From assembly GCA_944384295.1 (NCBI GenBank), contig CALWSU010000010.1, positions 2,061 to 66,060 of the forward strand: a stretch of 64,000 bases of DNA, written 5' to 3'. The DNA comes from an uncultured Lachnospiraceae bacterium (GTDB lineage Bacteria; Bacillota; Clostridia; Lachnospirales; Anaerotignaceae). The notes beneath the pieces are model-generated. The model had not been told where the DNA came from. It saw only the letters and a program-made list of their open reading frames with translations, and searched no databases. Shown here in pieces: positions 1 to 64,000 of the stretch. A program made the translations under genes and the position numbers. Every line of letters begins with the position of its first letter. Within the stretch, counting starts at the first letter, position 1.

Positions 1-3
1 GGA

Positions 4-1116
4 TTGGCGCGCATGTTTTTTGCGCCCAAAGAAATACCATTGACACCAGGTACACCACGTCCGGTATTGATTACGTCGATTTTGGCGCAAGATGAATTGC
101 TGGTGTATGATTTGCAAAGCGGCAAACAAACAACATTACAGTTGTCAGAGGATACCAAAATATATAATGAAAAAAATGTTGTGATTGTATCCGATATTTT
201 AGAGGAAGGCGATTTGGTGCTTGCCACATTAGACAGTACTGGAAATGTGACCATATCGCTTTCTTACAACGGCATTACACAAATGGAAGCCACAGATTTA
301 CAGGTGGATACCACAGCAAGTGTATTGCGCAGCGAAGATGGCACACAGACCTATCATTATCAAAAAAACAGCAAATTTTTATATCAAGGCGAAGCATTGA
401 AACCATCTGAACTTGCGCCCTGTGATGTTCTGACATTATATTTGGTAGAAGATACACTTTGGCTGACAGAAGTCAATAGCTATCATGGATATTTTATTGT
501 AACGAATACAGGCAATATACAAAATGGCAAAATACAAATTGATACACAAGATGCCATAGCGTTATCAGAAGTATCTCGTATGCCGCTTGCAGAAGGCACA
601 CATACCGTTACCATTACCGGCGATAATATCGAAACCAGACAAGATACCTTGTTTATCGAAAGTGGCGAAGAAGTGACATATGATTTATCCCGCGCACAGG
701 AAAAAATGGGCGTTTTGGTGATACAGGCAAATGTCACGGATTATAAACTTTATATCAATGGTACTTTGACAGACAGTACACAACCGGCGGTTTTGCCATT
801 TGGGACATATGATGTTGTCATACTGAAAAACGGATATACCGACTGGAATCAGACTGTGACTATCAACCAAAGCACAGTAACGGTTCAAGCAGAATTGGAA
901 GAATCCATACAATATGGCACATTAGCCATTACCTGTAATGAACCAGATGCACATATCATCATCAATGGCGTGGAACAAGGGATTGCGCCGTTACAGATTA
1001 AGCTGCCGACTGGCTTGCAGGTGGTAGAAATTTATAAAGAAGGTTTTGCAACCTATCGGCAAGAGGTGGAATTGACACAGGATACTGTGCATATCGACGC
1101 CATATTGCAGCCATAA
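4..1116 (+). CDS. PEGA-domain protein (probably 5'-truncated by the window edge)
   Basis: Two C-terminal PEGA-like beta repeats (LVIQANVTDYKLYING...LPFGTYDVVILKNGY; LAITCNEPDAHIIING...LPTGLQVVEIYKEGF). Confidence 0.7.
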   Translation: MARMFFAPKEIPLTPGTPRPVLITSILAQDELLVYDLQSGKQTTLQLSEDTKIYNEKNVVIVSDILEEGDLVLATLDSTGNVTISLSYNGITQMEATDLQVDTTASVLRSEDGTQTYHYQKNSKFLYQGEALKPSELAPCDVLTLYLVEDTLWLTEVNSYHGYFIVTNTGNIQNGKIQIDTQDAIALSEVSRMPLAEGTHTVTITGDNIETRQDTLFIESGEEVTYDLSRAQEKMGVLVIQANVTDYKLYINGTLTDSTQPAVLPFGTYDVVILKNGYTDWNQTVTINQSTVTVQAELEESIQYGTLAITCNEPDAHIIINGVEQGIAPLQIKLPTGLQVVEIYKEGFATYRQEVELTQDTVHIDAILQP

Positions 1117-1190
1117 CGAAATCGTCTTTTTCTGCTCCTATGTTTTGCAGAAAAAGTGATATATCAAATACACAAAGGGAGGAATGGAAA

Positions 1191-2918
1191 TTGGATTATA
1201 AAGAAAGATACCAACAATGGTTGGACGACCCCGCAATTGATGCACAAACAAAGGACGCACTGCGTGCGCTTGCGGCGGACGAAAAAGAACTGAAGGAATG
1301 TTTTTACAAAGAATTGGAGTTCGGTACAGGTGGACTGCGTGGGATTATTGGGGCAGGCAGCAACCGCATGAACCGTTACACCGTAGGACGTGCCACACAA
1401 GGCTTGGCAAATTATATTTTAAAAGAAGGCACACAGGCAAAAGGCGTTGCGATTGCGTATGATTCTCGTCATATGTCCCCCGAATTTGCACAGATTGCAG
1501 GTTTGGTACTGGCTGGCAATGGCATTCGTGCATATGTATATCCTTCTCTGCGCCCGACACCGATGCTGTCTTTTGCAGTCAGAGAATTGGGCTGCACCGC
1601 TGGTATTGTGATTACAGCAAGCCACAATCCACCAGAATATAATGGTTATAAAGTATATTGGGCAGATGGTGCGCAGGTCGTTGCACCTAGAGATAAAGAC
1701 ATTATCCATGAAGTAAATAGTGTTGCTAGCTTTGGCGACATCAAAGAAATGGATTTGCAGGAAGCACAGGACAAAGGTCTGTTCTGCTATATCGGCGAAG
1801 AAGTGGACAATGCATTCAATGCCAATGTATTGGCACAGCGTCAAAATCCCGCATTGATTACAGAAATGGGCGATACACTCAAAATCGTGTATACACCTTT
1901 GCATGGCTCTGGCAATCTGCCAGTACGTCGCGCGCTGAAAGAAGCAGGTTTCCAACATGTATTTGTGGTACCAGAACAGGAATTGCCAGATGCAGAATTT
2001 TCTACCGTTGGCTATCCAAACCCAGAAGACCCCAAAGTATTCGTGCTTGCGCAAAAATTGGCGGAAGAAAAAGGCGCGGACATCATTGTCGGCACTGACC
2101 CCGACTGTGACCGTGTGGGTGCAGTGGTACGCAATGACAAAGGCGAATTTGTGGTATTGACTGGGAATATGGTAGGCGCATTGCTGACAGAATATATCCT
2201 TTCTCAGAAGAAAGCAAATGGTACTTTGCCTGCAAATGGCGCAGTCATCAAGACCATTGTAAGTACCGAAATGATTGTACCAATTTGCAAAGCATACGGC
2301 GTGACATTGATGGACGTATTGACAGGCTTCAAGTTCATTGGTGAAAAAATCAAAGGCTTTGAAGAAACCGGCAGCCACCAGTTTGTATTTGGCTTTGAAG
2401 AAAGCTATGGCTGTTTGGCAGGTACTTATGCAAGAGATAAAGATGCGGTCGTTGCAACGCTCTTGATTTGTGAAATGGCAGCATACTACAAAAAACAAGG
2501 TATGACATTGTATGATGGCTTGATGGCATTGTATGAAAAATATGGTTATTTCCGCGAAGGCGTGAAATCTCTGACACTCAAAGGCTTGGACGGCGTAGAA
2601 AAAATCCGTCAGATTATGGCGGCATTCCGTGCCAATACACCAAAAGCATTTGCTGGTGTCGATGTGGTTTGGGCAAGAGATTATCAGTCACAAGTATTCT
2701 GCAATCTGCAAACAGGCGAAAAAACAGATAGCCCTCTGCCAGTTTCTGATGTTATGTATTACACATTGACAGACGGTTCTTGGATTTGTGTGCGTCCTTC
2801 CGGCACAGAACCAAAACTGAAATTCTATATCGGCGTACAGGGTACTTCTCTGGACGATGCAAAAGCAAAAATTGATGCTTTGGAAAAAGACATTGACGCA
2901 AAAGTAGCAGAAGTGTAA
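1191..2918 (+). CDS. pgm: Phosphoglucomutase / phospho-sugar mutase
   Basis: Motifs FGTGGLRG, TASHNP (catalytic Ser), DPDCDR metal loop, GFEESYG, VRPSGTEPK. TTG start at 1191 follows RBS GGAGG. Confidence 0.95.
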   Translation: MDYKERYQQWLDDPAIDAQTKDALRALAADEKELKECFYKELEFGTGGLRGIIGAGSNRMNRYTVGRATQGLANYILKEGTQAKGVAIAYDSRHMSPEFAQIAGLVLAGNGIRAYVYPSLRPTPMLSFAVRELGCTAGIVITASHNPPEYNGYKVYWADGAQVVAPRDKDIIHEVNSVASFGDIKEMDLQEAQDKGLFCYIGEEVDNAFNANVLAQRQNPALITEMGDTLKIVYTPLHGSGNLPVRRALKEAGFQHVFVVPEQELPDAEFSTVGYPNPEDPKVFVLAQKLAEEKGADIIVGTDPDCDRVGAVVRNDKGEFVVLTGNMVGALLTEYILSQKKANGTLPANGAVIKTIVSTEMIVPICKAYGVTLMDVLTGFKFIGEKIKGFEETGSHQFVFGFEESYGCLAGTYARDKDAVVATLLICEMAAYYKKQGMTLYDGLMALYEKYGYFREGVKSLTLKGLDGVEKIRQIMAAFRANTPKAFAGVDVVWARDYQSQVFCNLQTGEKTDSPLPVSDVMYYTLTDGSWICVRPSGTEPKLKFYIGVQGTSLDDAKAKIDALEKDIDAKVAEV

Positions 2919-2954
2919 TAGAATAATAAAATAATAAAATAGTAAAGCATAAGA

Positions 2955-2998
2955 AAAGCGTGTTTTTCAGACAGTTTTTGTCGAAAAACACGCTTTTT
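2955..2998. terminator. Bidirectional intrinsic terminator
   Basis: aaaagcgtgtttttc...gaaaaacacgcttttt inverted repeat between convergent genes. Confidence 0.75.
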
Positions 2999-3016
2999 TG
3001 ATACAGAAAATATGTC

Positions 3017-4138
3017 TTACAGCATTACAGCCGTAATCAAAAGCACAGCAGCAAATATCAGATTCATTTTTGTGAAATCTTTCAAATATTTGCCTTTTGC
3101 CTCTGGCACTTCCTGTACAAAAAATTTATACGAAATCAAACTTGCCATAGAAGCAATCAATGTGCCCAAGCCGCCGATATTGACGCCAAAAAGCAGACCT
3201 TTCCATTCTGTCGTAAAGCCAGAAAGCAACACCGCAGCCGGTACATTGCTGACCACCTGAGAAAGCAGGAAAGAAACAAATAATTCGCGTCCTTCCAATA
3301 TAGATGATATGGCTTCTTGCATCGCAGGAATACGTCCCAAATTTCCGATAAAAATAAAGAAAAATACAAATGTAACCAATAAACTGTAATCCACACGCAA
3401 TAACACTTTGCGTGAAAATAACACAAACCAAACCAATGTAATAATCAATGCAGTGGTATAAGGCAATACATGAAATACTGTCAGCAGACATGCCGCAAAA
3501 ATAGCCAATAATACAGAAAGTGTGATTTTTTGTTTTACCTGCATCTGTTCAGAACGTTGGCTGGTAACCACTTCCGCAGCAAGCGGCGTATCTTGAATTT
3601 GCAAACAACATACCACAAGCAAAAATAAAGACAACAGCGTCAAAGGAAGCATAGTCAGTATAAATTCCCATGGCGAGATACCAGAAATGGTATATAGATA
3701 TAGATTTTGTGGGTTGCCGATGGGTGTCAGCATACTGCCCAAATTCGCCGCAATCGTTTGCAGTACCAAAAGAGGTATCATCTGTGTGCTTAGTTTTGCC
3801 ATGCGCAGCAATAATATGGTAAATGGTACAAATGTAATCAATGCCACATCATTGGTCACCAGCATGGCGAAGAAAAAGCAGAGCAGTACCAATACCAAAG
3901 AAAGCTGACGTAAATCCCCAGTACGCTTGAGCAAGGCATATGCCACACTTTGAAAAATCCCTAGTTCCTGCAAACCTGCCATCACTGCCATCAAACAGAA
4001 TAACAGCACCAGTACTTGTGTATTTAGATAGTCGATATAGGCGGCGTCTGGTGGTATGATGCACATAGAACAAAGTGCCAAGATACCAGAAATACAAAGT
4101 ATGGTTTCTTTTTTGAAAAATGCAATACATTTTTGCAT
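3017..4138 (-). CDS. SLC13/ArsB-NhaD (citrate transporter family) permease
   Basis: Highly hydrophobic 373 aa; motifs TNDVALITFVP, AANLGSMLTPIGNPQN, SQVVSNVPAA, GGLGTLIASMASL. Confidence 0.8.
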   Translation of the reverse strand: MQKCIAFFKKETILCISGILALCSMCIIPPDAAYIDYLNTQVLVLLFCLMAVMAGLQELGIFQSVAYALLKRTGDLRQLSLVLVLLCFFFAMLVTNDVALITFVPFTILLLRMAKLSTQMIPLLVLQTIAANLGSMLTPIGNPQNLYLYTISGISPWEFILTMLPLTLLSLFLLVVCCLQIQDTPLAAEVVTSQRSEQMQVKQKITLSVLLAIFAACLLTVFHVLPYTTALIITLVWFVLFSRKVLLRVDYSLLVTFVFFFIFIGNLGRIPAMQEAISSILEGRELFVSFLLSQVVSNVPAAVLLSGFTTEWKGLLFGVNIGGLGTLIASMASLISYKFFVQEVPEAKGKYLKDFTKMNLIFAAVLLITAVML

Positions 4139-4249
4139 GTCATTTCGTCCTCTCTTTTGCCGAAAAATCTTTCCAACGGTTACACATTATACTGCTTTGT
4201 ATTGCGAAAATCAAGCGAATACGCCTGTATTTTCACTTGAAAAGCGTTT

Positions 4250-4535
4250 TAGACTGTAGAAAAAAGTTTTATATTTTTTTCATGAACGCGGAAGGGTTTG
4301 GGGAACAAAGCGTTCCCCAAATTCCATCCGCAGTCGGAATTTATTTCCGACGAGGAAAAGCAGAAATTTCAAGGCTTTTAGCCGATGGAATGCCGCACCC
4401 CGAAAGAGACGGGGGCAGCGAAGCTGACTTTGCGAAGCAAAGTGCTTGACCAGAGCTTTATACTTCTGTCTACTCGTCAAAGGCTTGAATGAAATGAGCC
4501 TTTGACGAAAGGGTGTCGACTTTTTCGACACCCTG
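4250..4535 (+). mobile_element. MITE-like structured repeat, copy 1 (286 bp, carries module B)
   Basis: Ends tagactgtagaaaaa...tttttcgacaccctg; flanked by a 19-bp near-direct repeat tttcacttgaaaagcgttt (4231-4249) / tttcgcttgcaaagcgttt (4536-4554); homologous to four other copies. Confidence 0.85.
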
Positions 4536-4541
4536 TTTCGC

Positions 4542-4570
4542 TTGCAAAGCGTTTATTTTTTGCGTACAAT
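4542..4570 (+). promoter_or_regulatory. Putative sigma-A promoter of nfo-ogt
   Basis: TTGCAA-17 bp-TACAAT; the -35 box lies inside the right target duplication of repeat copy 1. Confidence 0.55.
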
Positions 4571-4605
4571 ACAAAGCAAGAAATGAGAGAAAGGACGAAA
4601 AAATT

Positions 4606-5442
4606 ATGTTTTGGATAGGGTGTCACCTTTCGGCGGCAAAAGGTTATTTGGCAATGGGAAAAGAAGCGGTCAATCTAGGCGCAAATACGTTTCAGTTTTT
4701 TACACGCAATCCGCGCGGCGGAAGCGTAAAACCTTTGGATTTGGACGATATGGCGGCATATCGTGATTTTGCTGCAAAACACAATATCGGTACGATTGTA
4801 GCGCATGCGCCTTATACACTCAATGCCTGTGCAGCAGATGAAAATTTGCAAAGATTTGCATTGCATGTCATGCGAGAAGATTTGGAACGGCTTTCTTTTC
4901 TGCCTGATGTGGTTTATAATTTCCACCCCGGCAGTCATGTCAAGCAAGGCGAAGCAGTAGGGATACAAAAAATCGCCGATTTATTGAACCAAGTATTGCA
5001 GCCAGATACCAAAACGCCTGTTTTGCTGGAAACCATGGCGGGAAAAGGTACAGAAATCGGACGCGAATTTGCACAGTTGCGCGCGATATTGGATAAAGTA
5101 GAGCTTTCTGACAAAATGGGCGTTTGTATGGATACCTGTCATGTATTTGATGCGGGTTATGATATTGTTTCGCATTTAGAGGAAGTCTTGCAGGAATTTG
5201 ATACTGTGATTGGTTTGGAACGGCTCAAAGCGATTCATCTCAATGACAGCAAAAATGCTTTGGGAAGTCATAAAGATAGACATGCTTGTCTGGACGCGGG
5301 AGAAATTGGCATAGAAGCATTGTCTCAAATCATCAATCATCCGAAATTGTGTCATCTACCTTTTGTATTGGAAACGCCAAATGATGCCGCGGGATATGCC
5401 AAAGAAATTGCATGGCTGAAGGAATTAAGAAAGGTTGAGTAA
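4606..5442 (+). CDS. nfo: Endonuclease IV (AP endonuclease)
   Basis: IGCHLS, FQFFTRNPRG, HAPYTLN, NFHPGSH, LLETMAG, CMDTCH, HLNDSK, DRHA, LETP metal ligands; ATG at 4606 after RBS. Confidence 0.95.
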   Translation: MFWIGCHLSAAKGYLAMGKEAVNLGANTFQFFTRNPRGGSVKPLDLDDMAAYRDFAAKHNIGTIVAHAPYTLNACAADENLQRFALHVMREDLERLSFLPDVVYNFHPGSHVKQGEAVGIQKIADLLNQVLQPDTKTPVLLETMAGKGTEIGREFAQLRAILDKVELSDKMGVCMDTCHVFDAGYDIVSHLEEVLQEFDTVIGLERLKAIHLNDSKNALGSHKDRHACLDAGEIGIEALSQIINHPKLCHLPFVLETPNDAAGYAKEIAWLKELRKVE

Positions 5443-5445
5443 GCG

Positions 5446-5928
5446 ATGGAATTGGAAAAAATATGGTTTTATCAAACAAAGATTGGAGAAATTGGAATTG
5501 GAGAAAAGCATGGCGCGATTGTGCGTGTGACATTTGGAAGAGAAATGGGCGGTTTGCCGCCGGATTTTGAAATGGTGGAAACGCCGCTTTTGAAATTAGC
5601 AGCAGTAGAGATTTTAGAATATTTAGCGGGAAAACGAAAAAAATTTGATGTACCACTTGCGCCAGAAGGTACACCGTTTCAAAAAAGCGTATGGACAGCT
5701 TTGCAAACTATACCATATGGCGAAACAGCGACCTATGGCGAAATTGCGGCGGCAGTTGGTAATCCAAAAGCAGCACGCGCAATAGGTCGCGCAAACCATG
5801 ACAATCCAATTGCAATATTGATTCCGTGTCATCGTGTGGTAGGGGCAAATGGGAAATTGACAGGCTATGCCGCAGGATTGGAAATCAAAAAAGCTTTGCT
5901 GGAAATAGAAAAAGAAAATATGCAATGA
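5446..5928 (+). CDS. ogt: Methylated-DNA--protein-cysteine methyltransferase
   Basis: IPYGETATYGEIA, RAIGRAN, active-site IPCHRVV motif. Confidence 0.95.
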   Translation: MELEKIWFYQTKIGEIGIGEKHGAIVRVTFGREMGGLPPDFEMVETPLLKLAAVEILEYLAGKRKKFDVPLAPEGTPFQKSVWTALQTIPYGETATYGEIAAAVGNPKAARAIGRANHDNPIAILIPCHRVVGANGKLTGYAAGLEIKKALLEIEKENMQ

Positions 5929-6027
5929 TAAAAAAGTACGCCTTGCATTTTGGATAGGATACCCACAATGCAGGCGTTATTTTTTGGTTTTACAATAGAT
6001 TCCATATGCAAATGCTTAAAATAATTA

Positions 6028-6256
6028 CAGACTGTAGAAAAACTAGATTTTATATTTTTTCAAGCGCGCGGAAGGGATTGGGAAACGAAGCGTTTCCCAA
6101 ATAGAATCCGCAGTCGGAATTCATTTCCGACGAGGAAAAGTCGAAGTTTCAAGGCTTTTAGCCGATGGAACTTCGAGCTTTATACTTCTGTCTACTCGTC
6201 AAAGGCTTGAATGAAATGAGCCTTTGACGATAGGGTGTCGATTTTTCGACACTCTA
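6028..6256 (+). mobile_element. MITE-like structured repeat, copy 2 (229 bp, minimal form)
   Basis: cagactgtagaaaaa...tttttcgacactcta; flanks ataatta / gtaatta (7 bp, 1 mismatch), the right one containing the stop codon of the aldo/keto reductase. Confidence 0.85.
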
Positions 6257-6260
6257 GTAA

Positions 6261-7100
6261 TTAGAATGTATCTGGGTGATGTCCGCTCCATTGTCCTTGT
6301 GGTGCTGTCATCAAACGGGAAACTTCTTCTGGTGTCAAAGAAAAATCAAAGATATCTAAATTTTCCTGCATGCGCTGTAAAGAAGAAGATTTCGGCAATG
6401 GCAGGATATGCTGTTCCAAAGCAAAACGCAGACAGATTTGTGCAGGTGTTTTTCCATATTTTTGTGCAAGCTCTAGTAAAAATGGGTCGTCTAATGCTTT
6501 TGTACGTCCCAAAGGACTCCATGCTTCTACCAAAAGCCCTTGTGATTGGCAATAGGATACGGCATAAGATTGCGTATAACCAGGGTGAAATTCCAATTGG
6601 TCTACCATAGGCGTGATATTGGCAGCAACCATCAATGGCATCAAGTGATGTGGTAAAAAGTTGCTCACGCCAATGGCGCGCAGTACTTTTTGTTCATATA
6701 ATTTTTCCATAGCATGCCATGCAGAAATTACTTTTTCCGCCCATGCGTCGCGGTCAACTTCAGGCATGGGCCAGTGCAACAGGCACAAATCCAGATAGTC
6801 GGTTTGCAAATCTTGTAAAGATGCTTCTATACTACGCATTGCATCGTCATAAGACAGTGCAGAACGCCATACTTTGGTAGTCAAAAATAAATCTTTTCGG
6901 TCAATCCCTGCGGTACGAATCGCATTGCCTACTTGTGTTTCATTGCCATACATACGCGCGGTGTCTATATGGCGATAGCCTGCCAGCAAAGCAGTGCAAA
7001 GCACGGATTCCGCAGTATCGTCTGTGACTTTGTAAGTGCCAAAACCGATTTTTGGAATTTTTACGCCGTTATATAATGTATAGTATTCTTGTTCTTGCAT
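6261..7100 (-). CDS. Aldo/keto reductase (2,5-DKG reductase-like)
   Basis: IPKIGFGT, GYRHIDTA..Y, LFLTTK, DYLDLCLLHWP, AIGVSNF, QLEFHP, AWSPLG, LPKSS motifs. Confidence 0.92.
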   Translation of the reverse strand: MQEQEYYTLYNGVKIPKIGFGTYKVTDDTAESVLCTALLAGYRHIDTARMYGNETQVGNAIRTAGIDRKDLFLTTKVWRSALSYDDAMRSIEASLQDLQTDYLDLCLLHWPMPEVDRDAWAEKVISAWHAMEKLYEQKVLRAIGVSNFLPHHLMPLMVAANITPMVDQLEFHPGYTQSYAVSYCQSQGLLVEAWSPLGRTKALDDPFLLELAQKYGKTPAQICLRFALEQHILPLPKSSSLQRMQENLDIFDFSLTPEEVSRLMTAPQGQWSGHHPDTF

Positions 7101-7121
7101 ATTATGTTGCCTCCTTCAAAA

Positions 7122-8357
7122 TCATATGTTTTCTGCCATTTGCGCGTATTTTTGATGCGCCAATGACAACAAATATTCTGTTTGGTTGTGGGCTGGTTCT
7201 TCCCATACATCTGCGAGAAGGGCGGATAAAATTTCTCCGATTGCTTTCCCAGCAGGGATACCTTCTGCCATCAATGTTTTGCCATCTATGGCGAGTGTTT
7301 TGAGTGTCAAACAATCACCGCTTGCAAGGATTTCACAAAGCAATGTTTGTGCTTTGTCCGCGCCATTTTGCGGATATAAAATATGTTGTAGTGTGAGTAA
7401 ATCTCGCGTCATATCCGCGCCAATGGTACCCGCAAGACGGCGTAGCTGAGGCTTGGTTTGTGGGGTAGGCTGATGCAGTACACGTAATAAGGTGAGAATA
7501 TATTTTGTAGTTTGGTTATCAAATTTCAGTTTTTTACAAAATTGTTTTGCTTCAGATTCTGTATAACCTTGTAAAACCAATGTCCAACGCAATGCCATAA
7601 CGGCAGGTGCAGCCGAAAGCTGTGTACAAAGCGCATCACCATAATTTGCCAGACGTTCTGCAAACAAAGTGTCGATATGTGGCAATAATCCACTTTCCAA
7701 TAACAACGGCAGACGGTCAGAAAAAGGCGAAAGCCAAAGCTTTGTCAATTCTGTGAAAATGCGTTCCGCGCTGATATGGGCAATCAAAGCGGCATTTTGC
7801 TGTAATGCGGTATAGGTCGCTGGTTCTACGCAAAAACCCAATTGCGCCGCAAAACGTACACAACGCAGCATACGCAAAGCGTCTTCTTGAAACCGTTTGG
7901 CAGGTTCTCCCACGCCGCGGATACATTTTTTGGCAATATCCGCACGTCCCCCAAAAGGGTCTTGAAATCCAATGGCGGGGTGATATGCAATGGCATTCAT
8001 GGTAAAATCACGTCGCAGCAAATCTTCTTTCAGATTGGGGGTAAACTGCACCGAAGTCGGGTGACGGTTGTCCTCATATGCGCCATCAATACGATAGGTT
8101 GTGATTTCGTAATTGGTTTGATGCAGCACAACGGTAATGGTACCATGTTGTATGCCAGTATCAAATGTATGCGCAAATAATGCTTTTGTTTGTTCTGGTA
8201 ATGCAGAAGTGGTGATGTCCCAGTCCTGCGGTGTGCGTCCTAATATACAGTCACGCACACAACCGCCTACAATATAGGCTTCATAGCCATTTTGGCATAA
8301 TGTTTGGAGCAATGTATGCACGTCTTGTGGTATCAATTTGTAATCAATGGCGTTCAT
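7122..8357 (-). CDS. cca: CCA tRNA nucleotidyltransferase
   Basis: YIVGGCVRD, DWDITT, GIQHGT, EDLLRRDFTMNA, RFQEDALRMLR, ISAERI; likely start MNAIDY at 8357. Confidence 0.92.
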   Translation of the reverse strand: MNAIDYKLIPQDVHTLLQTLCQNGYEAYIVGGCVRDCILGRTPQDWDITTSALPEQTKALFAHTFDTGIQHGTITVVLHQTNYEITTYRIDGAYEDNRHPTSVQFTPNLKEDLLRRDFTMNAIAYHPAIGFQDPFGGRADIAKKCIRGVGEPAKRFQEDALRMLRCVRFAAQLGFCVEPATYTALQQNAALIAHISAERIFTELTKLWLSPFSDRLPLLLESGLLPHIDTLFAERLANYGDALCTQLSAAPAVMALRWTLVLQGYTESEAKQFCKKLKFDNQTTKYILTLLRVLHQPTPQTKPQLRRLAGTIGADMTRDLLTLQHILYPQNGADKAQTLLCEILASGDCLTLKTLAIDGKTLMAEGIPAGKAIGEILSALLADVWEEPAHNQTEYLLSLAHQKYAQMAENI

Positions 8358-8545
8358 ATATACTTCATTCCTTTGGTATTTTTGATGGTTGTTCTTCCAA
8401 GCATACATATTATAACATAAATTTGTATCAATAAGATAGAAAGTTTTCGTATAGATGGCTGGTACAAAATCGTTTTTTGCAGAAAAAAGTATTGACAGTA
8501 TGGAAAAATCGTGATAGTATATTTTTTGCAATCTGATAGAAGTAT

Positions 8546-8618
8546 GCGCCCTTAGCTCAGTTGGTAGAGCAACTGACTCTTAATCAGTGGGTCCAGGGTT
8601 CGAGTCCCTGAGGGCGCA
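8546..8618 (+). tRNA. tRNA-Lys (anticodon CTT), CCA not encoded
   Basis: Acceptor stem gcgccct/agggcgc, D arm agctcagttggtagagc, anticodon stem actga/tcagt with loop ctCTTaa, T arm ggttcgagtcc; followed by A then TTT. Confidence 0.95.
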
Positions 8619-8784
8619 TTTTAGAAGCAGTGTTTTTCGGCAAAGTGATGTCGGGGGACGCTGTTTTTTTGTTTATATTTCTTTATTGTATACAAACAAC
8701 TTGCGTCGCCATTCTTGACACCAAATTCCACTCTATTATATGATAATAACAGAAAAGGCATACAAAGCGAAAGAAGGTGGCAGC

Positions 8785-10221
8785 ATGCAGAAAACAAAGC
8801 GGCGAATTGAACATTTTTCCTATTATGATATGGAAGGGATTGCCGAACACCTGCGCAAAATGGCGGCAAAAGGCTGGTATCTGCAAAGTATTACTCCATT
8901 GTATTGGGAATATGAAGCAGATACGCCCAAGCGTGTCAATTATTTTCTGACATTCGGTACACAAGGTATTTTTGGGTATCAGGAAGAAGATTGGACTTAT
9001 GTAACCAATTGGCAAGAGATGGAAATTTACCGTACAGAAGATACTTCTGTGGTGGTGCCGATACAAGATAGCCGCACAAAATTAAAAGCAATCCAAAAAC
9101 AGATGAAACAAAGTTTTGTGCCGATTTATACCTTGGGTATTTTTATGGCATTGTTGTTGCTGTTTTTGCCTTGTTTTGCCATACTGCGGGATTTTTTGAC
9201 ATGGCTGCCAGATGGTGTTTGGATGTTAAGTACATTGTCTGGGGTATTGTTGTTTTTATATACATTTGGACGTTTGCACCAATATCGCAAATGGTGTAAA
9301 CGCTCGAAAGAATGTATGTATCAATATGGCTTATGCGCGCCGGTTTTATTGGGACAACGCCGCAGAACAAAATTGTCATTTTTCAGCACATTAGTGGTAT
9401 TGTTATTTTATAGCATATTGTTGCTGCTGCGCATTGTACCAGATTTGCATATAGAATTTTCGTATGTTTCCATCTTTGCGGGCATATTGCTTTTGGTGTT
9501 TTGTGGCTGGCGCATTTGGGACAAGCATAAACAGCCAATACGAAGTAAGGTACCTTTTCAAAAAGCATATTTGCGTGTGTCCATTGTGGCATTGCTCGTG
9601 CCTGTGTTGTTGTCGGGTGTGATGTATGTAGGAGAAAAGGGCGAATTTCTTCCAAAACGTGCGATAGAAACCGTATCAGTCAAAGAAAGTACCGGTTTGG
9701 TTTCTGAATTTTATGTTTATGATGATACATTGCCTTTGTCTATTGAGGATTTACTGGGGGCACAGGAGGGCAAATATTCCAAGCGGTATCTCATGAAAGG
9801 CTCTATCTTGGCGACATATGCGCGATGCACACAAATGACACCGCCGAATGTGAGTGAATTGCCAAAATTAGAATATGAAATATGGCAGTTTCGAGGACAA
9901 AAACAATTTGAAAATGCTTTAGAATACATGCTTTCTGGCATAAATGTAAATGATGATGAGTTACAAGGGTATCAAACGTTGTTGCTCGACGGTATAGATA
10001 TGGCATATCAGCGGTACTATAGAGAGGAACTTTGCAACGAGTTTTTATTGGTCAAAGATAAAAAAATCGTACATCTGCTGACCAGTTGGGAAATGACACA
10101 AGAACAGTTAGATACAGTCGTATCGAAATTGTTTTTGTCAGAAACAGCAGAAACATCTGAGCCATCTGAAACAGTAGAACAAACCGAACAAACAGATACG
10201 GTATTGCACCCAACCGAATAA
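8785..10221 (+). CDS. DUF2812-like membrane protein
   Basis: N-terminal pattern EHLRKMAAKGWYL...WTYV...EIY followed by about five TM segments and a soluble C-domain; start MQKTKRR after RBS GAAGGTGG. Confidence 0.65.
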   Translation: MQKTKRRIEHFSYYDMEGIAEHLRKMAAKGWYLQSITPLYWEYEADTPKRVNYFLTFGTQGIFGYQEEDWTYVTNWQEMEIYRTEDTSVVVPIQDSRTKLKAIQKQMKQSFVPIYTLGIFMALLLLFLPCFAILRDFLTWLPDGVWMLSTLSGVLLFLYTFGRLHQYRKWCKRSKECMYQYGLCAPVLLGQRRRTKLSFFSTLVVLLFYSILLLLRIVPDLHIEFSYVSIFAGILLLVFCGWRIWDKHKQPIRSKVPFQKAYLRVSIVALLVPVLLSGVMYVGEKGEFLPKRAIETVSVKESTGLVSEFYVYDDTLPLSIEDLLGAQEGKYSKRYLMKGSILATYARCTQMTPPNVSELPKLEYEIWQFRGQKQFENALEYMLSGINVNDDELQGYQTLLLDGIDMAYQRYYREELCNEFLLVKDKKIVHLLTSWEMTQEQLDTVVSKLFLSETAETSEPSETVEQTEQTDTVLHPTE

Positions 10222-10256
10222 AATCTGAATAAAATCTATCAAAAAATCAACCATAC

Positions 10257-10297
10257 AAAAAAACCTGTTGCCGTGAGCAGTGGCAACAGGTTTTTTT
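10257..10297. terminator. Bidirectional intrinsic terminator
   Basis: aaaaacctgttgcc-gtgagcagt-ggcaacaggttttt between convergent genes. Confidence 0.8.
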
Positions 10298-10314
10298 GAT
10301 GCAGATGGAACTGT

Positions 10315-10833
10315 TTATTTGATTGGTGCAAAAGCGCGTATGCGCGGCACAAATGCGACCAGTGCGCGAATCGCTACAATCTCTACAATGCCCATAATCA
10401 AACATTGTACCACACGTGTTGCCATCAAAGGCAGGAAGGGTGAGCCATACAATACACTAATCCAAAATGTATTGAGCAAAAGAGAGCCAATCAATTCTGT
10501 TAGGAATATCACAGCAACAATACGCAACATGGTTTGCTTTTCGTGCAGAAAATAACCATACGCGAATCCTACCAAAAATGCGGTCAGTGTAAATCCGGGA
10601 AAATACTGCCCAATGGGAAACAAAATCGCGCCTAAAAAATCCGCAATTGCGGCAACAATCCCTGCTTGCCATTTGCCCAAATATAACGCAGTCAATACCA
10701 CAGGCACAAAGGCAAAGCCGATTTTCAAATTCCATGCCGCGATGGAGAGAAAGCGCGACAATATGATGTTCAGTGCAATCATCAATGCCATAAAAACAAG
10801 GTGTTGTGTAGAAATTTTACGTGTCGTTGGCAT
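10315..10833 (-). CDS. folT: Folate ECF transporter S component
   Basis: MALMIALNIILSRFLSI...LKIGF...YFPGFTLTA...LLNTFWISVLYG pattern; lies downstream of a THF riboswitch; start MPTTRK at 10833. Confidence 0.9.
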   Translation of the reverse strand: MPTTRKISTQHLVFMALMIALNIILSRFLSIAAWNLKIGFAFVPVVLTALYLGKWQAGIVAAIADFLGAILFPIGQYFPGFTLTAFLVGFAYGYFLHEKQTMLRIVAVIFLTELIGSLLLNTFWISVLYGSPFLPLMATRVVQCLIMGIVEIVAIRALVAFVPRIRAFAPIK

Positions 10834-10949
10834 AAAAAAAGAACCCCCTTTGTTATAAAACCATGTTTCAAACGATAACTGCAAATACCCTTGTCCCAAA
10901 AAACAAGGTTTGCTGTGATAACAAAGAGCGCTCACTTCTTTATTATGAA

Positions 10950-11045
10950 ACAGCGGGATGCGGGTTTTGTATCGCAAGCTATGCTTTTCGTTCCTGTGAC
11001 AACTCCCCGTTCACAAGACACTTAACGCACAAAGCCCTACTCTGT
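10950..11045 (-). ncRNA. THF (tetrahydrofolate) riboswitch
   Basis: Minus strand ACAGAGTAGG...TGCGTTAAGTG...GGGAGTTGTC...ACGAAAAG...TTGCGATA...CCCGCATCCCGCTGT matches the THF aptamer consensus, upstream of folT. Confidence 0.9.
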
Positions 11046-11184
11046 ATTTGCGTCTGTATGACTGGTATCATACAACGCCATTGTAGCACGCATACAAGGG
11101 AAAGTAAAGAGAGAAATCAGAAAAAAGAAAAACGCACAAAATCAGTATGCAAAGATTTTGTGCGTAGATTTTTTTCAATATGTT

Positions 11185-11787
11185 TTATGCTTCGATGGGG
11201 CAAAGCGCAAATGCCACAAGCAGAGATTTGCGAGAGGCAAAAGACCCCGCAAGCGTGATATTGCCCATATCCAAACCGTATGTCTGTGTCAAAGTAGAAA
11301 AAATACGGTCGGTTTCCAAAAAGCCGCCATTGCCAAAATAAAAGCAAATGATGTGGCTGTCTTTGGGCAGTTGGGAAAATTCTGCTTCTGAAAATGCGCG
11401 TATGACTTTGTTTTTGTCTTGGGATAATGTTTGTTTCAAAAAAGAAAGTTCAATATCCAAATGCAAAAACTCCTGTGAGGCATAGTATAATGCTGTCATC
11501 ATTTCTAATAAATCATGCTCGCCCGAAAAAGAAAGTGTCAGTGGAAATTGTGGCTGACAATTTTTTTGTAATGTGCAGATAAACCAAGGTGTGGTATCTG
11601 CGGCAAAAGAAATATGATAGGGGCGTTTTTGCACAATTTCAAAATCGTCTATGGCAAATACCAATGTATTGCCGCTGATTTTGGTGCTGATGGGCAATTT
11701 TCTTTTTTTGAGCTGCGCCTGTAAGGTATCAGACGCGCCATATAACCGCATCCCGTCAGAGTGAAAGCCGAGCATAACAAAAAGCAC
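11185..11787 (-). CDS. Hypothetical protein (start uncertain)
   Basis: 200-aa ORF directly downstream of ychF on the same strand; no family recognised with confidence. Confidence 0.6.
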   Translation of the reverse strand: MLFVMLGFHSDGMRLYGASDTLQAQLKKRKLPISTKISGNTLVFAIDDFEIVQKRPYHISFAADTTPWFICTLQKNCQPQFPLTLSFSGEHDLLEMMTALYYASQEFLHLDIELSFLKQTLSQDKNKVIRAFSEAEFSQLPKDSHIICFYFGNGGFLETDRIFSTLTQTYGLDMGNITLAGSFASRKSLLVAFALCPIEA

Positions 11788-11800
11788 CTCCTGTCACGGA

Positions 11801-12898
11801 TTATACAGTAAAGCGGAATAATACCACATCGCCATCTTTGACGACATATTCTTTGCCTTCGGAACGTACTAAACCCTGTTCTTTTGCGGCGTTATAAGAA
11901 CCCAGACGCATCAAGTCGTCATAAGCCACAACTTCCGCACGAATGAAACCACGCTCAAAATCACTGTGGATTTTGCCGGCAGCCTGTGGTGCTTTTGTGC
12001 CGTTTTTGATAGTCCATGCACGAGATTCCTGTGGACCTGCGGTCAAATAGCTAATCAGACCCAATAAACGATAACTTGCCGCAATCAGACGGTCTAAGCC
12101 ACTGCTTTCGACACCCAAATCCGCCAAAAATTCTTTTTTGTCGGCATCGTCTAAATCGGAAATTTCTTCTTCGATTTTTGCGCATAATACAAACACTTCA
12201 TTGTTTTCACGTGCCGCATATTCGCGTACACGCTGTACATATTCGTTGCTTGCGCCATCGTCCGCCAAATCGTCTTCTGTCACATTTGCTGCATACAGTA
12301 CGGGTTTTGCAGTCAAAAGTGTTAAACTGTCCACAAAAGCCTGTTCTTCTGGTGTGTCACAGACCACAGAACGCGCAGAAATACCTTGTTCCAAAGCATC
12401 TTTGAGTTTTTGCAGTGTGTCCATTTCTTTTTGCAAAGACTTGTCCGCCTTTGCCATTTTGCCAGTTTTTGCAATACGACGTTCCAAAATTTCCAAGTCG
12501 GAAAATACCAATTCCAGATTGATGGTTTCGATGTCGCGAATTGGGTCGATGCTGCCGTCTACATGTACGACATTGGGGTCTTCAAAACAACGTACCACAT
12601 GTACCACAGCGTCTACTTCGCGGATATGTGACAAAAATTTGTTGCCCAAGCCTTCGCCTTTGCTTGCGCCGCGTACCAGCCCCGCAATATCCACAAATTC
12701 AATCACAGCAGGTGTGGTTTTTGCGGAATCATACATTTCTGTCAATTTTTGCAGGCGTTCGTCTGGTACTGTCACAATGCCTACATTGGGTTCTATGGTA
12801 CAGAAGGGATAGTTTGCCGCTTCTGCCTTGCCCAGTGTCATAGAATTGAATAATGTGCTTTTGCCGACATTGGGCAGTCCTACAATACCTAATTTCAT
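11801..12898 (-). CDS. ychF: Redox-regulated ribosome-binding ATPase YchF
   Basis: GIVGLPNVGKSTLFN, NYPFCTIEPN, DIAGLV.GASKGEGLGNKFL, IHSDFERGFIRAE, EGKEYVVKDGD. Confidence 0.97.
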   Translation of the reverse strand: MKLGIVGLPNVGKSTLFNSMTLGKAEAANYPFCTIEPNVGIVTVPDERLQKLTEMYDSAKTTPAVIEFVDIAGLVRGASKGEGLGNKFLSHIREVDAVVHVVRCFEDPNVVHVDGSIDPIRDIETINLELVFSDLEILERRIAKTGKMAKADKSLQKEMDTLQKLKDALEQGISARSVVCDTPEEQAFVDSLTLLTAKPVLYAANVTEDDLADDGASNEYVQRVREYAARENNEVFVLCAKIEEEISDLDDADKKEFLADLGVESSGLDRLIAASYRLLGLISYLTAGPQESRAWTIKNGTKAPQAAGKIHSDFERGFIRAEVVAYDDLMRLGSYNAAKEQGLVRSEGKEYVVKDGDVVLFRFTV

Positions 12899-13006
12899 AT
12901 ACGTGTCTTCCTTTCCGAAATCTGACAAAAGGCCGTCGACTTTGGGCTTCCTCTAGTATCGTCTAGTATCGGAAAATATGCTTTGGTCGACAGCCTTATC
13001 ATTTGC

Positions 13007-13354
13007 TTAAAATTTCAATTCATCTAAATCAATCGTACCCATTGGGATTGCGTTGCCACATGCGGGACAGGCGATTTCTGTCACAGTTTCCATGGTTTCT
13101 TCGTCTACGTCGATTTCTTCGCCGCAGTTGGGACAGATAAAAGAATAAAAATAAACAGGTTCTTCTGTTTCGGCTTCGTCTAGTTCCATTTCTTCCAATT
13201 CTTCATCGTCCAGAAATGTTTCCAGCATAAAAGCCATATCTTCCAAAATATCCATCATACCATGAAAGATTTTTCCTTCTTTGCTTTCTGGATCAAAACC
13301 GCTGCCATCACACAGCCCTCTCAGATATGTGATTTTCTTTTCAAAATATTCCAT
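13007..13354 (-). CDS. CD1247-like acidic zinc-ribbon protein
   Basis: YLRGLCDG N-terminal helix, CPNCGEEI and CPACG Cys pairs; next to efp as is usual in Clostridia. Confidence 0.75.
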   Translation of the reverse strand: MEYFEKKITYLRGLCDGSGFDPESKEGKIFHGMMDILEDMAFMLETFLDDEELEEMELDEAETEEPVYFYSFICPNCGEEIDVDEETMETVTEIACPACGNAIPMGTIDLDELKF

Positions 13355-13413
13355 GATGCAAGCCTCCCTTTTGGACGATACATGGATACATGCAAAATTA
13401 AAAATTTACAAAA

Positions 13414-13977
13414 TTAGTTGTTTGCTCTGCTTAGGTATTCGCCAGTACGTGTATCAATTTTGATGATTTCGCCCTGGTTGATGAACAGAGGAACCTGAAC
13501 AGATGCACCTGTTTCTACGATAGCAGGTTTGGTTGCGCCCTGTGCAGTGTTGCCTGCGAAACCAGGTTCTGTTTCTGTGATTTCCAGTTCTACGAACAGA
13601 GGGGGTTCAATACCAAATACATTGCCGTCGTGGGACAGGATTTTTACGTTTTCGTTTTCTTTTACAAATTTCAGTGCATCGCCAACATCATCTGCGTTCA
13701 ATGCAATCTGGTCGAATGTTTCGTTGTTCATGAAGTGATACAGTTCGCCATCGTTGTACAGATATTGCATATCCTGTCTGTCGATGTGTGCTTTAGACAT
13801 TTTTTCAGTAGGGCGGAATGTTTTTTCTACCACTGCGCCTGTTTTGATATTTTTTAATCTGGTACGTACGAAAGCAGCACCTTTACCAGGTTTTACATGC
13901 TGGAATTCCAGAACGCTGTAAATTTCGCCTTCGTATTCCATTGTTACGCCGTTTCTAAGTTCACCTGCAGAAATCAT
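13414..13977 (-). CDS. efp: Elongation factor P
   Basis: [42 protein letters not shown]. Confidence 0.98.
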
Positions 13978-14156
13978 GTTTTGTTTTCCTCCTCAAAATC
14001 ATCTCACAGGGAAAAAATTCCCCGCTGTTTGTATTCTTATACTGCTTAAAATGCCCAAAAAGAAACAAAAATCTTTTCCGCAAAATAAGCATATCCTTAT
14101 CTATTTTACTGGAAAATCAGCTCTTTTTCAATACGTTACGCAAAAAAAACCATATT

Positions 14157-14693
14157 TTACAAGTTTTTTTGCACTTTTGGGGGCTGTGCTATGCCATTTC
14201 TACGAAAATATACACGCATCACACAACGTTCTGCACCACGTTTGACTTTGGTAATCAGTTGGTCACGTGCGCAGATAGGCGCCGTCATAATGCAGTATAA
14301 GCCGCCGCGGTGCCCACACCACATATCGGTAAACACTTGGTCGCCTACCAAAGCCGCCTCTTGCGGTACAAGCCCTAATTTTGCCAAAGCTGCTTTGAGT
14401 TTGCGCGGACTGGGCTTGCCTGCTTTATGTATGGCTAATGTGCGTAAGGGCTGATTGAAACGATGTACGCGTTTTTGATTGTTGTTGGATAAAATACAAA
14501 GTCGAAACCCTTGCGCGCGTAAATGCGCAAAATATGCAATCAATTTTTCGTCCGGGTCAGCCACATCAAAGGGTGCAATCGTGTTGTCAATATCGAATAC
14601 CAGACCACGTATGCCCATTTCCCGCAATGTTTCCAAAGGCAGGTCATACACAGAGGGCAAATAAATATCAGGGAAAAATCGTTCCAAAATCAT
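14157..14693 (-). CDS. yqeG: YqeG family HAD IIIA phosphatase
   Basis: FDIDNTI, ILSNN, AGKP, VGDQVFTD motifs; start MILERFFP after RBS GGAGG. Confidence 0.9.
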   Translation of the reverse strand: MILERFFPDIYLPSVYDLPLETLREMGIRGLVFDIDNTIAPFDVADPDEKLIAYFAHLRAQGFRLCILSNNNQKRVHRFNQPLRTLAIHKAGKPSPRKLKAALAKLGLVPQEAALVGDQVFTDMWCGHRGGLYCIMTAPICARDQLITKVKRGAERCVMRVYFRRNGIAQPPKVQKNL

Positions 14694-14760
14694 ACCGTCA
14701 AATAAACCTCCTCTTTCGATTTGACAAAAATTATCAAACAAACCAAAAAATCAAAACTCT

Positions 14761-15053
14761 CAGACTGTAATAAAGTACATTTTTTACTTTTTTCAAGAAT
14801 GCAGAAGGGCTTGGGGAACAATTGTCAACACGTTTGCTGCGCAAACGCCAGCCATAAATGGCTGTCCGCACTTCTTTGCGGTGTGTAGTTCCCCAAATTT
14901 AATCCGCAGTCGGAATTCATTTCCGACGAGGAAAAGCCGAAGTTTCAAGGCTTTTTAGCCGATGGAACTTTGGTTTTATACTTCTGTCTACTCGTCAAAG
15001 GCTTGAATGAAATGAGCCTTTGACGACAGGGTGTCAACTTTTTTGACACCCTG
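14761..15053 (+). mobile_element. MITE-like structured repeat, copy 3 (293 bp, carries module A)
   Basis: cagactgtaataaag...ttttttgacaccctg; perfect 8-bp target duplication aaaactct (14753-14760 / 15054-15061). Confidence 0.88.
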
Positions 15054-15405
15054 AAAACTCTTCCAATTCTTCGTCTGCTTCCAAACGCAACAAAGCGTTT
15101 TCTTCAATAGTACCCAAACGCTCTCCGCTCAGATACCGAATCATAATTGCGTCTGCATCTCCTGTCACGCCATACGTCAATTCGATTCGTTTGGTGCGCA
15201 AAAGTGTTTTTGTTTCAGAACGTATTGCTGCGCAAATGACAGCGTTAATTTCCTGCTTTGTCAAAAAATCCGCCATACGCCCACGTAGTGCGACGGTTTC
15301 TTTTGCCCGTACCAGTTCGATTTCCACATCATAGATGGTAAATTCTTTTGCTTGTTCATACAACAGACAGATTTGTCCGTTTTCGGTTGGTATAGCAACC
15401 CGCAT
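15034..15405 (-). CDS. NifB/NifX family (dinitrogenase Fe-Mo cofactor-binding-like) protein
   Basis: MRVAIPTENG...AKEFTIYDVE, INAVIC, GVTGDAD...YLSG pattern; last six residues are encoded by repeat copy 3. Confidence 0.8.
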   Translation of the reverse strand: MRVAIPTENGQICLLYEQAKEFTIYDVEIELVRAKETVALRGRMADFLTKQEINAVICAAIRSETKTLLRTKRIELTYGVTGDADAIMIRYLSGERLGTIEENALLRLEADEELEEFSGCQKS

Positions 15406-15574
15406 ACACGCCACCGCCTTTCTGTTTGTATTGTATCCGTAGAAATAGGGAATTGTCAAATTTTCGTATAAAAATTTTTGCCTAATTCGTCAAAAAAGGG
15501 TACAATAATGTACGATACAAATAGAAGGATATAGCAAGGAAAAAATTTTTGTATCACAGGAAAGGAGATTTTTT

Positions 15575-16690
15575 ATGGACGCAAGAATCGAAACTTTAGC
15601 ATATAATCTGGTGCATCATTCCTGCCGCCTGCAAAAGGGCGAAAAAATTATGATTCATCAAAATGGGATACATCCCACGCCTTTGGTAAAGGCAATCATA
15701 AAAGAAGTATATCGTACAGGCGGTGTACCATTTTTGCGCTTGATGACCAATTCTTTGGAACGGGAACTGCTTTTGGGCGCAGAACAGGAACAGCTTGCAT
15801 TGATGGCAGAAGCAGACGCCCTCCTCATGAAAGAGATGGACGCTTTCATCGGCGTGCGTGGTGAGGATAATATCACAGAACAAGCAGACGTACCCAATGA
15901 CAAGCAAACATTATATGAGCGTTTTTATTCCGCGCCAGTGCATCATGATATTCGTGTACCACATACAAAATGGGTGGTGCTGCGCTATCCCACAAACGCT
16001 ATGGCGCAAGCGGCACATACCAGTTTAGAGGATTTTGAAGATTTTTATTTCAATGTCTGCAATCTGGATTACAGCAAAATGTCAAAAGCAATGGACGCAT
16101 TGGTAGCTTTGATGGAACGTACCGATAAAGTACGCCTTGTAGCAAAGGGTACCGATTTGACATTCTCTATCAAAGGCATTCCTGCCATCAAATGCGCAGG
16201 TGGCTGCAATATCCCAGATGGCGAAGTGTATACTGCTCCAGTACGTGATTCTGTACAAGGCGTGATTACCTATAACACACCTTCTGAATATAATAGCTTT
16301 ACATTTGAACAGGTTAAGCTGACATTTGAAAACGGGAAGATTGTGGATTGTGACGGCAACGATAAAGCACGTCTGACAGAGATTTTCAACACAGACAAAG
16401 GCGCGCGCTATGTGGGAGAATTTGCGATTGGTGTGAATCCTTATATCACAAAGCCTATGAATAATATTTTGTTTGATGAAAAAATTGCAGGCAGTATTCA
16501 TTTTACACCCGGCAACAGCTATGATGATGCGCCAAACGGCAACCATTCCGCAATCCATTGGGATTTGGTGTTGATTATGACACCAGAATATGGCGGCGGT
16601 GAAATCTGGTTTGATGATGTGTTGATTCGCAAAGATGGTAGATTTGTCGTGCCAGAATTAGAGTGCTTGAATCCTGAAAACTTGAAATAA
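15575..16690 (+). CDS. Aminopeptidase, M29 family (AmpS/PepS-like)
   Basis: NIPDGEVYTAP, GEFAIG, FDEKIAGSIHFTPG, SAIHWDLV motifs. Confidence 0.92.
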   Translation: MDARIETLAYNLVHHSCRLQKGEKIMIHQNGIHPTPLVKAIIKEVYRTGGVPFLRLMTNSLERELLLGAEQEQLALMAEADALLMKEMDAFIGVRGEDNITEQADVPNDKQTLYERFYSAPVHHDIRVPHTKWVVLRYPTNAMAQAAHTSLEDFEDFYFNVCNLDYSKMSKAMDALVALMERTDKVRLVAKGTDLTFSIKGIPAIKCAGGCNIPDGEVYTAPVRDSVQGVITYNTPSEYNSFTFEQVKLTFENGKIVDCDGNDKARLTEIFNTDKGARYVGEFAIGVNPYITKPMNNILFDEKIAGSIHFTPGNSYDDAPNGNHSAIHWDLVLIMTPEYGGGEIWFDDVLIRKDGRFVVPELECLNPENLK

Positions 16691-16711
16691 GACAATAAAA
16701 ATAAAAGGAAC

Positions 16712-16742
16712 ATGTCCCTAAGTTTTTTGACTTGTGGGACAT
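16712..16742. terminator. Hairpin/terminator duplicated on both sides of repeat copy 4 (second copy 16974-17005)
   Basis: atgtccctaagttttttgacttgtgggacat with self-complementary ends, between convergent genes. Confidence 0.65.
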
Positions 16743-16973
16743 CAGATTGTAGAAAAAGTATATCTTTTACTTTTTTTCAAGAACGCGGAAGGGTTTGGGA
16801 AACGAAGCGTTTCCCAAATTTAATCCGCAGTCGGAATTCATTTCCGACGAGGAAAAGCCGAAGTTTCAAGGACTTTAGACGATGGAACTTCGGCTTTATA
16901 CTTCTGTCTACTCGTCAAAGGCTTGAATGCAATGAGCCTTTGACGACAGGGTGTCGACTTTTTCGGCACCCTG
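16743..16973 (+). mobile_element. MITE-like structured repeat, copy 4 (231 bp, minimal form)
   Basis: cagattgtagaaaaa...tttttcggcaccctg; flanked by a 31/32-bp direct repeat differing by one C. Confidence 0.9.
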
Positions 16974-17012
16974 ATGTCCCCTAAGTTTTTTGACTTGTGG
17001 GACATATTCTTT

Positions 17013-17411
17013 TTATATTTTTGCAGCTTTGTATGCTTCTATGCGCTGTACAATCTTGTCGTTTGTCGTGACAGAAATGATACGCAATTGTGCATCAGTT
17101 TGTAAAGCCAAATCCTGTGCCTGTGCGGTCAAATTTTGATGTGCCTGCATGGTGTCAGCATTGGTATGCAGCCCTATGATGGCAGTCTGTCCGTCAATCA
17201 ATACGCAACAATCAGTGACACCATCTAGAGATTGCAGCACAGTTTCTAGGGCAGTGGCGCGCATGCTGTCCTGCGTATTTTGTGTGTTGTTTTGGCGTTC
17301 ATGGCTGATGTGGCTTTGTGCCTGCGCCAAATGGTTGGTCACAGTATGTGATGCACACCCACTGCAAAGCAGGCAAAAAACCAGAAAAAAGAGAATACGG
17401 CAGTTCTGCAT
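17013..17411 (-). CDS. YhcN/YlaJ-like sporulation lipoprotein
   Basis: Lipobox LCSGC; GVTDCCVLIDGQTAIIGL and ISVTTN...RI resemble the YhcN/YlaJ core; start MQNCRIL at 17411. Confidence 0.7.
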   Translation of the reverse strand: MQNCRILFFLVFCLLCSGCASHTVTNHLAQAQSHISHERQNNTQNTQDSMRATALETVLQSLDGVTDCCVLIDGQTAIIGLHTNADTMQAHQNLTAQAQDLALQTDAQLRIISVTTNDKIVQRIEAYKAAKI

Positions 17412-17705
17412 GTTTTTTTGCCTCCCTTCACAAATGTAATATTTGCAGAATAAGCGCGTTTTTTGCCTGTGAAATTTCGGTTTTGTTTTTAGCAAAATAC
17501 AACATAACTGTATAAATTTTGTAAAATTAGTTTTTTTATTTTTTTGTCTGTGTAACCCAGTGGAATTATGGGAAAAGCGTTGACACATTCAGGAAAGAAT
17601 TGGTATAATAAACGATGGTTTATTGTGAATTGTAGACAATTTTCAATTTATGACACAGTTTTAGAAAAGGACAGAAGGCGTGTCAACAATTAGGAGGATA
17701 CAATT

Positions 17706-18422
17706 ATGTTAGAATTGAAGGATATCTGTTATGCCGCAGACGGCAAACAGATTTTAGACCATATCAATCTTGTGGTAGATGATGCAAAATTTATTGTAAT
17801 CACAGGTCCCAATGGCGGCGGTAAGTCTACATTGGCAAAAGTGATTGCAGGTATCATCACACCAGATAGCGGTCAGATTTTGTTAGATGGGAAAGATATT
17901 ACAGGTTGGTCGATTACCGACCGCGCGAATGCTGGCATTAGCTTTGCATTTCAGCAGCCAGTACGCTTTAAGGGTGTAACTGTCAAAGACTTGATTACAT
18001 TGGCAAGCGGCAAAGATTTATCGACTGCGGCGGCTTGTGATTATCTGTCAGAAGTTGGACTTTGCGCAAAAGATTATATCAACCGTGAAGTCAATGCCAG
18101 CCTGTCTGGCGGCGAACTGAAACGTATTGAAATCGCAACCGTGATGGCAAGAAAAACAAAAGTAACCATTTTTGACGAACCAGAAGCCGGTATCGACTTA
18201 TGGAGTTTCAAAAATTTGATTGATGTTTTTGAAAAAATGCACGAAGAAATACAAGGCTCTATCTTGATTATTTCCCATCAGGAACGTATTTTGAATATTG
18301 CTGACCAAGTGGTTGTGATTTCAAATGGCAGTGTTTCCAAGATTGGTACAAAAGATGAAGTATTGCCTGGTTTGTTCGGTGTGGACACAGGTTGCAGATA
18401 TTTTCAGGGAGGGAATGCATAA
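17706..18422 (+). CDS. SufC-like ABC ATPase
   Basis: Walker A GPNGGGKS, FQQP, LSGGE, DEPEAGID, ISHQ. Confidence 0.85.
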   Translation: MLELKDICYAADGKQILDHINLVVDDAKFIVITGPNGGGKSTLAKVIAGIITPDSGQILLDGKDITGWSITDRANAGISFAFQQPVRFKGVTVKDLITLASGKDLSTAAACDYLSEVGLCAKDYINREVNASLSGGELKRIEIATVMARKTKVTIFDEPEAGIDLWSFKNLIDVFEKMHEEIQGSILIISHQERILNIADQVVVISNGSVSKIGTKDEVLPGLFGVDTGCRYFQGGNA

Positions 18423-19345
18423 TGTTAGATGATGTAATCAAAAATCTGCTTGCCGAAGTTTCGGATTTGCCCGAAATACCGACCAATGGCGCGTTCAATA
18501 TCCGCAGCAATGGCGCAAGCGCAGGACGTCACTCCACAGAAAATATACAGATTGAGCCAAAAGTGGGGCGTTCTGGCATTGACATTTTTATACAGCCCGG
18601 TACCAAAGACGAAAATGTGCATATTCCCGCTTTGATTACAGAAAGTGGTATCCATGATGTAGTATATAATGATTTTCATGTAGGCGAAGGCGCTGATGTG
18701 ACCATTGTTGCGGGCTGTGGTATCCACAACTGTGGAGAATCAGAATCCTTGCATCAAGGGATACACAGATTTTTCTTAGGCAAAAATGCAAAAGTAAAAT
18801 ATATTGAAAAGCATATCGGGGAAGGCGATGGCAACGGAAAACGTATCATCAACCCAGAAACCTATATCGAAGGCGGCGAAAACAGCTATTTGGAAATGGA
18901 TACTGTGCAACTGAAGGGCGTAGACTCTACAAAACGTATTTCCAGTGCAAAACTGGCGGCAGGCGCAACGATTGTGATTCGTGAAAAAATCATGACACAT
19001 GGCGAACAGTATGCAGAAACTTCCTTTGATGTTGTGTTGGAAGGCGCAGGCAGTTCTGCAAAATTGATTTCTCGTTCTGTGGCAAAAGACCGTTCCCGTC
19101 AGTTGTTCCGTTCCAAGATTGTGGGCAATACAGATTGTTATGGACATTCGGAATGTGACGCTATTATTATGGATGATGGTATTGTAGCCGCAGAACCAGA
19201 AATTGTGGCAAATGATGTTGATGCAACCTTGATTCATGAAGCGGCAATTGGTAAAATTGCGGGCGACCAGTTGATGAAGCTGATGACGTTGGGCTTGACA
19301 GAAGCAGAAGCTGAAGCGCAAATCATAAACGGTTTCTTGAAATAA
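18422..19345 (+). CDS. SufB/SufD family Fe-S cluster assembly scaffold
   Basis: GHSECDAIIM, PEI, LIHEAAIGKIAGDQL...LGL.E.EAE..IINGFL C-terminus; translationally coupled to the ATPase. Confidence 0.88.
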   Translation: MLDDVIKNLLAEVSDLPEIPTNGAFNIRSNGASAGRHSTENIQIEPKVGRSGIDIFIQPGTKDENVHIPALITESGIHDVVYNDFHVGEGADVTIVAGCGIHNCGESESLHQGIHRFFLGKNAKVKYIEKHIGEGDGNGKRIINPETYIEGGENSYLEMDTVQLKGVDSTKRISSAKLAAGATIVIREKIMTHGEQYAETSFDVVLEGAGSSAKLISRSVAKDRSRQLFRSKIVGNTDCYGHSECDAIIMDDGIVAAEPEIVANDVDATLIHEAAIGKIAGDQLMKLMTLGLTEAEAEAQIINGFLK

Positions 19346-19418
19346 AAGATAAGCCGCAAGCAAATACACGAAATACACGGGCAGTATGCCGTCCGTTGAA
19401 TAAGGAGCGTAAAGAATT

Positions 19419-19931
19419 TTGAAAGCAGAGATCATATCATGGATTAAGACCATTGCATTGGCTGTGCTGTTGGCAGTCATTGTAGATACAGTGTTTATTG
19501 TCAATGCGACTGTGCCAACTGGTTCTATGGAAAATACCATTATGACGAATGACCGCATATTGGCACTGCGTACCAGTTATTGGTTTTCCAGCCCAGAGCG
19601 TGGCGAAATTGTGGTATTTCGTTACCCAGACGACCCTTCCGGCGATACCTTGTTTGTCAAACGTGTGATTGGCGTTGGCGGCGATACCGTTGAGGTTAGA
19701 AATGGCGAAGTATTGGTCAATGGCGAAGTATTGGACGAACCTTATATCCGTGAACAGACAGAGGGCAATTTTGGACCATATACTGTGCCGGAAGGGCATT
19801 ACTTTATGATGGGAGATAACCGCAATCAGTCTTTGGATTCTCGGTATTGGACAAATATGTATGTCCCAGAAGATGAGATTTTAGGCAAAGTGGTACTGCG
19901 TTATTATAAAGGCTTTAAGTGGTTGGGCTAG
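19419..19931 (+). CDS. lepB: Signal peptidase I
   Basis: VPTGSMENT (Ser), FVKRVIG (Lys), MGDNRNQSLDSR; TTG start. Confidence 0.93.
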   Translation: MKAEIISWIKTIALAVLLAVIVDTVFIVNATVPTGSMENTIMTNDRILALRTSYWFSSPERGEIVVFRYPDDPSGDTLFVKRVIGVGGDTVEVRNGEVLVNGEVLDEPYIREQTEGNFGPYTVPEGHYFMMGDNRNQSLDSRYWTNMYVPEDEILGKVVLRYYKGFKWLG

Positions 19932-19958
19932 ACAATAAGCATAAGGAGATGAAACGAT

Positions 19959-20174
19959 ATGAAATGTCCATTTTGTAATTTGGAAATGATGGAAGGCTAT
20001 CTCAAAGCCGGAAGATATGTACAGTTTCAGGAAATGCTGGACGGCAAAAAAGGACAGGAGTATCTAGTGGCAAAAAGCTTTATGGGTGATGCCAAAATGA
20101 ATGGCTTTTTATGCCCATCTTGTCGAAAAATTATGGTAGATATTGACTTGGTAGAAGAACGCCCACAAAGATAA
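19959..20174 (+). CDS. Small zinc-ribbon protein (PF20097/DUF6487-like)
   Basis: MKCPFCNLEMMEGYL and CPSCRKIMVD Cys pairs; RBS GGAG. Confidence 0.7.
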   Translation: MKCPFCNLEMMEGYLKAGRYVQFQEMLDGKKGQEYLVAKSFMGDAKMNGFLCPSCRKIMVDIDLVEERPQR

Positions 20175-20191
20175 AAAAATGAAAATCAAAT

Positions 20192-20233
20192 AAAAAAAAC
20201 CTGTGATTGCTGTGAAGAATCACAGGTTTTTTT
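20192..20233. terminator. Bidirectional intrinsic terminator
   Basis: aaaaaaacctgtgatt...aatcacaggttttttt between convergent genes. Confidence 0.8.
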
Positions 20234-20251
20234 ATGTGTGTGATATGGAAA

Positions 20252-21634
20252 TTATACTAAACTTTGCAGATATGCCGCATTGTCTGCAATGGCTTTTGTG
20301 GTAGCGGCTTTTGCGGGACCACCTACCAGATTACGTGCTTCGACACATTGTTTTACGCTGATTGCTTCGTATACACTTTCGTTGAATACAGGGGAAATCG
20401 CCTGATATTCTTCCAAAGATAAATCGTCCAGATTGGTATTATGTTCGATGCAGTACAATACCAGTTGTCCAATGATGCTGTGCGCGTCACGGAATGGTAC
20501 GCCTTGTTTTACCAGCCAGTCTGCTGCGTCTGTGGCATTGGTGAAGCCGCCTTTTGCCGCTTGCAACATAGCTTCGGCTTTTACTTGCATGGTCGCAATC
20601 ATGTTTGTAAATACAGGCAAACACATTTTTACAGTATCAATAGCATCAAATAACGCTTCTTTGTCTTCCTGCATATCTTTGTTGTATGCCAAAGGCAGAC
20701 CTTTGAGTGTTGTGAGCAAGCCCATCAAATGTCCGTATACACGTCCAGTTTTGCCGCGAATCAATTCTGCCATGTCTGGGTTTTTCTTTTGAGGCATGAT
20801 GCTGGAGCCTGTAGAATAAGCGTCGTCTAGTTCTATAAAATGAAATTCGTGACTGCTCCAAAGTATGATTTCTTCACAAAAACGACTCAAATGCATCATC
20901 AGCATAGACAGTGCGGATACCAATTCCACACAAAAATCACGGTCTGCGACAGCGTCCATACTGTTTGCGGAAATTGCCGCAAAGCCCAGTTGTTCTGCAA
21001 CGAAATAACGGTCTAAAGGATATGTGGTAGTTGCCAGTGCGCCACTACCCAAAGGCAGTACATCGGTACGTTTGTACGCATCACACAAGCGGTCATAGTC
21101 GCGTTTGAACATTTCCAGATATGCCAGCAGATGATGGGCAAGTGTCACAGGCTGCGCGCGCTGTAAATGGGTATAGCCGGGCAGTATGGTTTCTGTATGG
21201 TCTTTTGCCAAATCATTGAGTGTCTGCATCAAAGTTTTGACAAGCTGCTTGATTTCTGTGATTTCTTTTTTGGTATACATGCGTGTATCCAAAGCAACTT
21301 GGTCGTTGCGGCTTCTGCCGGTATGCAGGCGTTTGCCGACATCTCCAATGCGCTGAATCAATATGGTTTCGATATTCATATGGATGTCTTCGGCTTTTTC
21401 GTCAAAAGATACTGTGCCAGCTTCTATATCAGCTAAAATTTCGCCTAATGTTTTGACAATCAAGTCTGCGTCCTGTTGTGGAATGATGCCTTGTTTGCCC
21501 AGCATAGCTGCGTGTGCCATGCTGCCTGTAATATCTTCGTGATACATGCGGCTGTCAAAGCCTATGGAAGAATGGAAATGGTCGGTAAAGCTGTCTGTGG
21601 ATTTTGTGAAGCGTCCACCCCAAAGTTTTTGCAT
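20252..21634 (-). CDS. argH: Argininosuccinate lyase
   Basis: KLWGGRF, HTGRSRNDQ, PGYTHLQRAQP, STGSSIMPQKKNPD, YNKDMQEDK. Confidence 0.98.
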   Translation of the reverse strand: MQKLWGGRFTKSTDSFTDHFHSSIGFDSRMYHEDITGSMAHAAMLGKQGIIPQQDADLIVKTLGEILADIEAGTVSFDEKAEDIHMNIETILIQRIGDVGKRLHTGRSRNDQVALDTRMYTKKEITEIKQLVKTLMQTLNDLAKDHTETILPGYTHLQRAQPVTLAHHLLAYLEMFKRDYDRLCDAYKRTDVLPLGSGALATTTYPLDRYFVAEQLGFAAISANSMDAVADRDFCVELVSALSMLMMHLSRFCEEIILWSSHEFHFIELDDAYSTGSSIMPQKKNPDMAELIRGKTGRVYGHLMGLLTTLKGLPLAYNKDMQEDKEALFDAIDTVKMCLPVFTNMIATMQVKAEAMLQAAKGGFTNATDAADWLVKQGVPFRDAHSIIGQLVLYCIEHNTNLDDLSLEEYQAISPVFNESVYEAISVKQCVEARNLVGGPAKAATTKAIADNAAYLQSLV

Positions 21635-21762
21635 ATTGTTCGTTCCTTTCTGCGGTTGATACATGGTGATAAAAGGTAATAAAAGAAAAAATGGATAAAA
21701 GAGGGTTTTATCCATTTATCCATTTTTTCGTTGGTTTCGTTTCTATATAGACGTTTTTTATA

Positions 21763-22980
21763 TTATTTGTTTTCCTGATTTGCCATCATCATAGCACGTA
21801 CTTTCAAAGGCAGACCAAACAGATTGATGAAGCCGTCTGCGTCTTTGTGGTTGTACAGTTCGCCTGTGGTAAAGCTTGCCATAGATTCATTGTACAGGCT
21901 GTAAGGAGATGTGCTGCCAGCAGGAATGATATTGCCTTTGTACAGTTTCAGTTTTACAGTACCTGTAACAGTTTCGTTTACTTTGTCGAAGTATGCGCTC
22001 AGTGCTTCACGCAGAGGGGTATACCATTCGCCGCTGTATACCAATTCTGTAAATTTGTTGCTTGCGATTTCATTGAATGCCTGTGTTTTCTTGTCTGTGC
22101 ACAGGTATTCCAGTTCGCGGTGTGCATAGTACAGAATGGTACCGCCAGGTGTTTCGTATACGCCACGGGATTTCATACCAACCACACGGTTTTCGCAGAT
22201 GTCAGCAATACCAATACCGTTTTTACCGCCGATTTCGTTCAGTTTTTTCAGCATTTCTACAGGACCCAGTTTTTCGCCATTGACTGCAACAGGTACGCCT
22301 GCTTCAAAATCCAATGTGATATATTCGGGTGTATCTGGTGCATCTTCAGGAGAAACGCCCAATTGCAGCAGATGTTTGTAGTTGGGTTCGTTTGCGGGGT
22401 CTTCCAGTTCCAGACCTTCATGGCTCAAGTGCCAGATGTTGCGGTCACGGCTGTAAGAATTGTCATGGCTTGCTTCAAAAGGAATGCCATGTGCTTCCAG
22501 ATAAGCCAATTCATCTTCACGGCTTTCCATGCCCCATGTATCCAGACGCCAAGGAGCAATGATTTTCAGGTCGGGAGCCAGTGCTTTGATGGTCAGTTCA
22601 AAACGTACTTGGTCATTGCCTTTGCCGGTTGCACCGTGACAAATTGCAGTTGCGCCTTCTTTTTTCGCGATTTCTACCAGTTTCTTTGCAATGATAGGAC
22701 GTGCCATAGAAGTACCTAACAGATATTTTCCTTCATATACTGCATTTGCTTTGATGCAAGGATAGATAGCGTCTGTGATAAATTCTTCTGTCAGGTCAGC
22801 AATGTAAAGTTTGCTTGCGCCTGTTTTCAGTGCTTTTTCTTCCAAGCCTTCTGTTTCTTTGCCCTGACCTACGTCACCGCATACAGCAATGACTTCTGCA
22901 TCATAATGTTCTTTCAGCCAAGGAATGATAACAGATGTATCCAAACCACCGGAATAAGCCAGTACAATTTTTTCTTTCAT
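21763..22980 (-). CDS. argG: Argininosuccinate synthase
   Basis: [45 protein letters not shown]. Confidence 0.98.
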
Positions 22981-23043
22981 GATAATAGTTCCTCCTTCAA
23001 ATCTTGTGCTTTTTACAAACGGCAAATGCGCCGTGTATTTTGC

Positions 23044-23060
23044 TTGAATAATTATGAATG
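23044..23060. promoter_or_regulatory. Possible ARG box (ArgR/AhrC operator) upstream of argG
   Basis: TTGAATAATTATGAAT resembles TGAAT-N4-ATxCA; further AT-rich half-matches occur at about 23120 and 23205. Confidence 0.4.
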
Positions 23061-23398
23061 TATTATACATAGCATGTGCTACAAATGCAAGTATAAATTG
23101 GAAAAATATATGCTTTTTGTGTATAATTATGATATAGAAACACTTTACAATACTTCTTTTGGTAATTTTTTCGTTTTATACAGTTATAAATATTCAATAT
23201 GCGATGCATAAATGTATAGAGCGTAGTTATGTATGCAAAATACTGTATATTAAGTATGTATGCAATGGTTTTTTTGCTTTGCGAAACCCACCTTTTGTGA
23301 TATGATGTAACAAAAAGAATTTGGCTTTGACAAATTTCGCAAATCAAATGAGAGAATAAGAGAATACAAGAGAAACAATGCAAAGGAGAGATGCAGTG

Positions 23399-24277
23399 AT
23401 GAAAGTTTTGACGTATCAATATAATGGACAAAAAGCAGTCGGCATATTGAAAAAAGATGGCTCTGAAGTTGTGCCAGTCAATTATTTGGGCTGTGGCTTA
23501 TTAAATATGACAGAATTTATTGCATCTATGACAGAGCAAAAACAAGCAAAATTAGAAAAAAATGCAGAATTGATGCTGGGGATTCCGCTTTCTGATGTCA
23601 GAATACTTTCTCCAATTGTACACCCCAAACAAGATGTCATTTGCTTGGGCATCAATTACTATGCACATGCAGAAGAAGCAGCACGTTTTCATGATGAAGC
23701 CTTTGGCGGAGAACGTCCACAACCCATTTATTTTTCAAAACGCGTGAATCGTGCGGTAGGCGATGGAGAAGAAATTGACGGACATTTTGATATTGTAGAA
23801 GGTCTGGACTATGAAGCAGAATTGGCTGTTATCATTGGCAAAGATGCAAAAAATGTAGCCGAAAAAGATGCATTTTCTTATGTATTTGGGTATACCATAC
23901 TCAATGACATCAGCGCAAGAAATCTGCAAACATCACATAAACAATGGTATTTCGGCAAGAGTTTGGATGATTTTACACCGATTGGACCTTGGATTGTCAC
24001 CAAAAATGAGTTTGAAAACCCGCCTGCATTGCCGATACGTTCTTATGTCAATGGCGAATTGCGTCAAGACAGCAATACTGGTTTGATGATAAACGGCATT
24101 GCAAAAGTCATCAGCCAGCTTTCTCAAGGCATGACGCTGCAAGCAGGTAGCATCATTGCTATGGGTACACCGGCTGGCGTGGGTATGGGATTTGACCCAC
24201 CCAAGTTTTTGAAAGCAGGAGATGAAGTCATTTGCGAAATCGAAGGCATTGGCAGAATCACAAATAAAGTGCGTTGA
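23399..24277 (+). CDS. Fumarylacetoacetate hydrolase family protein
   Basis: ICLGINY, LDYEAELAVIIG, GYTILNDISAR, WYFGKS.D.FTPIGP, GTPAGVG. Confidence 0.93.
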   Translation: MKVLTYQYNGQKAVGILKKDGSEVVPVNYLGCGLLNMTEFIASMTEQKQAKLEKNAELMLGIPLSDVRILSPIVHPKQDVICLGINYYAHAEEAARFHDEAFGGERPQPIYFSKRVNRAVGDGEEIDGHFDIVEGLDYEAELAVIIGKDAKNVAEKDAFSYVFGYTILNDISARNLQTSHKQWYFGKSLDDFTPIGPWIVTKNEFENPPALPIRSYVNGELRQDSNTGLMINGIAKVISQLSQGMTLQAGSIIAMGTPAGVGMGFDPPKFLKAGDEVICEIEGIGRITNKVR

Positions 24278-24318
24278 TTGCAAATTGACAGAATTTGTGT
24301 GAATAAAAGGAGAAGTTT

Positions 24319-26190
24319 ATGCAAAAAAATACAATTAAGGTAATGAGTGTATTTGGCACCAGACCAGAGGCAATCAAAATGGCACCTTTGGTCAAAGTGC
24401 TGGAAGATGCGGCAGGCATTGAAAGCGTGGTATGCGTGACCGCACAGCATCGCGAAATGTTGGATCAGGTGCTTGAGATTTTTGACCTGCACCCCAAGTA
24501 TGATTTGAACATCATGCAAAGCCGACAGACATTAGCGGGTATCACCACACGCGCTTTGACAGGATTGGAAGAAGTGATGGCAACAGAAAAGCCCGACCTT
24601 GTATTGGTGCATGGCGATACCTCTACCACATTTGCCGGCGCTTTGGCGGCATATTACAATCAAATCAAGGTGGGGCATGTGGAAGCAGGTCTGCGCACTT
24701 ATGACAAGTATCAGCCATTTCCAGAAGAAATGAATCGTTGCTTGACTGGTGTTTTGACAGATTTGCATTTTGCGCCTACCCCTTTGGCAAAACAACATCT
24801 TTTGAAAGAAAATGTTGCGCCGGATAATATATTCATTACAGGCAATACTGTGATTGATGCTTTGGCACATACCATAGAAGAAAATTATACGTTCCAAGAA
24901 TCTGTTTTGAATGATTTGGATTTTGCAAACAAACGTGTCATTGCTATGACAGCGCATCGCCGCGAAAATCTGGGGCAGCCGTTGCAAAATATCTGCCATG
25001 CTGTCAAAAGATTGGTAGAGGAATTTGAAGATGTAGAAGTGGTTTATGCAGTGCATAAAAATCCTGCTGTGTCTGATGTTGCCCATGCTATATTGGGCGG
25101 ACACCCCAGAATCCACTTGACCGACCCTCTGGATTTGAAAGACATGCATAATTTGATGTGTCGTTCTTTCTTTGTGATGACAGACAGCGGCGGTTTGCAG
25201 GAAGAAGTACCTTCTATGGGCAAACCAGTCTTGGTACTGCGTAATGTGACAGAACGCCCTGAAGGTATCGAAGCTGGTACATTGCGTCTGGCTGGCACAG
25301 ATGAAGATACGATTTATAATATGGCAAAAACACTTTTGACCAATCCAAGTGTTTATGCGTCTATGGCACAGGCAAAAAATCCTTTTGGCGACGGCAATGC
25401 TTCCAAACGCATTTTACAGGCAATTTATTATGCGTTTGGCATCTCACAAACGCGCCCACAGGATTATATTGTTCCAAGCCGCAAGCGAAGTGACAAGGAG
25501 GAAAAACCTATGAAAGAAGAAAGAATGGCAATTCTGCATATGTTGGAAAAAGGTCTGATTACAGTAGATGAAGCAGAACGACTGTTGACTGTACTGCATC
25601 AAGGCTTAGAAAAAGAAGGTTTGGGCAAAGCAGTAGGCTCTGCGTTGGAAAAAGCAGGTTCTGCGTTTAGCAGTGTCGCAAAAACGGTAGGTGAACAGGC
25701 AGAACGTTTGCAGCCAAAAGTGAAAGAAATGGCGTCTAAAATGGCAGACCGTGCAGATGACTTACAGCCTAAAGTGCGCAGTGCGGCATTCCGTATGACA
25801 GAAAAGGCACAGGAACTCAAAGAAGATGCAAAATTTTACAAAGTGAAATTACAAGAAAAAAAAAACCGAGACGAGGGGGAGCACTGGAACGAAGCGGACA
25901 TCGATGCACTCGAAGCGGAGGAAACACAGCAGGCATTGGCACAAACAGCCATACCAGAGGATATATCGGAAAACACATTGACCGCAGACGAGGCAGACAT
26001 GTACGATCCAAACATGGAAAAGTATGCAAAGAATGTTGAATCTGTCATGAGTTCCGTACAATTGCAAATGGAACAGATTGATGAGTGTGAGGATTTCCTC
26101 AAAGCGGCGTTTGGCGACATTGATCCTGCCGATTGGGAAGACGACGAAGACGAAGCAGAAACCACAGACAAGAAAGAAGAAACAAAATAA
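24319..26190 (+). CDS. wecB: UDP-N-acetylglucosamine 2-epimerase fused in frame to a SHOCT-like/acidic domain
   Basis: VFGTRPEAIKMAP, VHGDTST, HVEAGLRT, PFPEEMNR, TAHRREN, TDSGGLQEE, NPFGDG; continues without a stop into MKEERMAILHML...(internal RBS + ATG 25510). Confidence 0.88.
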   Translation: MQKNTIKVMSVFGTRPEAIKMAPLVKVLEDAAGIESVVCVTAQHREMLDQVLEIFDLHPKYDLNIMQSRQTLAGITTRALTGLEEVMATEKPDLVLVHGDTSTTFAGALAAYYNQIKVGHVEAGLRTYDKYQPFPEEMNRCLTGVLTDLHFAPTPLAKQHLLKENVAPDNIFITGNTVIDALAHTIEENYTFQESVLNDLDFANKRVIAMTAHRRENLGQPLQNICHAVKRLVEEFEDVEVVYAVHKNPAVSDVAHAILGGHPRIHLTDPLDLKDMHNLMCRSFFVMTDSGGLQEEVPSMGKPVLVLRNVTERPEGIEAGTLRLAGTDEDTIYNMAKTLLTNPSVYASMAQAKNPFGDGNASKRILQAIYYAFGISQTRPQDYIVPSRKRSDKEEKPMKEERMAILHMLEKGLITVDEAERLLTVLHQGLEKEGLGKAVGSALEKAGSAFSSVAKTVGEQAERLQPKVKEMASKMADRADDLQPKVRSAAFRMTEKAQELKEDAKFYKVKLQEKKNRDEGEHWNEADIDALEAEETQQALAQTAIPEDISENTLTADEADMYDPNMEKYAKNVESVMSSVQLQMEQIDECEDFLKAAFGDIDPADWEDDEDEAETTDKKEETK

Positions 26191-26284
26191 TCACACAGTC
26201 TTTTTTGTCTTACTATGTCTTTCTATGTTTTTCTTTGTCTTTTCAATAGATGGAATGGATTTTTTTGTCAAATTATGAAATATA

Positions 26285-26313
26285 TTGCATACCGCATCTG
26301 ACAAGCGTATAAT
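26285..26313 (+). promoter_or_regulatory. Putative sigma-A promoter of the SLH-protein gene
   Basis: TTGCAT-17 bp-TATAAT. Confidence 0.55.
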
Positions 26314-26413
26314 GTTGTAGCAATACTGTTTTTTGGTATTGCTGCAACATAAAAAAACATAAAAACATAGAAACATAACAGGGACGTCATTGCAAAAAAG
26401 GGAGAGGTAGTCA

Positions 26414-28570
26414 GTGAAACGATGGGAAAGAGCTGCTGTTTTCGGGGTGGCTGCTTTGCTATTTGCAACAACAGGGAATGTAGGCAGTGCAGGCAGTGTA
26501 CCAGTTTTTGCGCAGCAGACGACAGCAGGGCAAACAACAGTACAAACAGCAAGCCAACAGGGGGTTTTACAATATCTGTATTTGGAAGAACAAATCGAAC
26601 TTCCCAAAGAAGACCAAAAGATTTTGGTACAACTGGTACCAAGAACACAAATGCCCCAAACGGCACAATTGAAATATCATATCGTGGAAACAGGGGAAGT
26701 CAAAACAATCGATGCTGTGCAAATCCAAGAAAACATGTTTTTGTTTGCGCCGGAACCAAAGACCGACAGACAAAAACAACTGCTGGAATTGACATTGCAG
26801 CCCCAAACGATTGTGCTGGATTCTGTAACATGGACAGAAGGGGATACCAGATACCGTTTTGATTTTGCAAAACTGGCACAGGAAATTTCTTATACAACGG
26901 CAAAACAGGAAACAGAAGATACTTCCGTACTGTATACAAATAATGGACAAAGTGTTTTGATTCCTGTCGAAGAAGAAACAAAAGATACTGCTACAGATGA
27001 CATGACACGCATTGTGCAAAGAATAGAAGCCGCAGTATCTACACAAGGCACAGAGCAAGAAGAAACAGAACAAAAACCAGAACAGGAAACTGAATCAGAA
27101 ACAACGCAAACACCAGAAAACGAACAGCAGAACGCAGAAACAACACAACCAACAGAAGAACTGACAGAAGACCAACAAGATACGCAAACATCAGAAAATC
27201 CAACAAATTCAGAAAATTCTACCATTGCAGTACAGGACGAAATTACTTATACAGGTGGGGAATTGTTTGCAGATGTCAAGTCTTCCAATTGGTTTTATCC
27301 AAGCGTCAGCTATGTAATGAATAAAGGGCTGATGACGGGTATGATGGACGGCAATTTTGCGCCTTCTGGTATGGTCAATCGTGCACAGTTTGCTGTCATA
27401 TTATATCGTATGGAGGGTGCACCCGCAGTAGATGCGGTTTCTGCTTATACCGATGTTCCAAATGATGCGTTTTACACAAAAGCCATGCTGTGGGCAGAGC
27501 AGGAAGGTTTGCTGTCTGGCGTAGATGCGACTACCATGCAGCCACAAGCAGAAATAACACGGGAGCAAATGGTTTCTGTGTTGTATCGTTATGCCCAAAA
27601 CAAAGGCTTTGATACCAGTAAAAAAGCAGATTTATCTGTATATGCAGATGGGACACAGGTTTCTGATTTTGCCAAAGAAGCAATGGCTTGGGCAGTCGGT
27701 ACAGGTCTGATTTCGGGCGAAGGGGAACAAAAATTATTGCGACCACAAGACGCGACAAATCGCGCTGTTTGTGCGGCAATGATTACCCATTTTTGTGAAA
27801 CATATCTACCCAATACATACCCGAATATTCCGATTTATGCAACAGTAGAAACAATCACCATAGGAGCGGCAGACCCCAATACAGGTGATTTTAATATCAC
27901 AGTATCCGATATGAACACAACTATGGAAGTGGTGCAGGTAGAAGCGGTATTGTATTGTGAAGGTCACCCACAAGACCGCGTATTGCGTGTGATGCAAAAA
28001 CAAGATGCAGATACTTATACTGCGACAGATAGTGTGAAAAATCATAAAATGCAGTATGGTACTTATCAAGTACAGGTTTATGTCACATTATCCAATGGCA
28101 TACGGATTTTGGCAGGCACCCAAAGCGCACAAATCACAGGCAGTGAGGCACAAATGCGCATCAGCAAAAATATCAATGCTGTATATGATGAAGTGGGTAC
28201 TGATTTATACGCTTGCTATCAATGGGTGGCACAAAATGTAAGCTATAAAAAATTGCCAATTCCTTTGGAACCGCCCGCAGGCTATACGGCAGACCAATGG
28301 TATGCGATACAGGCTTTTGAACAAAGACAAGGCAATTGCTTCTGTTATGCTGGCGCGTTTTACCATTTGGCAAAAGCGTTGGGCTATGATGTACGATATG
28401 TAGAGGGCAAAGTGGCAATGGCGGCAGGTGGCAATGGTCCGCATGGCTGGGTAGAAATCACCATAGATGGCGCAACTTATATTTGTGACCCAGATATGCA
28501 GCGCGAAGCGCCAAGACATAATTTTTATATGCAGCCAGTTGGCAGCCCTGTCATTCGATACATTCGATAG
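26414..28570 (+). CDS. Secreted S-layer-homology (3x SLH) protein with Bsp-like repeat and C-terminal transglutaminase-like domain
   Basis: Signal peptide; E/Q/T-rich linker; SLH repeats (FADV...NRAQFAVILYR; YTDV...TREQMVSVLYR; YADG...NRAVCAAM); C-terminal GNCFCYA...HGWVEI...ICDP Cys-His-Asp pattern. Confidence 0.8.
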   Translation: MKRWERAAVFGVAALLFATTGNVGSAGSVPVFAQQTTAGQTTVQTASQQGVLQYLYLEEQIELPKEDQKILVQLVPRTQMPQTAQLKYHIVETGEVKTIDAVQIQENMFLFAPEPKTDRQKQLLELTLQPQTIVLDSVTWTEGDTRYRFDFAKLAQEISYTTAKQETEDTSVLYTNNGQSVLIPVEEETKDTATDDMTRIVQRIEAAVSTQGTEQEETEQKPEQETESETTQTPENEQQNAETTQPTEELTEDQQDTQTSENPTNSENSTIAVQDEITYTGGELFADVKSSNWFYPSVSYVMNKGLMTGMMDGNFAPSGMVNRAQFAVILYRMEGAPAVDAVSAYTDVPNDAFYTKAMLWAEQEGLLSGVDATTMQPQAEITREQMVSVLYRYAQNKGFDTSKKADLSVYADGTQVSDFAKEAMAWAVGTGLISGEGEQKLLRPQDATNRAVCAAMITHFCETYLPNTYPNIPIYATVETITIGAADPNTGDFNITVSDMNTTMEVVQVEAVLYCEGHPQDRVLRVMQKQDADTYTATDSVKNHKMQYGTYQVQVYVTLSNGIRILAGTQSAQITGSEAQMRISKNINAVYDEVGTDLYACYQWVAQNVSYKKLPIPLEPPAGYTADQWYAIQAFEQRQGNCFCYAGAFYHLAKALGYDVRYVEGKVAMAAGGNGPHGWVEITIDGATYICDPDMQREAPRHNFYMQPVGSPVIRYIR

Positions 28571-28626
28571 GAATGAAGCAACAATATAAATATATATGAA
28601 GTAGTTGAGGTAGTAAGATAGTCAAG

Positions 28627-28669
28627 TAGTAAGGTAGTAAGGTAGTAAGGTAGTAAGGTAGTAAGGTAG
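28627..28669 (+). repeat. Simple sequence repeat (TAGTAAGG)5 plus degenerate upstream units
   Basis: Five perfect 8-mers at 28627-28666, degenerate units from about 28602; ends about 10 bp before the MBOAT ATG. Confidence 0.92.
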
Positions 28670-28676
28670 GGCGCGT

Positions 28677-30077
28677 ATGGTTTTCAGTTCGCTTACATTT
28701 TTGTGTGTATTTTTGCCGGTTGTGCTGGCAGTATATTATCTATTACCAACATTGCGTATCCGCAATATTTTATTGATTGTGGTCAGCTTGCTGTTTTATG
28801 CGTATGGCGAACCGATTTATGTATTGCTGATGATTTTCAGCATTGTGATGAATTATCTCTTTGGACGATGGTTGGATTCACAAAACCAAACACGCAGAAA
28901 AGCAGTGCTGTTTCTGGCAGTCATCATCAATCTGGGGCTGTTGGTGATTTTTAAGTATACCGATATGATTTTACAAACCATCAACAGCATCAGTGGCAGT
29001 CAAATTCCTTTGGTAGGGTTGGCGTTGCCAATTGGCATATCTTTTTTTACATTTCAAGCATTGTCTTATGTGATTGATGTATACCGCAAAGAAGTGCCTT
29101 CCCCAAAAAATCTATGGAATGTCATGTTGTATATTTCATTTTTTCCGCAATTGATTGCGGGACCGATTGTAAAATATCATGACATTGCACAGCAGATACA
29201 TACAAGAACGGCGGACAGTCGAGAGATTGCGGAAGGCTTACGCCGTTTTATATTGGGGCTATCCAAAAAAGTATTGCTGTCCAACACTTTGGCAATCACG
29301 GCAGATGCCCTGTTTGGTGCGGCACCGGCTGAAATCAATATACTTTCGGCATGGCTGGCAGCCATTTGCTATATGCTGCAAATCTATTTTGATTTCAGTG
29401 GATATAGCGATATGGCAATCGGTTTGGGACATATGTTTGGATTCCGGTTTTTGGAAAATTTCCGTTATCCCTATATCTCGACCAGCATCAAAGAATTTTG
29501 GCGCAGATGGCATATCTCGCTGTCGACGTGGTTTAAGGAATATTTGTATATTCCTTTGGGCGGCAATCGCAAAGGGCTTGCGCGTACCTGTCTGAATAAA
29601 ATGATTGTGTTTTTCTGTACAGGGCTTTGGCATGGCGCAAACTGGACATTTGTGCTGTGGGGGCTTTGGCATGGCGCATTTTTGCTTTTGGAACAGGTTT
29701 GCCCGATACACAAATTACAAAAAGGCTTGGCACATATATATGCACTGCTTGTAGTTTGTATCGGTTTTGTGCTGTTCCGCGCGGATACATTGCAACAAGG
29801 TGTATTTTTGATTGGTAATATGTTTACAGGCTGGGAATTTACCCATTTGCAAATGACAACGGTATTAGAGCAGATGACACCGCTTTTGATTTTGACGCTG
29901 TTATGCAGTTTTGTAGGCTGTACACCATGGCTGCCCAAAGTAGCGCAATGGTGTTGTGAGAAAGGCGGACAGAAAGCGGAAACGGTAGGCTATGTATGTA
30001 GTTTTCTTTTATTGCTATTATGTATGCTGAGTCTGTCCAGCGGTACCTATAATCCCTTTATTTATTTTCGGTTTTAA
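28677..30077 (+). CDS. MBOAT O-acyltransferase (AlgI/PatA/DltB family)
   Basis: LPIGISFFTFQ, FPQLIAGPI, QIYFDFSGYSDMAIG, FWRRWHISLS, GLWHG (catalytic His), C-terminal NPFIYFRF. Confidence 0.95.
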   Translation: MVFSSLTFLCVFLPVVLAVYYLLPTLRIRNILLIVVSLLFYAYGEPIYVLLMIFSIVMNYLFGRWLDSQNQTRRKAVLFLAVIINLGLLVIFKYTDMILQTINSISGSQIPLVGLALPIGISFFTFQALSYVIDVYRKEVPSPKNLWNVMLYISFFPQLIAGPIVKYHDIAQQIHTRTADSREIAEGLRRFILGLSKKVLLSNTLAITADALFGAAPAEINILSAWLAAICYMLQIYFDFSGYSDMAIGLGHMFGFRFLENFRYPYISTSIKEFWRRWHISLSTWFKEYLYIPLGGNRKGLARTCLNKMIVFFCTGLWHGANWTFVLWGLWHGAFLLLEQVCPIHKLQKGLAHIYALLVVCIGFVLFRADTLQQGVFLIGNMFTGWEFTHLQMTTVLEQMTPLLILTLLCSFVGCTPWLPKVAQWCCEKGGQKAETVGYVCSFLLLLLCMLSLSSGTYNPFIYFRF

Positions 30078-30091
30078 GGAGACGATGCGCT

Positions 30092-31504
30092 ATGAAAAAT
30101 CAAAAATATCTGTGTTTTATTGGCATCGTCTGGGTGGTTTTGATTCTGCCATTTGTTGGTATGACATTTTGGGCGACCAATGAAACGACAGAGAATACAG
30201 AGCTAGCAAAATGGCCGCAATGGAAAAAAGAAGATGGTTACAATCAGGCATATTTGCAGGAAATGGGCGCGTATTTTGAAGACCATTTTGCATTTCGGCA
30301 AGCGTTTGTTACAGCCAATGCAGTTTTGCGCGCAAAAGTGCTGCATACCAGTGCAACCGACCAAGTGGTTTTGGGTGACAAGGATTGGTTGTATTTTAGC
30401 GGAACACTGGCAGACTATACAGGTACAAACTTGTTTTCGGAAAGAGAACAATATGCACTCATACATAATATGAAATTGATGCAAAATTATATCGAGGCAC
30501 AAGGTAGTCAGTGTTTGTTTCTGATTCCACCAAACAAAAATACTTTATACGACGAAAATATGCCGTATTATTACCAAAAAGGCGAAACCAGCAATTTGCA
30601 GCAGCTTTCGCAAAAATTTGCGGCGGAAGGTATTGCATATCTGGATTTATACGAGATTTTCCGCCAACAAGAAGAGGTTTTATATTTTCAGCGAGATTCT
30701 CATTGGAACAATCAAGGTGCGCTTTTGGCATATACCAGCTTGATGGAACAAATAGGGCGTACCTCTGATACCTATGAAACATATCGCAATGTACCCAGAC
30801 ATGTAGAGCAAAACCATGTCGGGGACTTGGACGAAATGCTCTATCCTTTGGCAGTGCAGCTAGAAGCGGATACTGTATTTGACAAAACACCCGATTTTGT
30901 TTATGTCAATGATGTGATAGACAATATGGACGAATGGATTGAAACAAAAAATCCCAAACAGACAGGCAGTATTTTGATGTATCGGGATTCTTTTGGAGAA
31001 AGTTTATTGCCCTTTGTAGCAGACGCGTTTGGGACAGGCTATTTTTCCAGGTTGGTGCCGTATAATTTGCTGCAAGTGGAACAATATCACCCAGATGTGG
31101 TGGTGATTGAAAAAGTGGAACGCAATTTAGACGATTTTATATGGGATATGCCGATTATGGAATGTCCACAAGTGTCTGATATTGCCGCGCCGCAAGTCGA
31201 AACCTCTACCACCATAGAAACCAAAAAAGCGGGTTCTTTTTTAGAAATCAAAGGCAGATTAGACGAAAGTTATCTGCAAACAGATACAGAAATTTATGTA
31301 GCGGTACAAGATTTGCAGACCATGCAGACAAAAACATATCAAACATTTTATACCGCAACAGAGGATGTGGATGCAAATGGTTACCATTTGTATTTAAAAG
31401 GCGCAAGTGTACCACAAGGAGAAATACAGATTTCTGTGATTGCGGTCAAGCAAAAACAGCCATTTGTGGTAGCTGATACAACGATAACATGGAGTGAAGC
31501 ATAA
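30092..31504 (+). CDS. DHHW / AlgJ-AlgX-like membrane-anchored acyltransferase
   Basis: N-terminal TM, YFEDHFAFR, IPPNK, RDSHWN, YRDSFG, EKVERN motifs. Confidence 0.82.
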   Translation: MKNQKYLCFIGIVWVVLILPFVGMTFWATNETTENTELAKWPQWKKEDGYNQAYLQEMGAYFEDHFAFRQAFVTANAVLRAKVLHTSATDQVVLGDKDWLYFSGTLADYTGTNLFSEREQYALIHNMKLMQNYIEAQGSQCLFLIPPNKNTLYDENMPYYYQKGETSNLQQLSQKFAAEGIAYLDLYEIFRQQEEVLYFQRDSHWNNQGALLAYTSLMEQIGRTSDTYETYRNVPRHVEQNHVGDLDEMLYPLAVQLEADTVFDKTPDFVYVNDVIDNMDEWIETKNPKQTGSILMYRDSFGESLLPFVADAFGTGYFSRLVPYNLLQVEQYHPDVVVIEKVERNLDDFIWDMPIMECPQVSDIAAPQVETSTTIETKKAGSFLEIKGRLDESYLQTDTEIYVAVQDLQTMQTKTYQTFYTATEDVDANGYHLYLKGASVPQGEIQISVIAVKQKQPFVVADTTITWSEA

Positions 31505-31517
31505 GGAGGAGAATATT

Positions 31518-32324
31518 GTGAAAGCAAAAAGAGTATGGGGGCTGGTACTTGCCTTCGGATTGTGTGTAGGTGCAGTAGGTTGTGGCGGTCAGGACGCAAC
31601 AGAAGAAAATACAGCGCAGACAGAACAAACAGAACAAACTTATCCCATCATTGGGGTACAGGCGGAAGGCGCGTATGATATACTGCTTAAAAACAGCTTA
31701 GGGCAGGATATTACAGGCATTGCAATCAAGACAGCAGACGAAACAACATATCCGGCGAATATGATGCCAAGTGATCTGGTGTTGAAAAATGGCGAAACTG
31801 CACAATGTTTCTATTTGCCAGAAACTAGTACAGAAGAAACACAGACAGCAGGAGAAACAGACGTTTTGCTCAATCCAACTTATCAAATGCAAATCACCTG
31901 TGAAGGGGATATGGTATACGAATTGAGTGCGTTGGGATTAGACGACATCGAAAAAGAAGTAGAACTTTGCAAAGAAGATGATATTGTATTTGTAAAATAT
32001 ATCAGCAAGGCTTCTGGTGATGCCGTATCCACAAAAGAACAGGAAAGCGCGGCACAAGCGCAGCAAGACGCAGCACAACCACAAGAAGAAACACCAGCAG
32101 AACAAACAGAACAAACAGAACAAACAGAACAGCCTGCGGTACAGCCAGCAGAACAAGCACCCGCAGAACCGGTACAGCAGCCCGCGCAGCAGCCCGCGCA
32201 AGCAGAGCCAGAACCAGCTGCACAACCGGCACAACAGCCCACACAGTCTGCCCCTGTGGAACAAGTTCCAGAACAGACCACAGAAGGTTGTTTGACAGAG
32301 GGCGGCGGTCCTGTATTCAACTAA
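31518..32324 (+). CDS. Lipoprotein with Gln/Pro/Ala-rich tail
   Basis: GTG start after RBS AGGAGG; lipobox AVGC; low-complexity EQT/QPA repeats; ends GCLTEGGGPVFN. Confidence 0.75.
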   Translation: MKAKRVWGLVLAFGLCVGAVGCGGQDATEENTAQTEQTEQTYPIIGVQAEGAYDILLKNSLGQDITGIAIKTADETTYPANMMPSDLVLKNGETAQCFYLPETSTEETQTAGETDVLLNPTYQMQITCEGDMVYELSALGLDDIEKEVELCKEDDIVFVKYISKASGDAVSTKEQESAAQAQQDAAQPQEETPAEQTEQTEQTEQPAVQPAEQAPAEPVQQPAQQPAQAEPEPAAQPAQQPTQSAPVEQVPEQTTEGCLTEGGGPVFN

Positions 32325-32349
32325 AATAAGATATTGAGAAAAAGATAGA

Positions 32350-32396
32350 AAAAAATGCCCCCATAAGAAAAAAGGTTTCTTATGAGGGCGTTTTTT
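32350..32396. terminator. Bidirectional intrinsic terminator
   Basis: aaaaaatgccc.cataagaaa...tttcttatg.gggcgttttt between convergent genes. Confidence 0.75.
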
Positions 32397-32420
32397 ATTG
32401 TGTTTCTCGTTTTGGTATAC

Positions 32421-33299
32421 TTAGTTTTCGGAAACAGACAAACGCGCCTTTGCCAATTCTAAAAATGCCAATGCTGCCGGAGAAGGTGCGGCATCTAAAG
32501 GCAGTGCAACACCCATTGCAATGCTGTATGCGGGTTCTAGGGGCAATTTGACCACTTTGGCGATATGTCCTTGTGTAATGAGTTGATTCATAATGCTCAT
32601 GCCCAGACCTTCCGCAATCATTGCCAATGCGGCATGGTTTTCTATGGTTTCGTATTTGATATGGGGTTGTATTTGGTATGCGGCAAAGAGTTGTAACACA
32701 TCATAATCGGCGCCATACGCTGGCATGATAAAATCTTCTTTTTCACAAGCAGCAATCGGATAGGCGGCTTCCTGTGCCAAAGCGTGATGGCATGGCAATA
32801 CAGCAATCATAGGGTCTTTGCGTAAAAATACCCAAGGATAAGGGCTGTCTGGTTTTTCGCTGTAAAAACATAAATCGACTTGATGATTGGCAAGCATATC
32901 GTCCAGTTCCTGATGAATCCCTTCTTTCAATATAATGCGAATGCCGGGGTGTGCGGTAGCAAATTCTTGTAATATCGGCGGCAGCCAGCAAGTTGCAATG
33001 CTGGTATAGGTGCCTATGGTCAAACGTCCTGTTTCCAAGCCTATAATCTGGCTGGAAAGTTGTTCAAAACGATTGGCGCAATCTGCCATTTCGCGTAAAA
33101 TGGGCAGCAATGCCTTTGCATTGGGGGTAGGCGTGACACCGTTTTTATTGCGATACAGCAATGCAAATCCCAATTCTTGTTCTAATGTGTGCATCATATG
33201 ACTTAAGCCAGAGGGGGTATAATGCAGTATCTGTGCGGCTTTTGTCAAACTGCCACAGTCTATGGCAGTCAAGAGTGCCTCGTATTTTTTCAAATCCAT
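32421..33299 (-). CDS. LysR family transcriptional regulator
   Basis: N-terminal HTH GSLTKAAQILHYTPSGLSHMMHTLEQELGFALLYR; divergent from a DMT transporter. Confidence 0.93.
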   Translation of the reverse strand: MDLKKYEALLTAIDCGSLTKAAQILHYTPSGLSHMMHTLEQELGFALLYRNKNGVTPTPNAKALLPILREMADCANRFEQLSSQIIGLETGRLTIGTYTSIATCWLPPILQEFATAHPGIRIILKEGIHQELDDMLANHQVDLCFYSEKPDSPYPWVFLRKDPMIAVLPCHHALAQEAAYPIAACEKEDFIMPAYGADYDVLQLFAAYQIQPHIKYETIENHAALAMIAEGLGMSIMNQLITQGHIAKVVKLPLEPAYSIAMGVALPLDAAPSPAALAFLELAKARLSVSEN

Positions 33300-33444
33300 A
33301 AAATTCCCTTCTTTGTTCTGATGTTTTATCTATGAAATTTTTTCAACAAAGATAGTATAAATCGTCGTTTTACTTTATACAAGAGCTGCGATATACTGTT
33401 GCGCAAAGATACCATGTAGAAAAAAAGAAAGGGTGTGAAATGGC

Positions 33445-34344
33445 ATGCAAACAAAATATGCGGGTGGATTGGTGGTTGTGGCAGCCTGTTTGTGGGGTGC
33501 GATTGGTTTATTTTCGCGTATCTTGACCGATGCAGGCATGAATGCCATACAAATCACAACGACACGCAGTTTGGTAACAGCGATTGGCTTGTTGATTTGG
33601 GCAGGGAGCAAAGGAAAATGGCGGATTTCTTATAAAGATATTTGGATGTTTTTAGGCACAGGACTGTGTAGTGTTGCGGGATTCAATATATTTTATTTTC
33701 TGACGATGACACAGACCACATTATCTTTGGCGGCAGTGCTGCTCTATACCGCGCCATTTTTTGTATTATTGTTATCTGCGGTTTGTTTTGGCGAACGTTT
33801 GACACGGCAAAAAATCATATGCTCTATCTTGGCATTATGCGGCTGTATCTGTACGACAGGGATATTATGTGGTAATTTATCTGTCACACCGCTTGGGATT
33901 TTGACGGGGGTGGCGTCTGGTTTTTGCTATGCGTTATATAGTATATTTGGTAAATTTGCTTTGCAGAAATATCGCTTTGAAACAGTCACATTATACACTT
34001 TTTTGGTGGCGGCTTTGACGTTACTGCCATTTTCCCACCCAGTAGAGTTGGTACAAATCGCGGTTTCCTCCCCAAAAGTAGCAATAGTATCTTTGTTATT
34101 GGGACTTGTATTTACATTATTGCCGTTTTTATTGTATACAAAAGGTCTTTCTGGGATTTCTTCCGGCACCGCTTCTGTATTGGCGTTTGCGGAACCTTTG
34201 ACCGCAACCGTATTGGGTGTGATTGTATTTGGAGAATATCCTGACTTGTTTGGCTGGTTGGGGGTAGGGCTTTTGTTTGTGGCTTTGGTATTGCTGCAAA
34301 GACCACAACCATTGCCTCAGCATGAAGCAGAAAAAATACAATAA
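33445..34344 (+). CDS. EamA/DMT family transporter
   Basis: Ten TM segments in two repeats; AAVLLYTAPFF, ASVLAFAEPLTA. Confidence 0.9.
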   Translation: MQTKYAGGLVVVAACLWGAIGLFSRILTDAGMNAIQITTTRSLVTAIGLLIWAGSKGKWRISYKDIWMFLGTGLCSVAGFNIFYFLTMTQTTLSLAAVLLYTAPFFVLLLSAVCFGERLTRQKIICSILALCGCICTTGILCGNLSVTPLGILTGVASGFCYALYSIFGKFALQKYRFETVTLYTFLVAALTLLPFSHPVELVQIAVSSPKVAIVSLLLGLVFTLLPFLLYTKGLSGISSGTASVLAFAEPLTATVLGVIVFGEYPDLFGWLGVGLLFVALVLLQRPQPLPQHEAEKIQ

Positions 34345-34601
34345 ATAGAATCAAATCTATCAAATAAAATCCCACTAGACTTGCCAGAAAAAATATTGTT
34401 TTTTGCTGGATTTCTGAAAGGCAACTGCGACGGCTGTCTGCAAAAGAAAATATACCTGATTTATTTCAGTAAAAATTAGAATGCTGGAATCCTCCATATT
34501 TGTAAGGATTTCAGCATTTTTTGTTTTTTTATCAAGCAGCCTGAAATGTTCGTCTTTTTTTTCAGCCTGTTTCATACAATACACAGAGGGGAGTGGAATC
34601 C

Positions 34602-35297
34602 ATGAAACATTGGAACAAAATACGACATTTGGGGCTTTTTTGTTGTTTGGGCGTTTGTATTGGTATGGTGGTACTGCAACAACGCACCCCCACGATATTG
34701 CCGGTAGCCTCCTGTGTTGTGGTGTTAGACGCTGGACATGGGGGTTGGGACCCGGGCAAGACAGGCAGCAGCGGCGCAGATGAACAAGAATTGAATTTAG
34801 CGATTGTACAGCAATTACAGGCATATTTAGAACAAGGCGGTGCAACCGTTTATTTGACACGCAGCGACGGTATGGCATTGGGCAACAGCAAAGGCGAAGA
34901 TATGCGGCAAAGACGAGATATTACCAATATTGCGCAGGCAGATATTCTCATCAGTATCCATCAAAACGCGTTTTCTGCTTCTTCCGCAAAGGGGGCGCAG
35001 GTGTTTTACCATACCCAAAGCGAAGAAGGAGAACGTTTGGCAACATGTATACAAGAAAGTTTGCGTTTGCGCGTAGACAGCCAAAATACAAGAATACAAA
35101 AACCAAATAGCGATTATTATATTTTACGTACCACAGAAATTCCAGCGGCTTTGGTAGAATGTGGTTTTTTGTCCAACCAGACAGAAGAAACATTGCTCAA
35201 TGACCCAGAGTATCAGGCAAAAATGGCATGGGGGATTTATTGCGGGATTCTGGATTATTTTGCGCAAAAAGGCGGCGCGAATGGTTTACAGGCATAG
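34602..35297 (+). CDS. N-acetylmuramoyl-L-alanine amidase (Amidase_3, CwlD-like)
   Basis: VVLDAGHGG.D.G, EQELNL, ISIHQN, LVECGFLSN; N-terminal anchor; CATACAAT (sigma-E/K-like -10) just upstream. Confidence 0.88.
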   Translation: MKHWNKIRHLGLFCCLGVCIGMVVLQQRTPTILPVASCVVVLDAGHGGWDPGKTGSSGADEQELNLAIVQQLQAYLEQGGATVYLTRSDGMALGNSKGEDMRQRRDITNIAQADILISIHQNAFSASSAKGAQVFYHTQSEEGERLATCIQESLRLRVDSQNTRIQKPNSDYYILRTTEIPAALVECGFLSNQTEETLLNDPEYQAKMAWGIYCGILDYFAQKGGANGLQA

Positions 35298-35353
35298 CGA
35301 AAGCAGATATAATGAGGAGAAAGACTGCATTTGTAGAGAGAAAGGATTGTTTT

Positions 35354-36628
35354 ATGGAGAATGAATTTCGTGCATTGGGTATTTCTGATGCACTCATAAA
35401 AGGATTAGAAAAACAGGGCATCACCACCCCAACACAAATACAGCAAAAAATGATACCTGCCATACAGACAGGGCAAGATGTGATTGGACGTTCGGAAACG
35501 GGTTCTGGCAAAACATTGGCATATCTGCTGCCGCTGTTTGGCGCAATCGACCCAACCATTCGCGGTACACAGGCAATCATATTGACGCCAACCCATGAAC
35601 TTGCCGCACAAGTACACAGACAGGCAGAACTTTTGATACAAAATTCTGGCATTTCCGCCGGTTGTGCGCTGATTATCGGCACAGCAGGCATACAACGGCA
35701 AATCGAACGCCTGAAAGAAAAACCACCGCTTGTGGTGGGTTCGACAGGACGTATTTTGGAATTGATTCGTCGTCGGAAAATACAGGCACATTTGGTCAAA
35801 ACCATTGTGCTGGACGAAGGCGACCGCCTGCTGGCAGATGGGAATTTCGCTGACGTGCAGGCTGTCATAAAAACGACATTGCGTGACCGCCAGCTTGTGC
35901 TGTTGTCCGCTTCTGTAGACGGACAGACCAAAAAACGCGCTGCTGAGTTGATGAAGGAAAACGCACTGTTTTTAGATGGCACAACACAAAATATCGCGGT
36001 ACCAAAGCAGATTGCACACGATTTTATATTGACCACACACAGAGAAAAATTTGTGATGCTGCGAAAAGTATTGGCAGGACTGAAACCAGAAAAAGCTATT
36101 GTATTTTTGAATAATCCAGAAAATATAGAGGTGACAGTGGACAAGCTCAATTATCATGGCATTGCTGCATCCGGTATTTATGGACAGGCAGGCAAGCTGG
36201 AGCGAAAAAATGCATTGGAGGATTTTCGTACAGGACGTGTACGCGTATTGGTGGCTTCCGATTTGGGCGCAAGAGGATTGGATATTGCGGGAGTGACACA
36301 TGTCATCAATTTGGATATTCCAGAAGACGCGACCCATTATCTGCATCGTGCGGGACGCTGCGGCAGACAAGGCGCACAGGGACATGTCATTTCTTTGGTT
36401 ACGCCATATGAACGACGTTGGATTCATCGGTATGAGAAACAATGGGGGCTTGTGTTTGGGCAAAAAGATATGGCATATGGCAAACTGGTACCCAGCCAAA
36501 AAACGAAAAAAGATTTGGAACAAAAGCCGAAAAAAGAAACATCTGGAAATCAAGTAGGCACAACCCAGAAGAAACAGGCAAGACGGGGCGATGCTGCCAA
36601 AAAGAAAACAAATCAAAGAAAAAAATGA
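35354..36628 (+). CDS. DEAD/DEAH-box RNA helicase
   Basis: Q motif, ETGSGKT, PTHELA, DEGD (DEAD variant), SAS, ARGLD, HRAGRCGR; basic C-tail. Confidence 0.92.
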   Translation: MENEFRALGISDALIKGLEKQGITTPTQIQQKMIPAIQTGQDVIGRSETGSGKTLAYLLPLFGAIDPTIRGTQAIILTPTHELAAQVHRQAELLIQNSGISAGCALIIGTAGIQRQIERLKEKPPLVVGSTGRILELIRRRKIQAHLVKTIVLDEGDRLLADGNFADVQAVIKTTLRDRQLVLLSASVDGQTKKRAAELMKENALFLDGTTQNIAVPKQIAHDFILTTHREKFVMLRKVLAGLKPEKAIVFLNNPENIEVTVDKLNYHGIAASGIYGQAGKLERKNALEDFRTGRVRVLVASDLGARGLDIAGVTHVINLDIPEDATHYLHRAGRCGRQGAQGHVISLVTPYERRWIHRYEKQWGLVFGQKDMAYGKLVPSQKTKKDLEQKPKKETSGNQVGTTQKKQARRGDAAKKKTNQRKK

Positions 36629-36704
36629 TTGTCACATGACAAAAAATCATGTATATTGAAAGTAAGGATACAAAAGCCGACTGGCATAAAAGGAGGATAT
36701 CAAT

Positions 36705-37013
36705 ATGAGCGAAAAATGCGGCTGTGGTTGCGGACATGACCACGACCATGACGAAGATGTAATGGAATTGGAAACCATGTTCCTGACATTGGACGATGAT
36801 ACAGAAATGGAATGCGGCATATTAGGCGTATTTGAGGTAGAAGGTCTGGAAGGCAAAGAATATATTGCTTTACTGCCTTTGGAAGATGAAACTGTATTGC
36901 TGTATGAATACAAAGAAGTCGGGGACGAAATCGAATTAGGTTTTATTGAAGAAGATGACGAATTTGAAAAAGTTTCCAATGCTTTCTATGATTTGTATGG
37001 GGACGAAGAATAA
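36705..37013 (+). CDS. DUF1292-like acidic protein with Cys/His-rich N-terminus
   Basis: CGCGCGHDHDHDE N-terminus; LTLDDDTEMEC...EYIALLP...IEEDDEFEKV pattern. Confidence 0.75.
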   Translation: MSEKCGCGCGHDHDHDEDVMELETMFLTLDDDTEMECGILGVFEVEGLEGKEYIALLPLEDETVLLYEYKEVGDEIELGFIEEDDEFEKVSNAFYDLYGDEE

Positions 37014-37163
37014 AAAAATAAAAAATAAGAAAGCATAGAAAATTCGGCAATAAGAAACGATTGCAATGATTGAAATGAGAAAAGGCAGGGCGTGACGAGA
37101 AAGGGTAGTCAATGTTTCAAGCCTTTTCTATTTTTTGTCAAAAATAAAGGAGGAGAAAAATCA

Positions 37164-38417
37164 ATGCAGAAAAAAAGATGGATTGCATGTGTGCTGGCGA
37201 CTGTATTGGGTGTGCTGGCACCAACACAGGCATTTGCTGCAAATGCGGATTGGACAGAAGGGAATGCTTTGATTGCACATGCGTTAGGGGAGTACGAAGG
37301 GAAAATAGAAACCAATTCCAAGGAAGCGTTTTTGCAGTCATGGGAAAATGGATTTCGTGTCATGGAAGCCGATTTTGTATATACTTCAGATAATGTGTTG
37401 GTGGTAAGACATGATTTTGAGCCAGGCGGCAGTTATTACCGTTTGGAAATACAGCCCAATGCCACACAGCCTGTCATGGATTTGAATACATTCTTAAATA
37501 CAAAAATCGTGTATGAACAGACACCGCTTACCGCAGAAGATTTATTGGAATTGATGGTAGAATACAGCGATGTATATTTGGTAACAGATACCAAGAATAC
37601 AGATGAAGCAACCATAAAAAGCCAATTTCAAGATTTGTATGAAATCGCGCATAGAATCGGACACCCTGAAATTTTAGACCGTATCATTCCGCAAATCTAT
37701 CATGAGGATATGTTGGGTTGGGTACAATCCATTTATCCATTCCCACAATGGATTTATACACTGTATCAGCAAGCGGATATTGATTATGCCGAAACAGCAC
37801 AATTTTGTGCCGCAAATAACATTGGTGTTGTTACAATCGAAAAAAGCCGTGTGACATGGGATATTGTCCAGACATTCAAAGCGCAGGGCGTGAAGGTGTA
37901 TGTACATACTGTGAATCGTTATATGCAGTTGCAAGAATTGTTAAATATGGGGGTCAGCGGCATTTATACCGATACCATCAAACCATATGAATTGCCTTGG
38001 GTAGGATTGAGCAATCTCAGAAAATTGACCACACAAAATGTAACACTCAATCAGAAACAATATGGCTTGCATATGATGAATATTATGGGTATGGAATATG
38101 TATCTTTACGTGATGTTGCAACCATGCTTTCTGAAAATGGCGGTTTTTCTGCTAGTTATGACCCAGTCAATCATACAGTGCAGTTACAAAAAGAAGGTAC
38201 ATTCACCACTTTAGGCAATGAATTGCTGTTAGACACACAAGGACGTTTGGTAGTCAAAAAAGCGAATAATACATTGACTTATGCAGGGACACCTTACGAA
38301 TTACAAGGTTATACAGTAGATGGGGATTTGTATTATCCTTGGAGCGGATTGATGGACGTTTTGGGATATAATATGACATTCTCGTCTAATGCGGTATTGC
38401 TTCAGCCAATGGAGTAA
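37164..38417 (+). CDS. Secreted glycerophosphodiester phosphodiesterase (GDPD)-like protein
   Basis: Signal peptide; IAHALG, MEADF, VVRHD, LVTDTK, VYVHTVN, GIYTD; extra C-terminal domain. Confidence 0.78.
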   Translation: MQKKRWIACVLATVLGVLAPTQAFAANADWTEGNALIAHALGEYEGKIETNSKEAFLQSWENGFRVMEADFVYTSDNVLVVRHDFEPGGSYYRLEIQPNATQPVMDLNTFLNTKIVYEQTPLTAEDLLELMVEYSDVYLVTDTKNTDEATIKSQFQDLYEIAHRIGHPEILDRIIPQIYHEDMLGWVQSIYPFPQWIYTLYQQADIDYAETAQFCAANNIGVVTIEKSRVTWDIVQTFKAQGVKVYVHTVNRYMQLQELLNMGVSGIYTDTIKPYELPWVGLSNLRKLTTQNVTLNQKQYGLHMMNIMGMEYVSLRDVATMLSENGGFSASYDPVNHTVQLQKEGTFTTLGNELLLDTQGRLVVKKANNTLTYAGTPYELQGYTVDGDLYYPWSGLMDVLGYNMTFSSNAVLLQPME

Positions 38418-38499
38418 ACAGAACACCGATATAAGCCAATAGAAACCAACATTGACAGCAATCCCAAAGCGTGGTATGCTGAACACACAACGATATATT

Positions 38500-38580
38500 T
38501 TTTGCTGGGGGTGCCGGATACAATCGGCTGAGAAATACCCTTTTTCACCTGATCTGGATCATACCAGCGTAGGGAAGCAT
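38500..38580 (+). ncRNA. TPP riboswitch
   Basis: GGGGTGCC...GGCTGAGA..TACCC...ACCTGATCTGGATCATACCAGCGTAGGGAA, followed by terminator gcgcagc...gctgcgc-TTTTT, upstream of thiD. Confidence 0.95.
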
Positions 38581-38683
38581 GAGAAAATGCAGAGCAGGCG
38601 CAGCAAAGGCGAAATTTTTTCGTAGCTGCGCTTTTTCTATGGAAAAAAAGAATAGTCAGGAAACAGAATAGGAGGAACGCAAT

Positions 38684-39499
38684 ATGAAACATGTTTTGAC
38701 AATTGCCGGTTCGGATAGCTGTGGCGGCGCAGGGATACAAGCCGATTTAAAAACCTTCAGCGCACAAGGCACCTATGGTATGAGTGTCATCACAGCGGTA
38801 ACTGTACAAAATACGCAGGGTGTTTTTGGTTGTCAAGATATTTCGCCGGAAATCATAAAAGGGCAAATGGACGCCATTTTTACAGATATTGCAGTCAGTG
38901 CGGTAAAAATCGGTATGGTATCTCAGATTCCGACCATACACGCCATTGCGGATAAATTGGAACAGTATCAACCAAAAAATATTGTATTAGACCCTGTTAT
39001 GATTTCCAAAAGCGGCTTTGACTTGATGCAGCCCGAAGCAAAAGAAGCGCTGATTTCTCGTCTGATTCCTTTGGCGTATGTGATTACGCCCAATTTACCA
39101 GAAGCAGAAGTGATTACAGGTATGCAAATCAAAGACTTATCTGCAATGGAAGCGGCAGCAAGAGCCATTCACAAAATGGGCGCAAAGCATGTACTGATTA
39201 AGGGCGGACATTTGGAAAATGACGCAACAGACTTGCTGTTTGATGGTACCCATGTGATTACATTGCAATCTGAACGCATACAGACCAAAAATACACATGG
39301 TACAGGCTGCACATTATCTTCCTGTATTGCGGCAAATTTGGCAAAAGGCAAAAGCGTAGAAGAAGCAGTGCGCATTGCAAAAGCGTATATCACAACTGCA
39401 ATTGCCCATGCATTGGATATTGGCAAAGGCGTTGGTCCAACCAATCATTTTTACGAATTATATACAAAAGCAGGCATTTGGGACGAAATCAAAGATTGA
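38684..39499 (+). CDS. thiD: Hydroxymethylpyrimidine/phosphomethylpyrimidine kinase
   Basis: [50 protein letters not shown]. Confidence 0.97.
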
Positions 39500-39536
39500 G
39501 AAACCGATAGAAACAAATTGTATCAAACATAAGAAA

Positions 39537-39820
39537 TGCGAAATACGCAACGCGAAAGACCGGCGGGGGATCTCCGCCGATCTTTCGTTTCATAGAGAGG
39601 GGGTAGTATTCTGGATTCACTGCACAGGGATCAAAAGCAGTGTGTCCTATCTATCAAAATAAAGGAAATTTTGGATGGAGTGAAATCCAAATGGATATTT
39701 CCTTTCGTCGTAAGCAAATCACATATGTTTCCTCTGATATATCGAGTATATCGAGGAGGGGGAAGGCAGCAGACACTACAATTTGCTACAGGGGTTGGCA
39801 ATGCGTCTGTGCCTTCGTTT
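39537..39820. ncRNA. Candidate structured non-coding RNA (five consecutive hairpins)
   Basis: Stems at 39553-39587, 39613-39647, 39661-39705, 39731-39756 and 39762-39816 in a gap between convergent genes; no known family recognised. Confidence 0.45.
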
Positions 39821-39926
39821 GTGACATAGATAGCATAACATATATTTTTGACGGAAATTTTGCGAAAAATCTTCAAAATTCTTAAGGAAAGCGTGCAAAA
39901 AACGAAAATTGGGAAAATTTGGGTGA

Positions 39927-40349
39927 TTAGTCGGTATTTTGCGTTTGTTCCAATAAAGAAAGCATCATACAAAAACCTGCAAATTGTAAAGAAACAGGTG
40001 AAACAAAAGATTCTCCTTGACTGCGTGCCTGTAAAAGTGCGTCATCATAATGCATACCATTTTGAATTTGTTGCAGTGTATGACAAAAAAGCAGACTTTG
40101 ACAAACATCATGCAATCTTTTTTGTGTATCTGTATCTACAAATGCACTCAACGCGCGCAATAATGTGACTTCTTTGGGCGGTTGGGAAACGGCTTCCTGT
40201 TGTTGTAATGTGGCGGCAGTGCGGATTTTCTGTAGATACTCTATGTCTATTTTTTGGCGCATGGTATCTAAAAAAGAAGCGATTTCACGTTGTGCGCTTG
40301 TGGTGTTTTGCAAAGTGCGTGCCAATGCAAAGACTTGATTTTCTTCCAT
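39927..40349 (-). CDS. Hypothetical helical protein (sporulation-cluster-like)
   Basis: RBS AAGGAG before MEENQVF; EVTLLRALSAFV pattern and hydrophobic C-terminus MMLSLL. Confidence 0.7.
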   Translation of the reverse strand: MEENQVFALARTLQNTTSAQREIASFLDTMRQKIDIEYLQKIRTAATLQQQEAVSQPPKEVTLLRALSAFVDTDTQKRLHDVCQSLLFCHTLQQIQNGMHYDDALLQARSQGESFVSPVSLQFAGFCMMLSLLEQTQNTD

Positions 40350-40417
40350 AAGTATACTCCTTTCTGTGCTGGCATATCCCATAACAGAAAATCCATAGCG
40401 TGATGAGAAGCAATGGG

Positions 40418-41302
40418 CTAAATCGCTGCATCTGCGCCAGAACTGGCGAAACTTTCTTGACATAATGCAGGCGTAAGCAATCCGCCATGTTGTTGCGCCT
40501 GCGCGCAAAGATATGCCTTGACTTGTGCAGGTGTCAAGTGTGGCGATTGTTCGAGCAGACAGGCAGCGATACCACTGACAAGCGGTGTTGCCATGGAAGC
40601 GCCGCTCATGGCGATATAATGCCCATCTATGATATTGTTGGTACTGCGGTTGGGCAATGAGAAATTGTAATCCGGTGAAAGCGCGGAAATGATGTTTTCA
40701 CCATGTGCCCAAACATCAGGCAATACAGGCGCGGCAAAACGCTTGCCCGCCAAAGCGGCAAAATAATGTTGGTCTTCCCATGTGCCAACAGACAGTACAT
40801 TGGGGCTGATGAGCGGCGGTGGTGAAAAACAGACGCCACCGTCTGGGTTTGCCGCTGCCGCAGTGACAACGATTCCTTTCTGCCAAAGTGCGTCCACTGC
40901 TTCCACAAGAGGAACATGGATTTTTCTGTCATTGGTGCCGATAGATAAATTGACTACTTTTATATTATATTTGGCGGCGTTGTCCATTATCCATCGCATG
41001 GCACGTATGGCACGGGCAGAAGTGCCTTGCCCATAGGCGTCTAATATTTTCAAAGCAATGATATGCGCTTGCGGTGCAGCGCCGCAATATTTGCCATCTG
41101 CATACCAGCCATTGCCGCAGGCGATGCCGGCGACGTGCGTGCCATGCCCGTTATCATCGTATGGCTGTGTGCGTCCATATAAAAAATCCACAAAAGCGAC
41201 AATGCGGTTGATGGGCTTTGTAAAGTCTGCAATGGCAGAGATGCCGGTATCCAAAAAAGCAATGCCAATTCCTTTGCCGGTATAATGTGTATCTGTGTGC
41301 AT
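40418..41302 (-). CDS. S8 family subtilisin-like serine protease (AprX-like, no signal or propeptide)
   Basis: Triad motifs FLDTG, HGTHVAG, SGASMATP; VVNLSIG. Confidence 0.9.
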   Translation of the reverse strand: MHTDTHYTGKGIGIAFLDTGISAIADFTKPINRIVAFVDFLYGRTQPYDDNGHGTHVAGIACGNGWYADGKYCGAAPQAHIIALKILDAYGQGTSARAIRAMRWIMDNAAKYNIKVVNLSIGTNDRKIHVPLVEAVDALWQKGIVVTAAAANPDGGVCFSPPPLISPNVLSVGTWEDQHYFAALAGKRFAAPVLPDVWAHGENIISALSPDYNFSLPNRSTNNIIDGHYIAMSGASMATPLVSGIAACLLEQSPHLTPAQVKAYLCAQAQQHGGLLTPALCQESFASSGADAAI

Positions 41303-41455
41303 AGCAAAAACCCCCTTTCTCTCAACTTATGAAGCAGACGCAATTCGGTGATTGTTGAGAGAAAAAACTTTCTGTGCTATGGCATGTTTTGGCACAAAAC
41401 AACATAAAAATAAAGTATGCCATCATCGTTGTGCGCAAAAAAAAGGGGGAATACC

Positions 41456-41992
41456 ATGGAGCAACAAAAAGCCGAAGATTTGTTGGGTATGATGGAAAGA
41501 TTGCGCCGGTTCCAAAAGCTGATGCAAAGTACAGAAAATTCGGATATGTCAAACACAGCACAACCTTCCATATCACAGACACCAATGTCACAGACATCCA
41601 TGTCACAGACACCAATACCACAAGATGCACAATGCAGGGAAAATATGATACTGGCGGCAATCCCATTTTTAGATTGGGCATATCAAAAGGACTTATATGT
41701 TGTGGTACGGCTGATGCAGATGCGGCGTATGTGTGAAGGGGGATTATTGGAAGCGCGCAGCAAAGAGGAGGCACCGCAAATCCGCAGACAAAAGATGTTG
41801 GAAGCGATTTTGCCATTTTTACCGAAGCAGGAACAACAGCAAATCGACTTTTTATGTCGTATGATGCAGGCAAAATACATTTTAGAACAAAGGGAGGATT
41901 TATATGCAGGTATGGGAAAAACCAGAAATACAAGCCTTGGGGGAAGAACGGATTCATTTATTGCAAGAAGCGGTAGAAAAAAGCCGGGATAA
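41456..41992 (+). CDS. Hypothetical protein with SQTP/SQTS repeats
   Basis: RBS AGGGG; repeated LAAIPFL / LEAILPFL helical units; divergent from the protease. Confidence 0.65.
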   Translation: MEQQKAEDLLGMMERLRRFQKLMQSTENSDMSNTAQPSISQTPMSQTSMSQTPIPQDAQCRENMILAAIPFLDWAYQKDLYVVVRLMQMRRMCEGGLLEARSKEEAPQIRRQKMLEAILPFLPKQEQQQIDFLCRMMQAKYILEQREDLYAGMGKTRNTSLGGRTDSFIARSGRKKPG

Positions 41993-42176
41993 AACAGGGC
42001 TTGCCAGATTAGATGTATTTTTAGAATACAGCGAAAAACTAGCGGAAGGCGGCGCGCTTTCTGCGCAACAAAAAGAAGCCTTGATTTTGGCAATGGAAGA
42101 AAGTCTATCTCCACAAGAGAAACAACAATGGCAGCAGGCACAGCAATTGATGCACATGTTTTCACAAAACGCATAA
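41904..42176 (+). CDS. Small helical hypothetical protein
   Basis: RBS GGAGG before MQVWEKPE; overlaps the previous ORF by 89 bp in another frame. Confidence 0.7.
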   Translation: MQVWEKPEIQALGEERIHLLQEAVEKSRDKTGLARLDVFLEYSEKLAEGGALSAQQKEALILAMEESLSPQEKQQWQQAQQLMHMFSQNA

Positions 42177-42241
42177 AAAAAGTAAAAAAATACGCCTCAG
42201 TTCTAAAATATTGGGAAAGAACAGGCGTATTTTTTATATGG

Positions 42242-42472
42242 TTATCGTTCGCCTTGGGAAAGCAAAAGCAAGCATGCAAGTGCGGCAGAAGGGAAAGCTG
42301 ATGTATTTTTTTGCTGTGGGTTGGTATGTTTGGACGGCTCTTTGTTTTCTGTATGTGACATGGGCATGTGCGACATGTGCGGCATGTGCGACATGTGCGG
42401 CATGTGCGACATGGTTGGAACAGCAGTTTGATTTTGCAGAAATGGCGTAGGGATTTGTTTTTTTGTATACAT
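42242..42472 (-). CDS. Small His/Met/Pro-repeat protein
   Basis: Minus-strand RBS AAGGAG shortly before the ATG; MSHMPHMSHMPHMSHMPMSH encoded by an 18-bp tandem repeat. Confidence 0.65.
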   Translation of the reverse strand: MYTKKQIPTPFLQNQTAVPTMSHMPHMSHMPHMSHMPMSHTENKEPSKHTNPQQKNTSAFPSAALACLLLLSQGER

Positions 42473-42619
42473 TTTGATACACTCCTTTTTGATATGACAA
42501 TCTCTTTTTTTTAGATATATGCAGTGAGAAAAAGTTTTTTGCCCTTTTTTTACACGAAAGCGTCATTTTATGATATGATGAAAAGAAAAAACAGATGAGA
42601 AGGAAAAGACTGGTGCAGT

Positions 42620-43411
42620 ATGAAAAAGGAACGACGAGAGCGAAACTTCCGTATTTTGGAGTTTCGTGAAAATAAATATGATATCATCGGGGATATACAT
42701 GGCTGTTATGAAGAATTGATTTTATTGATAGAACAGTTGGGATATGAAAAAAAAGATGGTTTATATGTCCACCCAGAAGGCAGAAGGTTGATTTCTGTGG
42801 GTGATGTTGCGGATAAAGGTCCTCGCAATTTGGATTGTCTACATTTTTGGATGGACCAAGTAACATATAATGGCGCATTTTGGGTACATGGCAACCATTG
42901 TAATAAATTATATCGTTATTTTTTAGGGAATCATGTACGTATATCGCATGGACTGGAAAAAACACTTTGCGAATTGGACGCATTGCCGAAAGAAGAAAGA
43001 CAGGCATTTCGCCGTCGGTATATGCAATGTTATGAAAGCCAATGCTATTATCTTTTGTTGGATAAAAAACGTCTGGCAATCGTGCATGGCGGCTTGCAGG
43101 AAGAAAGTATGGGGAATTTTTCCGGCAGGATTCGCGCGGTATGCTTATATGGAGAAACCACAGGCGAAACAGACGAAAACGGCAGACCACAGCGCAGGGA
43201 TTGGGCGGCGTCTTATCATGGGAAAGCATTGGTGGTATATGGACATACCGTAACGGCTGCGCCGATATTGGTCAATCATACGGTAGATATTGACCAAGGC
43301 TGTGTATATGGCGGATATTTAACGGCATTGCGCTATCCTGAAATGGAATTTGTGCAGGTGCGTGGCAAGCCTTATGCAGAATATCATGGAGATGGCGTAT
43401 TGCCAAAATAA
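42620..43411 (+). CDS. Metallophosphoesterase, PrpE-like (bis(5'-nucleosyl)-tetraphosphatase)
   Basis: GDIHG, GDVADKG, GNH, HGG, YGHT, DQGCVYGG.LTA motifs. Confidence 0.85.
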   Translation: MKKERRERNFRILEFRENKYDIIGDIHGCYEELILLIEQLGYEKKDGLYVHPEGRRLISVGDVADKGPRNLDCLHFWMDQVTYNGAFWVHGNHCNKLYRYFLGNHVRISHGLEKTLCELDALPKEERQAFRRRYMQCYESQCYYLLLDKKRLAIVHGGLQEESMGNFSGRIRAVCLYGETTGETDENGRPQRRDWAASYHGKALVVYGHTVTAAPILVNHTVDIDQGCVYGGYLTALRYPEMEFVQVRGKPYAEYHGDGVLPK

Positions 43412-43727
43412 AAAAATATTTGTATCAGAATATAAAAAGGGTATGATATTTTTGAATGAGAAAAAATATCATACCTTTTTTTGATTCTGATTTTGGTATT
43501 GAAAATCATACCATTTTTTTCAGAAAATAAATTGACAAATGTATATTTTTTTCTTTATGATGAAAAATATAGAAAAAAGATTTTGATATGCCATACAAGA
43601 AAGCACGAAACTTTGAAACAATGAATCTAGTTTCGCGCTTTCCGTTTTTTGGGGATATGGCAAAAATGTATTTTTTCTAATCACTGGCAAAACAAACAAT
43701 AGAAAAACAGAAGGGAGTATCAGAACA

Positions 43728-45101
43728 ATGCAACATTATATGGAACGATTGTTTCATCTCTCCGAAAACCGTACCAATGTCAAAACGGAGATTGCAGCAG
43801 GTGTGACCACATTCATGACAATGGCGTATATTTTGGCTGTCAATCCCAGTATATTGGGCGAAACTGGCATGGACAGCGGCGCGGTGTTTACAGCGACAGC
43901 CGTTGCTTCTGCGTTTGCAACGCTTTTGATGGCATTCTTTTCCAATTATCCGTTTGCGCTTGCGCCAGGCATGGGCTTGAACGCATTTTTCGCGTATACG
44001 GTCGTACTGAAAATGGGCTTTAGTTGGCAGACAGCACTTGCGGCGGTATTTGTCGAAGGGATTATTTTTATTGTGCTTTCTTTGACCAATGTACGAGAAG
44101 CAATTTTCAACTGTATTCCATTGAGCTTGAAACTGGGTATTACAAGCGGGATAGGGCTATTTATTGCTTTTATTGGTCTGCAAAACAGCCACTTGGTTGT
44201 TGATAGTTCTACATTGGTATCTTTATTCCCATTTCGTACTTCTTTGGAGGACGGCAGTTTTTGGTCTATGGGTATGGGCGCAGTATTGGCGTTTGTGGGT
44301 GTGATATTGACCGCTGTTTTGATGTATAAAAAAGTGCCGGGCAGTATTTTGCTTGGGATTTTGGGTACATGGATATTAGGTATTTTGTGTGAGTTGACTG
44401 GTCTGTATCAGCCCAATTTAGAATTGGGTATGGCTTCTGTATTGCCAGATTTTTCCGCGGGTCTGAGCATACCTTCTTTGGCATCGACATTCTTTCAGAT
44501 GGATTTTTCTGGTTTGCTGAATTTTAATTTTATTACGATTATGTTGTCGTTTTTGTTTGTGGATTTATTCGATACCATTGGTACACTCATTGGTGTTGCA
44601 TCAAAAGCCGATATGTTGGACGAAAACGGAAAGTTACCGCGTATTCGAGGTGCACTGCTTGCCGATGCTGTCGGCACAACCGCTGGCGCGATTTTAGGTA
44701 CTTCTACCGTAAGCACTTATGTAGAAAGTTCCTCCGGCGTTATGGCAGGCGGCAGAACGGGCTTGACTTCTTTGGTAACAGGGATTTTATTCCTGCTTTC
44801 TCTGTTGTTATCACCCATCTTTTTGGCAATTCCTTCTTTTGCCACAGCACCCGCATTGATTGTGGTAGGGTTTTTGATGGTAGAATCTATTTGCAAAGTG
44901 GAGTTTGCCGATTTGGCAGAGGCAATGCCTGCATTTGTGGCTATGATTGCTATGCCGTTTATGTATTCTATTTCAGAAGGGATTGCACTAGGTGTGATTT
45001 CCTATGCTTTGATACATGTTTGTACAGGCAAAGCCAAACAAGTACATTGGTTGCTGTATTTGTTGGCACTTGCATTTATTTTGAAATATATTTTTGTGTA
45101 A
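43728..45101 (+). CDS. NCS2 family purine permease (AzgA/PbuO-like)
   Basis: TTFMTMAYI..VNP, APGMGLNAFF, DLFDTIGT, TYVESSSG, GGRTGLT, PMFSISEG-like motif. Confidence 0.92.
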   Translation: MQHYMERLFHLSENRTNVKTEIAAGVTTFMTMAYILAVNPSILGETGMDSGAVFTATAVASAFATLLMAFFSNYPFALAPGMGLNAFFAYTVVLKMGFSWQTALAAVFVEGIIFIVLSLTNVREAIFNCIPLSLKLGITSGIGLFIAFIGLQNSHLVVDSSTLVSLFPFRTSLEDGSFWSMGMGAVLAFVGVILTAVLMYKKVPGSILLGILGTWILGILCELTGLYQPNLELGMASVLPDFSAGLSIPSLASTFFQMDFSGLLNFNFITIMLSFLFVDLFDTIGTLIGVASKADMLDENGKLPRIRGALLADAVGTTAGAILGTSTVSTYVESSSGVMAGGRTGLTSLVTGILFLLSLLLSPIFLAIPSFATAPALIVVGFLMVESICKVEFADLAEAMPAFVAMIAMPFMYSISEGIALGVISYALIHVCTGKAKQVHWLLYLLALAFILKYIFV

Positions 45102-45122
45102 ACACAAAAAAGCAAAAAAAAT

Positions 45123-45168
45123 AAAAAAGTGGTTGTCTCTCTGTCATAGAAGGACAACCGCTTTTTTT
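45123..45168. terminator. Bidirectional intrinsic terminator
   Basis: aaaaaagtggttgtc...gacaaccgctttttt between convergent genes. Confidence 0.75.
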
Positions 45169-46996
45169 ATGCTGCTGTTTCAAAAAATTGTTGGCGCCAT
45201 ACCAAGAACATATAAATTGTCCAAATCTTTCGACTGTTGTCGGCTTTTCCAGCGCGATGCTCGTCCAGATAACGTACAATTTCTTCTGTTTTGAAAAATT
45301 CTTTTGCCGCTTTGCTTTCAAATGCTGCTTTCACACGGTTGTAATATGCGTCTTCTTTCAGCCAGATACGAATAGGTACAGGGAATCCGAGTTTCTTTTT
45401 CTCTGCTACCATATCAGGTAAATAACGGTGTGCCGCCTGACGCATCGCATATTTTGTATTTTCTTTATTGACTTTATAACGTGTCGGTACGGTACGCGCT
45501 ACATCAAATACCACACGGTCTAAGAAAGGTACACGTACTTCCAGAGAGTGCGCCATACTCATTTTATCTGCTTTGAGCAAAATGTCCCCAATCAACCAGA
45601 AATGCATATCAATATATTGCATTTTGGTCACATCATCTAAATGTTTTACTTTTTCATAATAAGGTGCGGTCAACTGCATATAGGGATATTTGCCACTGGG
45701 GGATTTGAGTATTTTTTCTCTTTCTGCCATGTCAAACATAAACGCGTTACCAATGAAACGTTGCTGCAATTCCTTGCTGCCGCGTATGATATAGTTTCGT
45801 CCTTTGATATGGGGCATTTTTTTTGCGACAGCCCCCATAGCTTTACGTACAGGACGTGGCAGTCTGGTAATGGGCAACAAGTCGTGCGGTTCCCGATAAA
45901 TGTTGTAGCCGCCGAAAAATTCGTCTGCGCCTTCCCCAGACAAAGAAACCTTGACATGTTTCGCGGCAGTCTGGCTGACAAAATACAGCGCGATGGCAGA
46001 AGGGTCAGCCAAAGGCTCGTCCATATGGTATTGTACTTTGCTGATGGTATCCCAATATTCGTCCTTGGAAATCAGTTTGCTGTAATTATCAATATGGATT
46101 TTTTCAGATAATGCTTTTGCATAATCGATTTCGTTGTATTTTTCATAGTCAAAGCCCACAGTGAATGTTTTATCTCCATGAAAACATGCCGCAACATAAG
46201 AACTGTCCACCCCGCTGGAGAGGAAGGAACCTACTTCTACATCGCTGATTTTATGGCTTTGTATAGAGTTTTGCATGGCTTGGTCGATTTCTTCTACAAA
46301 GCTTTCCAGACTTTTGTTTTGGTCTGGTTCAAAAACAGGCTCCCAATACCGATGTATGTCCAATTTTCCATCATGGAATGTAAAACAATGGGCAGGGGGC
46401 AGTTTGAAAATACCTTTAAAAAATGTTTCTGGCAGTACGCTATATTGGAATGTTAGATAATTTTCCAGTGCTTCTGGATTGACTTGTTTTGGTAGTGTGG
46501 GGTATTCCAATATACTCTTGATTTCAGAACCATATATGAATTGCCCATCATGCAAGGCATAGTAAAACGGTTTGATACCGAAAAAGTCACGCGCGCCAAA
46601 TAGGGTTTGTTTGTTTTTGTCCCAGATGACAAAGGCAAACATACCACGCAGACGAGGCAATAGGGCTTCGCCGTATTCCTCGTACCCATGCAGCAAGACT
46701 TCCGTATCTGCGTGACTGCTGAGTACATGTCCTTTTTGCAGCAATTCTTCACGCAGTTCTAAATGGTTATAGATTTCGCCATTGAATGTAATGACCATAT
46801 CTTTGGTTTCATTGTATATGGGCTGTGTACCGCCCTCTAAGTCTATGATGCTTAAACGACGAAATCCCATAGATACACCATCATCTATATGTTTTCCATC
46901 GCTGTCAGGACCGCGATGTATGATTTTTTGCATCATATTTTCTAATATTTCTTCGGAAGTCGCAAGACGTCCTGTAAAGCCGCAAATGCCGCACAT
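45167..46996 (-). CDS. asnB: Asparagine synthase (glutamine-hydrolysing)
   Basis: N-terminal MCGICG, HRGPD, RLSIID, FNGEIYN, ARD.FGIKP, LSSGVDSS, SGEGADE.FGGY, LEVRVPFLD. Confidence 0.95.
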   Translation of the reverse strand: MCGICGFTGRLATSEEILENMMQKIIHRGPDSDGKHIDDGVSMGFRRLSIIDLEGGTQPIYNETKDMVITFNGEIYNHLELREELLQKGHVLSSHADTEVLLHGYEEYGEALLPRLRGMFAFVIWDKNKQTLFGARDFFGIKPFYYALHDGQFIYGSEIKSILEYPTLPKQVNPEALENYLTFQYSVLPETFFKGIFKLPPAHCFTFHDGKLDIHRYWEPVFEPDQNKSLESFVEEIDQAMQNSIQSHKISDVEVGSFLSSGVDSSYVAACFHGDKTFTVGFDYEKYNEIDYAKALSEKIHIDNYSKLISKDEYWDTISKVQYHMDEPLADPSAIALYFVSQTAAKHVKVSLSGEGADEFFGGYNIYREPHDLLPITRLPRPVRKAMGAVAKKMPHIKGRNYIIRGSKELQQRFIGNAFMFDMAEREKILKSPSGKYPYMQLTAPYYEKVKHLDDVTKMQYIDMHFWLIGDILLKADKMSMAHSLEVRVPFLDRVVFDVARTVPTRYKVNKENTKYAMRQAAHRYLPDMVAEKKKLGFPVPIRIWLKEDAYYNRVKAAFESKAAKEFFKTEEIVRYLDEHRAGKADNSRKIWTIYMFLVWRQQFFETAA

Positions 46997-47108
46997 GATG
47001 TGCGCCTCCTTTCCTACCATAACGAAATTTTCTGCTTTTGTGCAGAAAATCAAAAATTTCCTGCCCCTCTCATGCTGGAAGGGCAGAATGTATTTTATTA
47101 TATTTGTT

Positions 47109-48758
47109 TTATTCTACGTCTATTGTTTCATCTGTGTCTGAAATTTGATAAGGGTCTGGGCGTTCTGCATATCTGCCGAATAATGTGGAAAGATAATACA
47201 GACCTTTTGTAAAACCGCTGTCCCATTGACTCCAATCAAAACGGAAACACCAATTGCCGCCAGCTACACCAGGCAGATTCATACGATGTCTGCTGTCCAG
47301 ATTCAATACATCTTGCAAAGGTACGATAGAAACCGCCGCTGGAGAGGAAATCGCCATGCGAATGAAGTCCCAAGCCACATCATGCCCATCTACATTCAGA
47401 TAACGGCGATAATGGTCTTTTTCGGCTTCGGTTGCGGTAGCATACCAGCCAATGGTAGTGTCATTATCGTGTGTGCCAGAATACATAATGCTGTTGTAAT
47501 CACAGCTATGTGGCAGATACGCATTATTTTTATCATTCCCGAAAGCAAACTGCAAAATACGCATACCTGGCAAACCAGCTTCTGCACGCAGTGCGCGTAC
47601 TTCGTCTGTAATGATGCCCAAATCTTCCGCAATCAATGGCAAGTTTCCTAATTTTTTTTGTAAGGTCTGGAAGAATGTCATGCCAGGACCTTTTTTCCAT
47701 TCGCCCTTCACTGCGTTTGGCGCGCCAAAGGGAATTTCCCAATAACTTTCAAAGGCGCGGAAATGGTCGATACGTAAATAATCTACATCTTTCAAAGCTT
47801 TTTGGATACGTGAAGTCCACCATGCAAATTGTGTTTTTTGATGCGCTTTCCAGTCATATAAGGGATTGCCCCAAAGCTGACCTTCTGCACAGAAATAATC
47901 TGGCGGTACGCCAGCCACAACAGTGGGGAAACCTTTACTGTCCAATTGGAATAATTTTTGATTTGCCCAGACATCGGCACTGTCATAAGCAACAAAAATA
48001 GGTGCGTCCCCAATGATTTCTACGCCATGCGCATTGGCATATGCTTTGAGTTTTTGCCATTGTGTGGCAAACAAGAATTGATAAAATTTTTCTTCTTCGA
48101 TTTCTTTTTCTAAAAGGCGTGTCCATTTACGCAATGTTTGTGCATTGCGTTTGCGCAGTGCGCGTGGCCATGTGACCCAGCTTGCTGCCGCAAAATAGTC
48201 TAGCTGTTCATCTTCTGTCAAAATATCTGCGGATTCTGCGCAGAAAGTTTTCCAGTCTTCGCTTTGTGGCTGTGCGGCGTGTTCTGCTTGAAAATGCGCA
48301 CGCAGTACAACATATAGCGCGAAATCGTCCAGCCAATCGGCTTCTTTTTCGCAATAAGCTGCGAAATCTTCTTGCAACTGGGAATTTGGTTGCTCACAAA
48401 ATGCAGCATATGCTTTTTTGAATAAAGGCAGTTTCCAATTCGCTGCCGCCTCATAGTCCACCAATTCTTTATCAAAATGGGGCAGGTTTTGTAAGTCTGC
48501 TTCTGTCAATAAACCTGCTTCGCATAAAAGTTGTGGGCTGATGAGCAGTATATTTCCTGCAAAAGCGGAAATGCTTTGGTAAGGTGAGTTGCCATACCCA
48601 ATGGGACAAAGTGGCAAAATTTGCCATAACGTTTGTCCTGCAAGCTCCAATGTATCCACAAATCGGTATGCATCTGCGCCAAAATCACCAATGCCAAATG
48701 GCGATGGCAAAGAAGTCGGATGTAATAAGATACCGCTTTTTCGTTCTTGAAATACCAT
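47109..48758 (-). CDS. malQ: 4-alpha-glucanotransferase (amylomaltase)
   Basis: SGILLHPTSLP, SPYQS.SAFAGN, AGVPPDYF...GQLWGNP, RIDHFR, AEDLG, GTHDNDT, MNLPG. Confidence 0.96.
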   Translation of the reverse strand: MVFQERKSGILLHPTSLPSPFGIGDFGADAYRFVDTLELAGQTLWQILPLCPIGYGNSPYQSISAFAGNILLISPQLLCEAGLLTEADLQNLPHFDKELVDYEAAANWKLPLFKKAYAAFCEQPNSQLQEDFAAYCEKEADWLDDFALYVVLRAHFQAEHAAQPQSEDWKTFCAESADILTEDEQLDYFAAASWVTWPRALRKRNAQTLRKWTRLLEKEIEEEKFYQFLFATQWQKLKAYANAHGVEIIGDAPIFVAYDSADVWANQKLFQLDSKGFPTVVAGVPPDYFCAEGQLWGNPLYDWKAHQKTQFAWWTSRIQKALKDVDYLRIDHFRAFESYWEIPFGAPNAVKGEWKKGPGMTFFQTLQKKLGNLPLIAEDLGIITDEVRALRAEAGLPGMRILQFAFGNDKNNAYLPHSCDYNSIMYSGTHDNDTTIGWYATATEAEKDHYRRYLNVDGHDVAWDFIRMAISSPAAVSIVPLQDVLNLDSRHRMNLPGVAGGNWCFRFDWSQWDSGFTKGLYYLSTLFGRYAERPDPYQISDTDETIDVE

Positions 48759-49087
48759 AAGAAATAGCCTCCTTTTGCAGTATAGTATTTTGCAATTTTG
48801 GAATTTTATTTTTTATTTTCGATTTTCACAAAATGCTATCTCTGCGTTTGTTTCCAATGTAGTTGGTATGTGTTTGCATATTTTACATATTCTCATTTTG
48901 TTTCCCCAATCGAATGATGTGCCAAAACAAACCAAACATTGTGACATCTCCTTATTTTATCAGTTTTTATACAAAGATACTATCCGCAGAACTGCCAAAA
49001 ATTACGCGCTTTACCAACAAAAAGACAGGATTTTTCCGTGCGGTTGGCGCAAACTGATTTTGCAAAGCAAAAAAAGGAGGGTATGCA

Positions 49088-49429
49088 ATGAGAAAACAAT
49101 TTTTGATTGCACTATGTTGCTGTGCCGTTTGTCTGTTCAGTGGCGGTTGTGGCAGCAAAACCGCAAACCATCTGGGCAATACGATAGACGCAAACGATGA
49201 CGTATATGGCAGTAACATATATTGGGACGGCTATGGCATCAATACCGGTTATGATATGGATCGCACAACGTATGGCACGACAAAAGAGGATTTGGACGCA
49301 TTGGGCTATGATGTCAAAGAAGACCTCAAAGACTTGGGCAATGACATGAAAAACGCTGTGACCAATAATCCTGTCACACGTACTGTGGAAGATGCCACAA
49401 ACACCAATTCTGCCGCTATGGTGAACTAA
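49088..49429 (+). CDS. Hypothetical lipoprotein
   Basis: RBS AGGAGG; lipobox SGGC; acidic D/N-rich body. Confidence 0.7.
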   Translation: MRKQFLIALCCCAVCLFSGGCGSKTANHLGNTIDANDDVYGSNIYWDGYGINTGYDMDRTTYGTTKEDLDALGYDVKEDLKDLGNDMKNAVTNNPVTRTVEDATNTNSAAMVN

Positions 49430-49437
49430 CGAATGAT

Positions 49438-49797
49438 ATGGGACAAAAATTTCAGATTCGTGTGATTGGTGTGTTGACAGGTTTTGTCAATGGGCTGTTT
49501 GGCAGTGGCGGTGGCACATTGGTGGTACCAGCAATGGAACGCTTTTTAGGTGTGGAGGAACATGAGGCGCACGCAACAGCAATTGCTGTGATATTGCCCC
49601 TGTCGCTCATCTCTTTGGGGATTTATCTGTGGCGTACAGATAGTGGGGCGTTTTTGCGTGTTGCCTTATGGGCGTCCGCAGGCGGTGTGGTAGGCGGCTG
49701 GATTGGTGCAAAGCTATTATCCCATCTAAGCGGCATATGGCTGCATCGTATTTTTGGTATTTTTATGCTGGCAGCGGCGGTGCGTATGTTCCTATGA
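49438..49797 (+). CDS. Sulfite exporter TauE/SafE family, half protein 1
   Basis: GFVNGLFGSGGGTLVVP, AHATAI, GGWIGAKL. Confidence 0.85.
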   Translation: MGQKFQIRVIGVLTGFVNGLFGSGGGTLVVPAMERFLGVEEHEAHATAIAVILPLSLISLGIYLWRTDSGAFLRVALWASAGGVVGGWIGAKLLSHLSGIWLHRIFGIFMLAAAVRMFL

Positions 49798-50153
49798 TGT
49801 GGGGCGTTTTGATTGCCGCCGTATTTGCCGGCATCATCAGCGGTATGGGGATTGGCGGCGGTGTATTGCTGATTCCCGCGCTGTTGTTTTTGACAGACTT
49901 GAATCAACAGCAAGTACAAGGCGTCAATTTATTATATTTTTTGCCAACTGCCATCATTGCGCTGGTACAGCATGTGCGTGCAAAACGTGTGCGTATGGAA
50001 ATCGCAAAGCCTTTGCTTGCCGTAGGCTGGCTGGGGGCATTGGGTGGCGCTGCATTAGCAGTGTGGCTGGATGCGACACTGTTGCGGCGCATCTTTGGCG
50101 GTTTTCTTTTTGTGATGGGCTGGATGGAGCTTTGCAAACGCAAACCGATGTAA
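49794..50153 (+). CDS. Sulfite exporter TauE/SafE family, half protein 2
   Basis: GIISGMGIGGGVLLIPAL, QGVNLLYF, GALGGAALA; ATGA overlap with half 1. Confidence 0.85.
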   Translation: MMWGVLIAAVFAGIISGMGIGGGVLLIPALLFLTDLNQQQVQGVNLLYFLPTAIIALVQHVRAKRVRMEIAKPLLAVGWLGALGGAALAVWLDATLLRRIFGGFLFVMGWMELCKRKPM

Positions 50154-50230
50154 GAACGATATAAAACCGATACAAAACCCACATAAAACCCATATCTAAC
50201 CAATAAAAACCAGAAAGGAGCAGGCAATGT

Positions 50231-50401
50231 ATGGACTATTCTAAATTTGAACAACTCAAGAAAAAATTTGCAAAAGCCAATACAGATGAAAAAGTGTCGT
50301 TATATGTCAATACGCCGGATTTGACAAAAGACCAATACCGCGAATTGCTCGAAATGTATCCAAAAAGTGAATGGAACTTGCTGGACCAAGCATTGTGGTA
50401 A
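50231..50401 (+). CDS. Small protein (56 aa) below the ORF-track cutoff
   Basis: RBS AAGGAG; MDYSKFEQLKKKFAKANTDEKVSLYVNTPDLTKDQYRELLEMYPKSEWNLLDQALW. Confidence 0.7.
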   Translation: MDYSKFEQLKKKFAKANTDEKVSLYVNTPDLTKDQYRELLEMYPKSEWNLLDQALW

Positions 50402-50668
50402 AAAATCTGTATGAGATATGGTATCAAAATCTCTTGCGTCTGCTCAGATGCAGGAGATTTTTTTCATCCATTTGCGCAATCAACGCATATTTTCCAGATG
50501 AAAATACCGTTTTTTGGAATATTATTTTTCGCAACGGTTCATACTGCATATCGTAGGCAAGGATTGTTTTTGTTGGTTTCCATTTTCCGCCAAATCTGAT
50601 ATAATACGTTTTACATAGAAAGCAATACAGAGAGAAAAAGGAACAAAGCGAAAAAACGCAGAAAGGCG

Positions 50669-51052
50669 GTGTATCTGGTGCGTATTGCAGAAGAATTATA
50701 TGTAGCAAAAAATATAGAAAATTTAGGTACCATTGTATACAGCCTGCGTCGAGATATTCCGGTTTTTCGGCTGTATTGTTTGGTGGTGCGTACAAAGCGT
50801 GCGCGTCTGGAGATTGTATCGTCTAAATATTTATTTCAAACAAAATATACAAATTATGCAAAAACAGATGGTTGTATTGTAGGTGTTGCAATGGGGTATC
50901 AGGAAGCACTGGAACTTTTGTGCTTTATTGTCCGTCAAGCGATGGCGGAAGGTCACGATTTGCGCACTCCCATCAGTTGGTTTGATATAGAATGTGATTG
51001 TGATAAAGAAGGGAAAGAAATTGCAGAATCAAGAGAAGAAACACTTTCATAA
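50669..51052 (+). CDS. Hypothetical protein
   Basis: 127-aa ORF, GTG start after AAGGCGG; first of a co-oriented run. Confidence 0.6.
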   Translation: MYLVRIAEELYVAKNIENLGTIVYSLRRDIPVFRLYCLVVRTKRARLEIVSSKYLFQTKYTNYAKTDGCIVGVAMGYQEALELLCFIVRQAMAEGHDLRTPISWFDIECDCDKEGKEIAESREETLS

Positions 51053-51743
51053 TATCGGTGCGAAAGTTTTGGCGTTTGCGGCGGCTTTGGCATTGATGCC
51101 AGCATTGCTGTTGTCTTGTGTCGCATGGCGCGTGATGGACGATTTGCCGTATTTTGAACAGGAATATACAAAATACGCGGTGCCGGAAACCGTGCATATG
51201 GATATGACAGAATTACTACGCGTCACAGAGCATATGATGGCATATTTGGGAGGCGAGACAGATTCTTTGCAAATAGAAGCCCAAATAGATGGTGTGCAAA
51301 CCCCATTTTTTAGTGAGAAAGAAATTCGCCATATGGTAGATGTACAGGAGTTGTTCGCAAAAGGTACGATACTGCGCAATGTATGTTTTGTTTTTTTTGT
51401 ATTGGTAGCGGTTGGGCTTTTGTTTAGCCATAAAACAGAAATCCTTTTGCGCCAATTGCGTTGGGGGATTGTGGTCTTTTTTGCGCTTGCGCTTGCCTTC
51501 CTTGGCTTGATACTGACGGATTTCAATCGTTATTTTACCATATTTCATCTGATATTCTTTGATAATCAAGATTGGATTTTGGACCCGTCGGTAGACCGAT
51601 TGATCAATTTAGTGCCGTTAGGCTTTTTCTTTGATACGGTGCTTTGGATTGTAGGCGTGTTTGTTGCCTGCAATGTGGTGTTGTTTGTAGGGGCAAGCCT
51701 GCTGCTGCGCCGTTTTGGAAAGAAACAAATACAGCAATCTTAG
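51021..51743 (+). CDS. TIGR01906/DUF1461 family membrane protein (Lit-like)
   Basis: FFSEKEIRHMVDV..LF, FTIFHLIFF.N..WILDP..D.LI.L.P..FF; start codon uncertain. Confidence 0.82.
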   Translation: MQNQEKKHFHNIGAKVLAFAAALALMPALLLSCVAWRVMDDLPYFEQEYTKYAVPETVHMDMTELLRVTEHMMAYLGGETDSLQIEAQIDGVQTPFFSEKEIRHMVDVQELFAKGTILRNVCFVFFVLVAVGLLFSHKTEILLRQLRWGIVVFFALALAFLGLILTDFNRYFTIFHLIFFDNQDWILDPSVDRLINLVPLGFFFDTVLWIVGVFVACNVVLFVGASLLLRRFGKKQIQQS

Positions 51744-51779
51744 TGTAATCATAGTTCAATCATAGATGGGAGTCAAACG

Positions 51780-52841
51780 ATGGGAATTTTGCTATTATTA
51801 CTCAAGTGCATTGGTATCTTGCTTTTGGCATTGCTGGTATTTTTGCTTTTGGTAGTCCTGATTGTGCTTTGTACTCCGATACGATACGCATGCTCAGCGG
51901 AAAAAACAACCACTTACCATATGCAGGCAGAAGTACGCTGGCTGTTTTCCAGATTGTGTTTGCATGGGGAAACAGGGCAGGAATGGCAAACAGAAATATT
52001 TTTGTTTGGCAAACCATTAGACGCTTGGAAAAAGAAAAAACGAAACAAACGAAGCAGCAAGAAAAAACAAGAAACAATGTTGACGGTCAGAGAAAAGACA
52101 GTCAAAAACACAGAAAAAGATACAGAAAAAAATACAGAAAGTAAGCAAACACCAAAAGAAATACAAAAGCCGACATCAGATACATCTCATCATGCAGAAG
52201 TATCAGAGCGACCACCGATGCAAAAACGAGAAGAACCACAAGTCGTACAGCAAAAGGCAGTCGAATCGGAAACAGTCAAACAAAAACAGCCAAAACAGCC
52301 AAAACAGTCTAAGCAGTCTGCACAGCCAAAACAAGGCATACGACGCGTCAAGCTGTCTGAAATAGAGGAAGAACCGCCGCAAAAGGAAGATTTATGGGAG
52401 GAGGACGCCTCTTTTTTCACTGGGGAACCACAAGAAACGCAGGAAAAGGAAGCAGAAGGTTTTTCATGGAAAAAAACGCTGTTGCAAATTGAGGATAAAA
52501 AAGGGATTTGCAAGGCAGTGATACGCTTATTGCGTCGCTTGGCAAAAGGGATTTTGCCGCATCAATTGGCATTTCGTGGGACTTTGGGTACAGGCGACCC
52601 TGTTATGACGGGGTATTTGTTGGCGGTATTTGGTATACTCAAAGGGAAATTTGGGAAAAATTTGGTTGTGCGTGGAGATTTTTCGCGTATGTGCGCGGAA
52701 GATTTATCTATTTCAGTAAAAGGAAAAATCGTATTAGGATATTTATGCTATGCTATGGCGGCATTTGTGCTGACAAAACCAGTACGCCATTTGATACAAA
52801 TTTTATGGAAAGGAAGAAAGCAAAATGGGGAAAGCATTTAA
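51780..52841 (+). CDS. DUF2953 (YtfI-like) protein
   Basis: N-terminal TM, charged low-complexity middle, C-terminal GTGDPVMTGYL motif; upstream of ytfJ-like gene. Confidence 0.78.
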   Translation: MGILLLLLKCIGILLLALLVFLLLVVLIVLCTPIRYACSAEKTTTYHMQAEVRWLFSRLCLHGETGQEWQTEIFLFGKPLDAWKKKKRNKRSSKKKQETMLTVREKTVKNTEKDTEKNTESKQTPKEIQKPTSDTSHHAEVSERPPMQKREEPQVVQQKAVESETVKQKQPKQPKQSKQSAQPKQGIRRVKLSEIEEEPPQKEDLWEEDASFFTGEPQETQEKEAEGFSWKKTLLQIEDKKGICKAVIRLLRRLAKGILPHQLAFRGTLGTGDPVMTGYLLAVFGILKGKFGKNLVVRGDFSRMCAEDLSISVKGKIVLGYLCYAMAAFVLTKPVRHLIQILWKGRKQNGESI

Positions 52842-53223
52842 TGAGTCATTAGACGTATTATTTGGAAAGGTAGATGAATTGGTTTCTACAAAGACAGTGG
52901 TAGGAGATGCCATTGAGATGGACGGGCTGACATTGCTGCCTTTGATTGAGGTAGGCGTGGGCGTTGGTCTGGGTGGAAAAGAAGATGGCGGCTCTGCTGG
53001 TGGTATGGGCGCAAGAATCACGCCTTCTGCCGTATTAGCAATACAAAATGGCAGTGTACAGCTCATCAATATCAAAAATCAAGATGCAGTCAGCAAATTG
53101 ATTGATATGGCGCCTGGTGTAGTCAATAAACTCAATTTCGGTGCAATTTTCAGTGGACGCGAGAAAAAGGAACCGACTGAAAATACAGTCAAATTTGAAG
53201 AAGAACTGGTGGTAGAAGATTGA
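52825..53223 (+). CDS. GerW/YtfJ family sporulation protein
   Basis: TKTVVGDAI...LLPLIEVGVGVGLGG...GGMGARITPSAVL motif. Confidence 0.88.
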   Translation: MGKAFNESLDVLFGKVDELVSTKTVVGDAIEMDGLTLLPLIEVGVGVGLGGKEDGGSAGGMGARITPSAVLAIQNGSVQLINIKNQDAVSKLIDMAPGVVNKLNFGAIFSGREKKEPTENTVKFEEELVVED

Positions 53224-53245
53224 CGAAGCAAAGGGGGGAACCTCT

Positions 53246-54439
53246 ATGTCTGTTTTGTTGGAATATTATGATAAAGATGTATTAAAAAATATTGTAGGCG
53301 TATTGACATTGCGCCCAGAAAAAGTGATTTTTTTGTATGACAACGGCATGCGCGACATGACAGCATTTCGTGCATTGCGTACTTGCTTTGCGCGACATTT
53401 GCCAGATTTGGTGATAGAAACCTGTGCGGTAGAAAGTACATCTATGGATAAGATTTACCGCCGCACGTTGCAAGTACTGCAAGCACATAACGACTGTACC
53501 ATAGAATTGACGGGCGGTAGTGAATTGATGGTTATTGCTGGATTTCGTGCAGGTATGGAAAGCGGCGCAAGATTGGTGCATACCGATTTGGTGGGGCATT
53601 GTGTCAAAGACTTATTGAGCGATGCTGTGATTGCAAAAACGGCTACGCTGTCTTTAGAAGATTTTGTAGACGCGAGAGGGGCTTGTTTTGTAGGGGAGTC
53701 ACATCGCCCACCTATGCCGGAACGATATGACGCCATTTGGCAGATGGCGCGCTATTTATTCCGACATCTTTCAGAATGGAAAACGACTTGCAGCTATCTG
53801 CAAACGGTAGCTGCACGATATTTGCCCCATGAAGTCTATATGGACAGCAAAGAACAGATTTATATGAAAAGTGGGAAAAAAGTTTCCCCGAATCGAGAGA
53901 TACTCAAAGAGTTTCAACGGTTAGGCTTTATCAGAAATTTGGTGATGACACAGGATAGAGTCCATTTTTCTTTCTGTTCTGTGGAAGACCGCAGTTATTG
54001 TACAGGATATGGGGTATGGCTGGAATTATATGTATACATAGCAGCCGCGCGTTCGGGCGTATTTGATGATGTCAAGTTGGGAACGATGATTGACTGGAAT
54101 GCGTATGATGGTGTGGTGGTGGCTGGCAACGAAATAGATGTGATTTTGATGGAAAAATCCCTGCCTGTCTTTATTTCCTGCAAACTGCGCAATGCAGATA
54201 CTGCCGCGCTCAATGAATTGCTGATTGCCAAAAAAAGGGTAGGCGGTTGGTTTTCCAAAGGTGTTTTGGTCACATTCAGTCGAGAAAAGGTGGAGCATAG
54301 CGGTACCTATCAACGAGCAAAAGAATTGGGGCTGGAGATGTTAGACGCCGCAGATATATTATCCGAAGATTTTGGCGCGCGTTTGGTCAAGACCATACAA
54401 GAACATGATTTGGTCAGCTTAAAGTGGAAAAAAGTCTAA
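53246..54439 (+). CDS. DUF1887 / Card1-Can2-like CARF plus PD-(D/E)xK nuclease-fold protein
   Basis: N-terminal LLEYYDKD.LKNI...RPEKVIFL and IELTGGSELM (CARF-like); C-terminal GVWLELYV...NEIDV...FISCK...ALNEL; 397 aa. Confidence 0.75.
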   Translation: MSVLLEYYDKDVLKNIVGVLTLRPEKVIFLYDNGMRDMTAFRALRTCFARHLPDLVIETCAVESTSMDKIYRRTLQVLQAHNDCTIELTGGSELMVIAGFRAGMESGARLVHTDLVGHCVKDLLSDAVIAKTATLSLEDFVDARGACFVGESHRPPMPERYDAIWQMARYLFRHLSEWKTTCSYLQTVAARYLPHEVYMDSKEQIYMKSGKKVSPNREILKEFQRLGFIRNLVMTQDRVHFSFCSVEDRSYCTGYGVWLELYVYIAAARSGVFDDVKLGTMIDWNAYDGVVVAGNEIDVILMEKSLPVFISCKLRNADTAALNELLIAKKRVGGWFSKGVLVTFSREKVEHSGTYQRAKELGLEMLDAADILSEDFGARLVKTIQEHDLVSLKWKKV

Positions 54440-54487
54440 AAAATAATGACAATAATGACAATGCAATAATGCGGAAGGACGATAGGT

Positions 54488-55087
54488 ATGGCTAAAAAAA
54501 ACACACGCAATACCAAAAGCCGTATCATAGCGGCAGCATGGAAATTGTTTTATGAGCAAGGGTATGATGATACGACAGTAGAGGAAATCGTCGAAAAATC
54601 GGGTACATCAAAAGGCTCCTTTTATCATTATTTCAATGGCAAAGATGCTTTGCTAGGTTCTTTGTCTGAGTTGTTTGACGATAAGTATACGGAATTGATG
54701 AAAACATTGCCGCAGGATATGCACTGTTTCGACCAATTGATGTATTTGAATCAAGAAATGTTTCGTATGATTGATGACAGCATTTCTTTGGATTTATTGG
54801 CGCGCCTATATTCTTCCCAGTTGATTACAAGCGGAGAACGGCATTTGATGGACCATAATCGTGTATACTATAAATTATTGCGCCAGATTACGGCAGAAGG
54901 ACAACGCAGGGGAGAATTGCGCGAAGACATATCGGTCAATGAATTTGTCAAAACGTATGCGTTGTGTGAACGTGCGCTGATTTATGACTGGTGTTTGTGT
55001 CGAGGGGAATATTCTTTGAGTCGATATGCGGCGCAGATGATGCCATGTTTTTTGGGTGGTTTTCGCGCGGAACCTTCCGATTCCTAA
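54488..55087 (+). CDS. TetR/AcrR family transcriptional regulator
   Basis: IIAAAWKLFYEQGYDDTTVEEIVEKSGTSKGSFYHYFNGKDALL HTH. Confidence 0.93.
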   Translation: MAKKNTRNTKSRIIAAAWKLFYEQGYDDTTVEEIVEKSGTSKGSFYHYFNGKDALLGSLSELFDDKYTELMKTLPQDMHCFDQLMYLNQEMFRMIDDSISLDLLARLYSSQLITSGERHLMDHNRVYYKLLRQITAEGQRRGELREDISVNEFVKTYALCERALIYDWCLCRGEYSLSRYAAQMMPCFLGGFRAEPSDS

Positions 55088-55419
55088 AGAAAAATTTTAA
55101 ATAAAAATCAAGTGAAATGGTATGGTATATTTCTATGTACTTGTAAAAATACAATATTGACTTATTAGAAGGTTTGTCTGAAGCAGATGCAGGATTGCAT
55201 CTGCTTTCGTTAGTTTCGCACAATGGCAAAAGGCTTTTTCTGGTTTGCAATGTATGCTTACGCAAATCGGATTTGGCATTGACAGATTTTCTATTTTGTG
55301 GTTTCATGTTACGTAAGTTTTGTATGAAAATAAATACAAAACAGTACAAAAGAAAAAATGCACAAGAACAAAAAACAAAAGAGAACTACAAAAAAGAGAT
55401 ACAAAGGAGGAAATGACAT

Positions 55420-56604
55420 ATGGTGCGTTATGCGAAACGAATGGAACAACTGACAAATTCTGACATTGGTGAACTGCTAAAATTGATTGCACAGCCGGAT
55501 ATCATTTCCTTTGCGGGTGGTTTGCCAGCAGCGGAATTATTCCCTGTCGAACAACTGCGTCAAGCATGTAATCATGTGATGGACGAAGTGGGGCGTGTCG
55601 CATGCCAATATTCCGCAACAGAAGGTTTGCCGGCACTGCGCGAAAAAATCGCCCAAAGAATGAAAGAAAAAAATAATATCGAAACAGATGCAGAACATAT
55701 TCTGATTACGAGTGGTTCTCAGCAGGGATTGGATTTTTCGGGACGTGTATTTCTGGATAAAGGCGATGTAGTGCTAATGGAAAGCCCTTCTTATCTAGGC
55801 GCAATCAATGCATTCAAAGCATGTGAGCCAACCTTTCTAGAAGTGCCGACAGATGATGACGGTATGGTGATGGAAGAACTCGAAAAAATACTGCAAACCA
55901 CAGAAAATGTCAAAATGATATATGTGATTCCAGATTTCCAAAATCCGACAGGACGTACATGGTCTTTGGAACGCAGACAGAAATTTATGGAAATCATCAA
56001 TCGTTATGAAATTCCGGTCATTGAAGATAACCCATATGGGGAACTGCGTTTTGAAAATGAAGATATGCCTGCACTGAAGTCTTTGGATACAAAAGGTCTG
56101 GTTGTATTTTTGGGTACATTCTCAAAAATTCTGGTGCCTGGCTACCGTTTGGGCTGGGTATGTGCTTCGGATGAAATACTATCTATGTATAATTTCATCA
56201 AGCAAGGCGCAGACTTGCAGACACCTACAGTGACACAGCTGGAAGTCAATGCTTATATAGATTTGTTTGATTTGGACGCACATGTAGACAAAATCCGTGA
56301 ACTGTATCGTCATAGACGGGATGTCATGATGCAGGCAATGGAAGAATACTTCCCCAAAGAAGCAAAATTCACACACCCTGACGGCGGTTTGTTTACATGG
56401 GTAGAACTGCCGGATTATATCAATACACGTGATATGGCATTGCAATGTCTGCAAAAGAAAGTGGCATATGTGCCCGGCGGCAGTTTCTTCCCCAATGGTG
56501 GGCAGGAAAACTGTTTCCGTATGAATTATTCTTGTATGCCAGATGAAAAGATAGTAGAAGGTGTCAAAGCGATTGCAGAAGTCATTCGCGCGAATCTGAA
56601 ATAA
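55420..56604 (+). CDS. PLP-dependent aminotransferase class I/II (LysN-like), paralog 1
   Basis: ISFAGG.P, TSGSQQGLD, PDFQNPTG, EDNPY, GTFSKIL.PG.RLGW, GG.F.W, FRMNYS. Confidence 0.92.
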   Translation: MVRYAKRMEQLTNSDIGELLKLIAQPDIISFAGGLPAAELFPVEQLRQACNHVMDEVGRVACQYSATEGLPALREKIAQRMKEKNNIETDAEHILITSGSQQGLDFSGRVFLDKGDVVLMESPSYLGAINAFKACEPTFLEVPTDDDGMVMEELEKILQTTENVKMIYVIPDFQNPTGRTWSLERRQKFMEIINRYEIPVIEDNPYGELRFENEDMPALKSLDTKGLVVFLGTFSKILVPGYRLGWVCASDEILSMYNFIKQGADLQTPTVTQLEVNAYIDLFDLDAHVDKIRELYRHRRDVMMQAMEEYFPKEAKFTHPDGGLFTWVELPDYINTRDMALQCLQKKVAYVPGGSFFPNGGQENCFRMNYSCMPDEKIVEGVKAIAEVIRANLK

Positions 56605-56742
56605 ATCATTTGTTTGACTGATTTTTGGTAGGGACTGCCCCTCCTTGTATTGCATTTTTGCATATGAGGAGGGGTTTTTCTATTTTTTTTGACGAAAATT
56701 TATCAGAATAAAATAGTATATATTGTATTTCAAAATATACAG

Positions 56743-57094
56743 TAGATTGTAGAAAAGTACATTTTTTACTTTTTTCAAGAACGCGGAAGGGTTTGGGGAA
56801 CCAATGTCAACACGTTTGCTATGCAAACGCCAGCCATAAATGGCTGTCCGCACTTCTTTGCGGTGTGTAGTTCCCCAAATTCAATCCGCAGTCGGAATTT
56901 ATTTCCGACGAGGAAAAGCCGAAGTTTCAAGGCTTTTTAGCCGATGGAATGCCGCACCCCGAAAGAGACGGGGGCAGCGAAGCTGACTTTGCGAAGCAAA
57001 GTGCTTGACCAGAGCTTTATACTTCTGTCTATTCGTCAAAGGCTTGAATGAAATGAGCCTTTGACGACAGGGTGTCGATTTTTTCGACACCCTG
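56743..57094 (+). mobile_element. MITE-like structured repeat, copy 5 (352 bp, modules A and B)
   Basis: tagattgtagaaaag...ttttttcgacaccctg; flanks gtatatattgtatttcaaaatatacag / atgtattttgtatttaaaaatatacag (27 bp, 4 mismatches). Confidence 0.88.
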
Positions 57095-57386
57095 ATGTAT
57101 TTTGTATTTAAAAATATACAGAATGGCAAAGGTAAATACGCACAAAGCGCGGATTATGCGCAAATACTGCAAAAAATGCAGGTGTACCCCATTTTTTATA
57201 AGCAAAATTTAATATCAAAATGGAAAAATTGCCCATTGACTTTGTGAATTATTTGTGTTTTAATAAAGAAAAGATGATAATTTTTAGTCATTTGTCTGAT
57301 ATGCGTGCCAAAGTGCGCACGTTGTCAGAGAACAAGCAAAACAATTGTAATTTATTGTAATCTATACATATAAGGAGGAGTTTCCC

Positions 57387-58571
57387 ATGGTACAGTATGC
57401 AAACAGAATGAGTCTTTTAAAAGGTTCCGAAATCAGAGAATTACTGGCACTGACATCTAAACCCGACATTATCTCTTTTGCCGGTGGTATGCCAGCTCCA
57501 GAACTGTTCCCTTGCGAAGGCGTAAAAGAAGCTTGTATCAAAGTAATGGACGAAGTAGGTCGCGTTGCTTTGCAGTACACCACAACAGAAGGTCTGCCTT
57601 CTCTGCGTGAAAAAATCGTTGCAAGAATGAAAGCGAAAAATGGTATCAATACAGATATTGACCATGTACTGATCACCAGCGGATCTCAGCAAGGTCTGGA
57701 CTTCTCCGCACGTGTATTCTTGAACCCTGGCGACGTAGTTCTGCTGGAAAGCCCTTCTTACTTAGGCGCTGTAAACGCATTCAAAGCATGTGAACCTACA
57801 TTTATGGAAGTTCCTACCGATGATCACGGTATGATCACAGAAGAACTGGAAAAAATTCTGGAAACTACCAAAAATGTAAAAATGATTTATGTTATCCCTG
57901 ATTTCCAGAACCCTACAGGCAAAACATGGACACTGGAAAGACGTCAGAAATTCATGGAAATCGTAAACAAATACGAAATCCCTGTAATCGAAGACAACCC
58001 TTATGGTGAACTGAGATTTGAAGGCGAAAATATGCCTTCTCTGAAATCTTTGGATACCAAAGAACTGGTTATTTTCTTGGGTACATGCTCTAAGATTTTA
58101 GCACCTGGTCTGCGTATTGGTTGGGTTTGCGCTTCCAAAGAAATTTTGGGCAAATACAACTTCATCAAACAGGGTGCTGACCTGCAATCCTCTACCATTG
58201 ACCAGTTGATTGCTGACAGATTCTTAGATATGTACGACTTAGACGAACACGTAGAAAAAATCAAAGACGTATATCGTAAGAGACGTGACTGCATGTTGAA
58301 AACAATGGAAGAAACATTCCCCAAAGAAGCAAAATTCACACATCCCGAAGGCGGTCTGTTTACTTGGGTAATTCTGCCTGATTACATGGACGCAAAAGTA
58401 TTGGCAAAACAGTGCTTGGATAAGAAAGTTGCTTATGTTCCTGGCGGTAGCTTCTTCCCGAACGGCGGTAAAGAAAACCACTTCCGTCTGAATTATTCCT
58501 GCATGCCTGAAGATAAGATTGTAGAAGGTATCACAAGAATTGCAGAAGTAATCAAAGCAAACCTGAAATAA
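57387..58571 (+). CDS. PLP-dependent aminotransferase class I/II (LysN-like), paralog 2
   Basis: Same motifs and length (394 aa) as paralog 1; GTCSKIL; RBS AAGGAGG. Confidence 0.92.
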   Translation: MVQYANRMSLLKGSEIRELLALTSKPDIISFAGGMPAPELFPCEGVKEACIKVMDEVGRVALQYTTTEGLPSLREKIVARMKAKNGINTDIDHVLITSGSQQGLDFSARVFLNPGDVVLLESPSYLGAVNAFKACEPTFMEVPTDDHGMITEELEKILETTKNVKMIYVIPDFQNPTGKTWTLERRQKFMEIVNKYEIPVIEDNPYGELRFEGENMPSLKSLDTKELVIFLGTCSKILAPGLRIGWVCASKEILGKYNFIKQGADLQSSTIDQLIADRFLDMYDLDEHVEKIKDVYRKRRDCMLKTMEETFPKEAKFTHPEGGLFTWVILPDYMDAKVLAKQCLDKKVAYVPGGSFFPNGGKENHFRLNYSCMPEDKIVEGITRIAEVIKANLK

Positions 58572-58629
58572 TTTCGTTTTGCGAAAAACAGTTTGTGTTT
58601 GTTTGACACAAACCCAATAGAAAAAATAG

Positions 58630-58669
58630 AAGCTGGAAGTTCCATAAAGTTGGAATTTCCAGCTTTTTT
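58630..58669 (+). terminator. Intrinsic terminator
   Basis: aagctggaagttcca-taaagt-tggaatttccagctt followed by T run. Confidence 0.75.
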
Positions 58670-58733
58670 CGATGCACAAAAAAACAGCATATGATAATCA
58701 AATGCTGTTTTTCGTTTTTTCCTATATTTCGTT

Positions 58734-59630
58734 TTATGCGCTTGGTTGGCTTGCCTGCATTTCATTCATATGTGAAATTTCCTGTTCATAATTGATGGCT
58801 GCATATGCTTCCGCAGGGATTTTAGCAGGCTGTGTTTGGTTGATATTTTGAATCGACATAGATACGTCGTATTGCGCAAAATCAGGCTGCATCGGCTCAC
58901 TTTGCAATTCTGCCAAAATTTGATTGGTGACTTGTTGCTGCACTTGTGTCAAATCAACAGAAAGCGAAAGCGGTGTGCCTGTGTTTTCTTCGCATGTAAA
59001 TACCACTTCCAAATCAGATAGATTGGTAAAATAAGTTTCGCCAATGCCACTCATGCCAGTAAACTGCAAGAGCTTTCCGCCCTCTACTGCTGGATAGATA
59101 TTGTCAGCCGGTAAAGTGCCATGCAATGTCACTTGATGATTTTTTTCTGTGGTCATTGTCCAATTGTTGCTATTTTGCAACAAAAGCAACATGTTTTCAC
59201 GAATATCATAAATCTGGACATTGTCTAATGCGGCATCTTGTGTCAAAGATAATTCTGTCCATTGATTTCCGTATTTCATATACATCATGGCATTGGTACC
59301 ATCATTTTGCGCATCTAAATAAATTTGACTGCCGCTGCTTTGCCCGTCAAAACTTGTATTTTCCTCAATGAATGTACGTAAAGGCTGCCGCACCATAGAA
59401 ATGGTGGCGTTGACATCGGCTTTGCTTTCATCCATTTGAGAAATGATTTGTATGTTACCTGTAAAACTTTCCGCAGTTTGCAATACTTCGATTGCTGCTG
59501 TGACATATTCTTCAGGGGTCATACGCTGTTGCGCCGCTTGTTCGATGGCTTGTCCGCTGCTGCAAGCTGTCAATGCGAGGACACTGGTCATTGCTAGACA
59601 AAGCTTGAACCATCTGGAATGTCTTTTCAT
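58734..59630 (-). CDS. Hypothetical lipoprotein (DUF6612/LppX-like beta-rich fold)
   Basis: Lipobox LTAC; beta-strand-rich body ending NINQ...KIPAEA. Confidence 0.65.
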   Translation of the reverse strand: MKRHSRWFKLCLAMTSVLALTACSSGQAIEQAAQQRMTPEEYVTAAIEVLQTAESFTGNIQIISQMDESKADVNATISMVRQPLRTFIEENTSFDGQSSGSQIYLDAQNDGTNAMMYMKYGNQWTELSLTQDAALDNVQIYDIRENMLLLLQNSNNWTMTTEKNHQVTLHGTLPADNIYPAVEGGKLLQFTGMSGIGETYFTNLSDLEVVFTCEENTGTPLSLSVDLTQVQQQVTNQILAELQSEPMQPDFAQYDVSMSIQNINQTQPAKIPAEAYAAINYEQEISHMNEMQASQPSA

Positions 59631-59897
59631 GGAATACCCCCTATCTATGTCCCCATATATGGAGCTTATTTATGGTTTTATTGTATCGAAAAGAATTTGT
59701 CATTTCAAGCGAAATACAAATCTTTCAGAAAAATATAAGAATTCGTATCACAATTTTGTAAAAAAATAGGACGGAAAATCAAACAATTTGTTTTTTCAGG
59801 AAAACACATGTTTTATGGAAAGCGTCAGAAAATTTTCACATTTTGTATGGCTTTTCCTGCAATCATACAAAATTGTGTCTATTTGTATAAAGACCTG

Positions 59898-59926
59898 TTT
59901 ACATTGCCGAAAGACTACCGTATAAT
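59898..59926 (+). promoter_or_regulatory. Putative sigma-A promoter of xpt
   Basis: TTTACA-17 bp-TATAAT. Confidence 0.6.
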
Positions 59927-60071
59927 AAATGTACTTTAGCAGGACAAGCACAGCCAATGACCAATCGGCAGAAATATACAAAAGGGCTGTGGTTGTTTAG
60001 GATACGGCAAGAGGAAGCGATGCAATAGGTGAAAGTTGCGGATTTTGTATTGGATAGAGGGAGAAGTTACC

Positions 60072-60647
60072 ATGGAGTTGTTGAAACAAAGAATATTGAA
60101 AGATGGCACAGAAATTGGCACAGAAGTGGTGAAGGTGGATTCGTTCTTAAACCATCAGTTGGATATTGGCTTGTTTATGGCTTTGGGAAAAGAAATCTAT
60201 CGACGTTTTGGACATTTGGGTATCAATAAAATATTGACGATAGAGTCTTCTGGTATTGGTATCGCAGCCGTTACGGCGATTTATTTTGAATTGGTACCAG
60301 TCGTGTTTGCGAAGAAAACACAACCCAATACTATGACAGAAGAATTTTATGGAGCGCCTGTAAAATCTTTTACAAAAGGTACCGTATCTATTGCACGCGT
60401 GTCCAAAAAGTATCTCAATGAAAATGACCGTGTATTGATTATTGATGATTTTTTGGCACATGGAGAAGCTGCCGCAGGGCTTGCCAATTTGGTAGAACAG
60501 GCAGGGGGTACCGTTTGTGGTATTGCGGCAATCATTGAGAAAGAATTCCAAGGTGGCAGCAAAAAATTGCGTGATGCTGGCTATTTGGTGGATTCTTTGG
60601 CAGTCATTACAAAAGTGGAAAATGGACATATCTATTTCAAAGACTAA
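60072..60647 (+). CDS. xpt: Xanthine phosphoribosyltransferase
   Basis: MELLKQRILKDG, KVDSFLNHQLD, TIESSGI, VFAKK, VLIIDDFLA.G.A, IEK.FQGG. Confidence 0.93.
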   Translation: MELLKQRILKDGTEIGTEVVKVDSFLNHQLDIGLFMALGKEIYRRFGHLGINKILTIESSGIGIAAVTAIYFELVPVVFAKKTQPNTMTEEFYGAPVKSFTKGTVSIARVSKKYLNENDRVLIIDDFLAHGEAAAGLANLVEQAGGTVCGIAAIIEKEFQGGSKKLRDAGYLVDSLAVITKVENGHIYFKD

Positions 60648-60810
60648 AAAATGAAAAATATAAAAAATAGAAGATACAGCCATAAGGGGTATTTTCATAA
60701 GAAAATAAAAATCGCTGGAATCCTTGCAATACAAGGGATTCCAGCGATTCTGTTTTTATTGGAATGGTTTTCTAAAGAACAGCCTGCTTACTATTGTATC
60801 TTTTTTTTGC

Positions 60811-61467
60811 TCAGATGCCAAAAAGTGTCAAAAGTTCTTGTGGTGTATGCACAACGGCGTCGGCTTGGCAAGCGTCAAATTCTGCTTGGCTGCCATAGCC
60901 ATATAATACACCAATAGCAGGAATCCCCAATGCGTGTGCGCCCTCTATATCATATTTGCGGTCGCCAATCATCACAACATCATCTTTTTTTGCCTGCATT
61001 TGTTCCAATACATAAGCAACAACTTTTTGCTTGTCTGTGCGTCCACCACCAGGCGCATCTCCGCCAATGACTTCAAAATAGGGAGTCAGCCCAAAGTGGT
61101 CTAAAATCCTTTGTGCGGTGCTTTGGTGTTTGGAAGTGGCAACGGCAAGGCGTTTGCCCTGTTTGCGCAATGCGGATAAGGTTTCTGGAATGTTGTCATA
61201 TACTTTATTTTCAAATAATCCTACATCAAAATAACGCTCTCTAAAATAGGAGATTGCCTGCTGGACTTGTGTTTCTGACATACCCATCCCTTGCCCAAAA
61301 CTGACAGTTAATGGTGGTCCAATCATAAAAGCAAGTTCTGATTCACTCCAAACACGCATACCCATTTTTTTTTGCATATATTGCGCAGAACGTAGGATAC
61401 CTTCCGCAGAGTCGGTCAATGTACCGTCTAAATCGAATAATAATATATTTTGTTTCCAATTCCCCAT
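60811..61467 (-). CDS. HAD family hydrolase (phosphoglycolate phosphatase / nucleotidase-like)
   Basis: LFDLDGTLTDS, VATSK, MIGDRKYDIEGA. Confidence 0.9.
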   Translation of the reverse strand: MGNWKQNILLFDLDGTLTDSAEGILRSAQYMQKKMGMRVWSESELAFMIGPPLTVSFGQGMGMSETQVQQAISYFRERYFDVGLFENKVYDNIPETLSALRKQGKRLAVATSKHQSTAQRILDHFGLTPYFEVIGGDAPGGGRTDKQKVVAYVLEQMQAKKDDVVMIGDRKYDIEGAHALGIPAIGVLYGYGSQAEFDACQADAVVHTPQELLTLFGI

Positions 61468-61602
61468 ATGATTTTTTCCTCTCTTTTGCTATTGTGCCTA
61501 CAATTTGTATATCATTTTACACCACGACAGAAAAGCTGTAAAGAGCAATACAAAAGGGCGGAAACATCAAATAAATTTTTTTGAAAAATTTTTTGAAAAG
61601 TC

Positions 61603-61631
61603 TGCAACTTTTTCTGTGGCTGGTGCATCTA
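61603..61631 (+). promoter_or_regulatory. Putative ECF-sigma (autoregulatory) promoter
   Basis: TGCAAC-16 bp-GCATCTA directly upstream of the ECF sigma gene. Confidence 0.5.
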
Positions 61632-61666
61632 ATCATCAGAAACACATTGAGAGAGGAGCTTACCCT

Positions 61667-62167
61667 ATGAGAATGACCCGGGAAACCCAAGTGCAGGAGC
61701 TTCTTCTCCAACAATATGAAAGATATTATCGGTTGGCATACAGTTATGTGCGTAACGAGCAAGACGCTTTAGATATTGTACAAGAAAGCGCATATCGCGC
61801 AATGCGGGATTGTCGTCAAGTACGTAACGATACCTATTTGTCAACGTGGATCTATCGTATTGTAATCAATACCGCGCTAGAGTTTTTAAGAAAACATAAG
61901 CGAGAGGCATTGGTGGAGGAGGTGATCGAACCATTTCAGACAAAGCAGGAGTTTGATGAAACGCTTTCCCTATTGCATTGCCGTTGGGAATTGGCGGAGA
62001 TATTAGAGCATCTGCCAGCAAAAGATAAAACAGTGATTTTATTGCGTTTTTTTGAAGATTGCAAATTAGAAGATATTGCCCAGATTACGGGCGAAAATAT
62101 CAATACAGTGAAAGCGCGACTCTATCGCACATTGCGAAAACTGCGTCTGGAAGTGCCCAATATATAG
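61667..62167 (+). CDS. ECF sigma-70 factor (SigV-like)
   Basis: YRLAYSYVRNEQDALDIVQES, TWIYRIVINTA, region 4 IAQITGENINTVKARLYR. Confidence 0.9.
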   Translation: MRMTRETQVQELLLQQYERYYRLAYSYVRNEQDALDIVQESAYRAMRDCRQVRNDTYLSTWIYRIVINTALEFLRKHKREALVEEVIEPFQTKQEFDETLSLLHCRWELAEILEHLPAKDKTVILLRFFEDCKLEDIAQITGENINTVKARLYRTLRKLRLEVPNI

Positions 62168-62185
62168 AAAGGAGCGTCGGGGCTT

Positions 62186-63037
62186 ATGACAAAGCAATCC
62201 AAAGAAAATACAAAAAGCTTGCAGGATTTGCAGGCGGCTTATGAAGCAATCCCCGTACCAAAAGAAGCAAGAGAAAGAATAGAAATTGGTTTGACGAGAG
62301 CGAGAATAGAAAAGAAAAGGAGCATGCTTATGAAAAACTTGAAACGTACAGGCATTACAGCCGCAGCTGTTGTTTTAACATTTGGTATTGCAGTCAATGC
62401 AAGCCCCGCCGTAGCCAGCGCGATGGCGGGAATCCCTGTCATTGGAAGTATTGCGAAAGTGATTACTGTGCACACATACACAGATGAAACCGATCACATG
62501 ATGGCGCAAATTGATGTACCACAAATCGACGGGAAAGTGCCTGCAAATGCAGAAATTGAAAAATATGCACAAGATTTGATTGCACAATATGAAGCGGAAG
62601 TTGCACAGGTGCAGGGCGAAGGTCATTATGCCATGGAATCCAGTTATCAGGTAGTATCTGATTATGGAAAATATGTGAGTATTCAAATCAATACTGTAAT
62701 CACACAAGCCAGCGGCGCGCAATATGTCAAGATTTTTACAGTAGATAAAACCACAGGACAAACAGTAGCATTGTCTGATGTGATTGCAGATCCTGCGGTA
62801 TTGACAAAAATGAGTGAAAATATTCGCGAACAAATGCAACAGCAAATGGCACAGGACGAAAGCAAAATATATTTTGCAGAAGGTGACCCAGGCGCATTCT
62901 CTGGCTTGCAAGGAGATGAAAATTTCTATTTCAATGAAGCAGGAGAAATCGTCATTGTATTCAGTGAATATGAAGTTGCTCCTGGATATATGGGAACAGT
63001 AAGCTTCACCATTCCCAGTGAAGTCAGTGGTCTATAA
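62186..63037 (+). CDS. Anti-sigma factor, RsiV-like (DUF3298 domain)
   Basis: Short cytoplasmic N-terminus, TM ending VNASPAVA.AMA.IPVIGSIAKV, C-terminal FYFNE.G.IVIVF.EYEVAPGYMG. Confidence 0.85.
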   Translation: MTKQSKENTKSLQDLQAAYEAIPVPKEARERIEIGLTRARIEKKRSMLMKNLKRTGITAAAVVLTFGIAVNASPAVASAMAGIPVIGSIAKVITVHTYTDETDHMMAQIDVPQIDGKVPANAEIEKYAQDLIAQYEAEVAQVQGEGHYAMESSYQVVSDYGKYVSIQINTVITQASGAQYVKIFTVDKTTGQTVALSDVIADPAVLTKMSENIREQMQQQMAQDESKIYFAEGDPGAFSGLQGDENFYFNEAGEIVIVFSEYEVAPGYMGTVSFTIPSEVSGL

Positions 63038-63095
63038 TGGTAGCGCGCAAAAATATGTATTTTTTCATAGTCGAACATTAAAACATCAAAACATC

Positions 63096-63187
63096 AAAAT
63101 ATAAAAATATAAAAATATAAAAATATAAAAATATAAAAATATAAAAATATAAAAATATAAAAATATAAAAATATAAAAATATAAAAT
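63096..63187 (+). repeat. Simple sequence repeat (ATAAAAAT)10 plus partial units
   Basis: Ten perfect 8-mers at 63101-63180, preceded by two AAAACATC variants. Confidence 0.92.
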
Positions 63188-63566
63188 AGCACATCCTCAC
63201 TCCTTTAGAAAGAGTCTGTCCATCCGATACACCCCCTTGTATTTTGTGACAGACTCTTTTTATGATGTTTTTAAAAAAATATATATTTTATGGAAATACC
63301 AAAGGAAAGCATGGTATTTCTTCTAATGGATATATGGTTCTAAAATGGCATAAAATCAAGAAAAAAATCGATTTTATACTACAATAATATAGAATATATT
63401 CTATACTTTATTCTGTATTTCAGTCTAATTTTAGTTGTGATATACTATGCTAGAAAAACACCAGACCATACTTTGTTTGAAAAAATAATAGGCAAACACA
63501 AACATGCAGATATGCAAATATGCACAAACGGACTGGGGAGAGAAAACAGGGAAAGGATTTGAGAAC

Positions 63567-64000
63567 ATGCTATCAGCAAAGGTATGTATCATGCTTGCCA
63601 TAGCCGTTTATTTGATTGCTATGTTGGGCGTAGGCATTTATTGTGCCAAAAAGAATAACAATGTAGATGATTTTTACTTAGGGGGACGGAAATTAGGACC
63701 TTTTGTCACTGCCATGAGTGCAGAGGCTTCTGATATGAGTAGTTGGCTTTTGATGGGGCTGCCAGGGGTTGCCTATTTGACAGGTGTGGCAGATGCTGCT
63801 TGGACAGCCATTGGTCTAGCCATTGGGACTTATTTCAACTGGCTGATTATTGCAAAAAGAATCCGTATTTATTCACATGTAGCGGCAAACTCAATTACGG
63901 TACCAGACTTTTTTTCTCGTCGCTATCGTGACAACAAAAATATATTGATGTGTATTTCTGCAATTGTCATTATTGTATTTTTTATTCCGTATACTGCTTC
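63567..64000 (+). CDS. putP: Sodium/proline symporter, truncated by the window end (not in the ORF track)
   Basis: Frame from ATG 63567 reads MLSAKVCIMLAIAVYLIAML...DDFYLGGRKLGPFVTAMSAEASDMSSWLLMGLPG, the PutP signature. Confidence 0.9.
   Translation, partial: MLSAKVCIMLAIAVYLIAMLGVGIYCAKKNNNVDDFYLGGRKLGPFVTAMSAEASDMSSWLLMGLPGVAYLTGVADAAWTAIGLAIGTYFNWLIIAKRIRIYSHVAANSITVPDFFSRRYRDNKNILMCISAIVIIVFFIPYTA

Follow-up and report, generated by a model that had tools for sequence, protein, structure and literature searches.

The window, that is, the whole 64-kb stretch of DNA analyzed here, contains five copies of a short non-coding element, all on the + strand. The copies lie at 4250..4535 (copy 1, 286 bp), 6028..6256 (copy 2, 229 bp), 14761..15053 (copy 3, 293 bp), 16743..16973 (copy 4, 231 bp) and 56743..57094 (copy 5, 352 bp). 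A previous sequence-only reading had described five homologous non-coding elements at these positions, and all five were indeed found to align end to end (alignment A1 for copies 1 and 5). Differences in size result from two optional internal blocks, module A (~63 nt) and module B (~58 nt net). Copies 2 and 4 consist of the core only; copy 1 carries module B (at ~4391-4453), copy 3 carries module A (at ~14821-14887) and copy 5 carries both (A at ~56803-56869, B at ~56950-57012). The family as a whole falls into size classes of 229, ~291 and ~352 bp. Reading frames are broken by the 63- and 58-nt blocks and by many indels, and the short element has no conserved coding capacity. The stop codon of a minus-strand ORF at 15034-15459 falls within copy 3.

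An nhmmer search of the 2.31-Mb genome identified 58 left ends and 71 right ends, which could be joined into 47 end-to-end left/right pairs. Among these, one runs off a contig end; three to four others are decayed at their ends and were excluded from later alignments. With ~23 additional partial or contig-end copies, the total amounts to ~70 per genome, consistent with the initial expectation of many copies. The counts of ends and pairs are far beyond chance, and the two closest copies in the genome are 99.6% identical. Many contigs of the source genome terminate inside the element. As anticipated for a family not yet catalogued, no Rfam family reached the gathering score in the window (copy 5 gave only chance-level matches, E >= 1) and the plasmid and phage records contained no match to the element.

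The ends of the element are imperfect inverted repeats of ~15 bp (CAGACTGTMRAAAAA / CAGGGTGTCGAAAAA). The left end, CAGACTGTAGAAAAA, and the reverse complement of the right end, CAGGGTGTCGAAAAA, agree at 12/15 positions, in keeping with the earlier description of one end as the imperfect inverse of the other. The first three bases are CAG in 31/45 copies and TAG in 7/45, the last three CTG in 32/45 and CTA in 9/45. The base directly after the right end is A in 42/45 copies, and the base directly before the left end is T in 29/45. Taken by itself, the right end forms a perfect hairpin, CAGGGTGTCGA-loop-TCGACACCCTG.

Each copy in the window is flanked by a direct repeat of its own. At copy 1 the repeat is 19 bp long with 2 mismatches between its two sides: the right duplication (4536..4554, TTTCGCTTGCAAAGCGTTT), which forms a small hairpin, is the same as in the empty allele (see below), and the left one (4231..4249, TTTCACTTGAAAAGCGTTT) shows 2 changes relative to that allele. 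Copy 2 is flanked by the 6-bp sequence TAATTA (6022-6027 and 6258-6263), plus one spare base, and copy 3 by an exact 8-bp duplication, AAAACTCT (14753-14760 and 15054-15061). At copy 4 the duplicated sequence is a hairpin, of 31 bp on the left (16712..16742, ATGTCCCTAAGTTTTTTGACTTGTGGGACAT) and, owing to one additional C, of 32 bp on the right (16974..17005). At copy 5, a diverged left duplication of 26 bp (56717..56742) is matched by a 27-bp imperfect palindrome on the right (57095..57121, ATGTATTTTGTATTTAAAAATATACAG), the latter identical to the empty allele. The flank sizes first proposed (19, 7, 8, 31 and ~27 bp) therefore stand for copies 1, 3, 4 and 5 but not for copy 2, where the repeat measures 6 bp rather than 7.

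Comparison with conspecific contigs revealed that some of the insertions vary between strains. Copy 1 is absent from three contigs (L051, L053 and L058), where a single TTTCGCTTGCAAAGCGTTT is found instead of two, and present in three others (L052, L056 and L057). Similarly, copy 5 is absent from L066, L068 and L072 and present in L067 and L069-L071; in the empty allele of these metagenome contigs the 27-bp repeat occurs exactly once. These empty alleles, which hold one repeat and not both, prove that copies 1 and 5 were inserted with duplication of the target, as the sequence-only reading required. Among the conspecific contigs shown, the eight that extend to the copy 2 site all contain the element. 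In congeneric species, the genes flanking the copy 3 site lie ~19 bp apart with the element absent; at the copy 4 site, downstream of the peptidase ortholog, two other species have one terminator hairpin only, and a different one. Together, the strain-variable insertions and the 99.6%-identical pair showed that the family has been active recently.

Throughout the genome, flanking duplications span 4-44 bp, the long ones corresponding to whole terminator-like hairpins. An ungapped scoring method found repeats at 37/46 copies: 18 copies have duplications of 4-13 bp, and 19 have duplications of 19-37 bp that fold as hairpins. Of the nine unscored copies, five proved on inspection by eye to have long, indel-containing hairpin repeats, one measuring 44 bp. 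The 19 scored hairpin duplications, along with these five, bear out the predicted preference for hairpin or palindromic targets. One member of the 99.6%-identical pair has a 23-bp hairpin duplication and the other a 7-bp duplication; thus, a single element lineage makes both kinds. Convergent intergenic regions harbor 28% of the copies, as compared to 13% of all intergenic regions.

The 64-kb window contains no transposase of the IS1182, IS4/IS5, ISL3, IS200 or IS110 type, in agreement with what had been noted at the outset, and transposase-type matches in the genome occur only on contigs other than that of the window. The element's own assembly yielded neither an IS1182-type transposase nor any other transposase bounded by these ends, and none of the 15 genomes of the genus yielded an intact IS1182-family transposase gene. 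Since the own assembly (91.5% complete) has no contig below 3171 bp, a 1.6-kb contig representing a collapsed IS would not be included in it. A TnpB-like fragment was recognized by eye on contig C73.

Insertion sequences with matching ends were found elsewhere in the same order (L075-L079, L083, L085-L087 and L090). They belong to the IS1182 family, with transposases scoring 400-470 bits on model NF033551 (cut-off 270; domains DUF772 + DDE_Tnp_1 + DDE_Tnp_1_6), and have ends of the form CAGACTGTAGACAAAG, CAGACTGTCGAAAAAG or CAGTCTGTCAAAAAA. The first of these is identical, 16/16, to the left end of two copies of the element in its own genome (C24:16561 and C56:4475). Four of the ISs (L076, L077, L085 and L087) sit between two copies of a single complete hairpin of 22-35 bp, with A at the start in 3/4 and T at the end in 4/4, and each IS of this set that was examined abuts a hairpin on at least one side. 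In a congeneric genome (G008), an internally deleted, decayed IS1182 copy ends in AGGGTGTCGAAAAAGTC, a 17/17 match to the right end of the element. Finally, a genome from another bacterial family (G036) has an intact IS next to a homologous 237-bp element, the two lying in tandem on a hairpin that is present three times. This sister element gave 82 matching segments in G036, or roughly 40 copies; three genomes with the sister family (G036, G272 and G449) have an IS1182-family transposase gene. The search for a transposase sharing the ends of the element, suggested by the earlier reading, was therefore successful within the order.

The similarity between the element and these ISs is limited to ~16-19 terminal nucleotides of each end; the element thus does not derive from any of the ISs examined by simple deletion. 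At the level of whole genomes, the element and IS1182 co-occur weakly: the IS is present in 11/32 element-positive versus 3/22 element-negative genomes in one family (f13), and in 2/32 versus 3/21 in another (f1). The first IS1182 clade found to have similar ends (L016 type) is flanked by G-runs, not hairpins. Furthermore, the A-rich ends of an unrelated IS6-family element from the same genome match the end of the element at 11/16 positions, so that modest end similarity alone is not diagnostic.

The family combines a short non-coding sequence, terminal inverted repeats, target duplications, dispersed and polymorphic copies and an autonomous element with matching ends, and thus qualifies as a MITE. 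The empty sites, the shared ends and the copy number support the initial proposal that it is mobilized in trans, presumably by an IS1182-like transposase. We postulate that this gene-less element very probably borrows an IS1182-type transposase and lands at the feet of hairpins such as terminators, the whole hairpin being copied on both sides. The transposase would bind the ~16-bp inverted repeats, of the type CAGRSTGTMGAMAAAG, and join both ends of the element to the target through staggered cuts. In an ordinary duplex the stagger would range from a few to ~13 bp. Where the target, usually an intrinsic terminator, can fold into a hairpin or cruciform, both joins would be made at the 5′ (outer) feet of the stem, and gap repair would then duplicate the entire hairpin, leaving one on each side; it would thus be the hairpin, rather than the enzyme, that determines the duplication size. 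We infer that it was an IS1182-type enzyme, and not another, that moved these copies, and the cuts presumably have the cruciform or stem-foot geometry just outlined.

Other movers were considered. A transposase of a different family that also targets and duplicates inverted repeats might be responsible, one example being IS1630 of Mycoplasma fermentans, which makes long, variable duplications of 19-26 bp that copy inverted repeats (Calcutt, Lavrrar & Wise 1999, as cited in PMC2853133). The lack of an IS1182 gene in the own genome would fit such an IS30-type enzyme. However, IS1630 is an autonomous IS30-family element (rve domain) with ends unrelated to those described here, and no IS30-type gene was found: the own genome's hits to the rve domain comprise an IS6-family transposase (160 bits on NF033587) and a fragment that looks, by eye, like an IS3-type one, neither of them IS30 and neither with these ends. 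As the ends of the element match those of the IS1182 family at 16/16 and 17/17 positions, an IS30-type mover appears very improbable. The perfect hairpin at the right end and the choice of hairpin targets could also recall a single-strand IS200/IS605-type derivative, or an IS110-type element guided to hairpins. These families have no terminal inverted repeats and make no target duplications, whereas duplications are proved here by the empty sites; no Y1 transposase came to light, and the sole IS110-type match, inside a 1435-aa ORF, is far below cut-off. This origin is already contradicted and hardly conceivable.

A separate question is whether the host maintains these repeats chiefly as a structured non-coding RNA or DNA element (with a function such as transcript stabilization, termination or insulation), transposition serving only to spread them. 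The body of the element is a chain of hairpins, which carries the modules as plug-in units. Across the 58 base pairs predicted, canonical pairing holds in 98.7% of cells; double (compensatory) changes occur in 13 pairs, against 1-3 in slid controls, and substitutions per column amount to 1.19 in paired and 4.55 in unpaired positions. The hairpin architecture is retained, with compensatory changes, across two bacterial families. On the + strand G-T cells outnumber A-C cells (112 vs 12), and of the copies in co-directional intergenic regions, 17 lie in sense and 8 in antisense orientation. All of these features would suit a host function. However, the C>T over G>A excess is seen in unpaired columns too, so that the strand signal is partly mutational, and the orientation bias is weak. 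Moreover, the insertions vary between strains, with no sign of being needed, no Rfam family matches, and the copies derive from few source lineages, so selection for transposability may account for the covariation. Thus, we regard a primarily host-maintained element as quite unlikely, and retain the transposase-borrowing element as the preferred reading. Within the latter, the conserved internal hairpins may serve transposition or render the insert harmless to the host. It is possible, if doubtful, that they form a functional single-strand structure (top-strand DNA during transposition, or sense RNA after read-through of the interrupted terminator) needed for recognition by a structure-seeking IS1182 transposase or for restoring termination and insulation where the insertion has disrupted a site. 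If so, the family would constitute a natural hundred-site data set for a DDE transposase that reads DNA shape and not sequence.

Small, abundant, intergenic repeats that fold into hairpins include Correia/NEMIS, BOX (which is modular), RUP and ERIC, and some miniature repeats are mobilized in trans by a known IS family, as is RUP by IS630-Spn1. The element resembles the former four in all these traits, including modularity in the case of BOX, but differs from them in having no sequence similarity (Rfam negative); furthermore, Correia and RUP make fixed short duplications (TA) and others none, and they are not known to seek hairpins. Closer parallels are found among ISs. ISCbo5/ISBma2-type ISs of Clostridium botulinum group III and C. 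novyi-NT, ISCbo5 being an IS1182-family member that inserts at terminator hairpins, occupy inverted repeats forming hairpins at gene ends, probably terminators (PMC3098183). They belong to the family of the presumed partner and are "surrounded" by the hairpin, and the L075-L090 ISs behave alike. Compared by description only, they are autonomous and 1.5-1.7 kb long with a transposase gene; the element described here, at 229-352 bp, lacks an ORF, combines a multi-hairpin body with optional modules and occurs in far greater numbers (~70 per 2.3 Mb). IS1272 and its composite TnSha1, IS1182-family members from staphylococci, likewise target hairpins or terminators with no primary-sequence specificity (PMC4923244, PMC5678879), and thus share both the targeting and the DDE transposase family of the presumed partner. 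However, their insertion removes or replaces part of the hairpin, and no duplication results. The present element duplicates the entire hairpin, as predicted by model b of PMC5678879 ("pathway b"), and makes ordinary short duplications at non-hairpin sites. The term "undescribed", used in the sequence-only reading, consequently holds for the sequence family only: hairpin targeting by IS1182 ISs is published, as are long duplications copying inverted repeats for IS1630. The family is a well-documented fresh example of known behavior rather than an element of a novel type.

The transposition mechanism of the IS1182 family was listed as unknown in the table of a 2018 review (PMC6199540), and hairpin target choice in this family is documented mainly for a few ISs. 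In the present family, one element lineage accounts for dozens of insertion sites in each genome, with ordinary short-duplication sites, whole-hairpin-duplication sites and exact empty alleles all on hand, making the idea that the hairpin sets the duplication size directly testable. The element also breaks short-read assemblies, duplicates terminators and rewrites gene 3′ ends (as at copy 3). Finally, it is present in ~60% of the genomes sampled in two families of this order; thus, genome annotators and RNA-motif hunters will keep encountering it.

The five gene-less stretches of the window (4250-4535, 6028-6256, 14761-15053, 16743-16973 and 56743-57094; copies 1 to 5) align over their full length (alignment A1) and are thus homologous, as the sequence-only reading had held. 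They share a core of about 229-231 nt, which stands alone in copies 2 and 4. Module A, an optional block of about 63 nt, lies inside the loop of the second hairpin in copies 3 and 5, and module B (about 58 nt net) lies inside the fourth stem in copies 1 and 5. The terminal inverted repeats are indeed imperfect: the left end, CAGACTGTAGAAAAA, and the reverse-complemented right end, CAGGGTGTCGAAAAA, are equal at 12 of 15 positions. A perfect hairpin, CAGGGTGTCGA-loop-TCGACACCCTG, occupies the right end of the element. Rfam has no family for the element, either at the gathering threshold or at E-values up to 10, its only matches in the window being a THF riboswitch (10949-11046, minus strand, 92 bits), a TPP riboswitch (38497-38592, plus strand, 70 bits) and one tRNA (8546-8618, plus strand); blastn likewise gave no match in plasmid and phage records. 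Judged by sequence, the family is new to the databases searched (Rfam, plasmid, phage).

Many copies per genome had been predicted from the density in the window, and this was borne out. The genome to which the window belongs (2.31 Mb in 73 contigs, 39% G+C; the window lies on contig C10) was searched with profiles built from the 62 nt at the left and the 81 nt at the right of the element, yielding 58 left and 71 right ends at about 70 sites. Left and right ends pair end to end in 47 cases, one of which is cut off by a contig end while three or four others have decayed ends. Paired copies come in three sizes, close to 229, 291 and 352 bp, apart from a single one of 472 bp (C17:30405-30876) carrying module A twice in tandem together with module B. 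About 23 more element ends coincide with contig ends, indicating that the repeat interrupts the assembly; shortening or decay is also seen in some internal copies. Pairwise identity has a median of 89.5% and reaches 99.6% in the closest pair. Convergent intergenic regions hold 28% of the copies and make up 13% of the intergenic regions of this genome.

Each copy in the window had been said to have its own flanking direct repeat. This held for all five (19, 6, 8, 31/32 and 26/27 bp), except that the repeat of copy 2 measures 6 bp and not 7 bp as counted earlier. Duplications were then scored at the 46 copies with both flanks, an ungapped repeat immediately adjoining the ends being required. They measured 4-13 bp in 18 copies and 19-37 bp in 19, leaving nine unscored; in five of these nine, long hairpin repeats interrupted by indels, one of them 44 bp, were recognised by eye. 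All long duplications fold as hairpins whose stem ends are the repeat ends, and since the hairpin loops are asymmetric, the duplicated copies can be seen to be direct rather than inverted. Of 45 copies, 42 have an A directly following the right end, and 29 a T directly preceding the left end. In the 99.6%-identical pair, the duplication is a 23-bp hairpin around one copy and measures 7 bp around the other; therefore, a single element lineage makes both kinds.

Exact-protein look-ups with window genes gave access to conspecific contigs from other metagenomes. Copy 1 is present in three of these (L052, L056 and L057) and missing from three others (L051, L053 and L058), which read ...TTTCGCTTGCAAAGCGTTT-ATTTTTTGCG... 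with the 19-mer once only. Similarly, copy 5 is present in L067 and L069-L071 and missing from L066, L068 and L072, where ATGTATTTTGTATTTAAAAATATACAG occurs once only. The empty sites thus keep one flanking repeat, not two, which directly demonstrates insertion with target duplication, as proposed, as well as recent mobility. Copies 2, 3 and 4 are present in all conspecific contigs seen. No exact empty site was found in other species of the genus, where the flanks are only 70-85% identical. By gene order, the gene pair around copy 3 is separated by about 19 bp in these species; at the position of copy 4 the upstream gene is followed by a single terminator hairpin of non-homologous sequence.

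Some features of individual sites were also recorded. Where insertions are polymorphic (copies 1 and 5), the right-hand repeat matches the empty allele exactly, and substitutions are clustered in the left-hand repeat together with the adjoining 20-50 bp on its left (window 4100-4250 and 56690-56742, compared with L051 and L066; alignments A2 and A3). Error-prone repair at a single junction, a recombination boundary or chance could account for the cluster. In the conspecific metagenome contig L061 (1100-1500), the left flank of the copy at C1:162086 of the window's genome and the right flank of window copy 3 are joined through one element, the result either of recombination between two copies or of a chimeric assembly through the repeat. 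Copy 3 itself sits on the 3' end of a minus-strand gene of the Nitro_FeMo-Co family (window 15034-15061), whose ORF stops inside the right end of the element; in other species the neighbouring gene follows this gene directly.

A transposase-bearing element with the same ends was found outside the genome under study. The NCBIfam model for IS1182 transposases (NF033551) has matches in 108 of 401 genomes of the order. Among the loci returned is a clade of 1.5-1.7-kb insertion sequences (ISs) whose transposases have 468-500 aa and score 400-470 bits (cut-off 270). The ends of these ISs are CAGACTGTAGACAAAG(T) or a one-base variant in eight loci (L075-L079, L083, L085 and L086), CAGACTGTCGAAAAAG / CAGACTGTAGAAAAAC in L090 and CAGTCTGTCAAWAAA in L087. 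Two copies of the element, at C24:16561 and C56:4475, start exactly with CAGACTGTAGACAAAG. The insertion signature is also common to the clade and the element: at L076, L077, L085 and L087, one whole hairpin of 22-35 bp occurs as two direct copies, one on each side, with a final T in all four and an initial A in three, and at the remaining ISs a hairpin adjoins at least one side. A genome of the same genus (G008) contains an internally deleted IS1182 copy that retains model residues 19-85 and 431-485. The DNA of this relic is 77-80% identical to L090, and its end, AGGGTGTCGAAAAAGTC, equals the right end of the element at 17 of 17 positions. G036, from a different family of the order, carries an intact IS in tandem with a homologous 237-bp element, with a copy of one 25-29-bp hairpin between them and on either side, three in all (L087:1389-3190, on contig C1 of G036), as though this hairpin had been hit several times in succession. 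In G036 the 237-bp element yields 82 matching segments (some 40 copies), and hairpin duplications flank copies of it both there and in a congeneric genome.

Other candidates for the partner were considered. The IS1182 clade first met (L016 type, 569 aa) has ends, CAGACTGTCCGAAAAC, that resemble those of the element; it was set aside as a direct partner on account of its G-run flanks and of 2-kb contigs occurring in two MAGs. Members of this clade (L023-L035, ends SAGACTGTCCGAAAAC) are always flanked by G-runs (GGG / IS / N GGGGGG), not hairpins, and an identical 2008-bp contig of this type turns up in two MAGs, one labelled Clostridia and the other Bacteroidia. Within the genome under study, neither a DUF772 or IS1182-type gene nor a longer copy of the element enclosing an ORF between the same ends was found in the assembly. 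The absence of the gene is weak evidence because, with a shortest contig of 3171 bp and a completeness of 91.5%, a collapsed 1.6-kb IS contig would be missing. The only DDE_Tnp_1 match there was rejected: it belongs to an IS5-family element at a contig end (C25:1-860) with different ends, TAGGGCGTATCTGAAAAGT, and two overlapping ORFs that suggest a frameshift-type transposase. One striking pair of identical inverted 20-mers, the only one of its kind, lies on contig C73 and was examined as a possible autonomous copy; it proved to be part of two inverted copies, one partial, of an IS6-family transposase gene (C73:1457-4420; NF033587, 160 bits). These enclose a 1.3-kb segment with two small ORFs, and the arrangement could represent either a compound transposon or a segment able to invert; two fragments, reading by eye as IS3-type and TnpB-type, are found on the same contig. 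Together with the IS5-family element, the IS6-family copies and these fragments make up the transposases of the assembly. A scan of five relatives with a degenerate end pattern was too noisy and was discarded.

Together, the matching IS ends and the shared hairpin-flank signature make a MITE moved in trans by an IS1182-like transposase, as first suggested, the best-supported reading, and the link to an IS1182-family DDE transposase is very probable. We propose that such a transposase would attach both ends of the element to the target at the outer feet of a hairpin or cruciform, and that gap repair would then duplicate the whole hairpin; a plain duplex target would be cut with a stagger ranging from a few bp to about 13 bp. 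In the model for IS1272 (PMC5678879), this hairpin route is pathway b, the deleting pathway being the one taken by IS1272 and TnSha1 (PMC4923244, PMC5678879). In clostridia, ISCbo5 of the IS1182 family is reported to sit at hairpins of terminators (PMC3098183). IS1630, a member of the IS30 family, is the classical example of an element making long, variable duplications of inverted repeats (PMC2853133, citing Calcutt et al. 1999). The kind of element and its behaviour are already known.

A BLAST search with both element types was positive for 32 of 53 genomes sampled from the window's family and for 32 of 54 from one other family, with hardly any matches elsewhere in the order. Within the genus, the element occurs in 10 of the 14 other species. 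An IS1182 gene occurs in 11 of 32 element-positive and 3 of 22 element-negative genomes of the second family, a weakly positive association, and no genome-level association was seen in the window's family. Such weak co-occurrence fits orphaned MITEs and incomplete assemblies, and is not positive support.

The body of the element is predicted to fold into five local hairpins with 58 pairs in all (RNAalifold, 40 copies from the genome). Canonical pairs fill 98.7% of the cells, with 34 extra pair types and both-sided changes in 13 pairs, counts that do not represent independent events because the copies descend from few source lineages. In controls with the partner slid by 1-3 columns, 1-3 pairs had both-sided changes and pairing was 33-53%. 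Paired columns average 1.19 substitutions and unpaired columns 4.55. On the plus strand, G-T cells number 112 vs 12 A-C cells; as a sign of strand-specific selection this is weakened by C>T exceeding G>A in unpaired columns too. Orientation relative to genes is weakly biased (17 vs 8). Promoter and terminator scans of two copies gave nothing beyond chance; a conserved TTTAGN-17-TATACT (window 16874-16902 and equivalents), directed towards the right end, is a weak sigma-70-type match (9/12), not above chance. The architecture is kept in the sister family, the 237-bp element, with compensatory changes such as GTCGGAA/TTCCGAC to GGAGGAA/TTCCTCC.

Follow-up and report, generated by a model that had tools for sequence, protein, structure and literature searches.

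The window analysed here, a stretch of 64,000 nucleotides from the genome of an Anaerotignum gut bacterium, contains five copies of one repeat family, all on the + strand, and a conserved 34-mer of the repeat matches it five times, against 0 matches in 100 shuffles. All five belong to a small transposon without coding capacity (a MITE) and carry none, one or both of two cassettes, A and B:

4231..4249 (left) and 4536-4554 (right): imperfect 19-bp flanking duplication of copy 1 (tttcacttgaaaagcgttt / tttcgcttgcaaagcgttt), both parts abutting the element
4250..4535, + strand: MITE copy 1, 286 nt, state B, ends TAGACTGTAGAAAAA ... TTTTTCGACACCCTG; flanking genes divergently oriented
4391..4451, + strand: cassette B (unit U, + orientation) of copy 1, 100% identical to 56950-57010
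6028..6256, + strand: MITE copy 2, 229 nt, cassette-free; convergent genes either side
14753-14760 and 15054-15061: 8-bp duplication aaaactct of copy 3
14761..15053, + strand: MITE copy 3, 293 nt, state A
14820..14887, + strand: cassette A (unit U inverted, plus junction bases) of copy 3, in the GGGGAAC/GTTCCCC loop
16712..16742 (left) and 16974-17005 (right): 31-bp terminator-like stem-loop, duplicated, flanking copy 4
16743..16973, + strand: MITE copy 4, 231 nt, cassette-free; convergent genes either side
56719-56742 and 57098-57121: imperfect 24-bp flanking duplication of copy 5
56743..57094, + strand: MITE copy 5, 352 nt, state A+B
56802..56869, + strand: cassette A of copy 5
56950..57010, + strand: cassette B of copy 5

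An earlier note on this DNA had described copies 1 and 3 as carrying one cassette each (B and A, respectively), copy 5 as carrying both and copies 2 and 4 as carrying none, and this pattern holds. The 68-nt cassette A occupies the GGGGAAC-GTTCCCC loop in copies 3 and 5, where the other copies have a short GAAGC or AAAGC loop, and the claimed identity of the 61-nt cassette B between copies 1 and 5 is borne out. The 3' end of copy 3 overlaps the end of an ORF on the - strand (15034-15459). A MITE downstream of a homologous gene in the relatives G001, G004 and G009, a locus compared only among the relatives, was rejected as an ortholog of copy 2 because the downstream flanks differ.

The MITE and its putative parent

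The MITE has a core of ~229 bp, with copies of 229-472 nt, no ORF of its own, and about 60-70 copies in a genome of 2.31 Mb. Its ends are 15-nt imperfect inverted repeats: the left one, CAGACTGTMRAAAAA, agrees at 12 of 15 positions with the right one read in reverse complement, CAGGGTGTCGAAAAA. Of the 45 complete copies, 28 are flanked by direct repeats of 6-44 bp that abut the element, and the duplicated flanks are mostly whole palindromic hairpins, terminator-like in appearance. Empty sites are present in G002 and G014, and their filled equivalents in G001, G004 and G009. Small size, lack of coding capacity, multiple copies, inverted ends, duplications with empty sites and an insertion sequence (IS) with the same ends are thus all found together, as in other MITEs. 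Gene contexts are divergent, convergent and tandem alike. Targeting of palindromes and stem-loops is as expected of a derivative of the IS1182 family; the MITE would insert at DNA stem-loops, chiefly rho-independent terminators, and would usually end up with an entire copy of the stem-loop on each side.

An IS in the same genome (G000) has the MITE's ends and the same stem-loop duplication. Its ends lie at contig breaks (C32, C66, C27 and C43), start CAGACTGTCAAAAAA and CAGCCTGTCAAAAAA, have their first 15 nt in common with the MITE and are both flanked by the same duplicated hairpin; the IS interior is absent from the assembly. An internally deleted relative in another genome (G008:C105) has homologous ends and retains N- and C-terminal ORF remnants that match the IS1182 transposase model NF033551 (E 4e-16 and 3e-10, below the full-length cut-off as fragments), and also PF05598 and PF13751. 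These matches point to a parent that is probably IS1182-like, of which the MITE would be a non-autonomous derivative. Stem-loop targeting is on record for the IS1182 member IS1272 (PMC5678879). When five relatives were searched for an intact parent by BLAST with both IS ends, a remnant was all that came up; metagenome contigs scanned for an exact 28-mer contained no match, and PF13751 was not detected in G000. A family-wide PF13751 search yielded an IS1182 in G056, which was discarded as the parent because its ends differ.

One unit at two plug-in sites

The earlier note treated A and B as two different modules; judged from their sequences, they are the same unit of ~60 bases and three hairpins, present in opposite orientations. 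Aligned to B, A in reverse complement scores 57, against 26.7 +/- 4.3 for shuffles (z 7.1), compared with a z of -0.6 in the same orientation, and profiles of A and B match each other on the opposite strand. This homology of the A reverse complement to B is new in this analysis. When both are aligned jointly, canonical pairing holds in 98.4% of the pair cells, two or more Watson-Crick pair types occur at 8 of 14 pairs, and the unit's hairpin pairing is preserved across genera via compensatory changes. The unit measures 58-64 nt and consists of a short closing stem and three hairpins. At plug-in site 1, the loop of the GGGRAAC/GTTYCCC hairpin, it stands inverted (A), and at site 2, the 3' strand of the GCNNNAGTT/AACTNNNGC stem, it stands direct (B). 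The number of tandem units at a site can be 0, 1, 2 or higher.

The predicted fold of the element is far better than that of shuffles (z -8.2 and -8.6). The suggestion that the modules insert without breaking this fold is correct for A, whose position in a loop does not disturb the stem, but not for B, which takes the place of ~4 nt in the 3' strand of a long covarying backbone stem, a stem that is absent from the predicted fold of B-bearing copies. A search of the whole window against Rfam at gathering score gave no relevant match, and copy 5 searched at E up to 10 gave only chance-level matches with E above 1.

Within the genus, A and B each keep one site and one orientation, and separate genome-wide searches found neither of them standing alone in this genome. 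In other genera the unit occurs at three or more different backbone positions and also in the other orientation: it lies reversed in the CCGCAG loop in G023, G069 and G082, between A and S2 in the E06/G056 genome, and apparently free of any backbone in G097, G102, G053 and G098, although diverged backbones could have been missed there, since the HMMs were built on this genus and the cases were judged by eye. Given these other sites, the other orientation and the apparently backbone-free occurrences, a relocation mechanism of some kind must exist. No target duplication or other conserved insertion signature of the unit was seen, and in this genome it replaces 3-4 loop bases rather than simply interrupting the loop. 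A RAYT/Y1 transposase as the mover of the modules was ruled out, as none (PF01797) was found in the G000 assembly, which is 91.5% complete.

Turnover in place and its probable explanation

Across the genome the module states exceed four. The 45 complete copies comprise 19 without a cassette, 10 with A, one AA, five B, one BB, eight A+B and one AA+BB. Overall, the tandem counts found were 0, 1, 2 and 4 for A and 0, 1, 2, 3 and 5 for B, and one and the same locus showed counts of 1 and 4. When module presence was mapped on a phylogeny of the backbone, the state was nearly random, with at least 12 and at least 9 state changes. A comparison of 19 orthologous loci among Anaerotignum species shows 13 whose module states differ, through clean indels of 58-64 nt at a fixed point; the flanks of the species compared are 90-99% identical. 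Within the genome, an A+B copy (C6:21360) and a cassette-free copy (C32:10195) have backbones that differ at 2 of 219 positions. As these orthologous loci and copies with near-identical backbones show, the state of each site changes independently, quickly and in place, and the cassettes behave as discrete plug-in units that vary without regard to each other or to the backbone, in line with the earlier note. At one locus (GROUP0, rooted by G000) A was gained in place, a history of one step versus two; this is the one polarised gain among the 13 variable loci, many of the orthologous differences being not polarisable.

The cassettes are also more uniform than their surroundings, with a pairwise divergence of 3.4% for A and 1.4% for B against 5-18% for the backbone of the same copies. 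All four gametes occur at 64% of SNP pairs, compared with 46% (maximum 58%) in 200 simulations without recombination, a null that itself yields 46% incompatible pairs, and one orthologous switch is accompanied by a co-changed patch of five substitutions adjacent to the site; a donor for this exact patch was sought in G001, where only the locus itself was found. The excess of SNP pairs and the patch fit the earlier proposal that modules are shuffled between copies by gene conversion. Against it, incompatibility did not depend significantly on distance in a PHI-type test (p 0.43), and most orthologous switches retain the locus-specific bases beside the cassette (GTGTCCC in GROUP12, AACTGTT after B in GROUP4), which counts against ordinary conversion because a tract from a paralogue would usually overwrite them.

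On balance we consider it probable that the element is an IS1182-derived MITE with two fixed plug-in sites for the same unit, subject to independent in-place turnover by slippage or bypass together with copy-to-copy transfer. Changes in unit number and loss of units would come from replication slippage or from bypass of the extruded hairpin structure, and units would be re-acquired from the many other copies by non-reciprocal transfer, through gene conversion or template switching, for which the conserved backbone stems may serve as short homology. With each of the two sites flipping independently, the none/A/B/A+B set would be their product, rather than that of a deletion series or of autonomous module transposition.

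The notion that an A+B ancestor lost its cassettes through repeated independent deletions, with none ever gained, draws on the proneness of hairpin-rich inserts to deletion and on the many orthologous differences that lack a polarity. Branching independent deletions would also give all four states, which is why the original argument from four combinations against a single linear series of deletions is weak when taken alone; such a series nonetheless fails to explain the pattern, given the AA, BB and AABB forms, the arrays of 4-5 units and the one polarised in-place gain. Those forms and arrays represent expansion, the rooting of GROUP0 favours gain, the short alleles have uniform, properly paired loops and stems rather than ragged scars, and divergence among the cassettes is lower by a factor of 2-10 than in the backbone around them, so that we regard loss without gain as quite improbable. 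Similarly little probability attaches to a role of the cassettes as functional RNA modules, such as stabilisers of a 3' UTR or hairpins that bind a protein, with selection on the adjacent gene determining which loci carry them. The predicted fold beats shuffles, the hairpins are kept across genera by compensatory changes, insertion at terminators puts the element where co-transcription would occur, and effects of this kind are known from BOX and ERIC elements (PMC3049150, PMC3184786); the occurrence of the unit in both orientations, however, argues for a constraint at the DNA level or one that is strand-symmetric, Rfam gives no match, and the gene contexts are divergent, convergent and tandem alike.

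A tentative possibility is that the unit itself is a tiny mobile module, inserted and excised at MITE hairpin loops and stems in either orientation by a structure- or site-specific activity, the mover conceivably being a stem-loop-seeking IS1182-type transposase or an unknown enzyme. This would accommodate the two orientations, the three or more backbone positions and apparently backbone-free units of other genera, the clean indels that leave locus-specific neighbours in place, the polarised gain at GROUP0 and the far greater uniformity of units than of backbones. The in-place variation does bear out the independence implied by the earlier idea of nested mini-elements, but their independent movement is unsupported here, because this genome has no stand-alone units and each cassette type has one site and one orientation within the genus. 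Neither a target duplication nor a conserved insertion signature accompanies the replacement of 3-4 loop bases, the assembly lacks a Y1/RAYT-type transposase, and backbones too diverged for the HMMs of this genus, or for the eye, may account for the backbone-free cases. It is unlikely, in our estimate, that the unit is a previously undescribed micro-mobile element that enters, in either orientation, the loops and stems of hairpins in resident MITEs as well as other intergenic sites, finds its address in DNA structure rather than sequence, and spreads through the Anaerotignaceae independently of MITE backbones.

Relation to known elements

In its way of working the element resembles the BOX repeats of pneumococci, and would be a neat variation on a known theme, not a kind of its own. 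In Streptococcus pneumoniae and S. suis, BOX elements have the structure boxA-(boxB)n-boxC (Croucher et al. 2011, PMC3049150). Both are MITE-like composites with fixed terminal parts and an internal module that is absent or in tandem (0 to n copies here) and varies in number in place between strains, and in both the module folds largely alone, so that its absence or multiplication leaves the rest undisturbed. In S. suis, the same internal BOX module is found in different backbones (PMC3049150). Rfam gave no sequence match, and the likeness is one of working, not of family membership. The present element differs from BOX, and goes beyond it, in having two plug-in sites instead of one, with the same unit in opposite orientations; in its IS1182-like putative parent, with duplication of whole stem-loops instead of a short fixed target; and in the measured turnover at 13 of 19 orthologous loci despite flanks 90-99% identical.

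With IS1272 of staphylococci (Wan et al. 2017, PMC5678879) it shares a stem-loop target known by structure and not by sequence, often downstream of genes; the transposase remnants of the deleted IS relative match the IS1182 model NF033551. IS1272, however, replaces (deletes) its target stem-loop without duplication, whereas here the stem-loop is duplicated on both sides; that outcome, 'pathway b', was drawn for IS1272 merely as a possibility (PMC5678879), and was thus previously hypothetical. Our element is, moreover, a 229-bp non-autonomous derivative with internal cassettes. The REP/BIME sequences of enterobacteria and pseudomonads are likewise mosaics of small G+C-rich hairpin units, single, in both orientations and clustered, with RAYT (Y1) transposases as the presumed movers of REPs (PMC3184786). 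Here, by contrast, three-hairpin cloverleaf-like blocks lie inside a MITE with inverted ends, and no RAYT was found in the assembly. A further lead is ERIC/IRU, also a MITE family with internal blocks: as Wilson and Sharp reportedly described in 2006, it has short and long forms, the latter with extra blocks of ~70 bp at specific internal sites. ERIC elements have TA target duplications, and their insert is not known to form tandem arrays.

The element would be a well-documented second example, outside the streptococci, of a modular MITE whose internal block varies in number at fixed loci, and if the unit were self-mobile it would found a new class of mobile DNA, structured and very small. Many genes have a copy on their terminator, and many contigs of the assembly are broken by copies. 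This location and these breaks make the elements relevant to annotation, assembly and possibly the regulation of 3' ends in a common gut genus.

The element, its insertion sites and its presumed parent

The window holds five copies of a MITE with a core of ~229 bp, whose coordinates come from locally aligning the element ends and from reading the sequence; a conserved 34-mer of the repeat matches the + strand five times, while 100 shuffles gave no match. The backbone segments S1, S2 and S3 surround two cassettes in the order S1-A-S2-B-S3, and the layout of none, A, B and A+B that the earlier note had described over the five copies is borne out by the sequence.

MITE copies and cassettes in the window, and IS ends at contig breaks outside it
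4250-4535, +, MITE copy 1, state B
6028-6256, +, MITE copy 2, no cassette
14761-15053, +, MITE copy 3, state A
16743-16973, +, MITE copy 4, no cassette
56743-57094, +, MITE copy 5, state A+B
14820-14887 and 56802-56869, cassette A (68 nt), filling the loop between GGGGAAC and GTTCCCC
4391-4451 and 56950-57010, cassette B (61 nt), both occurrences identical
C32:22678-22754, C66:1-76, C27:25814-25885 and C43:1-76, ends of the presumed parent IS (IS1182-like)

At its 3' end copy 3 overlaps the final 24 nt (15034-15057) of an ORF at 15034-15459 (-), and the ORF at 6261-7100 (-) ends a few bases from copy 2 (6256-6261), so the element can supply or abut gene ends. A THF riboswitch (10949-11046, -, 92 bits), a TPP riboswitch (38497-38592, +, 70 bits) and a tRNA (8546-8618, +) were also found in the window at Rfam gathering score.

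The genome in which the window is C10:2061-66060 (G000, an Anaerotignum; 2.31 Mb in 73 contigs) carries ~60-70 copies, many of them at contig ends. Among its complete copies 19 have no cassette, 10 have A, one AA, five B, one BB, eight A+B and one AA+BB. The element starts with CAGACTGTMRAAAAA and ends, reverse-complemented, with CAGGGTGTCGAAAAA, giving imperfect 15-nt inverted ends. Direct repeats of 6-44 bp abut both flanks of 28 of the 45 complete copies (31 bp at 16712-16742 and 16974-17005 around copy 4); these are mostly whole palindromic, terminator-like stem-loops, with the T-tail typically missing from the left copy and present in the right one. Sites filled in the related genomes G001, G004 and G009 are empty at the orthologues in G002 and G014, which shows movement of the entire MITE. 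One such locus (filled in L116-L118, empty in L115 and L114) lies between a stop codon and its terminator, and the insertion there has the hairpin without duplication and a repeat of only ~3-4 bp. The family was found in 10 of the 14 other Anaerotignum genomes searched, and more diverged members occur in other genera of Anaerotignaceae; the genomes compared are drafts, in which repeats frequently fall at contig ends.

In G000, IS ends that share their first 15 nt with the MITE (they begin CAGACTGTCAAAAAA and CAGCCTGTCAAAAAA) lie at two pairs of contig ends, each pair flanked by one duplicated hairpin. The interior of this presumed parent IS is absent from the G000 assembly (shortest contigs ~3 kb), and an intact parent was not recovered. 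An internally deleted relative with homologous ends lies on contig C105 of another Anaerotignum genome, G008; its left end reads GAGGGTGTCGAAAAAGTCCAGC, as does the MITE's right end, and its ORF remnants match the NF033551 IS1182-family transposase (E 4e-16 and 3e-10), PF05598 and PF13751. IS1272, of the IS1182 family, chooses stem-loop targets by their structure (PMC5678879), and the elements described here take the duplicating pathway at such targets. A second, unrelated repeat (TTGAATTTATAATCTAAGTGCAACAAG...), probably another IS, lies at C34:19698-19815 in G000, ~42 nt inside one IS-end copy, and also terminates two other contigs (C2 at its end, C11 at its start).

One unit in two orientations

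Chief among the new findings is that A and B are one and the same unit, placed in opposite orientations. Alignment of B with the reverse complement of A scores 57, against 26.7 +/- 4.3 for shuffles (maximum 45 in 2000; z 7.1), and the same-orientation comparison gives z -0.6; the profile HMMs of A and B match one another on the opposite strand, and units from other genera link the two forms. A 4-bp stem closes the unit, which has three hairpins and carries a conserved TGA tail. When 117 distinct units from several genera are aligned together, pairing is canonical in 98.4% of pair cells, and at least two Watson-Crick types occur at 8 of the 14 predicted pairs; compensatory change thus conserves the structure. 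Two of its loops are C-GAA-G triloops; the DNA mini-hairpin d(GCGAAGC) is unusually stable.

The predicted fold of the cassette-free element reaches -97.5 kcal/mol (z -8.2 versus shuffles), and that of the A+B element has z -8.6. The proposal that modules insert without breaking the fold holds for A, where the GGGGAAC/GUUCCCC stem is predicted to stay whole with the three A hairpins in a multiloop, and fails for B, which takes the place of part of the 3' strand of a long covarying stem (GCNNNAGUU/AACUNNNGC), with predicted loss of that stem.

Stand-alone modules, expected if A and B were mini-elements nested in the MITE, were absent from G000, where each match either keeps to the order S1-A-S2-B-S3 or lies at the end of a contig. 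The B at C48:8510, considered as a solo unit, was rejected, as it sits within a decayed MITE.

Turnover of cassettes in place

The strongest sequence evidence on how the combinations may arise comes from orthologous loci. With 75 more loci taken from six related genomes, matching of both flanks yielded 19 ortholog groups with flanks mostly 90-99% identical, and state varied in 13 of them (11 at site A, 5 at site B). The switches take the form of clean indels of 58-64 nt, fixed in position and accompanied by no more than one neighbouring substitution. One locus holds a single unit in three species and four units in a fourth, and the longest arrays in relatives comprise four A units (G009:C150) and five B units (G001:C7:94625-94926). 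We demonstrate two sites occupied by one unit in both orientations, and independent, rapid change of modules in place that includes expansion and at least one gain.

On a maximum-likelihood backbone tree with cassette columns removed, module presence maps with at least 12 changes for A and at least 9 for B; several changes are forced by well-supported branches alone. Closest backbone pairs are frequently unlike in state: 2 of 219 backbone positions separate C6:21360 (A+B) from C32:10195 (none), and three separate C1:42769 (B) from C57:4174 (none). Cassettes are more alike than the backbone segments of the same copies, with average pairwise divergences of 3.4% (A) and 1.4% (B) versus 5-18%. Backbone SNPs themselves appear to be reshuffled among copies: all four gametes occur at 64% of informative backbone site pairs, compared with 46% on average and 58% at most in 200 recombination-free simulations along the tree. 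A PHI-type test on these SNPs detected no distance dependence.

We lean, at slightly better than even confidence, towards recombination together with slippage as the source of cassette turnover. Units would be lost or change in number through replication slippage or bypass of an extruded structure, and would be gained by non-reciprocal transfer from other copies, with conserved backbone stems acting as short homology. One switch, between G001 and G004/G009, has five extra substitutions within ~20 nt of the site and two over the remaining ~200 nt; this looks like a conversion patch, and a donor carrying it was not found in G001. Locus-specific bases directly beside the cassette are usually kept (GTGTCCC in GROUP12, AACTGTT after B in GROUP4), which is awkward for ordinary conversion tracts and keeps alive a rival in which the unit is itself mobile, with a structure-directed activity inserting and excising it; the lack of solo units in G000 speaks against such mobility, and we consider it rather unlikely. 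Pure deletion of cassettes is improbable: in GROUP0, rooted by G000, site A is empty in G000 and G004 and holds one unit in the sisters G009 and G002, favouring a single in-place gain of A rather than two losses, although most other orthologous differences are not polarisable. That selection on RNA function drives the cassette states is similarly hard to credit.

Known mosaic repeats and the wider family

The closest analogue of this cassette-bearing MITE is the BOX element of pneumococcus and S. suis, in which the boxA and boxC ends are constant and the tandem boxB modules vary in number in place, from 0 to n; boxB folds by itself and in S. suis is found in different backbones (PMC3049150). 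Unlike BOX, the present element has two sites holding inverted versions of one unit and an IS1182-like parent, and duplicates whole stem-loops when it inserts. With REP/BIME mosaics it shares small hairpin units in both orientations (PMC3184786). Unlike them it is not accompanied by a RAYT-type gene, which was looked for in G000 and is not present there. The internal blocks of ~70 bp in ERIC elements may be a further resemblance.

Cassette position and orientation are constant within the genus and variable in other genera. A B-like unit is reversed in G023, G069 and G082, in a different backbone loop after CCGCAG, and B-like units occupy two further sites in G056. No backbone was recognised around units in G097, G102, G053 (an array), G048 and G098 by eye or with HMMs trained on this genus, which diverged backbones may have escaped. 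Another cassette type (gtaaagcacc...gaagcaaaatgccgac) is found in MITE relatives in G056 (the MAG E06_bin171; L028, L079), where it occupies two other positions of the backbone and sometimes occurs twice per element. Runs of different small C-GAA-G or C-GTA-G triloop hairpins adjoin B-like units at G102:C28 (L077) and G053:C3 (L085), which suggests that other Anaerotignaceae hold a wider repertoire of such hairpin modules.

Follow-up and report, generated by a model that had tools for sequence, protein, structure and literature searches.

Background

The described systems closest to the repeat reported here are insertion sequences (ISs) and small mobile repeats associated with hairpins. IS1272, a member of the IS1182 family, targets stem-loops, and the published model of its transposition includes a route that duplicates the entire stem-loop (PMC5678879). 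Like the present repeat, bcr1 of the Bacillus cereus group is a small mobile repeat of the Bacillota with flanking direct repeats and compensated stem-loops (PMC3184786). The pneumococcal BOX elements, as well as RUP and SPRITE, are likewise modular and highly folded intergenic repeats in which the number of internal modules varies; these repeats are enriched downstream of genes (PMC3049150). Elements that are hairpin-rich and strand-specific, as the present one is, are also found among the palindrome-associated derivatives of IS200/IS605 and in the REP/RAYT systems.

In this work, comparative sequence and covariation analyses were applied to a repeat found in a 64,000-nt stretch of DNA (hereafter, the window) from an uncultured Lachnospiraceae bacterium. 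The repeat belongs to a known kind of element: it is an IS1182-type, hairpin-targeting miniature transposon.

Results

Copies of the repeat and their modules

Five copies are present in the window, in agreement with an initial annotation of this DNA, and all of them lie on the + strand; the range given there, 6028-16973, holds copies 2-4 only, because copies 1 and 5 sit outside it. Two core patterns each gave five matches in the window and none in 100 shuffles. The copies and their parts are as follows:

4231-4249 and 4536-4554: duplication flanking copy 1, TTTCACTTGAAAAGCGTTT and TTTCGCTTGCAAAGCGTTT, respectively
4250-4535, + strand: copy 1, 286 nt, core plus module 2 (4391-4452), 200.8 bits
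6028-6256, + strand: copy 2, 229 nt, core form, 258.6 bits
14753-14760 and 15054-15061: 8-bp duplication flanking copy 3, AAAACTCT
14761-15053, + strand: copy 3, 293 nt, core plus module 1, 240.9 bits
About 14820-14887: module 1 of copy 3, within the P2 apex
16712-16742 (upstream) and 16974-17005 (downstream): duplicated terminator hairpin of copy 4, 31/32 bp, ATGTCCC(C)TAAGTTTTTTGACTTGTGGGACAT
16743-16973, + strand: copy 4, 231 nt, core form, 255.5 bits
16748-16779, 16785-16828 and 16830-16848: helices P1, P2 and P3 of copy 4
16849-16903, 16912-16946 and 16947-16973: helices P4, P5 and P6 of copy 4
16743-16762, + strand: 5' terminal inverted repeat of copy 4, CAGATTGTAGAAAAAGTATA
16954-16973, - strand: 3' terminal inverted repeat of copy 4, reading CAGGGTGCCGAAAAAGTCGA on the - strand
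56720-56742 and 57095-57121: duplicated AT-rich hairpin flanking copy 5
56743-57094, + strand: copy 5, 352 nt, core plus modules 1 and 2
About 56802-56869, and 56950-57011: modules 1 and 2 of copy 5

The flanks of copy 2 hold a short TAATTA-like repeat only. The repeat measures 229-357 nt, occupies about 80 loci in the 2.3-Mb genome (G000) and was found in 10 of 14 congeners in the genus Anaerotignum. It is non-coding, its substitutions tracking base pairing and not codons. Existing copies have acquired, shed or doubled the two optional hairpin modules (about 62-68 nt); these were considered as independent nested mobile elements, an option rejected since in G000 neither is ever found away from the element. 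Shortened copies of about 100 nt, which are deletion derivatives without P2-P5, also exist, so the interior is perhaps not strictly required.

Termini, targets and orientation

We identify the repeat as a non-autonomous miniature transposon (MITE). It has terminal inverted repeats with the family consensus CAGnnTGTmGAAAAA...CTG, and of 43 end-to-end candidates examined in G000, four of them false end pairs, 31 have flanking duplications of 4-44 bp. The site orthologous to that of copy 4, downstream of an M29 peptidase gene, is empty in 12 congeners; empty sites were also sought in same-strain contigs of other samples, which were all identical and all carried copies 3 and 4. Insertion occurs into AT-rich DNA, preferentially into terminator hairpins, and often duplicates the entire hairpin: in a mixed set, duplications of at least 15 bp were found at 25 of 77 copies, and 18 of these 25 duplications are strong hairpins. 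In congener G008 an H-E-H-E-H tandem is present.

Judged by sequence, the MITE termini correspond to those of IS1182-family ISs. A decayed IS1182-family element in G008 begins with GAGGGTGTCGAAAAAGTCCAG and adjoins a hairpin, and its protein fragment shares 70.5% identity with a transposase annotated as belonging to the IS1182 family; the source of this transposase, an intact IS on plasmid pTVN, has the ends CAGCCTGTCGAAAAAG...CTTCGACAATCTG and lies between two hairpins. The 3' terminal repeat of copy 4 matches both the G008 end GAGGGTGTCGAAAAAGTCCAG and the pTVN IS end CAGCCTGTCGAAAAAGTCCAG. At the MITE termini, 17-18 of 21 bases agree with the end of the G008 element, and a CAGnnTGTCGAAAAAG core is common to these termini and both ends of the pTVN IS. 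Only fragments of IS1182-family transposases were detected in G000, the searched Anaerotignum genomes and 55 genomes of the family's other genera, none of which gave an intact gene; draft assemblies, which make up most of the genomes searched, often drop IS copies. A scan of G000 and five relatives for terminal-repeat pairs 0.4-5 kb apart gave no autonomous copy.

Other sources of mobility were considered and rejected. For the ISAs1 and IS4/IS1634 families, a PF01609 search yielded only an IS5-family element (G000:C25:1-870), whose ends, TAGGGCGTATCTGAAAAGTC, bear a weak likeness to the repeat; the ends of the ISAs1 family are CAGGG. Terminator targeting of the kind known for class C group II introns, suggested by the targets and the strand bias, was rejected on account of the size of the element, the lack of an Rfam match and the presence of duplications. 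A replication-linked insertion bias is strong in G000 (38:4 and 32:7), where the folding strand of older copies is almost always the G-rich one; as a general property it was rejected, being absent in 16 other genomes (33:42).

Fold and covariation

The structure obtained with RNAalifold from an hmmalign alignment was poor because of inserts, and MAFFT on short-form copies and a covariance model were used instead. The consensus structure contains 62 supported pairs. The element has the end hairpins P1 and P6, with four more (P2-P5) between them. Copy 4 folds with -108.5 kcal/mol (z = -11.0), and 74% of its bases are paired in the minimum free energy structure, so that the earlier description of almost the whole element as paired was somewhat generous. 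The individual stems described there are all present: GGGGAAC/GTTCCCC in copies 1, 3 and 5 versus GGGAAAC/GTTTCCC in copies 2 and 4; the terminal hairpin GGGTGTCGA/TCGACACCC, replaced by GGGTGTCAA/TTGACACCC in copy 3, with the T.G variant TCGGCACCC in copy 4; and the stems GTCGGAA/TTCCGAC, AAGCCGAAGTT/AACTTCGGCTT and CGTCAAAGGCT/AGCCTTTGACG.

The covariation proposed from the five copies is borne out in two larger alignments. In a MAFFT alignment of 23 copies from nine genomes (A1), which was not fitted to the model structure, 96.6% of cells are paired and both sides have changed at 20 of the 62 pairs, versus 6.4 +/- 1.5 in shuffles and 1-6 with slid partners. In a model-aligned set of 78 copies from 12 genomes (A3), which was fitted to the model structure and whose counts therefore lean towards it, 95.7% of cells are paired and both sides have changed at 31 of the 62 pairs, versus 14.8 +/- 2.2 in shuffles and 10-15 with slid partners. 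None of 500 shuffles reached the observed covariation on any of the five measures, and 44 to 115 switches from one Watson-Crick pair to another were counted across 31 pairs. Pairing in P2-P6 has thus been preserved through many two-sided changes, and the element is not the neutral filler that the initial annotation had argued against.

That annotation had also pointed to folding of the + strand, which is indeed favoured by the excess of G.T over A.C among minority cells (113 versus 51), by two conserved T.G pairs and by fold stability, the + strand being more stable than the - strand in 98 of 114 copies. The interior is better conserved than the terminal repeats, with a mean pairwise column identity of 0.834, compared with 0.535 for the 5' repeat and 0.755 for P6; for unpaired interior columns the value is 0.795. 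Comparison with known structured RNAs, which had been suggested as a check, matched no family: a search of the window against Rfam 15 at the gathering thresholds returned only THF, TPP and one tRNA, and copy 5, searched permissively at E up to 10, gave nothing above 17 bits.

Distribution of variants among copies

Substitutions private to one copy fall evenly on paired and unpaired columns (0.41 and 0.42 per column, respectively). Non-consensus stem bases form a pair in 47% of cases if private, in 71% if found in 2-5 copies and in 84% if found in more than five (Fisher p = 2e-6); private variants mostly break pairs, and widely shared ones are compensated. Because of this difference between private and shared variants, we infer that the fold is selected in the source, propagating lineages and not in each resident copy, and that residents then decay neutrally.

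Discussion

The reading that we favour, with modest confidence, is that the element is an IS1182-type MITE whose hairpin interior is kept by selection in the spreading lineages and whose fold serves mobilisation. An IS1182-type transposase would recognise stem-loops at its targets, and its own ends also carry stem-loops; stacking of the hairpins would compact the element, with its two end hairpins coming close to each other. The most likely form of this reading, for which we would give slightly less than an even chance, is that efficient mobilisation requires the + strand to fold as DNA, either single-stranded or extruded; an RNA as the selected form is also compatible with these data. Several points weigh against the favoured reading. 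Among the genomes searched, none gave an intact IS1182-family transposase; the deletion derivatives do without P2-P5; transposition of IS1182 via single-stranded or cruciform DNA has been published as a model and is not established as a mechanism; a fold serving the transposase predicts terminal repeats conserved at least as well as the interior, and the opposite is observed; the conserved unpaired linkers and bulges and the invariant U.G pairs look RNA-like; and the G.T excess could partly stem from strand-biased C-to-T mutation.

A role at the RNA level is possible but doubtful. Since most of the T tract is lost from the upstream hairpin copy, transcripts of adjacent genes would read through into the element, and the + strand RNA fold would be under selection; the RNA might stabilise 3' ends or stand in for terminators, rendering insertions into them harmless, or be processed into a small RNA. 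Such a role agrees with the tolerance of G.U, the two conserved U.G pairs and the greater stability of the + strand, with the conservation of loops and linkers and with a slight preference for the sense orientation where the neighbouring genes are in tandem (20:6 in G000, 43:23 overall), and it has a precedent in bcr1, a transcribed repeat with compensatory changes (PMC3184786). However, no conserved promoter was found inside the element, genomes other than G000 show almost no preferred orientation relative to genes (23 sense versus 17 antisense), and the Rfam comparison speaks against such a role as well. Moreover, copies are not individually maintained, since private mutations are as frequent in stems as in loops and usually disrupt pairing. 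Among the roles listed in the initial annotation, a fold needed for mobility is the one that we favour, whereas a per-copy processing/stability cassette or sRNA gene fits poorly because private mutations decay in a neutral-looking fashion.

Selection on structure could also be dispensed with altogether if intrastrand template switching in quasi-palindromes, together with gene conversion between the numerous copies, kept the hairpins perfect, since these processes would yield two-sided changes in one event. Templated mutation is an established process in quasi-palindromes, the flips at several hypervariable pairs are transversions, for which no wobble intermediate is possible (one P5 pair alternates among GC, CG and UA and has switched at least 11 times on the tree), and the precise gain, loss and doubling of modules within copies indicates active recombination or slippage. 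Yet many transitions pass via G.U, as at one P4 pair (GC 39, GU 17, AU 8), a symmetrical DNA process predicts neither the excess of G.T over A.C nor a + strand preference, unpaired interior columns are conserved too, and private mutations stay uncorrected; we regard this explanation as improbable. Still less credible is that the stems are duplex palindromic sites for a dimeric protein (a transposase or host nucleoid protein), with dyad symmetry conserved and not folding. Palindromes do occur in the terminal repeats and in P6, as well as subterminally at IS ends of the IS1182 family, but stem sequence varies freely while pairing is kept, and wobbles, bulges, strand asymmetry, loops of 9-14 nt and a 68-nt module inside stems fit such sites badly.

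A bolder version of the mobilisation reading, which we consider unlikely, is that the six-hairpin interior is a cis-acting folded cofactor, either fork-exposed single-stranded DNA or an element-encoded RNA, needed by an IS1182-type transposase. If true, it would constitute a structure-guided mode of transposition not described for DDE transposons, and would account for the interior being conserved above the terminal repeats, for the strand-specific fold and for the orientation of older copies in G000.

The element provides a case of a bacterial miniature transposon in which the internal fold, not the terminal repeats, is the best-conserved part, and in which the footprint of selection lies in spreading lineages, not resident copies. 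With a length of 230 nt and many natural compensated variants, it is a tractable substrate for studying how a hairpin-directed IS1182-family transposase chooses and handles its targets, a mechanism that is so far only a model. Annotation of the element improves genomes from gut metagenomes, because it fragments Anaerotignum assemblies, leaves duplicated terminators and is able to rewrite the ends of genes.

Comparison with known systems

With IS1272 and the IS1182 family, the MITE shares matching ends and stem-loop or terminator targets, and duplication of the whole hairpin is one pathway of the IS1272 model (PMC5678879). Unlike an IS1182-family IS, it has no transposase gene, and its interior has no likeness to any of the IS sequences compared; IS1272 replaces its target hairpin and leaves no duplication, whereas MITE insertions have duplications. 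The conserved, covarying array of six hairpins with optional modules further sets the MITE apart. The replication-linked orientation bias in G000, absent from the other genomes sampled, resembles that of IS200/IS605-derived and REP/RAYT elements, but a single-strand element of those types was rejected, since they are without terminal inverted repeats or target duplication and both are present here.

Among the small repeats, bcr1 is about 155 bp long with two stem-loops and fixed 5-bp duplications, in contrast to the six hairpins and 4-44 bp duplications of the present element, a comparison of architecture and not of sequence. BOX, RUP and SPRITE differ from it in sequence and in presumed transposase, and the terminal repeats of BOX and RUP pair with each other, whereas the present element folds into local hairpins. 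Purely as an analogy, SINE/Alu master copies show the same combination of structure-preserving changes in source lineages and neutral decay of dispersed copies; SINEs, however, are retrotransposed RNAs, and evidence of an RNA intermediate or a reverse transcriptase is absent here, where the ends and targets are those of an IS1182-type MITE.

Element copies, size classes and predicted fold

The initial annotation had described five copies of a repeat; these are copies of one non-coding element, although the range that it gave (6028-16973) omits two of them. The other features listed were found by Rfam scan.

Element copies and RNA features in the window
4250-4535, + strand, element copy 1
6028-6256, + strand, element copy 2
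14761-15053, + strand, element copy 3
16743-16973, + strand, element copy 4
56743-57094, + strand, element copy 5
8546-8618, + strand, tRNA
10949-11046, - strand, THF riboswitch (92 bits)
38497-38592, + strand, TPP riboswitch (70 bits)

Every stem variant quoted in that annotation was recovered among the five copies. Folded as RNA, the + strand of copy 4 forms six hairpins, P1-P6, with P1 and P6 at the ends, at -108.5 kcal/mol (z = -11.0), and 74% of its bases are paired in the MFE fold; the - strand folds at -95.7 kcal/mol. The source genome (G000; 2.31 Mb in 73 contigs) holds about 80 element loci, many of them at contig ends. Element copies fall into four size classes (about 231, 293, 290 and 353 nt) because two modules are optional: module 1, of 62-68 nt, at the apex of P2, and a second, of ~62 nt, on the 3' side of P4. 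In G000 the modules were never found outside the element; a 472-nt copy (G000:C17, about 30400-30880, reverse strand) carries both of them doubled in tandem. Orthologous copies were identified in two species pairs (L030:553-780 and L043:5700-5992; L031:691-915 and L056:615-898). Within each pair the two copies share their flanks and a duplicated hairpin, are ~98-99% identical (alignments A4 and A5), and differ only in that one of them precisely lacks the 62-64 nt module 1 at the P2 apex; therefore, modules are gained or lost within resident copies.

Shorter forms also occur. Derivatives of ~60-105 nt (G000:C8:4051-4155, C43:8810-8912 and C1:12460-12519) retain scarcely anything apart from the two end hairpins. 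Each is seemingly single-copy, and a flanking duplication accompanies at least one of them. Solo P6-like hairpins (GGGTGTCGA-loop-TCGACACCC), with the rest of the element absent, lie directly 3' of genes at G000:C13 (about 7440-7472) and on G000:C59, at the end of a 509-nt false pair (reverse strand). They may be element remnants or independent terminators.

Covariation and strand preference

Two alignments were used to assess structural selection. A1 comprises 23 short-form copies from 9 genomes, aligned with MAFFT on sequence alone. For A3, 78 copies from 12 genomes were aligned with a covariance model that we built; A3 is thus biased towards the structure of the model, and A1 is free of such bias. 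Standard pairs occupy 96.6% of cells in A1, where two-sided change was observed at 20 of 62 pairs, compared with 6.4 +/- 1.5 in shuffles (0/500 reached the observed value) and 1-6 in the slid-partner control. In A3, where 95.7% of cells are paired, two-sided change affects 31 of 62 pairs (shuffles, 14.8; slid controls, 10-15), and the cells so changed number 241 (shuffles, 64; slid controls, 21-45). The compensatory changes reported in the initial annotation are therefore upheld in both larger alignments. Fitch parsimony on a FastTree tree of the copies put the number of Watson-Crick to Watson-Crick switches over 31 pairs at 115 or more, a figure that recombination among copies may inflate; counting types alone gives an absolute minimum of 44.

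Templated mutation or gene conversion could in principle explain the pairing without selection. The wobble intermediates and the asymmetry between strands make this less likely. Of the non-Watson-Crick cells, 113 are minority G.T against 51 A.C, and T.G is conserved at two positions. Of 114 copies, 98 fold more stably on the + strand under RNA parameters (mean difference -7.8 kcal/mol) and 94 under DNA parameters; among the 71 copies from genomes with random orientation relative to GC skew, 64 show this advantage.

In G000 itself, 38 of 42 full internal copies scored with 30-kb skew windows, and 32 of 39 with 8-kb windows, have their + strand on the G-rich strand; every one of the 12 located between convergent genes is oriented in this way. 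Of the six copies with the opposite orientation, five are among the youngest, with identity to the consensus of at least 0.95 (Fisher p = 0.009). No such bias was detected in 16 other Anaerotignum genomes (33:42).

Level at which selection acts

The interior is better conserved than the ends, with a mean pairwise column identity of 0.834 (0.795 for its unpaired columns) compared with 0.535 in the 5' repeat and 0.755 in P6. Substitutions private to one copy are evenly spread (0.41 per paired and 0.42 per unpaired column) and mostly disrupt pairs.

Non-consensus stem bases forming a standard pair, by breadth of sharing
Private to one copy, 47%
In 2-5 copies, 71%
In more than 5 copies, 84%

Since pairing rises with sharing (Fisher p = 2e-6) while private changes mostly break pairs, the compensated variants were inherited from source elements, and resident copies show no visible constraint as they decay. 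This pattern speaks against a function kept up at the individual loci and in favour of selection on the propagating lineages.

Ends, insertion sites and the IS1182 family

The element is a MITE. Its 5' start, CAGACTGTAGAAAAA, and 3' end, TTTTTCGACACCCTG, form an imperfect terminal inverted repeat. The direct duplications that border the copies vary from 4 to 44 bp, the long ones being entire terminator-type palindromes composed of an A tract, a stem-loop and a T tract. In the Anaerotignum congener G008, two tandem copies (L060:617-845 and 871-1097) alternate with three occurrences of one 25-bp hairpin, the arrangement that a second insertion into the duplicated hairpin of the first would be expected to produce. 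The family is restricted to Anaerotignum and a few related genera; 10 of the 14 congeners contain it, and the cultured strain Anaerotignum lactatifermentans DSM 14214 is among its carriers. In 12 congeners the site occupied by copy 4 has no insertion; copies 3 and 4 are present in all same-strain contigs from other samples. On one metagenome scaffold (L074:1720-1979) the place of copy 3 is taken by a 260-nt variant whose upstream flank differs; it is either a product of recombination between copies or a chimera assembled through the repeat.

A Pfam PF13751 search of the genus yielded one IS1182-family element, the only trace there of a possible partner: a decayed copy with stop codons and an internal deletion in G008 (L179, about 230-672; G008:C105). 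Its outer end, GAGGGTGTCGAAAAAGTCCAG, immediately adjoins a hairpin. Thermocaproicibacter melissae plasmid pTVN encodes an annotated IS1182-family transposase with which the N-terminal fragment of the G008 element shares 70.5% identity. The intact pTVN IS (1.5 kb, ends CAGCCTGTCGAAAAAGTCCAG ... TTCTTCGACAATCTG) is flanked by two hairpins. The core CAGnnTGTCGAAAAAG is common to the MITE ends and the pTVN IS ends, beyond which the element interior has no further resemblance to the IS. Neither G000, nor the Anaerotignum genomes searched, nor 55 genomes from other genera of the bacterial family, most of all these being draft assemblies, yielded an intact partner transposase. An IS5-family element of ~870 bp with two reading frames lies exactly at a contig end (G000:C25:1-870, L177); its ends, TAGGGCGTATCTGAAAAGTC, resemble those of the MITE only loosely. 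IS1272, a member of the IS1182 family, targets inverted-repeat structures irrespective of sequence, and one pathway of its model has an extruded stem-loop duplicated in full through strand transfer at its 5' feet (PMC5678879).

Selected form and comparison with known systems

For mobilisation, the + strand would need to fold as single-stranded or extruded DNA. We favour this reading because a DDE transposase moves DNA and the IS1182 family recognises stem-loops. A serious rival is a role as RNA in read-through transcripts, for which bcr1 offers a precedent (PMC3184786); no conserved sigma-70-type promoter was found within the element, which in tandem gene contexts is sense to its neighbours in a ratio of 20:6 in G000 and 23:17 elsewhere.

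The element acts at hairpins, as do IS1182-family elements; it shows compensatory changes, as does bcr1 (PMC3184786), and is modular like BOX. Neither IS1182-derived MITEs nor the present family are described in the reviews and papers searched. The element is less usual in its covarying multi-hairpin interior and in the contrast between selection on source lineages and decay of resident copies.

Follow-up and report, generated by a model that had tools for sequence, protein, structure and literature searches.

Why is a short gap between two convergent genes filled by five hairpins placed back to back? In the window studied here, a stretch of 64,000 nucleotides from an uncultured Lachnospiraceae bacterium, such an array separates thiD from a gene that runs towards it. 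The array could be a pile-up of terminators, a sponge for the protein CsrA, or a regulatory RNA. Below we describe how it is built from the promoter and the C-rich tail of a lost peptidase gene, so that it is probably a new regulatory RNA and neither a terminator pile-up nor a CsrA sponge. The main reading, to which we give a probability of about 0.55, is that the five hairpins form a conserved minus-strand RNA of about 280 nt, with its start near 39825 and its end near 39545, which derives from a lost gene of the Peptidase_C39 type and regulates by base pairing in trans.

The hairpin array and its surroundings

To the left of the gap lies thiD (38684-39499, plus strand), the gene for phosphomethylpyrimidine kinase (Pfam PF08543 Phos_pyr_kin, 339 bits), which is preceded by a TPP riboswitch at 38497-38592. 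To the right lies a convergent gene of 140 amino acids (39927-40349, minus strand), the last gene of an operon that also contains an S8 subtilase gene (40418-41302, minus strand). The first-pass annotation had called this neighbour sporulation-type. That label is baseless, as the protein has no family match in Pfam or NCBIfam and its function is without assignment. From the stop of thiD (39499) to the stop of the 140-aa gene (39927) the gap is 427 bp.

Five hairpins, H1 to H5, fill this gap, and each of them folds separately on both strands; the earlier description is accurate. H1 (39553-39587) is a GC-rich hairpin of 14 bp with a folding energy (dG) of -25.5 kcal/mol. H2 (39612-39648) and H3 (39661-39708) both reach -14 kcal/mol, H4 (39731-39756) -9 kcal/mol, and H5 (39762-39815), which has a long stem, -21.4 to -21.6 kcal/mol. 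The loops and the G-rich linkers that had been quoted are present as they were given. Further, a sequence frame, GAAAG/AAAGG/GAAGG...CTTTCG, had been said to be shared by three stems; it is real and is common to H1, H3 and H5.

When the whole gap (431 nt) is folded and compared with dinucleotide shuffles, the z-score is -4.1 for the plus and -5.4 for the minus strand; none of the 100 shuffles is as good. For the genome as a whole we ranked non-overlapping segments by GC-corrected folding energy (7101 of 8215 could be scored). A 280-nt segment over the array is ranked 63 of 7101 on the plus strand and 113 of 7101 on the minus strand, i.e. in the top 0.9-1.6% of the genome. The segments that outrank it are mostly copies of miniature transposons.

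The array resembles little that is known. A search of Rfam, which the first-pass annotation had suggested, gave no family at the gathering threshold and only sub-threshold matches at an E-value of 10. The best near-miss is FsrA (RF02273), which scores 18.4 bits against a gathering threshold of 80 and covers exactly H1 and the linker next to it. RsaE is not listed among the Rfam matches even at an E-value of 10. No second copy of the array was found in its own 2.3-Mb genome, nor was its sequence found in 400 genomes sampled from the order, in phages or in plasmids. When 40 relatives were searched with the array, the match was only to a promoter island of about 70 nt.

The genome carries dozens of copies of an IS1182-type miniature transposon that targets terminators. 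Like the array, these elements are hairpin-rich, non-coding, 230-350 nt long and adjoin terminators between genes. In contrast to them, the array is single-copy, has no sequence similarity to them and lacks terminal repeats and a target duplication. The search for terminal inverted repeats or target duplications around it gave weak short matches only. A decayed copy of the transposon was also looked for in the array with a profile built from 18 full copies (nhmmer --max, E 100), and no match was found. H1 and H5, compared as a possible duplicated target hairpin, share only base pairs. In one sister strain, L066, a miniature transposon abuts H1.

Conservation in sister species

Starting from proteins with 87-89% amino acid identity to the 140-aa product, we reached contigs of at least four further lineages in which thiD, the array and the gene follow in the same order. 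The coding DNA of these sister species is 81-90% identical to the window, and the fourfold-degenerate sites of the flanking genes are 33-46% diverged. The linker between H1 and H2 (39588-39611) has no substitution at any of its 24 positions in every one of four sister lineages. H2 has 2 substitutions in 37 positions, both of them in the internal loop, and its upper stem and 13-nt loop are invariant. Across the sister lineages H1 has 1-3 substitutions in 35 positions, the 5' end together with H5 has 5-7 in 64, and a promoter block at 39832-39905 is almost invariant. The H4 region shows a near-neutral divergence, with indels, and the spacer between thiD and H1 is 45-60% diverged, also with indels. 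Since the conserved blocks are short and adjoin neutral sequence, recent recombination cannot account for them.

The helices are conserved as well. In H1 a G-C pair has become A-U in L060 and L061, and in H5 an A-U pair has become G-C in L063-L066, in addition to three one-sided changes to G-U. In the outer stem of H3 the pairs 144/179 and 145/178 are changed on both sides, and the inner part of H3 is rearranged in L062. In the consensus structure of the minus strand 98.6% of the cells pair, and four pairs are changed on both sides in about five independent lineages. The covariation score is 0.094 against 0.069 for shuffled alignments, a value reached by none of 500 shuffles, although it builds on few events in about five lineages. 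When the consensus structure is slid along the alignment as a control, the paired fraction falls to about 40%. The covariation statistics are thus supportive of the helices and not conclusive, given that only about five lineages contribute.

Taken at the level of aligned sequences, the substitution pattern shows purifying selection on the array, and in all likelihood the array is a conserved functional element. The first-pass annotation had let its proposal depend on structural conservation in relatives, and this conservation is present, in favour of a functional element.

The array might nevertheless be imagined as non-functional debris of a rearrangement, or as a decayed miniature transposon, that folds by chance. 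There is a clade-specific break of synteny at the locus, hairpin-rich transposons are abundant in this genome, and H4 varies freely. The conservation data contradict such a view, and its probability is minimal: substitutions amount to 0-11% in the four conserved modules, whereas the fourfold-degenerate sites of the flanking genes differ by 33-46% and the spacer nearby by 45-60%, there are compensatory changes, and neither transposon similarity nor a second copy was seen in the genome, the 400 genomes of the order, the phages or the plasmids.

The same alignments bear on a small protein that was proposed to be encoded on the plus strand (39691-39885) and to be silenced translationally. The open reading frame exists, and a GGAG motif lies 10 nt upstream of its ATG, both inside H3. 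However, it is not conserved: a haplotype of the same species has a +1 frameshift, the sister species have indels of -2, +2 and -4, L062 and L063 have no ATG, and the frame has no family match. We reject this proposal, which is the least probable of all those considered here.

Probable origin from a lost Peptidase_C39-like gene

The part of the gap at 39832-39901 is the only one that has matches in other congeners. In G006, G007 and G012 a 250-aa gene adjoins gltX, and the DNA upstream of this gene has 79-82% identity to that part of the gap; the gene product is a membrane-anchored Peptidase_C39_2 protein. This C39-like gene is carried by 13 of 14 congeners and was not found in the genome studied here (G000), which is 91.5% complete, so that the absence is not absolute. 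In a genus-wide comparison the promoter homology runs on through the 5'UTR to relics of the Shine-Dalgarno (SD) sequence and the ATG, which are now found in the 5' arm of H5.

For the other end of the array, a covariance model (R1) of the 3' module, consisting of H2, the linker and H1, was searched against 113 genomes of the family. Outside the clade it matches best in G006 and G007, at 37-38 bits and right behind the stop codon of the 250-aa gene, and the first bases of the model align to the last codon and the stop codon of that gene. Matches at 23-29 bits lie after the C39-like gene in G001, G002, G003, G004, G009, G011 and G013; for G013 the score of 23.3 bits comes from a direct search of its locus. 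A 3'UTR motif, GAAU..UACCC(C/U)CUCUC, is found in 10 congeners, in nine of them by the model and in G012 by alignment. The motif is kept in every congener that was aligned, although the C39-like proteins are only 48-59% identical between groups, and the terminator stems that come after it differ in sequence among the congeners.

The two flanks of the array are thus homologous to the promoter and the UTRs of a gene, and the gene itself is absent. It is very likely that the array comes from the locus of the C39-like gene and represents its promoter, 5'UTR and 3'UTR, relocated and with the coding part gone. According to this scheme, the promoter and 5'UTR (39816-39905) and the C-rich 3'UTR with its terminator (39553-39611) would have been kept, while about 170 nt of unrelated sequence that folds into hairpins (H5, H4 and H3) would have taken the place of the coding sequence. 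H2, a hairpin of 35 nt, would have been inserted into the retained unit, and the unit would have moved between thiD and the S8-peptidase operon in the ancestor of a small clade.

The middle 172 nt, from H5 to H3, were also compared with the lost coding sequence as a possible relic of it. The Smith-Waterman scores equal those of shuffled sequences, with z below 1.

Parts of the predicted RNA

On the minus strand, the promoter block (39832-39905) corresponds by homology to the promoter and 5'UTR that the congeners have in front of their Peptidase_C39-like gene. Within it lies an extended -10 element, TGTTATGCT (39840-39832), which reads TG(T/A)TATACT in the congeners and TG(T/G)TATTCT in the sister species. 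The block has no good -35 element. The predicted RNA would start about 7 nt downstream of the -10, with the 5' end GUCACAAAC (39816-39825). This sequence is invariant, whereas the stretch from -10 to +1 varies among the sister species.

After the 5' end comes H5, with an invariant C-rich apex, CCAACCCCUG. It is followed by the C-rich linker CUUCCCCCUCCUC and the variable hairpin H4 (together 39731-39763), where the C-run is conserved and H4 is not. Next is the conserved stretch AUUUGCUUACG.CGAAAGG together with H3 (39661-39719), which has the loop CACUCCAUCC and an outer stem kept by compensatory changes. The sequence UUGAUAGAUAG (39649-39660) is a putative relic of the last codon and the stop codon: the covariance model aligns it with GAU UGA UA, with which the 250-aa gene of G006 and G007 ends. 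H2, with its 13-nt loop UUUUGAUCCCUGU, is a clade-specific insertion, and the 3'UTRs of the C39-like gene in G006 and G007 are without it. The single-stranded, C-rich linker AGAAUACUACCCCCUCUCUAUGAAA, the proposed seed, is homologous to the genus-wide 3'UTR motif.

H1 appears to be a two-way terminator, which would stop both the predicted RNA, read on the minus strand, and the thiD transcript, read on the plus strand. It is flagged as terminator-like on the plus strand. On the minus strand it is followed by a U-tract in the sister species, and in the species studied here this U-tract is poor (CGUUGCGUAUUUCG). Hairpins H2, H4 and H5 have no U-tract on either strand, and H1 is the only one of the five with both the GC-rich stem and the U-tract of an intrinsic terminator.

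Some of these parts vary within the species. At 39580 there is either A or G, and the G restores a perfect H1 stem. Other variants are C or A at 39722 and an extra G at 39757, and a 9-nt unit in H4 is present in two or three copies depending on the strain.

The strand of transcription

Single changes in the helices give an indication of the strand, as a G-U pair on one strand is an A-C mismatch on the other. Among the helices that form on both strands, three single transitions (in H1 and H5) leave a G-U pair on the minus strand but an A-C mismatch on the plus strand; a fourth, in H3, goes the opposite way and fits the plus strand. In the upper part of H5 three more transitions fit the minus strand, so that the count is 6 to 1 in all and 3 to 1 in the shared helices. 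Two of the G-U changes, in H1, pair on the minus strand only. Further, the homologues of both flanks of the array are minus-sense in the relatives, and the conserved -10 element points leftward. The U-tract behind H1 in the sister species and the lack of a terminator of its own in the 140-aa gene upstream also favour the minus strand, while the poor U-tract of the species studied here counts against it. RNAalifold gives the plus strand a slightly lower consensus energy (-76.2, and -71.3 for the minus strand), with a weaker covariation term. Judging from these patterns, it is quite likely that the array is to be read as a minus-strand RNA. The strand usage, like the transcription start site and the trans anti-SD mechanism with its targets, is what we infer from such comparisons.

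The strand also bears on the proposal of the first-pass annotation that the array, read on the plus strand, is a sponge that titrates CsrA through GGA motifs in hairpin loops, in the manner of CsrB/RsmZ. The annotation had advised looking for csrA and fliW, and both genes were found, side by side, with csrA at C2:77695-77850. The array is multi-hairpin, as CsrB and RsmZ are, and some of its plus-strand loops contain GGA: H1 and H3 carry this motif in their loops, the H2 loop ACAGGGAUC is near the SELEX consensus of CsrA, and these loops are invariant. However, the motif is not enriched: 291 nt contain 9 copies where the composition predicts 5.8 +/- 2.0 (p ~0.095), and only two of the copies are fully unpaired in the MFE fold. 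Nor is it dense, with about one GGA per 32 nt, whereas known CsrA sponges have about one per 15-20 nt. FliW, the gene of which adjoins csrA, is the usual protein antagonist of CsrA in Firmicutes. The strong thiD terminator H1 is not followed by an evident plus-strand promoter, the counterparts of both flanks in relatives are minus-sense, and the single transitions in H1 and H5 break pairs of the plus strand. A CsrA sponge is therefore very improbable.

A clade-specific junction

The position of the array is peculiar to its clade. In 12 of the 13 congeners that have thiD, a single canonical terminator comes within about 20 nt after it, and a gene of the LCP family lies beyond that terminator; in G008 the region downstream of thiD is a different one. 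At the locus studied here both this ancestral terminator and the LCP neighbour are missing, and the LCP gene lies on another contig of the genome. The homologue of the 140-aa gene has a terminator hairpin downstream in all 14 congeners. In 11 of them it stands immediately behind the stop, in G001, G008 and G010 at a greater distance, and a convergent gene comes after this terminator. In the six congeners where both are on one contig, thiD and the 140-aa homologue are 30-38 kb apart.

Here, the 140-aa gene has no terminator between its stop and the array, so its minus-strand transcript must enter the array. As the terminators of thiD and of the 140-aa gene are both missing compared with the congeners, both ancestral terminators were lost at the rearrangement. 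A misassembly at the junction was considered and is excluded: six independent metagenome contigs of the same species carry the junction of thiD, array and gene at about 99% identity. The species is present in ERZ28615473, ERZ28614877, ERZ28613860, ERR6352012, ERR15887311 and ERZ1090860.

It could be argued that the array has simply taken over the role of these terminators. It would then be a long, structured 3'UTR and terminator zone that acts only in cis, i.e. it ends and stabilises the S8-peptidase/140-aa transcript and the thiD transcript and insulates the convergent units, with no RNA gene and no targets in trans. The loss of both ancestral terminators, the lack of a terminator between the 140-aa gene and the array, the terminator-like character of H1 on both strands and a target scan that gave no specific target (see below) are all in accord with such a role. 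On the other hand, terminators tolerate sequence change provided that the stem survives, and here the unpaired linker (0 of 24 positions changed) and the 13-nt loop of H2 are invariant. A conserved, promoter-like block with an extended -10 lies between the 140-aa gene and the array, and the C-rich motif is also kept in the 3'UTR of a different gene in other congeners. We regard a purely cis-acting zone as unlikely, although it is the strongest of the alternatives.

Proposed C-rich seeds and possible targets

The predicted minus-strand RNA, which is our main reading, has more C-runs than expected (CCCC, p = 0.004). There are four of them, each unpaired or in a loop, and none varies among the sister species. 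They are found at the apex of H5 (CCAACCCCUG), after H5 (CUUCCCCCUCCUC), in the loop of H2 (GAUCCCUGU) and in the linker before H1 (UACCCCCUCUCU). In addition, the loop of H1 is itself CCCCC on this strand. The array thus combines conserved, unpaired C-rich motifs with an intrinsic terminator, as is characteristic of C-rich base-pairing sRNAs.

In the proposed mechanism, these invariant unpaired stretches, rich in C and U, would pair with the G-rich Shine-Dalgarno regions of mRNAs and block their translation. The chief seed would be UACCCCCUCUCU, just upstream of the terminator H1, and further candidates are the C-rich loops of H5 and H2 and the linker CCCCCUCCUC. Possible pairing partners are the initiation region of the S8 peptidase and other SD sequences of the GAGAGGGGG type. 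H1 would double as the terminator of thiD. Seen by analogy with known sRNAs, this anti-SD mechanism in trans is at best about an even bet.

A target scan, in which five C-rich motifs were compared with 3623 candidate translation-initiation regions, gave a smooth tail and no outlier. As G-rich SD sequences are common, the idea of a C-rich seed is not specific. The minus-strand, anti-SD interpretation that the first-pass annotation had offered as an alternative is the one favoured by the enrichment and invariance of the C-runs, by the minus-sense homology of the flanks and by the G-U pattern; the target scan, having no outlier, counts against it.

With the main seed, the initiation site of the neighbouring S8 peptidase, GAGAGAAAGGGGGU, ranks within the top 3.3%, and the sister species have kept this site; we take it as a lead only. 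An interaction between the 5'UTR and the 3'UTR, as in icaR, was also tried for the C39-like mRNA of the congeners, and the pairing is not better than for shuffles (z from -2.0 to +0.6).

The array could also act on a protein. It would then be a minus-strand RNA that binds or decoys, for instance by sequestering an RNA-binding protein with affinity for C/U-rich sequence or a ribosomal component, and no mRNA would be paired. That loops and linkers are more conserved than stems, that the C-rich motifs are several and repeated, and that no mRNA target stands out can all be explained in this way. However, no candidate protein partner is encoded nearby, and the motifs resemble the anti-SD sequences of known base-pairing sRNAs, which makes a decoy rather improbable, less so than a CsrA sponge and more so than a cis-acting terminator zone.

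In the clade of the array the coding sequence is lost, so that an action in cis on its own mRNA cannot explain why the C-motifs are conserved there. A wider version of the base-pairing reading is tentative and somewhat doubtful: the C-rich tail of the C39-like mRNA may be a trans-acting, 3'UTR-derived regulatory RNA throughout the genus, which in one clade was freed when the coding sequence was dropped, the promoter and seed were kept, H5, H3 and H2 were added and a new locus was reached.

Comparison with known systems

The array belongs to no described family. In design it comes closest to the C-rich sRNAs known from Bacillales, among which RsaE and RoxS use C-rich motifs to bind G-rich and SD sites (PMC6158497). 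As in RoxS, RsaE and FsrA, unpaired C-rich motifs are found in the array both in loops and in the single strand before a terminator with a C-rich loop (PMC6158497, PMC8216469), and its predicted partners are likewise G-rich Shine-Dalgarno regions. The array is longer, however, with about 280 nt and five hairpins against about 85-115 nt. It is also from another order (Clostridia, Anaerotignum-like), while RoxS and RsaE are from Bacillales and FsrA is from B. subtilis, and there is no similarity at the family level.

By origin, the closest precedent is OxyS: here a peroxidase gene gave way to an sRNA that evolved from a piece of its mRNA (PMC8825220). In both cases a non-coding element comes from what is a protein gene in relatives, and retains the promoter and a part of the mRNA after the coding part was lost. 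In contrast to OxyS, the array keeps both UTRs, its middle is unrelated, the unit is relocated, and the ancestral 3'UTR motif is conserved genus-wide.

A third comparison is with sRNAs derived from 3'UTRs and with the icaR element, a 3'UTR that holds a UCCCC anti-SD motif (PMC3868564). The C-rich motif of the congeners stands right before the terminator, which is the typical position of a seed (PMC3868564, PMC7821165). The array differs from the icaR 3'UTR in that the parental coding sequence is gone in its clade.

Significance

For annotation in general, the locus is a warning that hairpins stacked between convergent genes need not be a terminator cluster or a transposon. To our knowledge, gut Clostridia other than C. 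difficile have very few known regulatory RNAs. If it is expressed, the array would be a new family of sRNAs that carries C-rich seeds like those of RoxS, RsaE and FsrA in a distant lineage. It would also be a second, independent and unusually legible case, after OxyS, of an sRNA that comes from the mRNA of a lost gene.

Further, the ancestral state, i.e. the gene with its 3'UTR motif, survives in related species, so that the origin of an sRNA and its entry into regulatory networks can be tested here by comparing close relatives. If the 3'UTR acts as an sRNA throughout the genus, these uncultured gut Clostridia would offer a stepwise record of how an mRNA can give rise to a stand-alone sRNA.

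Variation in the array and a possible distant relative of its C-rich motif

Among the hairpins lying between thiD and the convergent gene, conservation is lowest in the fourth, H4 (39731-39756). Its 9-nt unit, TATATCGAG, is present in two copies in the window and in three copies in the same-species contigs L055, L057 and L059, and the adjoining run of G (39757-39762) has one extra G in two other contigs of the species, L043 and L058.

With the covariance model of the 3' module (H2, the C-rich linker and H1), a match of 29 bits was obtained in a genome from another genus of the family (G349:C47:10660-10762). It consists of a C-rich stretch, CGCCCCCUUGAUU, and a terminator with a similar stem; upstream of this match no Peptidase_C39-like gene is present. 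The match could be due to chance or could be a distant relative of the C-rich motif.

Regulatory elements

In the window, the conserved block 5' of the -10 element of the array promoter (39848-39878) includes TTGACG-N17-CTTCAA, an inverted pair of TTGAMG. In congeners of the G001 type the same promoter block carries TGTCGAA on the opposite strand, which resembles a Spo0A box. The C39-like gene and the array RNA may be under the control of one common transcription factor.

Two riboswitches in the window are ordinary Rfam matches. One, of the TPP class, lies upstream of thiD (38497-38592, 69.9 bits); the other is a minus-strand THF riboswitch (10949-11046, 92.1 bits).

In the genome of the window, fliW adjoins csrA (C2:77695-78241). 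Neighbouring fliW and csrA genes are the partner-switch arrangement of Firmicutes, and therefore control of CsrA by FliW and flagellin is likelier than control by an RNA sponge; CsrA of this genome is probably regulated in the former way.

A miniature transposon at terminators

A hairpin-rich miniature transposon of the IS1182 type is found in dozens of copies in the genome, among them five in the window (4252-4535, 6028-6260, 14761-15054, 16745-16974 and 56745-57096) and one on another contig (C14:25700-26150). In this genome gltX is followed by a copy that is flanked by two copies of the gltX terminator hairpin. In the congener G002 (L010) a copy lies directly 3' of the thiD terminator. In a sister strain (L066, 3289-3334) a copy takes the place of the U-tract and abuts H1 (39553-39587 in the window) on its thiD side; H1 thus serves the transposon as a target, as ordinary terminators do.

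The order of genes is reshuffled in this genome and in the sister species compared with the rest of the genus (window 39500-45500 against G001:C4 and G013:C64). The relatives have the blocks in the order A-B-C-D, whereas here C is joined to A, contigs C38 and C14 carry B, and block D is located on C8. These rearrangements may be the work of the miniature transposon, which is abundant in the genome.
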